A DNA stretch of 46,856 nucleotides from Macrostomum lignano (lineage: Eukaryota): NCBI GenBank assembly GCA_002269645.1, contig NIVC01002347.1, forward strand, positions 1 through 46,856, given 5' to 3'. The translations under genes and the position numbers were made by a program. Under the pieces are notes generated by a model. That model had not been told where the DNA came from. It saw nothing but the letters and a program-made list of their open reading frames with translations, and did not search any database. Numbering within the stretch: position 1 is the first letter of the stretch; each line of letters begins with the position of its first letter. Positions 1 through 46,856 of the stretch are shown one piece after another.

Positions 1-2
1 AT

Positions 3-349
3 AAGCGCTGCCTGAAAACTGACGATAGATTGAATTACATCGATCACAGCCTGCTGATTGGCACCCAACAGCCTGATGAGAGTCTTCTTGACGCCTTCAT
101 CCTGTGCGATGGCGCTTTCACCTGGGCAGCTGTGAGCAGCAACTCTGATGAGTTAAACAGGGAATTCACCTGGCGATTAGCGTTCAATATCAATTCGCCA
201 CCGGAATGCGGAGACACCCTGGTGCTCAACTCCAGCGAGTTCAGTCCGTTGGCGCATCACCAGCATTGGCACAGTAAAATGCGCAGCGAATCTGTAGAGT
301 TCAACTGTACTAACAGGGTTTATCCATATCTGCACAAGACTAAGTACAG
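3..349 (+). CDS. Penultimate visible exon of an LDL-receptor class A domain protein (5' partial)
   Basis: Open frame from the window start (KRCLKTDDRLNYIDH...HKTKY). Donor TACAG|GTGTGT at 349/350 is phase 2, matching the acceptor at 1123/1124. Confidence 0.6.
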
Positions 350-584
350 GTGTGTTCTTCCGTGTCTGACCAAGGCACAGAGTTTGTACACTGCCTGAAG
401 ATGAGAATAGAAAGTCAGGGCCGATTTACATCCTGTCTGCTCAGTGGAATTGGGAATAACTGCAATGTACCGAGTTTATGATGTCATTTTCAGATGGTGC
501 AAACAAACTGCGACTTAAGTTGAAGGATGTACCATAGAAGAAAAATCTTATATTTTCAGGCACAAAAATAGCGATAGTGTTTTA

Positions 585-910
585 TGAAATGTATCCCACT
601 TTGCCTCTACGCCTTGTCTATGTCTCTAGTGCTTCGCTAGCGGAGATTCTCACTAAGTGACCTCCGCTGCCATAGACAATAAAATTAACTCTTTGAGCCA
701 AGGTGAGGCTGGTTAAACACTTTCTTCTACCATGGACAAAACGTGTCTTGCGAATACAGGGAGCGGAGAATACTCGTAATCTCCGCGAATCTAGTCAATA
801 TTCTCCGCTCCTTGCATTCGTGGGATACATTTCAATAACCAACTGAAACTCGGAGAATGTCTATGGCAAATGCATATACATAGACATTCTCCTCGTTTCG
901 GTAGGCTATT
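585..910. repeat. Cluster of nested inverted repeats (foldback/MITE-like) in the LDLa gene intron
   Basis: Perfect 15-bp IR 585-599/820-834 encloses IR 614-622/671-679 and a 20/22 IR 751-772/799-820. Adjacent perfect 14-bp IR 852-865/879-892 extends imperfectly to about 834/910. Confidence 0.75.
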
Positions 911-1123
911 ATACATCAGATCAAATTCCTACCTTTCTATACGAGTTAGCATAAAGTCCAAATCTAAAAAAATGAAGTTAACTCTAAGAAGAAGTGCTAT
1001 TTAGAGAGGCTCCTTGGTAGCACATACAGCTACGTTAAGTTATCAGAAAATTATCAAGAGATGGCGAAAAATAGTATGGGCAGAAAGTAGACTTGAAACA
1101 GTCTGTATTTATTCCGCACACAG

Positions 1124-1535
1124 ATTTGCTAAATTATCGTGGCGTCGCTCGAACATGACTCGAGCATCGGGCATGACAATATCCGTACTAATCTATGCCC
1201 GCTTCCGAGTCCATCTGACCCGAGAAGATCGATTATCGAGCTGTGTAAAGTACATGTACAATGGTTTCTGGTGCGGCTCGAGCTCCATGAATGACACCGG
1301 CGGCCACTGCATCTACAGCAATCACTATTGCAACGGCTACGATGACTGTCTGGACGCTGGCAGTGCCTCTGATCTGTCTTCGGACGAAATTGACTGTCAG
1401 AGACATTTTCACGGGATAGATTTTTTAGGTCCTGGTCAGTCGTCAGGACTGGGCCCTTCGGCTGGAGTGATCGCCCTGATGCTGTTGGCTGTGTTGGCTT
1501 CGCAATTGCTAATTAGTCGTCAAATAATTGTTTAA
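1124..1535 (+). CDS. Last exon of an LDLa-domain protein with a hydrophobic C-terminus (TM or GPI signal)
   Basis: Acceptor CACAG|A restores the frame (Y-R-F-A-K). Six-Cys LDLa pattern SC..FWC..HCIYSNHYCNGYDDC..SDEIDC, then GVIALMLLAVLASQLLI and TAA at 1533-1535. Confidence 0.75.
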
Positions 1536-1640
1536 TTAGCGCCGCTATAGGTTTTTTAATCAAAGCATCAAAACTGCAATTTACCATTTACACTGCAGAG
1601 TAGTATGCAGACTCCATGTTTACAGATTTACTGACACGTT

Positions 1641-1830
1641 GGAAACGTTATCGTGACAATAATCGCAAAATAACCATTGCTTTTTTCAACGACTCAAACG
1701 ACTACGAGTATAGTGCGACGGAGAGGCGACTGTTGAGTCACGAGAGCATCACGTGAGTTTTAGGAATCGTAGAAAGAGTCGAAAAATTCGTCCAATAGTC
1801 GTTGTGCTAGTACTTAACTTTCTACCAATT
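1641..1830. repeat. Dispersed repeat, copy 1 (GACTC/GAGTC-rich)
   Basis: Collinear similarity to about 5629-5830: cgtgacaataat, aacgactcaaac, catcac.tgagtt.tag. Confidence 0.55.
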
Positions 1831-2550
1831 ATAGTAAACTAAGTAACAGTTGTTATAAATACGAAAGCGCCCATGAGTAGCAGACAATTAAACGTCTAAA
1901 ATTAACTCATGCGACTCTGACGACTTTTACCGACGACATTTCGACGTTTTATAGAGTCGTATACTGTAGAGTCACTCCTTTCCGATTTTAACCGTGTCAT
2001 CTGCAGCAACTCCAGGCGCTTTTTGGTCTGGGTCACAGAAGTTTGGAACTCCCACGAACTAAAAAAAATATCAAAAAGTATTAATGCTTGCAATGAAATA
2101 TTGAAATTGAAAGATTAGAAGCTAAAAAAATGAAATGCATCATTAACATACTACGTGACACAGAAAATCTAGAATCATTTTTACAATACGCTCTAATAGT
2201 TATTAAAATAGTTTATCGATGGTTTTACCTCACCTAGTCGCAATGTTTTACAGCTCAATGCTTTATCATGCGAGCTAAAATCTAGTCATATCTTATAGTT
2301 TATTTTTATATTCTGCTTAAGCACTGCTGTTTATCCTAAAAAGATACCTTACTGAGATGCTTATTTTGCTTATTATTATTGTTCCCTATTTAAAGTGTAC
2401 AATGTAAATTTTCCAAAAATTATATTTATTTCTTCGCATTCGAAAATGTATATTTTTGTCTAAGCTTATATTCTTTTCAATAATTATCAAATTATTTTGA
2501 TCTTCTAGAATGTAACCCCAACCGCTCATTAACCAGGCCCGTTGTCTTCA

Positions 2551-3380
2551 GAATGTACATGCTCCCACCCCTCACTAAGCAGGCCCGGTATCTCTTCAAA
2601 ATGTACATCAGAATGTACATGCTCCAACCCCTCACTAAGCAGGCCCGTTATCTCTTCAAAATGTACATCAGAATGTACATGCTCCAACCCCTCACTAAGC
2701 AGGCCCGTTATCTCTTCAAAATGTACATCAGAATGTACATGCTCCAACCCCTCACTAAGCAGGCCCGTTATCTCTTCAAAATGTACATCAGAATGTACAT
2801 GCTCCAACCCCTCACTAAGCAGGCCCGTTATCTCTTCAAAATGTACATCAGAATGTACATGCTCCAACCCCTCACTAAGCAGGCCCGTTATCTCTTCAAA
2901 ATGTACATCAGAATGTACATGCTCCAACCCCTCACTAAGCAGGCCCGTTATCTCCTACATCAATTAAGAATGCACATGCTTCCATCCCTTACTAACCAGG
3001 CCCCTTATCTCCTACATCAATTAAGAATGCACATTCTCCCACCCCTTACTAACCAGGCCCCTTATCTCCTACATCAATTAAGAATGCACATGCTTCCATC
3101 CCTTACTAACCAGGCCCCTTATCTCCTACATCAATTAAGAATGCACATTCTCCCACCCCTTACTAACCAGGCCCCTTATCTCCTACATCAATTAAGAATG
3201 CACATGCTTCCATCCCTTACTAACCAGGCCCCTTATCTCCTACATCAATTAAGAATGCACATGCTTCCACCCCTTACTAACCAGGCCCGAACTTATTTAT
3301 TCAAAATGTACATCAGAATGTACATGAACCACCACTCACTAAACAAGCCCGTTATCTCTTTAAAAAGTACACCAGAATAT
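2551..3380. repeat. Compound VNTR: 60-bp units followed by 57-bp units
   Basis: Units start with gaatgtacat at 2551, 2611 ... 2911 (60-bp period), then gaatgcacat at 2968, 3025 ... 3253 (57-bp period), then a degenerate 60-type unit at 3316. Confidence 0.95.
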
Positions 3381-3450
3381 AAGTAAACTCTAGCTAGCCA
3401 GTGTTTATCAAATTTACAATTTTGCATGTAAAAACGAATCAATCGCCGAG

Positions 3451-4284
3451 ATGAGCGGCAACCGAAAGTCAGTCAATAAGCCAGTTAAAGCTTCCCTGGA
3501 GTGGGTGCTCGATGACCTTCATTATCAGTACCAGCCTTCGGCTCCATCGAATCCAGACGAGCGGGCTCAGCTTCATCAAGACGAAGAGCTAAACCAGCTG
3601 CTAGCGAGATTGAAGAGCAAGTTCGCTCCTCCTGAACCGGCTTATCTGCAACTGCAAATGAAAGTCGAATCCGGCATGCTCTCGAACGAAGATGATCCCT
3701 ATTTCGTGTCCAGTCGTGCTCAGCAACCAGATTTTGCAGATTCCGTAGCTTCGGTTGTTGAAATTGAATCTTCTCCGACTGCTGCTATAATGGCTCCGAC
3801 TCTGAACTCGACAATTAGCAGATTAGCTAATTACCTGTCCGATAAACACGGCGGAGATTTCGGTAATGCAGGTAGTAATAGTCAGTCGGTTTATCGAGCT
3901 GCCCACGACAACGGACAGCCGATGGAACAGCAGAAGCAGATGTCGTCTCAGGTGTTGCAAAACGGACGTCAGCAGAAGGCATTACAACAGCAGTTCGATT
4001 ATCCGCAACACGTGTCCGTTGCTGCGATGAAGGCTCGGCTGCTGAGCGTGGATCAGGAGAAGCGCTTCTCTTGCTACATCTGCCAGCGCAGGTTCCACCT
4101 GTTCGCTCACCTTCGCAACCACTTGGAGACGCACACGGGCGAGAAGAGGCACGAGTGCGAGCAGTGCGGCAAGTGCTTCGCCACCCTGACCAGCTTGAAG
4201 CGTCACGTGCCGATTCATCATTCGGATAAAAAGTACAGATGCTCCGTGTGCGGCAAGGCCTACGCTAATCAAGGCTACCTGAAG
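3451..4284 (+). CDS. C2H2 zinc-finger transcription factor, exon 1 (N-terminal low-complexity region, fingers 1-2 and first part of finger 3)
   Basis: CYICQRRF..HLETH-TGEKRH-CEQCGKCF..HVPIH-CSVCGKAYANQGYLK, then donor AAG|GTACAT at 4284/4285. Confidence 0.85.
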
Positions 4285-4334
4285 GTACATTCCACTGTCT
4301 GGAGCTTAATGAGTTTTAATTTCAATAAACTTAG

Positions 4335-4392
4335 CTATGTATCTATCTGTCTGTATCTATCTTTTTTTTATTTATCTATCTATCTATCTATT

Positions 4393-4431
<39 letters not shown>

Positions 4432-4475
4432 GCTATCTATCTATCTATTTTATCTATCTATCTATCTATCTATCC

Positions 4476-4538
<63 letters not shown>

Positions 4539-4572
4539 CATCTATCTATATATCTATCTATCTATCTATCTT

Positions 4573-4618
<46 letters not shown>

Positions 4619-4620
4619 CA

Positions 4621-4668
<48 letters not shown>

Positions 4669-4682
4669 CATCTATCTATCCA

Positions 4683-4744
<62 letters not shown>

Positions 4745-4775
4745 CCTATCTATCTATCCATCTATATATCTATCC

Positions 4776-4821
<46 letters not shown>

Positions 4822-4870
4822 TTATCAGTTCATCAATCCATCTATCTATCTGTCTATCTATTTATATATC
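4335..4870. repeat. (TATC)n / GATA microsatellite inside the zinc-finger gene intron
   Basis: About 530 bp of interrupted TATC repeats. Confidence 0.97.
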
Positions 4871-4935
4871 TTTTTACGAGCGTACCTATTCATCAACTTG
4901 CCCATCAACCCTCACACCAAACCCATCTGTCCCAG

Positions 4936-5334
4936 GTGCACATGCGGATACACCGTGACGAGAAGCCATTCGACTGCGAACTGTGCGGCCGCGCCTTCCG
5001 CCAGCTGGCCCACCTGAACCACCACCTGCTGACCCACACGGGCGACAAGCCGCACAAGTGCGACCTGTGCGGCCAGCGCTTCCGCCAGGCCAACACGCTG
5101 GACGATCACATGCGCCTGCACACCGGGGAGCGGCCCCACTGCTGCCCCATCTGCGGCAAGAGCTTCACCCACCGGCTCAGCCTGAAGCTGCACATGAAAT
5201 ATCACCCTAGCGAAGCCGCTGCTAGCGCCATCTTGGCTAATCACGGCCGAGTGTCCTTGCAAAAGCGACAGAACCAGCAGCAACGCCTGATGGTTGAACA
5301 ATCTGACGATGTTGTGGAAATAATCGCCGATTGA
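4936..5334 (+). CDS. C2H2 zinc-finger transcription factor, exon 2 (end of finger 3, fingers 4-6). Spliced protein is 410 aa.
   Basis: Acceptor CCCAG|GTGCAC completes finger 3 (YLK|VHMRIH). Canonical TGDKPH/TGERPH linkers. Stop TGA at 5332-5334. Confidence 0.9.
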   Translation: MHMRIHRDEKPFDCELCGRAFRQLAHLNHHLLTHTGDKPHKCDLCGQRFRQANTLDDHMRLHTGERPHCCPICGKSFTHRLSLKLHMKYHPSEAAASAILANHGRVSLQKRQNQQQRLMVEQSDDVVEIIAD

Positions 5335-5628
5335 TATTTCAGGTTGTCTTGGTTGGTTGTGCGCCCGGAGTTAAAACAGATGAATTTTTTTTCAAACTGC
5401 ATCACTCGAATATTTTGTTTATCTACATTATAATAGACATTATTGTGCTAGAAAATACATCTTTTTCAGCTGTTTTCTCACCTGCTGAACTTCTGAATAT
5501 CGGATCAGATCATTTGAAGCTAGTAAGGTGAGCACAACAGTTGACTGTCAGCGATTTGGGTTAGGGTTATGTTTAGCATTCAATTTTTGTTGACCTTTTT
5601 AAAAGCTTTATATGAAAAAGTTTATGTT

Positions 5629-5830
5629 GAAAACGTGACCGTGACAATAATTGCTAAAAACATCATTGCGAACAACTCACTAGTGACTCTAGCGACTCTG
5701 GTTCGATTCTTGTGGCTTTTAAACGACTCAAACAACTGAAGAAGTTGCTGTTAAGTCAAAAGTACATCACTTGAGTTATAGAGTCGTAAAACATTCATTC
5801 CATAATCGTTTGTGTTACCAGGTACTCAGG
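5629..5830. repeat. Dispersed repeat, copy 2 (same family and orientation as 1641-1830)
   Basis: gaaaacgtgaccgtgacaataattgc versus ggaaacgttatcgtgacaataatcgc, plus shared downstream blocks. Confidence 0.55.
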
Positions 5831-6915
5831 TAGACGAAAAAGTTGTTTTAGCTAACTGCGACCCCAGACCCCAGGGTCATTATAGAAGCGTCCCTAAGTC
5901 ACTTGCGTCGCACCGGAGTCGCAAACAATGAGTCGTGACATCTTGTCGTTCTAGAGTCAGCTCCTTCCTGTTTTACCTGTGTTACCTGCAACGACTCTGG
6001 CTTCTAAGCCTGGGTATCACTTTCATCGGGCTGGTTTGATACAAAATTAATTTGACAATACCGGTGGACACGCAAGCAGTTATATGCATTCAATTTAAAC
6101 TTTAGAGATGCAATAGGTAACAGTTCTATTTAATACAGTATGTATATAATATAACACTGATAATACAGGTTTTATTTAACCTATTCAACAGCTGTATGCA
6201 TAACTATAAACTTTCGCAGCATTTAATTTATGCTAGTTTACTATTTTGGCTTATCAATGTACTCGTATAATTTACTATTTCAGTTGTACTTTTAATTAAC
6301 ATTCAGCGCACATGGTGATTTAACAGGCTAGCATTTCTATTGTAAGTCCAAATATGACATCTGCGACTCCAGACTGTGCTAAAATTAATACTCGTATGCT
6401 GCTCATATCTAAATAAGTTTTTTTGTTATCTTTTTGGTGCTTCAATTGACTCGATGTTGCATTGGACGTAACAGTTTTTTAATATTACGTTAGAAAGTTA
6501 TTTTCTTGTATTAAGATATCTACTTGTAAGTTTGCGTTTTCATCCAACTGTTTTCGTAAATTGTTGAATTGATAATACAACATACTGGACAGCTTAGTTG
6601 GTGCCTTGTAGACTTGCTGAGAATGCTGTTTGTTTTTTGTATTCAGGATAGAAATATTTCTTGTCGGTCTTATCTTCATAATTAATTCGATTTTACTAAA
6701 CTCGTACGTCTGCGGCAGAGGTATAGTGACACAACTTCTATAGAAAGACACTACAATGTATTTTCTTAGAAAGAAGCTGAGTGCTGGTAAGGAGCGTATA
6801 TTTGTCGCATCTCTGGTGCATTCAGTATGCGCTGGAGAACGCATAAAGCGCCTAGTGGGGTTTTGACATAGACAAATCCTGTCAAGAAACTATTGAGCAT
6901 AGGGCGAGTCTAGTT

Positions 6916-7280
6916 CACAGATTCTATAAACACTAGATGGCTCACTCAGCGAAAAATCTTGCTCCCAAACAGATCGTCTATGGTTGGAATCGCTATTTTT
7001 AGCCCTAGTGTTAAACGCAGGCTTTTAATGTGTTCTATACTCTTCTACTTTGTTCTATTCTTCTAGCTATGGGAAGTGAAAGCGAAAGCAGGAGAAAGAA
7101 CTGGGTGTGCTAGAATCAGTGAGAGAAAAGTTTTTTTGCTGGCTCTACGCTAGTTATAAGCTGCTGGCGCGGGGGGGGGGGCGAAGTCTCGCGAGCGAGG
7201 GATTCCAACCATAGACAGTGAGAATTTGGCCTCCACTGAAGGAATGGAGAGTGAGCCATCTAGTGTTAATAGAATCTGTG
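6916..7280. mobile_element. Non-autonomous hAT-type DNA transposon (MITE), 365 bp
   Basis: 32-bp TIRs (6916-6947/7249-7280, 1 mismatch) starting CACAGA. Perfect 8-bp TSD GTCTAGTT (6908-6915, 7281-7288). Internal perfect 16-bp IR 6976-6991/7201-7216. Confidence 0.9.
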
Positions 7281-8165
7281 GTCTAGTTCGATCAAGAACT
7301 TAGTCGAACGTTGTTTCATATAACCCACAGTATATTCTGTGATATAACCTGCGTCTTCTAAAAACTCCTCTGTTAACTAACCCTGATCTGCAGCTACATG
7401 TAGGCTACATGTTCAACAAAATCTCCGTTAAAAATTGCATTCAATTTGAGCTCTGTGTACAAAATCCATAGCCCTTGAAAATGGATAGATATAGGTTTGC
7501 ACACAGACAAATAAAATGCCTAGACAACATTTTTATAGTCCCGTTGAAATCGAAGATAATTCTTAAAAGTAAATGAACGAAAATCGAACACCTGTTTTTC
7601 CAGTGATCGCACTGAGAGTCATCCCCTCGAAAAAGAGCATTTAGCTGATTGAGTTCAAGTTCATTTTTCTTGATTCTGCTCTAGCAGGTCGAAAAAATTC
7701 TCTATAACTGCCGAGGCCCGTTTCAAAGCTGTTTATTTAAGGATAAGGCATATTAGACTTAGAAATTGCGTCCATTTTTTTAGTTTAGTTTTACTAAACA
7801 CGTTAAACATCTACAGATTCCTTAATGCTTCATCAATGAAACAAAATATTAATCTACTCGTAGCTACATCAAATTATCCGATCCACAGACAAATTTTAAG
7901 TAGGACTGGCACAAATAGTGTCATGCAATGGAGGGCCAATGAACAAATTTTTGTGAGAACTTGACTCTATTTGACGCATGCAATCGTGCTCCAGGTTGTG
8001 AGGCCACTTAAAAATCCCTTCTAAATACAATATGAACTTTTGACTGTGGGTCGTTCCGATAAATATGATAATATTTTTTGAATATTTTGATTAATTCAAA
8101 GTATGCTTTACAGTTTTAGCACTTATAATTGAGGAAAGCTAAACGCACGAAGCGAGAGCTCGGGA

Positions 8166-8482
8166 TCATTTCTGCTTCCAGCCGTGCTGCATCATATCGG
8201 CAGCTGACCAGCCTCGGAGCATGGCTGCCGAGTCCTGCCGAGATTCATAGCTACCACCGCACCATGACTCGGCTGGCTTTGTCGACCCATGCATCACTGC
8301 CAGCATAGCGCACCGCTCTAGAGACAGCGGGTACATCGGCTGCTTGAGTGCCGCTTCTAGAAACGCCGCCAACGGTTCCAAGTGAGTCGAACGGGCGCGG
8401 AAATTTGTGTGCAGATCTTCAACCAGGTGAATAATCGCGTCAGGCTCTGGCAGGTGTGACGGGCTCATTTTGTGTAGATTGG
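8166..8482 (-). CDS. FOXRED2: FAD-dependent oxidoreductase domain-containing protein 2, exon 3
   Basis: Acceptor TTTCAG|CC (phase 1). LPEPDAIIHLVEDL..HLEPLAAFLE resembles the FOXRED2 C-terminal region as recalled. Stop TGA at 8168-8166. Confidence 0.85.
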
Positions 8483-8974
8483 CTGAAATTGAAGTCGATT
8501 ACTCACTGTGTTACAGAGATAATAGTCTTGAACCCCCCTGTCTTGGACTCCTGAGCAAACACAAGCACACGTACAGTATCCACGAACGTGCATGTACACA
8601 AGCACATTCGTACATGCACAACCCCCCTGATTTACATTGGCCATGCGACTTACTTTTTGACTAAAAATGCGACTTACCTACGAAAGAAACCCTAACGCAA
8701 TTTTGGGTAAACGGCAGGAGTAACTATGACTGTCTTATGAGGGCTAAATGCCTTGTCATCTAGTTAGTACTACGTCTGTATTCTTTAGGCTGGGCATTTT
8801 TGCGACTTACCCCTGGTCCACCACAATTTACGGTGGCCAGATCGGCCAGGTCGGCCAGCAGTTGCGCATGTATGAGCACATTTCTCATCTTCAGGCATTT
8901 AGGTCGTACGTACTCGGTGCCTTGAGGGGGATTGGCCCTCATCCACATTAACCGAACGACAAGCAACAACTTAC

Positions 8975-9231
8975 TTCTGGTATCGGTCGGCAACGAGTTG
9001 TATTGGTAAATCACCGGGTGCAGAAAGTTGCACTCGTACGCATCTTCTGGTGAGCAGCTGGCTCGCTCCTCGTGAAACACGTCGAGCGCTGGGCCGGAGA
9101 AGTTCTTGCCGTACTCAAAAGCGAAAACGAATAGCAGGCTGTCTCGGCCCACTGGGTGGCCACTGGCCGACGGCAGGCTTGGTAACAGCCGCAGGGGGAA
9201 CTCCTCGAGTAATGTAAAGCTTGAGGCGGCT
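8975..9231 (-). CDS. FOXRED2: FOXRED2 exon 2
   Basis: Acceptor GAGCAG|A (phase 2) and donor A|GTAAGT (phase 1). Motifs LEEFP, FEYGKNFSGP..DVF, NFLHPVIY. Confidence 0.88.
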
Positions 9232-9699
9232 CTGCTCGGTGTTTATAAGAGAAGTTGCGTTTACGCTCGTATGTAGAGGCTTTTAAAACTGTCGAAGGTC
9301 TGAATTTTGGTTTACTAAATTTTCCTGGTATGATTGGCTACAGTGCTCTCAGGGTTCTGAGAACCTTGGCTACAATGGTTTCTAGTCTGACATGGCTTCT
9401 AGGAAAGCGAAAATGTCTTTTTATGGTGTCAAGGTTTCTGTGGAATGCCAAGGTCTCTCTCTGACTCGGTGCCAAGGTCTGACATCTTAAGGTCTCAAAC
9501 GGGATCCCTATAGGTTTCTACGAGTAGCTACCGACGGGGGGGGGCAAGGTCAAAATGAATACAAAAGTTCTTTTAGAATGCTGGTGACCCAAAGTGTGCT
9601 TATCCCTTTCTTAATTTCTATTCAAATTCCTCGAGGTTTTGATTTTTAACGAAACTACGCTCGCAAACATGCGCAAATTTATGTCAATCCCGGACGCAC

Positions 9700-11090
9700 C
9701 TATCGACAATAAACACATCGCCAAGATTCTGGAACATCTGGTAGTTGCCGGAGCCTTCGTTGATTCGACGTACCATGGTGTCAATCAGGCCAGTCAACGG
9801 CTGCTTCAGCGAAGGCCAAGGCCTGTCATGTCGCTTCGCATCCAAGTGTCGCTGCAATGCTCTCACGGTGTACCGGAAGCCGTGGATGAATCCACCGGCA
9901 GCTTTGCGATAGTCAAGGCTGTGCGTCAAAGTGCCAGCGAAGTACAGTCCAGGAATGTCGGTGGACTCGTAGCTTGGTGTTATTTTCGGATATTTGCCAT
10001 TTCTCACCGTAGTAACGTTTGGCAACCATGACCGATCGAATTCGAATCCGTTTGCTCGAATAACTACGTCATAATTAAAGTTAACAATGCCTTCGCCTTC
10101 CAACTCAACTGAGAATGAAGAGTTTTTGTTGCCGATTTTTGACAAAAGTTTTGTCTCAAACAGTCCACGAGTATTTTCTTCAAATAGAGTTTGGTCCAAA
10201 TCATTTTCTAAATCCTTGGGACCGACAGCCAGACTGCCATCGGGTCTACGCAAAACGAACAAATCATTGGCGTCGTACTCTAGAAGACCATCAATTGACT
10301 TCAGCTGGTAAGTGTCCAGCAGTTCGTTATTGACAGCTCGAACATCGCCAACGTAATGCGAGCTCCAGGCAAGTCTGACCCTGTTCCTTGACATCAGGTG
10401 GATGAGCTTGGTGCGGCCATAGATGTGAGCAGCCGTCTCAAAGGCGGTGTTGCCTTTGCCAATAATTAATACTCGCTTATTTTCGTAGTCGGCTGGATTT
10501 AGAGACATGTCATCATACGATGAGGTGTGCTCCAGTCCGGTAATGTTGAGGGGTTTCATCTTAAACAAGCCTGTAGCTACAATCACAACTTGACAGTGAT
10601 ATTGACCTTGGCTCGTCTCTAGACTGAATCGATACTCTGAGCTCTCTGTCAGCCGATGCAAACCCGTGACTTCCGTCTTGAAGTGAACATTCAAATTGAA
10701 TCGCTCTTTGAAGTCTTTCAGGTAAAGCAGCAGATCTTGTCGTTTTGGGAACATTTTTATCGAGTAATAGCGCATCTGCATCTGCTCATCGTTTGACAGC
10801 AGACTGTTCCAATCGTGTCGCAGTGAATACTCCGTGTTTCTCGAGTCCGTGCGCCTTTTGTTGATGCTGATAAGCGTGTCGTGACGCGGATAGGTCTCGA
10901 AAAATGCTCCGGGCCTGTCCCCGCGTTCAATGATTGCGTAATCGTGCTCGGCTGCCCGGAGGAAGTAGCCGAGCTGCAGACCGGCAGGCCCAGCGCCAAT
11001 GACGCAATACTCATGCTTTCGCAGCGATTGCGACGCCGCTAAGACTATGAACACGGCGCTTACTAACAGAATTTGCTCCACCAGCTGCAT
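9700..11090 (-). CDS. FOXRED2: FOXRED2/ERFAD exon 1: signal peptide plus flavoprotein domain. Spliced CDS is 1965 nt, 654 aa.
   Basis: Signal peptide MQLVEQILLVSAVFIVLAA. Rossmann motif YCVIGAGPAGLQLGYFL, YPRH..LISINK..LRHDWNSLLS, second motif IIGKGNTAFE, GGFIHGFRY. Donor AG|GTGCGT at 9700/9699. Confidence 0.93.
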
Positions 11091-12821
11091 TATAGCTCAG
11101 TCGCTAGTGGAAAGTCTACAAGTGATTCGGAATCAACAATATCTCCATGCATTAAATACATTTATGCATGGAAATCTTGCACGTTATCTTGACTGCTAAT
11201 AGCACAGATAAGACTGCCAAGCTCACTGAGCTATAGAGTGGGAGGGTTCGTGTAAACTCTGTCAGCTGTTCAGCTTCTGCCTGTCTTTGAGTGGCTCCAA
11301 TTAGAAGCCTCAGCTTGCACTTGCACGCGTAGATATGCAAATTTTTAGGTGCGGAAAACATGCAGTTTGTTTAAGCTTTTATTAGAAACTGTAACAGCGA
11401 ATTTTGAAGCTCTTGAATGATAGATTTAGAAGCTGTAAAACGAGTATTTTTAGAACTATCACATGGGACTGTTAGGATGTATTATATTAACTGCCTACGA
11501 GTACAATGTGGCTGTGACGTCATCGCTGGAATCCTAATTCTTTGCTTGGCATTACCCATTTAAGGCCGACTCAAGTAACTAGGGTTTTTACCCTTAACTT
11601 TAATTTATTCTCATTATCAACTCTAAGAGCTCTATATTTTAAATTCTTGAAATTGCCAATAGACTATTCGACTATGTAAATTTTCGAGCTTTTGAGAGGC
11701 CGCATTTCGATCGTTGTCTTTTTTCGGTAATGATCGGACTAATGCTGTGACCTAAAAAAACTAATTGATCAAAATGACAGACTAAAAGCACTTGGGAAAG
11801 AGTAAAAACAGAACTCAAATAACTTTTACTCACGAAATAATTAAATCCAGACGGGAAAAATTTCATTTCGCTTCTCAAAGCTAAATAGCTCGTAGTTCAG
11901 TAGTTTCTCGACTCTGAAGTGTACAAATAATCGTTGGCTATTAAGTAGCAAAAATGGCTGGAAATTTTGGGTATTTAGAGAGGAAGGAAGTGAATTCGTT
12001 GATTAAAATGGCTACAAATTCACTTACACAATCTCGGTACACCCACATTGCTTTAGACTGTCGGTTGTGAACGGCAAAAGACAACTTTTTGTGGTTAAAA
12101 AATTCCAATCGTTTGTGCAATTCTTTCCACTCTACAGCTGGATACATTGGGCTATCGGGTGCAAGAACAAAATGAGATGCTTCAGGATTGCTGAGACACC
12201 AACACTCAAGAGGCAAGGCTGAGATGTCAAGTTAGTCAGAAAATTTTCAAGACTTCCTTAAATAGAAAAAAGGTTAGTAAGAATTGTTTATGTGATAAAA
12301 AACAGAATTTTTTTCCTATCTGCACTTGCTATTGTATTTCAAAGATGCCATTAATTAAAATACAATTGTCTTACAAACGAATACGAAGGTATTAGTCCAT
12401 GAGAAAAGCCTCTAAACAGAGATTTTTTCGACTTGCAAAGCATTCTTTGCACTCACGAGCCACTTTGAATCGTAATAACCTACTTAAACGGTTCAAACAA
12501 TTGTTTCAAATGCTTTTCTTATTTGACTATTGAGAGCTAACAGTGTGCAGGGTATTGGAGGCCGGTTTATAGTTGCTTTGGAAACTGGAGTGTACTATTG
12601 CCTCTTCAAAATTTAAATACCATGCAGTATGCATTACTTCAGACAGTCAATCGTACCTGTCTACTTCATCCATATCGCGATGCAACATAAAAATTAGAAT
12701 TGAGAACACATGAGTCTCTATTCGATCAGCTACAGTGTCTATCCGCATTCGCGCTTTTCCCTATAGTGTGATCACTGCTGCAATGATAACCATTGGCTGG
12801 AGTTTATAATAGGCTTGCAGA

Positions 12822-13065
12822 ATGCATGTATATTATGTTGTCGCCGCGGGTTCAATTGTCTTACTGTTGAATTCAATGTCAGCCACCTGTGGTCTGGACT
12901 TCAAGCTGGCAGTTGTGATTGAGCAGAATGCAGTGAGCAGCTCCCTCATTGATCTGGCTGTGAGCAGACGGGTGAACTCGAACTGGAGACTGTTGCCAGG
13001 CCACTCAATGTCGCATGAGATCGTGCAGGTGCCCACGGATGGAGCTCAGCAGGCTGCTAAAGAAG
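12822..13065 (+). CDS. First exon of an ionotropic glutamate receptor-like / ANF-receptor (LIVBP-fold) protein
   Basis: Signal peptide, then FKLAVVIEQ..IDLAVSRRVNSNWRLLPGHSMSHEI, resembling the 'AV..IN....LLP..L.y.i' start of iGluR amino-terminal domains. Donor G|GTTAGT, phase 1. Confidence 0.6.
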
Positions 13066-13263
13066 GTTAGTAACTTTTCGGGCTTTGGGTGCTTTTGTTG
13101 TCTGCAACTTGTTAAACGCGAATAATTTTAGCCACAGCTGCAAAATGAGGGGTTTTATGGCCTTGTAAAGATAATTGTGGCTATCTGACTCTTCTGATTT
13201 CATTTTCTAGACGCTCTTCGTTGATTTTTTATGGTTAGATATACACTCAATACAAACTCAACA

Positions 13264-16200
13264 CACCAAGGGGCTTTAGCACCAAGGGGCTTTAGCACCA
13301 AGGGGCTTTAGCACCAAGGGGCTTTAGCACCAAGGGGCTTTAGCACCAAGGGGCTTTAGCACCAAGGGGCTTTAGCACCAAGGGGCTTTAGCACCAAGGG
13401 GCTTTAGCACCAAGGGGCTTTAGCACCAAGGGGCTTTAGCACCAAGGGGCTTTAGCACCAAGGGGCTTTAGCACCAAGGGGCTTTAGCACCAAGGGGCTT
13501 TAGCACCAAGGGGCTTTAGCACCAAGGGGCTTTAGCACCAAGGGGCTTTAGCACCAAGGGGCTTTAGCACCAAGGGGCTTTAGCACCAAGGGGCTTTAGC
13601 ACCAAGGGGCTTTAGCACCAAGGGGCTTTAGCACCAAGGGGCTTTAGCACCAAGGGGCTTTAGCACCAAGGGGCTTTAGCACCAAGGGGCTTTAGCACCA
13701 AGGGGCTTTAGCACCAAGGGGCTTTAGCACCAAGGGCTTTAGCACCAAGGGGCTTTAGCACCAAGGGGCTTTAGCACCAAGGGGCTTTAGCACCAAGGGG
13801 CTTTAGCACCAAGGGGCTTTAGCACCAAGGGGCTTTAGCACCAAGGGGCTTTAGCACCAAGGGGCTTTAGCACCAAGGGGCTTTAGCACCAAGGGGCTTT
13901 AGCACCAAGGGGCTTTAGCACCAAGGGGCTTTAGCACCAAGGGGCTTTAGCACCAAGGGGCTTTAGCACCAAGGGGCTTTAGCACCAAGGGGCTTTAGCA
14001 CCAAGGGGCTTTAGCACCAAGGGGCTTTAGCACCAAGGGGCTTTAGCACCAAGGGGCTTTAGCACCAAGGGGCTTTAGCACCAAGGGGCTTTAGCACCAA
14101 GGGGCTTTAGCACCAAGGGGCTTTAGCACCAAGGGGCTTTAGCACCAAGGGGCTTTAGCACCAAGGGGCTTTAGCACCAAGGGGCTTTAGCACCAAGGGG
14201 CTTTAGCACCAAGGGGCTTTAGCACCAAGGGGCTTTAGCACCAAGGGGCTTTAGCACCAAGGGGCTTTAGCACCAAGGGGCTTTAGCACCAAGGGGCTTT
14301 AGCACCAAGGGGCTTTAGCACCAAGGGGCTTTAGCACCAAGGGCTTTAGCACCAAGGGGCTTTAGCACCAAGGGGCTTTAGCACCAAGGGGCTTTAGCAC
14401 CAAGGGGCTTTAGCACCAAGGGGCTTTAGCACCAAGGGGCTTTAGCACCAAGGGGCTTTAGCACCAAGGGGCTTTAGCACCAAGGGGCTTTAGCACCAAG
14501 GGGCTTTAGCACCAAGGGGCTTTAGCACCAAGGGGCTTTAGCACCAAGGGGCTTTAGCACCAAGGGGCTTTAGCACCAAGGGGCTTTAGCACCAAGGGGC
14601 TTTAGCACCAAGGGGCTTTAGCACCAAGGGGCTTTAGCACCAAGGGGCTTTAGCACCAAGGGGCTTTAGCACCAAGGGGCTTTAGCACCAAGGGGCTTTA
14701 GCACCAAGGGGCTTTAGCACCAAGGGGCTTTAGCACCAAGGGGCTTTAGCACCAAGGGGCTTTAGCACCAAGGGGCGCCAGCACCAAGGGGCTTTAGCAC
14801 CAAGGGGCTTTAGCACCAAGGGGCTTTAGCACCAAGGGGCTTTAGCACCAAGGGGCTTTAGCACCAAGGGGCTTTAGCACCAAGGGGCTTTAGCACCAAG
14901 GGGCTTTAGCACCAAGGGGCTTTAGCACCAAGGGGCTTTAGCACCAAGGGGCTTTAGCACCAAGGGGCTTTAGCACCAAGGGGCTTTAGCACCAAGGGGC
15001 TTTAGCACCAAGGGGCTTTAGCACCAAGGGGCTTTAGCACCAAGGGGCTTTAGCACCAAGGGGCTTTAGCACCAAGGGGCTTTAGCACCAAGGGGCTTTA
15101 GCACCAAGGGGCTTTAGCACCAAGGGGCTTTAGCACCAAGGGGCTTTAGCACCAAGGGGCTTTAGCACCAAGGGGCTTTAGCACCAAGGGGCTTTAGCAC
15201 CAAGGGGCTTTAGCACCAAGGGGCTTTAGCACCAAGGGGCTTTAGCACCAAGGGGCTTTAGCACCAAGGGGCTTTAGCACCAAGGGGCTTTAGCACCAAG
15301 GGGCTTTAGCACCAAGGGGCTTTAGCACCAAGGGGCTTTAGCACCAAGGGGCTTTAGCACCAAGGGGCTTTAGCACCAAGGGGCTTTAGCACCAAGGGGC
15401 TTTAGCACCAAGGGGCTTTAGCACCAAGGGGCTTTAGCACCAAGGGGCTTTAGCACCAAGGGGCTTTAGCACCAAGGGGCTTTAGCACCAAGGGGCTTTA
15501 GCACCAAGGGGCTTTAGCACCAAGGGGCTTTAGCACCAAGGGGCTTTAGCACCAAGGGGCTTTAGCACCAAGGGGCTTTAGCACCAAGGGGCTTTAGCAC
15601 CAAGGGGCTTTAGCACCAAGGGGCTTTAGCACCAAGGGGCTTTAGCACCAAGGGGCTTTAGCACCAAGGGGCTTTAGCACCAAGGGGCTTTAGCACCAAG
15701 GGGCTTTAGCACCAAGGGGCTTTAGCACCAAGGGGCTTTAGCACCAAGAGGCTTTAGCACCAAGGGGCTTTAGCACCAAGGGGCGCCAGCACCAAGGGGC
15801 TTTAGCACCAAGGGGCTTTAGCACCAAGGGGCTTTAGCACCAAGGGGCTTTAGCACCAAGGGGCTTTAGCACCAAGGGGCTTTAGCACCAAGGGGCTTTA
15901 GCACCAAGGGGCTTTAGCACCAAGAGGCTTTAGCACCAAGGGGCTTTAGCACCAAGGGGCTTTAGCACCAAGGGGCTTTAGCACCAAGGGGCTTTAGCAC
16001 CAAGGGGCTTTAGCACCAAGGGGCTTTAGCACCAAGGGGCTTTAGCACCAAGGGGCTTTAGCACCAAGGGGCTTTAGCACCAAGGGGCTTTAGCACCAAG
16101 GGGCTTTAGCACCAAGGGGCTTTAGCACCAAGGGGCTTTAGCACCAAGGGGCTTTAGCACCAAGGGGCTTTAGCACCAAGGGGCTTTAGCACCAAGGGGC

Positions 16201-19200
16201 TTTAGCACCAAGGGGCTTTAGCACCAAGGGGCTTTAGCACCAAGGGGCTTTAGCACCAAGGGGCTTTAGCACCAAGGGGCGCCAGCACCAAGGGGCGCCA
16301 GCACCAAGGGGCTTTAGCACCAAGGGGCTTTAGCACCAAGGGGCTTTAGCACCAAGGGGCTTTAGCACCAAGGGGCTTTAGCACCAAGGGGCTTTAGCAC
16401 CAAGGGGCTTTAGCACCAAGGGGCTTTAGCACCAAGGGGCTTTAGCACCAAGGGGCTTTAGCACCAAGGGGCTTTAGCACCAAGGGGCTTTAGCACCAAG
16501 GGGCTTTAGCACCAAGGGGCTTTAGCACCAAGGGGCTTTAGCACCAAGGGGCTTTAGCACCAAGGGGCTTTAGCACCAAGGGGCGCCAGCACCAAGGGGC
16601 GCCAGCACCAAGGGGCGCCAGCACCAAGGGGCGCCAGCACCAAGGGGCGCCAGCACCAAGGGGCGCCAGCACCAAGGGGCTTTAGCACCAAGGGGCGCCA
16701 GCACCAAGGGGCGCCAGCACCAAGGGGCTTTAGCACCAAGGGGCGCCAGCACCAAGGGGCTTTAGCACCAAGGGGCGCCAGCACCAAGGGGCTTTAGCAC
16801 CAAGGGGCGCCAGCACCAAGGGGCTTTAGCACCAAGGGGCTTTAGCACCAAGGGGCGCCAGCACCAAGGGGCTTTAGCACCAAGGGGCGCCAGCACCAAG
16901 GGGCGCCAGCACCAAGGGGCTTTAGCACCAAGGGGCTTTAGCACCAAGGGGCTTTAGCACCAAGGGGCTTTAGCACCAAGGGGCGCCAGCACCAAGGGGC
17001 TTTAGCACCAAGGGGCTTTAGCACCAAGGGGCGCCAGCACCAAGGGGCTTTAGCACCAAGGGGCGCCAGCACCAAGGGGCGCCAGCACCAAGGGGCTTTA
17101 GCACCAAGGGGCTTTAGCACCAAGGGGCTTTAGCACCAAGGGGCTTTAGCACCAAGGGGCTTTAGCACCAAGGGGCTTTAGCACCAAGGGGCTTTAGCAC
17201 CAAGGGGCTTTAGCACCAAGGGGCTTTAGCACCAAGGGGCTTTAGCACCAAGGGGCTTTAGCACCAAGGGGCTTTAGCACCAAGGGGCTTTAGCACCAAG
17301 GGGCTTTAGCACCAAGGGGCTTTAGCACCAAGGGGCTTTAGCACCAAGGGGCTTTAGCACCAAGGGGCTTTAGCACCAAGGGGCTTTAGCACCAAGGGGC
17401 TTTAGCACCAAGGGGCTTTAGCACCAAGGGGCTTTAGCACCAAGGGGCTTTAGCACCAAGGGGCTTTAGCACCAAGGGGCTTTAGCACCAAGGGGCTTTA
17501 GCACCAAGGGGCTTTAGCACCAAGGGGCTTTAGCACCAAGGGGCTTTAGCACCAAGGGGCTTTAGCACCAAGGGGCTTTAGCACCAAGGGGCTTTAGCAC
17601 CAAGGGGCTTTAGCACCAAGGGGCTTTAGCACCAAGGGGCTTTAGCACCAAGGGGCTTTAGCACCAAGGGGCTTTAGCACCAAGGGGCTTTAGCACCAAG
17701 GGGCTTTAGCACCAAGGGGCTTTAGCACCAAGGGGCTTTAGCACCAAGGGGCTTTAGCACCAAGGGGCTTTAGCACCAAGGGGCTTTAGCACCAAGGGGC
17801 TTTAGCACCAAGGGGCTTTAGCACCAAGGGGCTTTAGCACCAAGGGGCTTTAGCACCAAGGGGCTTTAGCACCAAGGGGCTTTAGCACCAAGGGGCTTTA
17901 GCACCAAGGGGCTTTAGCACCAAGGGGCTTTAGCACCAAGGGGCTTTAGCACCAAGGGGCTTTAGCACCAAGGGGCTTTAGCACCAAGGGGCTTTAGCAC
18001 CAAGGGGCTTTAGCACCAAGGGGCTTTAGCACCAAGGGGCTTTAGCACCAAGGGGCTTTAGCACCAAGGGGCTTTAGCACCAAGGGGCTTTAGCACCAAG
18101 GGGCTTTAGCACCAAGGGGCTTTAGCACCAAGGGGCTTTAGCACCAAGGGGCTTTAGCACCAAGGGGCTTTAGCACCAAGGGGCTTTAGCACCAAGGGGC
18201 TTTAGCACCAAGGGGCTTTAGCACCAAGGGGCTTTAGCACCAAGGGGCTTTAGCACCAAGGGGCTTTAGCACCAAGGGGCTTTAGCACCAAGGGGCTTTA
18301 GCACCAAGGGGCTTTAGCACCAAGGGGCTTTAGCACCAAGGGGCTTTAGCACCAAGGGGCTTTAGCACCAAGGGGCTTTAGCACCAAGGGGCTTTAGCAC
18401 CAAGGGGCTTTAGCACCAAGGGGCTTTAGCACCAAGGGGCTTTAGCACCAAGGGGCTTTAGCACCAAGGGGCTTTAGCACCAAGGGGCTTTAGCACCAAG
18501 GGGCTTTAGCACCAAGGGCTTTAGCACCAAGGGGCTTTAGCACCAAGGGGCTTTAGCACCAAGGGGCTTTAGCACCAAGGGGCTTTAGCACCAAGGGGCT
18601 TTAGCACCAAGGGGCTTTAGCACCAAGGGGCTTTAGCACCAAGGGGCTTTAGCACCAAGGGGCTTTAGCACCAAGGGGCTTTAGCACCAAGGGGCTTTAG
18701 CACCAAGGGGCTTTAGCACCAAGGGGCTTTAGCACCAAGGGGCTTTAGCACCAAGGGGCTTTAGCACCAAGGGGCTTTAGCACCAAGGGGCTTTAGCACC
18801 AAGGGGCTTTAGCACCAAGGGGCTTTAGCACCAAGGGGCTTTAGCACCAAGGGGCTTTAGCACCAAGGGGCTTTAGCACCAAGGGGCTTTAGCACCAAGG
18901 GGCTTTAGCACCAAGGGGCTTTAGCACCAAGGGGCTTTAGCACCAAGGGGCTTTAGCACCAAGGGGCTTTAGCACCAAGGGGCTTTAGCACCAAGGGGCT
19001 TTAGCACCAAGGGGCTTTAGCACCAAGGGGCTTTAGCACCAAGGGGCTTTAGCACCAAGGGCTTTAGCACCAAGGGGCTTTAGCACCAAGGGGCTTTAGC
19101 ACCAAGGGGCTTTAGCACCAAGGGGCTTTAGCACCAAGGGGCTTTAGCACCAAGGGGCTTTAGCACCAAGGGGCTTTAGCACCAAGGGGCTTTAGCACCA

Positions 19201-20061
19201 AGGGGCTTTAGCACCAAGGGGCTTTAGCACCAAGGGGCTTTAGCACCAAGGGGCTTTAGCACCAAGGGGCTTTAGCACCAAGGGGCTTTAGCACCAAGGG
19301 GCTTTAGCACCAAGGGGCTTTAGCACCAAGGGGCTTTAGCACCAAGGGGCTTTAGCACCAAGGGGCTTTAGCACCAAGGGGCTTTAGCACCAAGGGGCTT
19401 TAGCACCAAGGGGCTTTAGCACCAAGGGGCTTTAGCACCAAGGGGCTTTAGCACCAAGGGGCTTTAGCACCAAGGGGCTTTAGCACCAAGGGGCTTTAGC
19501 ACCAAGGGGCTTTAGCACCAAGGGGCTTTAGCACCAAGGGGCTTTAGCACCAAGGGGCTTTAGCACCAAGGGGCTTTAGCACCAAGGGGCTTTAGCACCA
19601 AGGGGCTTTAGCACCAAGGGGCTTTAGCACCAAGGGGCTTTAGCACCAAGGGGCTTTAGCACCAAGGGGCTTTAGCACCAAGGGGCTTTAGCACCAAGGG
19701 GCTTTAGCACCAAGGGGCTTTAGCACCAAGGGGCTTTAGCACCAAGGGGCTTTAGCACCAAGGGGCTTTAGCACCAAGGGGCTTTAGCACCAAGGGGCTT
19801 TAGCACCAAGGGGCTTTAGCACCAAGGGGCTTTAGCACCAAGGGGCTTTAGCACCAAGGGGCTTTAGCACCAAGGGGCTTTAGCACCAAGGGGCTTTAGC
19901 ACCAAGGGGCTTTAGCACCAAGGGGCTTTAGCACCAAGGGGCTTTAGCACCAAGGGGCTTTAGCACCAAGGGGCTTTAGCACCAAGGGGCTTTAGCACCA
20001 AGGGGCTTTAGCACCAAGGGGCGCCAGCACCAAGGGGCGCCAGCACCAAGGGGCGCCAGCA
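13264..20061. repeat. 16-bp minisatellite (CACCAAGGGGCTTTAG)n, about 425 units, intronic
   Basis: Near-perfect 16-bp period, with a minority variant CACCAAGGGGCGCCAG. Confidence 0.98.
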
Positions 20062-20170
20062 TTTGAGGCTGTTGGCTTCCACGAAGCAGCTTCGTTGATG
20101 GAGGCAGCTGGTTCTATAATGGAATCTATTGAAGCAAAGAAAGTCGCAATTTTTTATGACGACAAAAACG
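20060..20170 (+). CDS. Internal exon of the iGluR/ANF-receptor-like gene
   Basis: AFEAVGFHEAASLMEAAGSIMESIEAKKVAIFYDDKN ('vaifYDd' ATD motif). Strong donor G|GTAAGC at 20170/20171. The 5' boundary is uncertain because it lies at the satellite edge. Confidence 0.65.
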
Positions 20171-20211
20171 GTAAGCCACAACGTTTACACTTGCTTTACA
20201 CTTGCGTATAG

Positions 20212-20563
20212 CAGGAGAAATGCTGAAGCTGCTGCAGACGCGACTCTCGAGCATCGGCATCAGCTCCGTCCCTTTCAACGCCGACCCCACACTCAGCGGA
20301 GATCTTCTCTCCGAGAGGCTCAGACGCCTCATGAAGAAGCGCCTGTACAACGCCATCGTCATGGCGACGCCTCGCAACGCGCAAAGCATTGCGGCAGCCG
20401 CTGCGAACGCCAGCGTCATGCAGCAGAACTACTTCTGGCTCGTGATTGACAGCGGCGGACTCAGCAAGTCCCATCTGACACCGTTGTGTCCCAACAACTG
20501 CAACCTGGCTCTGCTCAGAGGAGGCACAACTGGCGTCAATCGGCCATCGACTGTCCGCCTGCA
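20212..20563 (+). CDS. Internal exon of the iGluR/ANF-receptor-like gene (rest of the gene not seen in the window)
   Basis: Acceptor TAG|CAG| in phase with the previous exon. RLMKKRLYNAIVMATPRNAQSIAAAAANASVMQQNYFWLVID matches the ATD 'iil....a..il..A....m....y.wi' pattern. High GC3. Donor CA|GTGAGA. Confidence 0.7.
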
Positions 20564-20627
20564 GTGAGAGACGTCTTTCCGAGCTGCGACACCGACAGCA
20601 TTCGGGTGAGCGCCAGCTGCCGTGTCG

Positions 20628-20960
20628 TGCCCTGCCCTGCCCTGCCCTGCCCTGCCCTGCCCTGCCCTGCCCTGCCCTGCCCTGCCCTGCCCTGCCCTGC
20701 CCTGCCCTGCCCTGCCCTGCCCTGCCCTGCCCTGCCCTGCCCTGCCCTGCCCTGCCCTGCCCTGCCCTGCCCTGCCCTGCCCTGCCCTGCCCTGCCCTGC
20801 CCTGCCCTGCCCTGCCCTGCCCTGCCCTGCCCTGCCCTGCCTGCTGCCCTGCCCTGCCCTGCCCTGCCCTGCCCTGCCCTGCCCTGCCCTGCCCTGCCCT
20901 GCCCTGCCCTGCCCTGCCCTGCCCCCTGCCCTGCCCTGCCCTGCCCTGCCCTGCCCTGCC
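20628..20960. repeat. (GCCCT)n pentanucleotide microsatellite
   Basis: About 66 near-perfect units. Confidence 0.98.
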
Positions 20961-21312
20961 TTGCTCAATCACCAACACACTGAGAGCATCAAAGTTTTAC
21001 ATTCCAAAAAACTATCAGCAGATCTTTGATTGACTACGAGCGTAACATGAGTAATTCTCGAATTTTAAATTTTTACTTCTGTCTCCTACTACTTATCAAG
21101 TGCGTTTAAGTAGTATTTACGCATGTTGAATTCTACGCTATTACCGCTAAGATAAAATAAGATAATCACTAGCAATCTTCGCCCCCCGTTGGGGGACATC
21201 TGTATAGAACCTCTGTTCTCTACAAGTAACAAAAAGATAGCCAAAAAAAGCCTTCGCAAAGAAAACAGACAAAATACTCAAAGGAAGTGCAATGCAAAAA
21301 GAAATCATTCCA

Positions 21313-21765
21313 AGACAGCAAGCATCCCCCAGATAGCAAGCATCCTCCAGATTGCAAGCAACCCCCGGATAGCAAGCATCCCCCAGATAGCAAGCATCCC
21401 CCAGATAGCAAGCATCCCTCAGATAGCAAGCATCCCCCAGATAGCAAGCATCCCCCAGATAGCAAGCATCCCCAAGATAGCAAGCATCCCCCAGATAGCA
21501 AGCATCCCCCAGATAGCAAGCATCCTCCAGATTGCAAGCAACCCCCGGATAGCAAGCATCCCCCAGATAGCAAGCATCCCCCAGATAGCAAGCATCCCCT
21601 AGATAGCAAACATCCCCCAGATAGCAAGCATCCCTCAGATAGCAAGCATCCCCCAGATAGCAAGCATCCCCCAGATAGCAAGCATCCCCCAGATAGCAAG
21701 CATCCCCCAGATAGCAAGCATTCCCTACATAGATAGCATCCCCAAATAGCAAGCATCCACCAGAC
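21313..21765. repeat. 18-bp minisatellite (AGATAGCAAGCATCCCCC)n within H1
   Basis: About 24 units. Confidence 0.95.
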
Positions 21766-21853
21766 AATAAGTAGCTAGTGCGACAATTTCCTTAGCATTA
21801 TAGTGGCTCCTTTAAAATTCGCTTACTTTTACGTTTGAAATTGTGTAAATTTT

Positions 21854-24290
21854 ATGTTTGACATGGTGGCTCTTTTATGTTCTACATGGCAACTCTTTTA
21901 TGTTTGAAACGATGGCTTTTTAATGTCTGACATGGTGGCTCTTTTATGTTTGACACAGTGGCCCTTTAATGTTCGACAAAGTGGCTATTTAATGTTTGAC
22001 AAGGTGGCTTTTAAATGTTTGACATGGTGGCTCCTTAATGTTCGAAATGGTGGCTCTTTAATGTATGACATAAAGACACATATATAATTGACCTGGTGGC
22101 TCTTAAATGTTTGACATGGTGGCTCTTTATTGTTTGACATAGTGGCTCTTTAATGATCGACAAAGTGGCTCTTTAATGTTCTTCATGGTATAGCTCTTTT
22201 ATGTTCGACATGGTGGCTCTTAAATGTTTGACATGGTGGCTCTTTAATGTTAGAAATGGTGGCTCTTTTGTTTGACATGGTGGCTCTTTAATATTCTACA
22301 TTGTGGCTCTTAAGTGTTCGAAATGGTGGATCTTTTAGGTTTGACATGATGGCTGTTTAATGTTTGACATGGTAGCTCTTTTATGTTGACATGGTAGCTC
22401 TTTTAGGTTTAACATGGTGGCTGTTTAATGTTTGACATGGTAGCTCTTTTATGTTGACATGGTAGCTCTTTTAGGTTTGACATGGTGGCTGTTTAATGTT
22501 CAACATAGTGGCTCTTTAATATTCTACATGGTGGCTCTTTTATGTTTAACATGGTGGCTCTTTTGTTTTACATGGTGGCTCTTTAATGTTTGACATAAAG
22601 TCACTTATATGTTCGAAATGGTGGCTCTTTAATATTTTACATTGTGGCTCTTAAGTGTTCGACATGGTGGCTCTTTTTGGTTTGACATGGTGGCTCTTTT
22701 ATGCTTGATATGGTGGCTCTCTAATGTTTAACATGGTGACTTTTAATGTTAGACATGGTGGCTCTTTAATGTTCGACATGGTTGCTCTTTGATATTCGAC
22801 AGGGTGGCTCTTAAATGTTTGATATGGTGGCTCTTTATGTTTGACATGTTGGCTCTTTTGTGTTTGACATGGTGGCTCTTTCATGTTTGACATGGTGGCT
22901 CTTTTTTGTTGAAATGGTGGCTCTTTTTTGTTCTACATGGTAACTCTTTTATATCTGATACGGTGGCTTTTTTAATGTCTGACATGTTGGCTCTTTTATG
23001 TTTGACATAGTGGCTCTTTAATGTTCAAAATGGTGGCTCTTTTATGTTTGACATGGTGGCTCTTTAATGATTGACATGGTGGCTCTTTTATGTTCGACAT
23101 GGTGGCTCTTTAATGTTCGAAATGGTGGCTTTTTAATGTTCAAAATAGTGGCTCTTTTATGTTCGACATGGTGGCTCTTTAATGTTCGAAATGGTGGCTC
23201 TTTAATGTACGACATAATGGCTCTTTAATGTTTGAAAATGTGGCTTTTGAATGTTTGACATGTTGGCTCTTTAATGTTTGACATGGTAGCTCTGTTATGT
23301 TCGACATGGTGGCTCTTTAATATTCTTCATGTTATAGCTCTTTCATGTTTGACATGGTGGCTCTTTAATGTTCGAAATAGTGGTTCTTTAATGTTCGAAA
23401 TGGTGGCTCTTTAATGTTTGACACAAAGTCACATTTATGTTTGACATGGTGGCTCCTAAATGTTTGACATGTTGGCTCTTTTATGTTTGACATGTTGGCT
23501 CTTTTATGTTTGACATAGTGGCTCTTTGATGTTCGAAATAGTGGCTCTTTTATGGTCGACATGGTGGCTCTTTAATGTTCGAAATGGTGGCTCTTTAATG
23601 TTCGAAAAAGTGGCTCTTTTATGTTCGACATGGTGGCTCTTTAATGTTCGAAATGGTGGCTGTTTAATGTTCGAAATGGTGGCTCTTTTATATTTGACAT
23701 AAAGTCACTTATATGTTTTACATGGTGCCTCTTAAATATTAGACATGGTGGCTCGTTTAGGTTTGACATGGTGGCTCTTTTATGTTTGACATGTTGGCTC
23801 TTTAATGTTCGACATGGTGGCTCTTCTATGTTCGAAATGGTGGCTTTTTAATGTTCAAAATAGTGGCTCTTTTATGTTCGACATGGTGGCTCTTTAATGT
23901 TCGAAATGGTGGCTCTTTAATGTACGACATAATGGCTCTATAATGTTTGACAATGTGGCTTTTGAATGTTTGACATGGTGGCTCTTTAATGTTTGACATG
24001 GTAGCTCTGTTATGTTCGACATGGTGGCTCTTTAATGTTTGACACAAAGTCACATTTATGTTTGACATGGTGGCTCCTAAATGTTTGACATGGTGGCTCT
24101 TTATGTTTGACATGTTGGCTCTTTTATGTTTGACATGTTGGCTCTTTTATGTTTGACATAGTGGCTCTTTGATGTTCGAAATAGTGGCTCTTTTATGGTC
24201 GACATGGTGGCTCTTTAATGTTCGACATGGTGGCTCTTTAATGTTCGAAATGGTGGCTGTTTAATGTTCGAAATGGTGGCTCTTTTATGT
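21854..24290. repeat. 23-bp minisatellite (GACATGGTGGCTCTTTAATGTTT)n within H1, diverged monomers
   Basis: 23-bp period. Internal duplication of about 715 bp (23136 versus 23851). Confidence 0.95.
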
Positions 24291-24338
24291 TTAGCAGTTT
24301 CGTGTTTTTAAGGTGTTTTAATAAAAAAAATCTTTTTT

Positions 24339-24401
24339 GCACTACTGAGATTCGAACCCAGGTCGCTACATTAGCATTCCAGTCTGTTCGCATCAGGGCT
24401 A
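24339..24401 (-). pseudogene. Degenerate tRNA-like cassette inside H1
   Basis: T-arm CTGGG-TTCGAAT-CTCAG with B box, TGCTAAT loop-like motif, downstream T8 run. Confidence 0.5.
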
Positions 24402-25129
24402 TCTTTTTTCAATTGGAGAACATGAATTGTGGCCCTTATAATTCAATTCTTACAGCAAGTCAATTAAAGTAAAAAGTTATGACATAATCAATTTCTCAGT
24501 CAGCCAGTATCAGTCTCAGTTCAAGTTAGCAATATTGGTTACGCAATTTAAATCAAGTCGTGTGTGCATTTTTCGACACTGTTTTCAACTTGTTGTGATG
24601 CAATCTTTATCAGAATTGAAATTCAGTCAGTCAGTTTTTTCTCTAGCATTCTTGCAATGCATTTCAAGTCGAAAATTTTGCTTGACCTTTGCAAAAAAGC
24701 ATGTTTTTCGAATATTTAATCCCTTTAGAATTGAGCAATTTCTTAGCCAAGATGCATGTACCGTCCCAGGAAAATTTCTGATCGAATGGTGCAAGTTTGA
24801 AGAAAATCGGTTGAGCCAATTTTTCTGAAATCTATCGCATACCTACCCACATACATACATACAGACAACTCATTTTTAGTATATAGGACTAGCAATCTAG
24901 TGCGGCCCCCTTCGGGGCGCCCAATAAGAAAGGAGCAAAAATAGTTCATGGAAAACAATAAAAAAACACATTTTCTTAAACACCAATTCCTTCTTCACAT
25001 TTAAAAAATCACCTTATTCGTGTAAAATTGTCACGGACTAAGATGTTTGCAAAATTAAAAAATCATTTTTTCTCTAAAATTAACAAACAGTCAACAAAAT
25101 ATCGTTTCCCTAAATAGAAAATATTCCCA

Positions 25130-25545
25130 AGACAGCAAGCAACCCCCTCCAAAAGTGAACAATCGCAGATAGCAAGCATCCTCTAATGCTCATAGCAAGA
25201 ATCACCACAGATAGCAAGCATCTGCAGATTAGCAAGCACCCCCCAGATGATATAGAAGCATCCACCCAGATAGCAAGCATTCTGCAGATAGCAAGCACCC
25301 CCCAGATATTATAGAAGCATCCTGCAGATAGCAAGCACCCCCAGATATTATAGAAGCATCCTGCAGATAGCAAGCAACCCCCAGATATTATAGAAGCATC
25401 CACCCAGATAGCAAGCATCCTGCAGATAGCAAGAATCCCTAAATAGCAAGCATCCCTGGATAGAAAGAATCCCATGCATGTGCCAGTACCCCTCTCCCAA
25501 ATAGCAAGTATCCCCCTCGAGAGCAAGCATCCACGAGACAGCAAG
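25130..25545. repeat. Diverged 18-bp family array within H2
   Basis: AGATAGCAAGCA(T/C)CC units with a local ~40-bp dimer (cagatattatagaagcatcctgcagatagcaagcacccc). Confidence 0.9.
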
Positions 25546-25569
25546 TAGCTAGTGCAAATGTTACTTCCG

Positions 25570-28500
25570 CTAATGCAATAATCGCTTTCTCAGGTTGTGC
25601 AACAATCCACGTCTCAGCGAGCACAATAATCTCTTTTTTAGACAGCGCAGTAATCAGCTTCTCAGCTAGTGCAATAATCCTTGGTTTATTAATAGCAATA
25701 ATCCTTGATTAATCAAGTGCAATAATCCTTGGTTTATCAAGTGCAATAATCCTTGGTTTATCAAGTGCAGTAATCTTTGGCTTATCAAGTGCAATAATCC
25801 TTGGTTTATCAAGTGCAATAATCCTTTGTTTATCAAGTGCAATAATCCTTGGTTTATCAAGTGCAATAATCCTTGGTTTATCAAGTGCAATAATCCTTGG
25901 TTTATTAAGTGCAATAATCCTTGGTTTATCAAGTGCAAAATTCCTTAGTTTATTAAGTGCAATAATCCTTGGTTTATCAAGTGCAATAATCCTTGCTTTA
26001 TCTAGCGCAGTAATCCTTGGCTTATCAAGTGCAATAATCCTTGGTTTATCAAGTGCAATAATCCTTGGCTTATCAACTGCAATAATCCTTGGTTTATCAA
26101 GTGAAATAATCCTTGGTTTATCAAGTGCAATAATCCTTGGCTTATCAACTGCAATAATCCTTGGTTTATCAAGTGCAATAATCCTTTGTTTATCAAGCGC
26201 AGTAATCCTTGGCCTATCAAGTGCAATATTTGTTTATCAAGTGCAATAATCCTTGGTTTATCAAGTGAAATAATCCTTGGTTTATCAAGCGCAGTAATCT
26301 TTGGCCTATCAAGTGCAATAATACTTGGTTTATCAAGTGCAGTAATCCTTGGCCTATCAAGTGCAATAATTCTTGGTTTAACAAGTGCAATAGTCCTTGG
26401 TTTATCGAGTGTAGTAATCCTTAGTTTTCCAAGTGCAGAAATCCTTGGTTTATTAAGAGCAATAATCCTTGGCTTATCGAGTGCAGTAATCCTTGGTTTG
26501 CCAAGAGCAATAATCCTTGGTTTATCGAGTGCAGTAATCCTTAGTTTTCTAAGTGCAGTAATCCTTGGTTTATTAACAGCAATAATCCTTGGCTTATCGA
26601 GTGCAGTAATCGTTGGTTTGCCAAGAGCAATAATCCTTGGTTTATCGAGTGCAGTAATCCTTAGTTTTCCAAGTGCAGTAATCCTTGGTTTATTAAGAGC
26701 AATAATCCTTGGTTTATCGAGTGCAGTAGTCCTTGGTTTATTAATAGCAATAATCCTTGAATAATCCAGCGCAATAATCCTTGGTTTATCAAGTGCAATA
26801 ATCCTTGGTTTATCAAGTGCAGTATTCCTTGGCCTATCAAGTGCAATATTCCTTGGTTTATCAAGTGCAATAATCCTTGGTTTATTAAGTGCAATAATCC
26901 TTGGTTTATCAAGTGCAATAATCCTTGGTTTATCTAGCGCAATAATCCTTGGCTTATCAAGTGCAATAATCCTTGGTTTATCAAGTGCAGTAATCCTTGG
27001 CCTATCAAGTGCAATAATCCTTGGTTTATCAAATGAAATAATCCTTGGTTTATCAAGTGCAATAATCCTTGGTTTATCAAGTGAAATAATCCTTGGTTTA
27101 TCAAGTGCAATAATACTTGGTTTATTAAGAGCAATAATCCTTGGCTTATCGAGTGCAGTAATCCTTGGTTTATCAAGTGCAATAATCCTTGGCTTATCAA
27201 GTGCAATAATCCTTGGTTTATCAAGTGCAATAATCCTTGGTTTATCAAGCGCAGTAATCCTTGGCCTATCAAGTGCAATAATCCTTGGCTTATCAAGTGC
27301 AATAATCCTTGGTTTATCGAGTGCAGTAATCCTTAGTTTTCCAAGTGCAGTAATCCTTGGTTTATTAAGAGCAATAATCCTTGGCTTATCGAGTGCAGTA
27401 GTCCTTGGTTTATTAATAGCAATAATCCTTGAATAATCCAGTGCATTAATCCTTGGCTTATCAAGTGCAACATTCTTTACTATCAAGTGCAATAATCCAT
27501 GGCTTATCAAGCGCTGTAATCCTTGGCTTATCAAGTGCAATAATCCTTGGTTTATCAAGTGCAATAATCCTTGGTTTATCAAGCGCAGTAATCCTTGGTT
27601 TATCAAGTGCAGTAATCCTTGGCTTATCAAGTGCAATAATCCTTGGTTTATCAAGTGCAATAATCCTTGGTTTATCAAGCGCAGTAATCCTTGGCCTATC
27701 AAGTGCAATAATCCTTGGCTTATCAAGTGCAATAATCCTTGGTTTATCGAGTGCAGTAATCCTTAGTTTTCCAAGTGCAGTAATCCTTGGTTTATTAAGA
27801 GCAATAATCCTTGGCTTATCAAGTGCAATAATCCTTGGTTTATCAAGTGCAGTAATCCTTGGCTTATCAAGTGCAATAATCCTTGGTTTATCAAGTGCAG
27901 TAATCCTTGGCCTATCAAGTGCAATAATCCTTGGTTTATCAAATGAAATAATCCTTGGTTTATCAAGTGCAATAATCCTTGGCTTATCAACTGCAATAAT
28001 CCTTGGTTTATCAAGTGCATCAATCCCTTGGTTTATCAAGTGCAAATCCTTGGCTTTATCAAGTGCAATAATCCTTGGTTTATCAAGTGCAATAATCCTT
28101 GGTTTATCAAGTGCAATAATCCTTGGTTTATCAAGTGCAGTAATCCTTGGTTTATCAAGTGCAATAATCCTTGGTTTATCAAGTGCAGTAATCCTTGGCT
28201 TATCAAGTGCAATAATCCTTGGTTTATCAAGTGCAATAATCCTTGGTTTATCAAGTGCAATAATCCTTGGTTTATCAAATGCAATAATCCTTGGTTTATC
28301 AAGTGCAATAATCCTTGGTTTATCAACTGCAATAATCCTTGGTTTATCAAGTGCAATAATCCTTGGTTTATCAAGTGCAGTAATCCTTGGCTTATCAAGT
28401 GCAATAATCCTTGGTTTATCAAGTGCAATAATCCTTGGTTTATCAAGTGCAATAATCCTTGGTTATCAAGTGCAATAATCCTTGGTTTATCAAGTGCAAA

Positions 28501-31500
28501 TCCTTGTTTATCAAGTGCAATAATCCTTGGTTTATCAAGTGCAAATAATCCTTGGTTTATCAAGTGCAATAATCCTTGGTTTATCAAGTGCAATAATCCT
28601 TGGTTTATCGAGTGCAATAATCCTTGGTTTATCAAGTGCAATAATCCTTGGCCTTTCAAGTGCAATAATCCTTGGCTTATCAAGTGCAATAATCCTTGAT
28701 TTATCGAGTGCAGTAATCCTTAGTTTTCCAAGTGCAGTAATCCTTGGTTTATTAAGAGCAATAATCCTTGGCTTATCGAGTGCAGTAGTCCTTGGTTTAT
28801 TAATAGCAATAATCCTTGAATAATCCAGTGCATTAATCCTTGGCTTATCAACTACAATAATCCTTGGTTTATCAAGTGCAATAATCCTTGGTTTATCAAG
28901 CGCAGTAATCCTTGGCCTATCAAGTGCAATAATCCTTGGCTTATCAAGTGCAATAATCCTTGGTTTATCGAGTGCAGTAATCCTTAGTTTTCCAAGTGCA
29001 GTAATCCTTGGTTTATTAAGAGCAATAATCCTTGGCTTATCGAGTGCAGTAGTCCTTGGTTTATTAATAGCAATAATCCTTGAATAATCCAGTGCATTAA
29101 TCCTTGGCTTATCAAGTGCAACATTCTTTACTATCAAGTGCAATAATCCATGGCTTATCAAGCGCTGTAATCCTTGGCTTATCAAGTGCAATAATCCTTG
29201 GTTTATCAAGTGCAATAATCCTTGGCTTATCAAGTGCAATAATCCTTGGTTTATCAAGTGCAATAATCCTTGGTTTATCAAGTGCAATAATCCTTGGTTT
29301 ATCAAGTGCAATAATCCTTGGTTTATCAAGCGCAGTAATCCTTGGCCTATCAAGTGCAGTAATCCTTGGCTTATCAAGTGCAATAATCCTTGGTTTATCA
29401 AGTGCAAAAGTTGTTTATCAAGTGCAATAATCCTTGGTTTATCAAGTGCAATAATCCTTGGTTTATCAAGCGCAGTAATCCTTGGCTTATCAAGTGCAAT
29501 AATCCTTGGTTTATCAAGTGCAAAAGTTGTTTATCAAGTGCAATAATCCTTGGTTTATCAAGTGCAATAATCCTTGGTTTATCAAGTGCAAAAGTTGTTT
29601 ATCAAGTGCAATAATCCTTGGTTTATCAAGTGCAATAATCCTTGGTTTATCAAGCGCAGTAATCCTTGGCTTATCAAGTGCAATAATCCTTGGTTTATCA
29701 AGTGCAAAAGTTGTTTATCAAGTGCAATAATCCTTGGTTTATCAAGCGAAATAATCCTTGGTTTATCAAGTGCAATAATCCTTGGTTTATTAAGAGCAAT
29801 AATCCTTGGCTTATCGAGTGCAGTAATCCTTGGTTTATCAAGTGCAATAATCCTTGGCTTATCAAGTGCAATAATCCTTGGTTTATCAAGTGCAATAATC
29901 CTTGGTTTATCAAGCGCAGTAATCCTTGGCCTTTCAAGTGCAATAATCCTTGGCTTATCAAGTGCAATAATCCTTGGTTTATCGAGTGCAGTAATCCTTA
30001 GTTTTCCAAGTGCAGTAATCCTTGGTTTATTAAGAGCAATAATCCTTGGCTTATCGAGTGCAGTAGTCCTTGGTTTAATAATAGCAATAATCCTTGAATA
30101 ATCCAGTGCATTAATCCTTGGCTTATCAAGTGCAACATTCTTTATTATCAAGTGCAATAATCCATGGCTTATCAAGCGCTGTAATCCTTGGCTTATCAAG
30201 TGCAATAATCCTTGGTTTATCAAGTGCAATAATCCTTGGCTTTTCAAGTGCAATAATCCTTGGTTTATCAAGTGCAATAATCCTTGGCTTATCGAGTGCA
30301 GTAATCCTTGGTTTATCAAGTGAAATAATCCTTGGCTTATCAAGTGCAATAATCCTTGGTTTATCAAGTGAAATAATCCTTGGTTTATCAAGTGCAATAA
30401 TCCTTGGCTTATCAAGTGCAATAATCCTTGGTTTATCAAGTGCAATAATCCTTGGTTTATCAAGCGCAGTAATCCTTGGCCTATCAAGTGCAATAATCCT
30501 TGGCTTATCAAGTGCAATAATCCTTGGTTTATCAAGCGCAGTAATCCTTGGCCTATCAAGTGCAATAATCCTTGGCTTATCAAGTGCAATAATCCTTGGT
30601 TTATCGAGTGCAGTAATCCTTAGTTTTCCAAGTGCAGTAATCCTTGGTTTATTAAGAGCAATAATCCTTGGCTTATCGAGTGCAGTAATCCTTGGTTTAT
30701 CAAGTGAAATAATCCTTGGCTTATCAAGTGCAATAATTCTTGGTTTATCAAGTGAAATAATCCTTGGTTTATCAAGTGCAATAATCCTTGGCTTATCAAC
30801 TGCAATAATCCTTGGTTTATCAAGTGCAATAATCCTTGGTTTATCAAGCGCAGTAATCCTTGGCCTATCAAGTGCAATAATCCTTGGCTTATCAAGTGCA
30901 ATAATCCTTGGTTTATCGAGTGCAGTAATCCTTAGTTTTCCAAGTGCAGTAATCCTTGGTTTATTAAGAGCAATAATCCTTGGCTTATCGAGTGAAGTAA
31001 TCCTTGGTTTATCAAGTGAAATAATCCTTGGCTTATCAAGTGCAATAATCCTTGGCTTATCAAGTGCAATAATCCTTGTTTTATCAAGTGCAATAATCCT
31101 TGGTTTATCAAGCGCAGTAATCCTTGGCCTATCAAGTGCAGTAATCCTTGGCTTATCAAGTGCAATAATCCTTGGTTTATCAAGTGCAGTAATCCTTGGC
31201 CTATCAAGTGCAATAATCCTTGGTTTATCAAATGAAATAATCCTTGGTTTATCAAGTGCAATAATCCTTGGCTTATCAACTGCAATAATCCTTGGTTTAT
31301 CAAGTGCAATAATCCTTGGTTTATCAAGCGCAGTAATCCTTGGCTTATCAAGTGCAATAATCCTTGGTTTATCAAGTGCAAAAGTTGTTTATCAAGTGCA
31401 ATAATCCTTGGTTGATCAAGTGCAATAATCCTTGGTTTATCAAGCGCAGTAATCCTTGGCTTATCAAGTGCAATAATCCTTGGTTTATCAAGTGCAAAAG

Positions 31501-34500
31501 TTGTTTATCAAGTGCAATAATCCTTGGTTTATCAAGTGCAATAATCCTTGGTTTATCAAGTGCAATAATCCTTGGTTTATCAAGTGCAATAATCCTTGGT
31601 TTATCAAGCGCAGTAATCCTTGGTTTATCAAGTGCAATAATCCTTGGCTTATCAAGTGCAATAATCCTTGGTTTATCAGTGCAGTAATCCTTAGTTTTCC
31701 AAGTGCAGTAATCCTTGGTTTATTAAGAGCAATAATCCTTGGCTTGTCGAGTGCAGTAGTCCTTGGTTTATTAATAGCAATAATCCTTGAATAATCCAGT
31801 GCATTAATCCTTGGCTTATCAAGTGCAACATTCTTTATTATCAAGTGCAATAATCCATGGCTTATCAAGCGCTGTAATCCTTGGCTTATCAAGTGCAATA
31901 ATCCTTGGTTTATCAAGTGCAATAATCCTTGGCTTTCAAGTGCAATAATCCTTGGTTTATCAAGTGCAATAATCCTTGGCTTATCAAGTGCAATAATCCT
32001 TGGTTTATCAAGTGCAATAATCCTTGGTTTATCAAGCGCAGTAATCCTTGGCTTATCAAGTGCAATAATCCTTGGCTTTATCAAGTGCAATAATCCTTGG
32101 TTTATCAAGCGCAGTAATCCTTGGCCTATCAAGTGCAATAATCCTTGGCTTATCAAGTGCAATAATCCTTGGTTTATCAAGTGCAGTAATCCTTGTTTTC
32201 AAGTGCAATAATCCTTGGTTTATCAAGAGCAATAATCCTTGGCTTATCGAGTGCAGTAATCCTTGTTTATCAAGTGAAATAATCCTTGGTTTATCAAGTG
32301 CAATAATCCTTGGTTTATCAAGTGAAATAATCCTTGGTTTATCAAGTGCAATAATCCTTGGCTTATCAAGTGCAATAATCCTTGGTTTATCAAGTGCAAT
32401 AATCCTTGGTTTATCAAGCGCAGTAATCCTTGGCTATCAAGTGCAATAATCCTTGGCTTTATCAAGTGCAATAATCCTTGGTTTATCAAGCGCAGTAATC
32501 CTTGGCCTATCAAGTGCAATAATCCTTGGCTTATCAAGTGCAATAATCCTTGGTTTATCAGTGCAGTAATCCTTGTTTTCAAGTGCAATAATCCTTGGTT
32601 TATTAAGAGCAATAATCCTTGGCTTATCGAGTGCAGTAATCCTTGGTTTATCAAGTGCAATAATCCTTGGTTTATCAAGTGCAATAATCCTTGGCTTATC
32701 AAGTGAAATAATCCTTGGTTTATCAAGTGCAATAATCCTTGCCTTATCAAGTGCAATAATCCTTGTTTATCAAGTGCAATAATCCTTGGTTTATCAAGCG
32801 CAATAATCCTTGGCTTATCAAGTGCAATAATCCTTGGCTTATCAAGTGCAATAATCCTTGGTTTATCGAGTGCAGTAATCCTTGTTTTCAAGTGCAGTAG
32901 TCCTTGGTTTATTAATAGCAATAATCCTTGGTATCCAGTGCATAATCATTGGCTTATCAAGTGCAACATTCTTTACTATCAAGTGCAATAATCCTTGGTT
33001 TATCAAGCGCAGTAATCCTTGGCTTATCAAGTGCAATAATCCTTGGTTTATCAAGTGCAATAATCCTTGGTTTATCAAGCGCAGTAATCTTGGCCTATCA
33101 AGTGCAATAATCCTTGGCTTATCAAGTGCAATAATCCTTGGTTTATCAAGTGCAATAATCCTTGGTTTATCAAGCGCAGTAATCCTTGGTTTATCAAGTG
33201 AATAATCCTTGGCTTATCAACTGCAATAATCCTTGGTTTATCAAGTGAAATAATCCTTGGTTTATCAAGTGCAATAATCCTTGGCTTATCAATGCAATAA
33301 TCCTTGGTTTATCAAGTGCAATAATCCTTGGTTTATCAAGCGCAGTAATCCTTGGCCTATCAAGTGCAATAATCCTTGGCTTATCAAGTGCAATAATCCT
33401 TGGTTTATCGAGTGCAGTAATCCTTAGTTTTCCAAGTGCAGTAATCCTTGGTTTATTAAGAGCAATAATCCTTGGCTTATCGAGTGCAGTAATCCTTGGT
33501 TTATCAAGTGAAATAATCCTTGGCTTATCGAGTGCAGTAATCCTTGGTTTATCAAGTGAAATAATCCTTGGCTTATCAAGTGCAATAATCCTTGGCTTAT
33601 CAAGTGCAATAATCCTTGGTTTATCAAGTGCAATAATCCTTGGTTTATCAAGCGCAGTAATCCTTGGCCTATCAAGTGCAGTAATCCTTGGCTTATCAAG
33701 TGCAATAATCCTTGGTTTATCAAGTGCAGTAATCCTTGGCCTATCAAGTGCAATAATCCTTGGTTTATCAAATGAAATAATCCTTGGTTTATCAAGTGCA
33801 ATAATCCTTGGCTTATCAACTGCAATAATCCTTGGTTTATCAAGTGCAATAATCCTTGGTTTATCAAGCGCAGTAATCCTTGGCTTATCAAGTGCAATAA
33901 TCCTTGGTTTATCAAGTGCAAAAGTTGTTTATCAAGTGCAATAATCCTTGGTTTATCAAGTGCAAAAGTTGTTTATCAAGTGCAGTAATCCTTGGCTTAT
34001 CAAGTGCAATAATCCTTGGTTTATCAAGTGCAAAAGTTGTTTATCAAGTGCAATAATCCTTGGTTTATCAAGCGAAATAATCCTTGGTTTATCAAGTGCA
34101 ATAATCCTTGGTTTATTAAGAGCAATAATCCTTGGCTTATCGAGTGCAGTAATCCTTGGTTTATCAAGTGCAATAATCCTTGGCTTATCAAGTGCAATAA
34201 TCCTTGGTTTATCAAGTGCAATAATCCTTGGTTTATCAAGCGCAGTAATCCTTGGCCTTTCAAGTGCAATAATCCTTGGCTTATCAAGTGCAATAATCCT
34301 TGGTTTATCGAGTGCAGTAATCCTTAGCCTTTTCCAAGTGCAGTAATCCTTGGTTTATTAAGAGCAATAATCCTTGGCTTGTCGAGTGCAGTAGTCCTTG
34401 GTTTATTAATAGCAATAATCCTTGAATAATCCAGTGCATTAATCCTTGGCTTATCAAGTGCAACATTCTTTATTATCAAGTGCAATAATCCATGGCTTAT

Positions 34501-37500
34501 CAAGCGCTGTAATCCTTGGCTTATCAAGTGCAATAATCCTTGGTTTATCAAGTGCAATAATCCTTGGCTTTTCAAGTGCAATAATCCTTGGTTTATCAAG
34601 TGCAATAATCCTTGGTTTATCAAGCGCAGTAATCCTTGGCTTATCAAGTGCAATAATCCTTGGTTTATCAAGTGCAAAAGTTGTTTATCAAGTGCAATAA
34701 TCCTTGGTTTATCAAGTGCAATAATCCTTGGTTTATCAAGCGCAGTAATCCTTGGCTTATCAAGTGCAATAATCCTTGGTTTATCAAGTGCAAAAGTTGT
34801 TTATCAAGTGCAATAATCCTTGGTTTATCAAGTGAAATAATCCTTGGTTTATCAAGTGCAATAATCCTTGGTTTATTAAGAGCAATAATCCTTGGCTTAT
34901 CGAGTGCAGTAATCCTTGGTTTATCAAGTGCAATAATCCTTGGCTTATCAAGTGCAATAATCCTTGGTTTATCAAGTGCAATAATCCTTGGTTTATCAAG
35001 CGCAGTAATCCTTGGCCTTTCAAGTGCAATAATCCTTGGCTTATCAAGTGCAATAATCCTTGGTTTATCAATAATCCTTGATCGAGTGCAGTAATCCTTA
35101 GTTTTCCAAGTGCAGTAATCCTTGGTTTATTAAGAGCAATAATCCTTGGCTTGTCGAGTGCAGTAGTCCTTGGTTTATTAATAGCAATAATCCTTGAATA
35201 ATCCAGTGCATTAATCCTTGGCTTATCAAGTGCAACATTCTTTATTATCAAGTGCAATAATCCATGGCTTATCAAGCGCTGTAATCCTTGGCTTATCAAG
35301 TGCAATAATCCTTGGTTTATCAAGTGCAATAATCCTTGGCTTTTCAAGTGCAATAATCCTTGGTTTATCAAGTGCAATAATCCTTGGCTTATCAAGTGCA
35401 ATAATCCTTGGTTTATCAAGTGCAATAATCCTTGGTTTATCAAGCGCAGTAATCCTTGGCCTTTCAAGTGCAATAATCCTTGGCTTATCAAGTGCAATAA
35501 TCCTTGGTTTATCGAGTGCAGTAATCCTTAGTTTTCCAAGTGCGGTAATCCTTGGTTTATTAAGAGCAATAATCCTTGGCTTATCGAGTGCAGTAATCCT
35601 TGGTTTATCAAGTGAAATAATCCTTGGCTTATCAAGTGCAATAATCCTTGGTTTATCAAGTGAAATAATCCTTGGTTTATCAAGTGCAATAATCCTTGGC
35701 TTATCAAGTGCAATAATCCTTGGTTTATCAAGTGCAATAATCCTTGGTTTATCAAGCGCAGTAATCCTTGGCCTATCAAGTGCAATAATCCTTGGCTTAT
35801 CAAGTGCAATAATCCTTGGTTTATCAAGCGCAGTAATCCTTGGCCTATCAAGTGCAATAATCCTTGGCTTATCAAGTGCAATAATCCTTGGTTTATCGAG
35901 TGCAGTAATCCTTAGTTTTCCAAGTGCAGTAATCCTTGGTTTATTAAGAGCAATAATCCTTGGCTTATCGAGTGCAGTAATCCTTGGTTTATCAAGTGAA
36001 ATAATCCTTGGCTTATCAAGTGCAATAATCCTTGGTTTATCAAGTGAAATAATCCTTGGTTTATCAAGTGCAATAATCCTTGGCTTATCAAGTGCAATAA
36101 TCCTTGTTTTATCAAGTGCAATAATCCTTGGTTTATCAAGCGCAGTAATCCTTGGCCTATCAAGTGCAATAATCCTTGGCTTATCAAGTGCAATAATCCT
36201 TGGTTTATCGAGTGCAGTAATCCTTAGTTTTCCAAGTGCAGTAGTCCTTGGTTTATTAATAGCAATAATCCTTGAATAATCCAGTGCATTAATCCTTGGC
36301 TTATCAAGTGCAACATTCTTTACTATCAAGTGCAATAATCCTTGGTTTATCAAGCGCAGTAATCCTTGGCTTATCAAGTGCAATAATCCTTGGTTTATCA
36401 AGTGCAATAATCCTTGGTTTATCAAGCGCAGTAATCTTTGGCCTATCAAGTGCAATAATCCTTGGCTTATCAACTGCAATAATCCTTGGTTTATCAAGTG
36501 CAATAATCCTTGGTTTATCAAGCGCAGTAATCCTTGGTTTATCAAGTGAAATAATCCTTGGCTTATCAAGTGCAATAATCCTTGGTTTATCAAGTGAAAT
36601 AATCCTTGGTTTATCAAGTGCAATAATCCTTGGCTTATCAACTGCAATAATCCTTGGTTTATCAAGTGCAATAATCCTTGGTTTATCAAGCGCAGTAATC
36701 CTTGGCCTATCAAGTGCAATAATCCTTGGCTTATCAAGTGCAATAATCCTTGGTTTATCGAGTGCAGTAATCCTTAGTTTTCCAAGTGCAGTAATCCTTG
36801 GTTTATTAAGAGCAATAATCCTTGGCTTATCGAGTGCAGTAATCCTTGGTTTATCAAGTGAAATAATCCTTGGCTTATCGAGTGCAGTAATCCTTGGTTT
36901 ATCAAGTGAAATAATCCTTGGCTTATCAAGTGCAATAATCCTTGGCTTATCAAGTGCAATAATCCTTGGTTTATCAAGTGCAATAATCCTTGGTTTATCA
37001 AGCGCAGTAATCCTTGGCCTATCAAGTGCAGTAATCCTTGGCTTATCAAGTGCAATAATCCTTGGTTTATCAAGTGCAGTAATCCTTGGCCTATCAAGTG
37101 CAATAATCCTTGGTTTATCAAATGAAATAATCCTTGGTTTATCAAGTGCAATAATCCTTGGCTTATCAACTGCAATAATCCTTGGTTTATCAAGTGCAAT
37201 AATCCTTGGTTTATCAAGCGCAGTAATCCTTGGCTTATCAAGTGCAATAATCCTTGGTTTATCAAGTGCAAAAGTTGTTTATCAAGTGCAATAATCCTTG
37301 GTTTATCAAGTGCAATAATCCTTGGTTTATCAAGCGCAGTAATCCTTGGCTTATCAAGTGCAATAATCCTTGGTTTATCAAGTGCAAAAGTTGTTTATCA
37401 AGTGCAATAATCCTTGGTTTATCAAGTGCAATAATCCTTGGTTTATCAAGCGCAGTAATCCTTGGCTTATCAAGTGCAATAATCCTTGGTTTATCAAGTG

Positions 37501-38843
37501 CAAAAGTTGTTTATCAAGTGCAATAATCCTTGGTTTATCAAGTGAAATAATCCTTGGTTTATCAAGTGCAATAATCCTTGGTTTATTAAGAGCAATAATC
37601 CTTGGCTTATCGAGTGCAGTAATCCTTGGTTTATCAAGTGCAATAATCCTTGGCTTATCAAGTGCAATAATCCTTGGTTTATCAAGTGCAATAATCCTTG
37701 GTTTATCAAGCGCAGTAATCCTTGGCCTTTCAAGTGCAATAATCCTTGGCTTATCAAGTGCAATAATCCTTGGTTTATCGAGTGCAGTAATCCTTAGTTT
37801 TCCAAGTGCAGTAATCCTTGGTTTATTAAGAGCAATAATCTTTGGCTTGTCGAGTGCAGTAGTCCTTGGTTTATTAATAGCAATAATCCTTGAATAATCC
37901 AGTGCATTAATCCTTGGCTTATCAAGTGCAACATTCTTTATTATCAAGTGCAATAATCCATGGCTTATCAAGCGCTGTAATCCTTGGCTTATCAAGTGCA
38001 ATAATCCTTGGTTTATCAAGTGCAATAATCCTTGGCTTTTCAAGTGCAATAATCCTTGGTTTATCAAGTGCAATAATCCTTGGCTTATCAAGTGCAATAA
38101 TCCTTGGTTTATCAAGTGCAATAATCCTTGGTTTATCAAGCGCAGTAATCCTTGGCCTATCAAGTGCAATAATCCTTGGCTTATCAAGTGCAATAATCCT
38201 TGGTTTATCGAGTGCAGTAATCCTTAGTTTTCCAAGTGCGGTAATCCTTGGTTTATTAAGAGCAATAATCCTTGGCTTATCGAGTGCAGTAATCCTTGGT
38301 TTATCAAGTGAAATAATCCTTGGCTTATCAAGTGCAATAATCCTTGGTTTATCAAGTGAAATAATCCTTGGTTTATCAAGTGCAATAATCCTTGGCTTAT
38401 CAAGTGCAATAATCCTTGTTTATCAAGTGCAATAATCCTTGGTTTATCAAGCGCAGTAATCCTTGGCCTATCAAGTGCAATAATCCTTGGCTTATCAAGT
38501 GCAATAATCCTTGGTTTATCGAGTGCAGTAATCCTTAGTTTTCCAAGTGCAGTAGTCCTTGGTTTATTAATAGCAATAATCCTTGAATAATCCAGTGCAT
38601 TAATCCTTGGCTTATCAAGTGCAACATTCTTTACTATCAAGTGCAATAATCCTTGGTTTATCAAGCGCAGTAATCCTTGGCTTATCAAGTGCAATAATCC
38701 TTGGTTTATCAAGTGCAATAATCCTTGGTTTATCAAGCGCAGTAATCTTTGGCCTATCAAGTGCAATAATCCTTGGTTTATCGAGTGCAGTAATCCTTGG
38801 TTTTTCAAGTGCAATAATCCTTGGCTTATCGAGTGCAGTAATC
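25570..38843. repeat. 24-bp satellite (TCAAGTGCAATAATCCTTGGTTTA)n, about 550 units, within H2
   Basis: 24-bp period, recurrent variant monomers, diverged monomers at the left edge. Confidence 0.98.
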
Positions 38844-38907
38844 TAAGTGTTTTTATTTAGTCCTTTAATAAAACCTTTTAATAAAAAATTTTACACTACT
38901 ACTTTTA

Positions 38908-38969
38908 AACTACTTAGATTCGAACCTAGGTCGCTGCATTAGCAGTCTGGTCTGTTCAGCTCTAGGCTA
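38908..38969 (-). pseudogene. Degenerate tRNA-like cassette inside H2
   Basis: TAGCCTAG..CCAGA-CTGCTAA-TGCAG-CGAC-CTAGG-TTCGAAT-CTAAG: A-box-like, anticodon-loop-like and B-box/T-arm segments at near-canonical tRNA spacing. Confidence 0.55.
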
Positions 38970-40139
38970 GCTCTCATCGAAGTTATCAGTGATGTTGTAC
39001 CACTTATATAATTCAACACTCACACCAAGTCAGGTAGAGTAAAAAGTCTCACGAAGCAGTTATGACATAATCAATTTCTTAGGCAAGTCAGTACCAGTGT
39101 CTATGAAAGTTTACAATATGGTTACGTAATATAAATTCAGTACTGCGCTATGCTTTCACACTCAAAGCTGTGACGCAATTCAATTGAGTGTCAAATTCAG
39201 CCAGTACACAGACGATAAATAAAGTGTATTGTGATGCAATCTATTTCAGAATCAGAATTCAACCAGTGAGTTTTTCTGCTAGCATTCTTACAATGCATTT
39301 CAAGTCGAAAGAGCTGCTTGACCTTTGCAAAAAAGCATGTTTTTCGAATATTTAATCCCTTTAATATTGAGCAATTTCTTAGCCAAGATGCATGTACCGT
39401 CACGGAAAAATTTCTGATCGAATGGTGCAAATTCGAAGAAAATCGGTTGAGCCGTTTTTGCTAAAATCGATCACACACACACATATATACCGACAGACCA
39501 TTTTTAGTATATGGAAGATTTAGTATATTTAGATGTAAGATAAAATAAAGCAAGTTTTTGTTTAAGTCAATAACGACTCAAAAAGTTCTGCCATTATGCG
39601 TATATAAGCTACTGAGTATAGCGGCTTAATCACTGTTTTTTATACGATTATTGGCTGTATACAACACACCAAATCGGAACACAGTATAGCTATCGTAATC
39701 GTGGTGATTCTTGACCTTCTCAGTACATTCTCAGTATGATAAAATCTTTGAAAATATTGAGGCTCCGATAATGGAGAAATGGGGATAGCAGAGGCGTCGC
39801 CAACGGAGGGGACAGGGGGACATGTCCCACCAGTAAATGATCTGGGGGGGGGGCATGCTAATGCTTTTTCCTCCCCACCCCACCTAGTGACCCGTTAATG
39901 CTTTAAAATTGCTTTATTAACTATGAGCTACATTTTTAACAGTTTTTGCTCTTTTAACCCAAGTAATTGTGTTTTGTGACGAATATAGTCTTCTACTAGC
40001 AATCTTCGCCCCCCGTTGGGGGACATCTGGATAGAATCTCTGTTCTCTACAAGTAACAAAAAGACAGCCAAAAAAAGCCTTCACAAAGACGACAGACAAA
40101 CTGCTCAAATAAAGTGTAATGCAAAAAGAAATCATCCCA

Positions 40140-40290
40140 AGACAGCATGAAGCATCCCCCAGATAGCAAGCATCCCCAGATTGCAAGCAGATAGCAAGCT
40201 ATCCCCCAGATAGCAAGCATCCCCCAGATAGGAAGCATCCCCCTCCCGGATAGCAAGCATCCCCAAATAGTAAGCATCCACCATACAATA
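40140..40290. repeat. Short 18-bp family array within H3
   Basis: AGATAGCAAGCATCCCCC units. Confidence 0.9.
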
Positions 40291-40379
40291 AGAAGCTAGT
40301 GCTACAATTTCCTTAGCTCTATAGTGGCTCCTTTAAAATTGGCACGACGCTTACTTTTATGTATGAAATTGCGTAAATT

Positions 40380-43300
40380 TTATGTTTGACATGGCGGCTC
40401 TTCAATGTTCGTCATGGTGGCTCTTTAATGTTCGACATGGTAGCTCTTTTATGTTTGACATGGAGTCACGAATATACTTGACATGGTGACTCGTTAATGT
40501 TCGACATGGTGGCTCTATAATGTTAGACATGGTGGCTCTTTAATGTTTGACATGGTGGCTCTATAATGTTTGACATGGAGTCACAAATATGTTAGACATG
40601 GTGGCTCTTTAATGTTCGACATGGTGCCGCTTTAATTTTTGACATTATGGCTCTTTAATGTTTGACATGGTGGCTTTTTTATGTTCGACATGGTGGTTCT
40701 CTTATGTTCGACATAGTGGCTCTTTTATGCTTGACATGGTGGCTCTTTACTGTTTGACATGGAGTCACATATATGTTTGACATGGTGGCTCTTTTATGTT
40801 TGACATGGTGGCTCTTTTATGTTTGACATGGTGGCTCTTTAATGTTCGACATGGTGGCTCTTTTATGTTTGACATGGTGGCTCTTCTGTGTTCGACATGG
40901 TGGCTCTCTAATGTTTGACATTGCGGCTCCTTAATGCTTGACATGGTGGCTCTTTTATGTTGGACATGGTGGTTCTTTTATGTTCGACATGGTGGCTCTT
41001 TAATGCTTGACATGGTGGCTCTTTACTGTTTGACATGGAGTCACATATATGTTTGACATGGTGGCTCTTTTATGTTTGAAATGGTGGCCCTTTACTGTTT
41101 GACATGGTTGCTGTTTCAAGTTTGACATGGTGGCTCTTTAATGTTCGACATGGTGGCTCTTTAATGTTTGACATGGTGGCTCTTTAATGTTCGACATGGT
41201 GGCTCTTTTATGTTTGACATGGTGGCTCTTTTATGTTTGACATGGTGGCTCTTTAATGTTCGACATGGTGGCTCTTTTATGTTCGACATGGTGGCTCTTT
41301 TATGTTCGACATAGTGGCTCTTTTATGTTTGACATGATAGCTCTTTTATGTTTGAAATGTTGTCTCTGTTATGTTCGACATAGTGGCTCTTGAATGTTAG
41401 ACATGGTGGCTCTTTAATGTTTGACATGGTGGCTCTTTAATGTTCGACATGGAGTCATATATATGTTTGACATGGTGGCTCTTTAATGTTTGATAGCATG
41501 TATATGTTTTACATGGTGGCTCTTTAATGTTCGACATGGTGGCTCTTTTATGTTTGACATGGTGGCTCTTCTGTGTTCGACATGGTGGCTCTCTAATGTT
41601 TGACATTGCGGCTCCTTAATGCTTGACATGGTGGCTCTTTTATGTTGACATGGTGGTTCTTTTATGTTCGACATGGTGGCTCTTTTATGCTTGACATGGT
41701 GGCTCTTTACTGTTTGACATGGAGTCACATATATGTTTGACATGGTGGCTCTTTTATGTTTGAAATGGTGGCCCTTTTATGTTTGACATGGTGGCTCTTT
41801 TATGTTAGACATGGTGGCTCTTTAATGTTTGACATGGTGGCTCTATAATGTTTGACATGGAGTCACGAATATGTTCGACATGGTGGCTCTTTAATGTTCG
41901 ACATGGTGCCGCTTTAATTTTTGACATTATGGCTCTTTAATGTTTGACATGGTGGCTTTTTTATGTTCGACATGGTGGTTCTCTTATGTTCGACATAGTG
42001 GCTCTTTTATGCTTGACATGGTGGCTCTTTACTGTTTGACATGGAGTCACATATATGTTTGACATGGTGGCTCTTTTATGTTTGACATGGTGGCTCTTTT
42101 ATGTTTGACATGGTGGCTCTTTAATGTTCGACATGGTGGCTCTTTTATGTTTGACATGGTGGCTCTTCTGTGTTCGACATGGTGGCTCTCAAATTTTTGA
42201 CATTGCGGCTCCTTAATGCTTGACATGGTGGCTCTTTTATGTTGGACATGGTGGTTCTTTTATGTTCGACATGGTGGCTCTTTTATGCTTGACATGGTGG
42301 CTCTTTACTGTTTGACATGGAGTCACATATATGTTTGACATGGTGGCTCTTTTATGTTTGAAATGGTGGCCCTTTTATGTTTGACATGGTGGCTCTTTTA
42401 TGTTAGACATGGTGGCTCTTTAATGTTCGACATGGTGGCTCTTTAATGTTAGACATGGTGGCTCTTTCATGTTAGACATGGTGGCTCTTTAATGTTAGAC
42501 ATGGTGGCTCTTTAATGTTAGACATGATGGCTCTTTAATGTTTGACATGGTGGCTCTTTTATGTTCGACATGGTGGCTCTTTTATGTTCGACATGATGGT
42601 TCTTTTATGTTAGACATGGTGGCTCTTTTATGCTTGACATGGTGGCTCTTTACTGTTTGACATGGTTGCTGTTTCAAGTTTGACATGGTGGCTCTTTAAT
42701 GTTCGACATGGTGGCTCTTTAATGTTTGACATGGTGGCTCTTTAATGTTCGACATGGTGGCTCTTTTATGTTTGACATGGTGGCTCTTTTATGTTTGACA
42801 TGGTGGCTCTTTAATGTTCGACATGGTGGCTCTTTTATGTTCGACATGGTGGCTCTTTTATGTTCGACATGGTGGCTCTTTTATGTTTGACATGATAGCT
42901 CTTTTATGTTTGAAATGTTGTCTCTGTTATGTTCGACATAGTGGCTCTTGAATGTTAGACATGGTGGCTCTTTATTGTTTGACATGGTGGCTCTTTAATG
43001 TTCGACATGGAGTCATATATATGTTTGACATGGTGGCTCTTTAATGTTTGACAGCATGTATATGTTTTACATGGTGGCTCTTTAATGTTCGACATGGTGG
43101 CTCTTTTATGTTTGACATGGTGGCTCTTCTGTGTTCGACATGGTGGCTCTCTAATGTTTGACATTGCGGCTCCTTAATGCTTGACATGGTGGCTCTTTTT
43201 TGTTGGACATGGTGGTTCTTTTATGTTCGACATGGTGGCTCTTTTATGTTTGACATGGTGGCTCTTTACTGTTTGACATGGAGTCACATATATGTTTGAC

Positions 43301-45932
43301 ATGGTGGCTCTTTTATGTTTGAAATGGTGGCCCTTTTATGTTTGACATGGTGGCTCTTTTATGTTAGACATGGTGGCTCTTTAATGTTTGACATGGTGGC
43401 TCTATAATGTTTGACATGGAGTCACGAATATGTTCGACATGGTGGCTCTTTAATGTTCGACATGGTGCCGCTTTAATTTTTGACATTATGGCTCTTTAAT
43501 GTTTGACATGGTGGCTTTTTTATGTTCGACATGGTGGTTCTCTTATGTTCGACATAGTGGCTCTTTTATGCTTGACATGGTGGCTCTTTACTGTTTGACA
43601 TGGAGTCACATATATGTTTGACATGGTGGCTCTTTTATGTTTGACATGGTGGCTCTTTTATGTTTGACATGGTGGCTCTTTAATGTTCGACATGGTGGCT
43701 CTTTTATGTTTGACATGGTGGCTCTTCTGTGTTCGACATGGTGGCTCTCAAATTTTTGACATTGCGGCTCCTTAATGCTTGACATGGTGGCTCTTTTTTG
43801 TTGGACATGGTGGTTCTTTTATGTTCGACATGGTGGCTCTTTTATGTTTGACATGGTGGCTCTTTACTGTTTGACATGGAGTCACATATATGTTTGACAT
43901 GGTGGCTCTTTTATGTTTGAAATGGTGGCCCTTTTATGTTTGACATGGTGGCTCTTTTATGTTAGACATGGTGGCTCTTTAATGTTCGACATGGTGGCTC
44001 TTTAATGTTAGACATGGTGGCTCTTTCATGTTAGACATGGTGGCTCTTTAATGTTAGACATGGTGGCTCTTTAATGTTAGACATGATGGCTCTTTAATGT
44101 TTGACATGGTGGCTCTTTTATGTTCGACATGGTGGCTCTTTTATGTTCGACATGATGGTTCTTTTATGTTAGACATGGTGGCTCTTTTATGCTTGACATG
44201 GTGGCTCTTTACTGTTTGACATGGTTGCTGTTTCAAGTTTGACATGGTGGCTCTTTAATGTTCGACATGGTGGCTCTTTAATGTTTGACATGGTGGCTCT
44301 TTAATGTTCGACATGGTGGCTCTTTTATGTTTGACATGGTGGCTCTTTTATGTTTGACATGGTGGCTCTTTAATGTTCGACATGGTGGCTCTTTTATGTT
44401 CGACATGGTGGCTCTTTTATGTTCGACATGATGTTTGACATGATAGCTCTTTTATGTTTGAAATGTTGTCTCTGTTATGTTCGACATAGTGGCTCTTGAA
44501 TGTTAGACATGGTGGCTCTTTAATGTTTGACATGGTGGCTCTTTAATGTTCGACATGGAGTCATATATATGTTTGACATGGTGGCTCTTTAATGTTTGAT
44601 AGCATGTATATGTTTTACATGGTGGCTCTTTAATGTTCGACATGGTGGCTCTTTTATGTTTGACATGGTGGCTCTTCTGTGTTCGACATGGTGGCTCTCT
44701 AATGTTTGACATTGCGGCTCCTTAATGCTTGACATGGTGGCTCTTTTATGTTGGACATGGTGGTTCTTTTATGTTCGACATGGTGGCTCTTTTATGCTTG
44801 ACATGGTGGCTCTTTACTGTTTGACATCGAGTCACATATATGTTTGACATGGTGGCTCTTTTATGTTTGAAATGGTGGCCCTTTTATGTTTGACATGGTG
44901 GCTCTTTTATGTTAGACATGGTGGCTCTTTAATGTTCGACATGGTGGCTCTTTAATGTTGGACATTGTGGCTCTTTATTGTTCGAAATTGTGGCTTTTTA
45001 ATGTTCTACATTGTGGCTCTTTAATGTTCTACATATTGTGGCTCTTTAATCTTCGACATGGTGGCTCTTTAATGTTTGACATTGTGGCTCTTTAATGTTC
45101 TACATTGTGGCTCTTTATTGTTTGACATGATGGCTTTTTAATGTTTGACATCATGGCTCTTTAATGTTCTACATTGTGGCTCTTTAATGTTCTACATTGT
45201 GGCTCTTTAACGTTCGACAGGGTGGCTCTTAATGTTTGACATTAAGTCACGTATGTGTTAGACATGGGGTCATGTATATATTTGGCATGGAGTCACATAT
45301 ATGCTTTACATGGTGGCTCTTTAATGTTTGACATGTTGGCTCTTTAATGTGTGACATAGTGGCTCTTTAATGTTTGACATGGAGTCATGTAAATATTTGG
45401 CATGGAGTCACGTATATGTTTGACATGGTGGCTCTTTAATGTTTGACATGGTGGCTCTTTTATGTTTGACATAATGTCTCTTTAATGTTTGACATGGTGG
45501 CTCTTTTATGTTTGACATTATGGCTCTTTAATGTTCGACATGGTGGCTGTTTAATGTTTGTTATGGAGTCATATGTATATGTTTTACATGGTGGCTCTTT
45601 TATGTGTGACATGGAGTCACGTATATATTTGACATGGAGTCACATATATGTTTGACATGTTGGCTCTTTAATGTGTGACATAGTGGCTCTTTAATGTTTG
45701 ACATGGAGTCATTTATATTTTTGGCATGGAGTCACATGGTGGCTCTTTAATTTTTGACATGGGCTCTTTAATTTTTGACATAGTGGCTCTTAATGTTTGA
45801 CATGCTCTTTAATTTTGACATAGTGGCTCTTTAATTTTTGACATAGTGGCTCTTTAATGTTTGACATGGTTGCTCCTTACCATATGACATGGTGGCTCTT
45901 TAATGTTTGACATGGAGTCACGTATGTGTTTG
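40380..45932. repeat. 23-bp satellite array within H3 (about 240 units) with ~1.55-kb higher-order repeats
   Basis: 23-bp period. Diagnostic variant blocks recur at +1558 and +1548/1549. Confidence 0.97.
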
Positions 45933-45974
45933 ACTGCTCAAATGAAGCGCAATGCAAAAAGAAAACATCCCAAA

Positions 45975-46210
45975 ACAGCAAGCATCCCCCCTCCCCCCCA
46001 GATAGCAAGCACCCCCAGATAGCAAGCACCCCCAGATAGCAAGCACCCCCAGATAGCAAGCACCCCCAGATAGCAAGCACCCCCAGATAGCAAGCACTCC
46101 AGATAGCAAGCACCCCCAGATAGCAAGCATCCCTCAGATAGCAAGCACCCCAGATAGAAAGAACCCCCAGATAGCAAGTATCTATCCTTAAATAGCAAGC
46201 ATCCACCAGA
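45975..46210. repeat. 17/18-bp family array of a second, internally duplicated module
   Basis: AGATAGCAAGCACCCCC units, preceded by sequence homologous to 40100-40150. Confidence 0.9.
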
Positions 46211-46299
46211 CAAAAAGTATATAGTGCAACATTTCCTTTTAGCTTTCTAGGGGCTCCTTTATGATTGGCATGACGCTTCTTATTACGTTTGAAAATCTC

Positions 46300-46856
46300 T
46301 CTGTGTTTGAAATGGTGACTATTTTATGTTTGAATTGGTGGCTTTTTAATGTTCTATACATCGTGGCTCTTTAATGTTTGACATCTTGCCAGTTTTATGT
46401 CTGTCATGGTGGCTCCTTACTGTTAGAAACGGTGGCTCTTTAATGTTTGACATGGAGTCACATATATGTTTCACATGGTGGCTCTTCTATGTCTAACTTG
46501 GTAGCTCTTTATGTTTGGACATCGCTGGCTCGCTTAATGTTCTACATTGTGGCTCTTTAATGTTCTACATGGTGGCTCTTTAGTGTTTGACATGGTGGCT
46601 CTATAATGTTTGGCATGGAGTCACGTATATGTTTGACATGGTGGCTCTTTAGTGTTCGATATGGTGGCTCTTTAATGTTTGACATAGTGGCTCTTAATTT
46701 TTGACATGGTGGCTCTTTAATGTTTGACATGGAGTCACGTATGTGTTTGACATGGAGTCACTATTATGTTAGACATGGTGGCTCTTTAATGTTGACATGG
46801 TGGCCCTTTAATGTTCGACATCGGTGGCTCTTTATGTTCGAAATTGTGGCTCTTTA
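46300..46856. repeat. 23-bp satellite array of the second module, runs off the window end
   Basis: GACATGGTGGCTCTTTAATGTTT family. Confidence 0.92.

Follow-up and report, generated by a model that had tools for sequence, protein, structure and literature searches.

Macrostomum lignano is a model for regeneration and stem-cell biology, and its genome has been hard to assemble because simple and tandem repeats abound in it. These make up 15% of the Mlig_3_7 assembly, an unusually high share (PMC5730564). One complete M. lignano contig of 46,856 bp, analysed here as the window, carries four neighbouring units (H1, H2, H3 and a truncated fourth, H4), all on the minus strand within one 26-kb cluster, which are gene-less and contain kilobases of short tandem repeats (Table 1). 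The region is probably a cluster of non-autonomous Helitron copies of the canonical type, in which the arrays have grown in place.

Table 1 Features of the repeat-bearing cluster in the window
Feature	Position	Strand	Description
H1 3′ region	21169..21312	-	CTAG at 21169-21172; 5-bp G:C hairpin at 21182-21195, ending 13 nt from terminus
H1 18-mer array	21313..21764	-	AGATAGCAAGCATCCCCC, 25 copies, 90% matches
H1 spacer	21765..21849	-	Begins with conserved AAGTAGCTAGTGC; degenerate proto-copies of the 23-mer inside
H1 23-mer array	21850..24292	-	TTTAATGTTTGACATGGTGGCTC, 106 copies, 79% matches
H1 5′ region	24293..24888	-	T-arm-like motif and T-run at ~24320-24400
H1 5′ region, microsatellite and terminus		-	(GTAT/GTCT)n at ~24838-24866; TCCTATATACTAAAAATG at 24871-24888
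H2 3′ region	24889..25164	-	CTAG at 24889-24892 abuts 5′ TC of H1; hairpin ends 13 nt from terminus
H2 derivative of 18-mer array	25165..25545	-	40/59/79-bp higher-order units of AGATAGCAAGCA.. and ATAGAAGCATCC..
H2 spacer	25546..25667	-	Conserved AAGTAGCTAGTGC, then degenerate 24-mers (63% matches)
H2 24-mer array	25668..38843	-	AGTGCAATAATCCTTGGTTTATCA, 552 copies, 85% matches; kb-scale internal duplications, exact repeats ≤673 bp
H2 5′ region	38844..39518	-	Homologous to H1; T-arm-like motif at ~38905-38975, (GT/GTAT)n microsatellite, terminus TCTTCCATATACTAAAAATG
H2 5′ boundary	39518 (A|TC) or 39515 (T|TCC)	-	Two readings
Segment between H2 and H3	39519..39995	.	477 bp, no match elsewhere in window; flanking DNA
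H3 3′ region	39996..40149	-	92% identical to that of H1; last 29 nt (hairpin and CTAG) identical
H3 18-mer array and spacer	40150..40377	-	Array 40150-40283, ~7.7 copies; spacer 40284-40377
H3 23-mer array	40378..45934	-	~240 copies, 81% matches; dominant 1,559-bp higher-order duplication
Fourth unit (H4), truncated	45935..46856	-	~60 nt of 3′ region; hairpin and CTAG missing
Fourth unit, inner parts		-	17-mer array 45995-46178; spacer 46179-46303; 23-mer array running off contig

Termini of the units

Canonical Helitrons are characterised by 5′-TC, CTAG-3′ and a short palindrome ~11 nt from the 3′ end, with no inverted repeats and no target site duplication (TSD) (PMC4778049, PMC4067079); the palindrome measures 16-20 nt and lies ~10-12 nt before the 3′ terminus. 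The hallmarks seen here are the 5′ TC, a 3′ CTRR (CTAG in all three intact ends), the 3′ palindrome and the lack of terminal inverted repeats (TIRs). The 3′ ends, at 21169 (H1), 24889 (H2) and 39996 (H3) in plus-strand coordinates for elements that read on the minus strand, each combine a small G+C hairpin, a spacer of 9-12 nt and CTAG, the G:C palindromes being 13-19 nt long with short (5-bp) stems. H1 and H3 end identically over 29 nt (GTCCCCCAACGGGGGGCGAAGATTGCTAG), whereas the 3′ region of H2 (ending GCGCCCCGAAGGGGGCCGCACTAGATTGCTAG) is homologous to theirs over the last ~30 nt only (~72%), with the final 9 nt (GATTGCTAG) identical. A generic scan of both strands for hairpins (perfect stem ≥5 bp, ≥4 G/C, loop of 3-6 nt) followed by CTRR after 6-14 nt returned three matches in the window, which are exactly these 3′ ends; shuffled windows gave a mean of 0.78 matches and 55.8 kb of other M. 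lignano DNA gave 0. The three minus-strand units with a hairpin ~10 nt before CTAG that had been proposed in the initial annotation are thus recovered as the only such sites. Folding of the 62-nt ends was significant for H1 only (z -3.45; H2, -1.67; H3, -0.76).

At the other end, H1 and H2 begin TC..ATATACTAAAAATG and have ~600 bp of 5′ sequence in common (85% identity in the first 292 bp and 72% in another 237 bp). Both had been described as beginning with TC(C/T), and the termini listed in Table 1 are indeed present, reading downward from 24888 in H1 and from 39518 in H2. The H1 start (TCCTATATAC, 24888) is fixed because the CTAG of H2 abuts it; H2 may start with TCTTCC at 39518 or with TCC at 39515. 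Identity between H1 and H3 is 92% for the 3′ region and 85% for the spacer, and their homology halts precisely at CTAG, beyond which the flanks are unrelated. At least two subfamilies with a common 5′ end are distinguished: H1, H3 and the truncated fourth unit make up type A, and H2 represents type B.

Comparison of the 5′ 40 nt with the 3′ 120 nt gave no inverted repeat (122-489 of 500 shuffles score as well), the longest inverted match between element ends is 7 nt, at chance level, and a search of the 5′ end found no hairpin or inverted repeat. No TSD was found either, in keeping with the initial annotation, which saw none around the H1+H2 block. Lacking terminal or subterminal inverted repeats and a TSD, the ends fit a canonical non-autonomous Helitron rather than a Helentron/HINE or a MITE.

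Derivation from Helentrons, with non-autonomous HINE/DINE-1-like elements inserted at TT by a Rep/helicase/endonuclease partner, is correspondingly improbable. The layout of HINEs is matched in the GTCY-type microsatellite near the 5′ end, the central tandem repeats and the 3′ palindrome, which in HINEs is placed 8-35 nt from the terminus (PMC4067079, PMC7492417), and H2 would lie between T and T if it starts with TCC (39515). H1 also has a second palindrome (GTAGAGAAC..GTTCTATAC), which at 34-55 nt from the 3′ end is near the position of the palindromic subterminal inverted repeats (subTIRs) in mite HINEs; however, it is degraded in H3, missing in H2 and has no 5′ counterpart. The subterminal inverted repeats of HINEs measure 12-15 bp and are set in by 2-4 nt at the 5′ end and by 38-60 nt at the 3′ end; no such 5′/3′ pair was detectable here, no inverted repeat or hairpin is present at the 5′ end, and the ends are TC.../...CTAG with terminal T-runs missing.

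The ‘tRNA-like cassette’ attributed to the 5′ regions did not hold up, as it amounts to a T-arm-like motif (GGTTCGAATC) and a T-run, with no tRNA found by ARAGORN (0 genes) or Rfam (none at gathering score or E≤10). That the units are SINEs derived from a tRNA, or MITE/foldback elements, harbouring tandem repeats is largely refuted and very improbable: the motif and T-run are kept in both H1 and H2, and there are known MITEs that hold arrays (PMC12628747), but the motif lies ~500 nt inside the element instead of at its head, and there are no TIRs, no TSD and no A-rich or simple-repeat tail. Two spurious ORFs, one of 97 aa inside the conserved 5′ region and one of 206 aa covering the 18-mer array, 3′ end and flank, have no protein matches.

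Insertion sites and unit boundaries

The 3′ end is followed by T in 3/3 cases, and the three 3′ ends have three different neighbours. The 5′ neighbour of H1 is the G of the H2 CTAG; that of H2 is A with a start at 39518 and T with a start at 39515, a boundary ambiguous by 3 nt. Accordingly, the placement of the H1+H2 block ‘between A and T’ without a TSD is correct for 21169-39518, but its H2-side A depends on which of the two starts is taken. No adjacent direct repeat was found. A 13-nt sequence (TAAGATAAAATAA) that occurs to either side of the H1+H2 block was considered as a TSD and rejected: it is not end-adjacent, has E=0.11 and is put down to chance, the DNA being AT-rich. Just outside H2 (39519-39528), the terminal ATATACTAAA recurs as a 10-nt copy. 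The 5-bp stems, the G neighbour of H1 and the boundary-dependent A of H2 count against a Helitron assignment.

H2 and H1 meet in an exact CTAG|TC head-to-tail junction (24888/24889), a known Helitron signature (PMC5876387). Its most likely source would be insertion of H2 at the A|T formed by the 5′ junction of H1 itself; insertion at a resident 5′ junction is favoured by the fact that the adjoining H2 and H1 are of different subfamilies. Such a copy would be produced by RepHel supplied in trans through single-strand copying, in which, following established Helitron biology, RepHel would nick at the 5′ TC, unwind 5′ to 3′ and stop at the hairpin/CTAG, and the copy would be pasted between host nucleotides without target duplication.

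H3 had been annotated as one element running from 39996 past 46856. Its 3′ end and arrays stand, but it is not a single element, as a fourth unit begins at 45935. This unit is without the last ~105 nt of the 3′ end, including the hairpin and CTAG, and the 23-mer array of H3 meets it at 45934/45935 in a non-Helitron junction that is clearly of recombination type. A later deletion or recombination here took away a 3′ terminus and, presumably, a 5′ end as well. The Helitron reading of the initial annotation is supported as a structural call. For its wider proposal, that a mobile family may seed and disperse minisatellites, grow to >14 kb while still transposable and account for much of the repeat load, the window offers mixed evidence, part of which is the loss of the terminus in one of the four units.

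A composite satellite locus, in which a multi-kb unit (18-mer array, spacer, large array and unique segment) was locally duplicated by unequal exchange and the TC, hairpin and CTAG are coincidental, would explain why the units are co-oriented and all adjacent, and why 55.8 kb of other M. lignano DNA holds 0 family members. The H3/H4 junction is clearly recombinational, and the arrays demonstrably grow via kb-scale local duplication. Nevertheless, this origin is unlikely. The only three hairpin+CTAG sites of the window fall on unit boundaries, H1/H3 homology ends exactly at CTAG with unrelated flanks beyond, and the segment separating H2 from H3 has no match elsewhere in the window. Between H1 and H2 the entire 3′ region and the array type differ, yet the terminal hairpin-GATTGCTAG and the 5′ end are shared. 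Moreover, the units are 8-28% diverged, and so are not recent tandem duplicates. For the Helitron reading, co-oriented adjacent units, which local duplication could equally yield, remain a point on the opposite side. The putative mobility of the family is read from three 3′ ends and two 5′ ends, all at this single 26-kb locus, and neither an empty site nor a RepHel partner was found.

Origin and growth of the tandem arrays

The order 3′ end, 18-bp array, spacer, large satellite was described correctly at the outset, and the arrays themselves were confirmed, the 23-mer repeats of H3 being detected at 40378-45915. All units have the 3′ end (partial in the fourth), an 18-mer array, a conserved GCTAGTGC junction and then a large 23- or 24-mer array, and the pre-array junction (..CATCCAC[C/G]AGACA..AAGTAGCTAGTGC) is kept in all four. 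Occurrence of the same 23-mer family in three units speaks for carriage by the element. Matches to the 23-mer are found in the spacers of H1, H3 and H4 (1-27/1000 shuffles) and not in that of H2. The 24-mer matches the spacer of H2 only (0/1000 shuffles), its weak match to the spacers of H1, H3 and H4 (120-165/1000 shuffles) not being significant; for this reason the claim is limited to positional homology of the point where the arrays start. A common origin of the 23-mer and 24-mer monomers was rejected, as they are unrelated (scores 4-5).

Higher-order structure, read from exact k-mer offsets, differs from array to array. Different arrays (H3 versus H1 or H4) have 0% of their 46-mers in common, while 72% are repeated within H3, and exact internal duplicates of up to 673 bp occur at kb offsets, with a 1,559-bp periodicity in H3. 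As the long variants and kb-scale exact duplications are private to each array, expansion in place is indicated, not dispersal of ready-made arrays. A fixed site just downstream of the conserved GCTAGTGC motif may be prone to tandem duplication, with different adjacent stretches amplified in each subfamily to give the 23-mer in one and the 24-mer in the other. Each array would then have grown in place by slippage and by unequal exchange of kb-sized blocks, leading to the present state in which arrays make up 78% of H1 and 92% of H2. Another ~8.5 kb of arrays in the window lack Helitron ends, including a 6.8-kb 16-mer array that fills an intron.

Relation to known elements and to the M. lignano repeat load

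That tandem repeats are carried by Helitrons and Helentrons is textbook knowledge. Flies and oysters already provide well-known cases of such repeat-swollen elements, and the M. lignano cluster is a new example of them, not a new phenomenon. Among canonical non-autonomous animal Helitrons, the HelibatN families are similar in their 5′-TC, CTAG-3′, palindrome ~11-13 nt from the 3′ end, absence of inverted repeats and TSD, T after the 3′ end and CTAG|TC head-to-tail joints, and in having a common 5′ end with diversified 3′ regions among copies (PMC4778049, PMC5876387). Unlike these, the M. lignano elements are 78-92% tandem array, and no captured gene fragments were seen in them; the 5-bp stem is also shorter than in Helraiser, the reconstructed autonomous relative with its 19-nt palindrome.

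Drosophila DINE-1/DINE-TR1 and other HINEs are likewise non-coding, with a microsatellite near the 5′ end, a 3′ stem-loop and central tandem repeats able to expand into satellite-like arrays (PMC4067079, PMC12628747), but they have 12-15-bp subterminal inverted repeats, TT insertion and terminal T-runs, which were not found here, where the 3′ end is CTAG. The interior of the M. lignano units (5′ GTCT/GTAT microsatellite, central repeats, 3′ palindrome) looks closer to these Helentron-derived HINEs than to typical Helitrons, a point that counts against the Helitron reading. Cg_HINE of Crassostrea gigas, which carries Cg170 and other satDNA-like arrays, combines related flanks with unrelated monomers; some elements hold two different arrays, ‘intermediate’ arrays are bordered by element sequence on one side only, and there are scrambled loci of nested and truncated copies, all as in the present window (PMC7492417, PMC12628747). 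Cg_HINE arrays are short, with ~100-170 bp monomers, and the elements have subTIRs, whereas here monomers of 17-24 bp form arrays of up to 13 kb between Helitron-type ends.

Head-to-tail units with truncated units inside are also found in plant tandem and centromeric Helitron arrays (Xiong, Dooner & Du 2016, as reviewed in PMC12628747). The plant arrays are built of truncated copies that are nearly identical, many 5′ ends going with a single 3′ end, the expectation from rolling-circle read-through (PMC12628747); the adjoining H2 and H1, in contrast, belong to different subfamilies.

No paper was found that ties the M. lignano repeat load to rolling-circle elements, and the consulted M. lignano papers that mention Helitrons describe none in this species. 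It may be that canonical Helitrons with a HINE-like interior (a 5′ microsatellite and a ‘hot’ internal site spawning different 17-24-bp minisatellites) are a major source of this load, and that new copies prefer resident 5′ junctions and so build head-to-tail transposon-satellite islands, a proposal that we regard as doubtful. If the family is abundant, it would explain in concrete terms where some of the load comes from and would add a flatworm, with a canonical Helitron rather than a Helentron, to the known satellite-seeding transposons. Knowing these ends would aid repeat annotation by allowing arrays to be attributed to their elements; the gain for general biology is incremental, the phenomenon being already established.

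Exact-pattern scans of metagenome contigs (33-nt conserved 5′ block, 27-nt 3′ end) and of viral contigs (5′ block, 18-mer dimer) were empty, flatworm DNA not being expected in either. Family members were also absent from the 55.8 kb of other M. lignano sequence, which was reached via paralogous FOXRED2 genes. Two proteins, 95% and 91% identical, mark candidate homeologous copies of the locus.

Termini of the units and their class

Direct reading placed the minus-strand 3′ ends of H1, H2 and H3 at 21169, 24889 and 39996 and, together with Tandem Repeats Finder and a hairpin scan, bore out the initial annotation of three minus-strand Helitron-like units each ending in a hairpin and CTAG. H1 and H3, which with the truncated unit H4 form type A (23-mer array), have termini reading ...GTCCCCCAACGGGGGGCGAAGATTGCTAG, of which 29 nt are identical, and H2 (type B, 24-mer array) ends ...GCGCCCCGAAGGGGGCCGCACTAGATTGCTAG; the 3′ stretch common to H2 and H1/H3 is limited to the last ~30 nt (about 72%), with terminal GATTGCTAG identical. 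Folded as single-stranded DNA, each of the three ends has a 5-bp G:C stem ending 13 nt from the terminus. When both strands were scanned for hairpins with a perfect, G+C-rich stem (≥5 bp) and a 3–6-nt loop, ending 6–14 nt before CTRR, exactly three sites were identified in the 46.9-kb window, i.e. the H1, H2 and H3 ends (shuffled windows, mean 0.78 sites). A further 55.8 kb of DNA from the same species, Macrostomum lignano, a free-living flatworm, had no such site. As H1 and H3 are homologous, these sites represent two independent observations, not three. All coincide with points where homology between units stops. At the other end, H1 reads TCCTATATACTAAAAATG from 24888 and H2 TCTTCCATATACTAAAAATG from 39518, and alignment of the ~600-bp 5′ regions gave 85% identity in the first 292 bp and 72% in another 237 bp. 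In short, the family ends are 5′ TCCTATATAC... and 3′ ...hairpin-GATTGCTAG.

Canonical Helitrons have 5′-TC and CTRR-3′ ends and a 16–20-nt palindrome ~11 nt from the 3′ end, lack inverted repeats and insert at A|T with no duplication (PMC4067079, PMC4778049), whereas Helentrons and the non-coding elements derived from them (HINEs, DINE-1) carry 12–15-bp subterminal inverted repeats, 2–4 nt from the 5′ end and 38–60 nt from the 3′ end, a palindrome 8–35 nt from the 3′ end and terminal T-runs, and insert at TT (PMC4067079). When the first 40 nt of each 5′ end were reverse-complemented and aligned to the 3′ 120 nt, the best subterminal or terminal inverted-repeat matches were 7–19 nt, with 122–489 of 500 shuffles scoring as high, and no 5′ hairpin was found in the units. 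A second palindrome, 34–55 nt from the 3′ end of H1, is degraded in H3 and absent from H2, and is therefore not a family feature. The lack of inverted repeats, of a 5′ hairpin and of a family-wide second palindrome makes it fairly likely that the ends are of canonical Helitron rather than Helentron type. The earlier reading of the termini as Helitron ends, not those of a TIR/TSD element, agrees with the inverted-repeat scores and with the absence of a TSD at the flanks of the H1+H2 block. As in HINEs such as oyster Cg_HINE (PMC7492417), the interior combines a 5′ microsatellite (here GTCT/GTAT), central repeats and a 3′ palindrome. A cassette in H1 and H2 previously described as tRNA-like gave no tRNA with ARAGORN or Rfam, even at E≤10, and this identity was rejected; what is conserved there is a T-arm-like motif, GGTTCGAATC, followed by a T-run.

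Main features of the window and their coordinates
Feature	Coordinates	Details
60-mer array	2548–3378	14 copies, 92% matches
C2H2 zinc-finger gene	3451–5334	
(CTAT)n	4335–4871	outside units
FOXRED2-like ORF	9684–11090	minus strand, 468 aa; 100% identity to M. lignano BOX15_Mlig023517g1
16-mer array	13264–20054	6.8 kb; CACCAAGGGGCTTTAG, about 425 copies, 98% matches, very homogeneous
(CTGCC)n	20617–20964	about 69 copies
H1	21169–24888	minus strand, type A
H2	24889–39518	minus strand, type B
Segment between H2 and H3	39519–39995	477 bp
H3	from 39996	minus strand, type A
H4	45935–46856	type A, truncated; 3′ fragment, then 17-mer array, spacer and 23-mer array running off the contig

Unit junctions and flanking sequence

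H1 and H3 are homologous exactly as far as CTAG, beyond which the neighbouring sequences are unrelated, H2 shares its 5′ end with H1 despite a mostly different 3′ region, and CTAG of H2 is joined to TC of H1 with no base between them, all of which favour insertion of the units over their local duplication. Bats and plants provide documented examples of tandem Helitrons and of exact head-to-tail junctions, and the circle junctions of Helraiser have this form as well (PMC5876387, PMC4778049). Because the two units belong to different subfamilies, the H2–H1 junction is unlikely to have come from rolling-circle read-through of a single template; most simply, H2 would have integrated at the A|T formed by H1’s own 5′ junction, and the 5′ neighbour of H1 is the G of H2’s CTAG. 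Such an insertion predicts an A before H2, which is seen with the 39518 boundary. The H2 start is ambiguous by alignment to H1, TCC at 39515 being equally possible, and its neighbour is then T, so that placement of the H1+H2 block between A and T, as first annotated, holds for the 39518 boundary but not for 39515. The 10-nt terminal motif ATATACTAAA of the H2 5′ end (39503–39512) has a copy outside the unit (39519–39528), 16 nt further out, which makes a third boundary, A|TCTAAATATAC at 39533, possible; the outer motif may have arisen when a short piece of the 5′ terminus was duplicated, or it may be left over from another copy.

A 13-nt string, TAAGATAAAATAA, is found either side of the H1+H2 block (21148–21160 and 39536–39548), at a distance of 9 nt on the 3′ side and 18 nt on the 5′ side. 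As neither copy adjoins a terminus and E=0.11 in the window, this match is probably due to chance in AT-rich DNA, and the original statement that the block lacks a TSD stands. The segment between H2 and H3 contains no long ORF, has no match elsewhere in the window and includes a G9 run beside C-rich runs (about 39780–39880). H3 had been considered a single element, and its 3′ end and array were confirmed, but at 45934/45935 its 23-mer array adjoins H4, which retains ~60 nt of the 3′ region without hairpin or CTAG. This is a deletion or recombination junction, not a transposon boundary.

Origin and growth of the internal arrays

All units have the order initially proposed (3′ end, 18-mer array, spacer, large satellite), with a common ..CATCCAC[C/G]AGACA..AAGTAGCTAGTGC junction before the large array, which in all four starts at the same place, just after a conserved GCTAGTGC motif. 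Type A spacers contain degenerate proto-copies that match the 23-mer consensus (7, 27 and 1 of 1000 shuffles as good for H1, H3 and H4, respectively), and the H2 spacer has no such match (578/1000). The 24-mer matches the H2 spacer (0/1000) with no significant match in those of H1, H3 and H4. The two monomers are unrelated to each other, so the same internal site gave rise to different minisatellites in the two subfamilies. Neighbouring monomers within arrays are 15–21% different (Tandem Repeats Finder). Exact repeats of up to 673 bp at kb offsets in the H2 array, a dominant 1,559-bp periodicity in H3, and H3 46-mers of which 72% recur within the array and none is common to H1 or H4, show that the arrays grew in place by large-block duplication after the copies separated. 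Arrays account for 78% of H1 (3,720 bp) and about 92% of H2 (14,630 bp).

A protein search gave no matches to ORFs of the elements, exact-pattern scans of metagenome and viral collections, which are not expected to contain flatworm DNA, gave none, and nothing related to the family was present in two other M. lignano loci (L001 and L002, around FOXRED2 paralogues). According to reviews, conserved ends with satellite-like arrays at the centre are common among Helitrons and Helentrons, the arrays of a single family may be unrelated, some arrays are bordered by element sequence on just one side, and truncated and nested copies often form scrambled loci (PMC12628747, PMC7492417). Every feature of the M. 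lignano cluster has precedent in Helitron/Helentron reviews; specific here are the flatworm host, ends of canonical Helitron versus Helentron type, the shortness of the monomers, which is marked, and the extreme proportion of array sequence. No such report from a flatworm was found in the literature searched.

Arrays outside the units and neighbouring genes

Repeats make up more than half of the M. lignano genome; the simple and tandem classes account for 15% of the assembly, and the sequenced DV1 line has about 180 Mb of duplicated blocks with ≥95% identity (PMC5730564). The window is contig NIVC01002347.1 (46,856 bp, assembly GCA_002269645.1) in full. Its units contain about 22.8 kb of array DNA; the 8.5 kb outside them falls into four arrays (60-mer, (CTAT)n, 16-mer and (CTGCC)n), none of which has ends of this type. 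The 16-mer array takes up almost all of an intron flanked by two exon-like segments (context 12850–20570). These are part of an unannotated, receptor-like gene, the conceptual product of which shows a weak match to the ANF_receptor ligand-binding domain (E 3.9e-5, slightly short of the Pfam cutoff). The last variant 16-mer units (..GGGGCGCCAG) appear to supply the splice acceptor. An exon-like segment that ends near 20565 is directly followed by (CTGCC)n, which lies in the ~600 bp leading up to the H1 3′ end; given this position, the Helitron cluster may be intronic to the receptor-like gene and in antisense orientation.

The 60-bp minisatellite, with two unit subtypes and ORFs in several frames, is just upstream of the zinc-finger gene, for which the annotation gives 410 aa versus 627 aa for the genomic ORF read-through. 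(CTAT)n is in frame in this gene, coding for a long ‘LSIY’ repeat, and is presumably intronic. In L001 (contig NIVC01004469.1), a 1,301-aa RT/RNaseH/integrase ORF (17628–21533) of an LTR retrotransposon lies within the span of the FOXRED2 paralogue, presumably in an intron.
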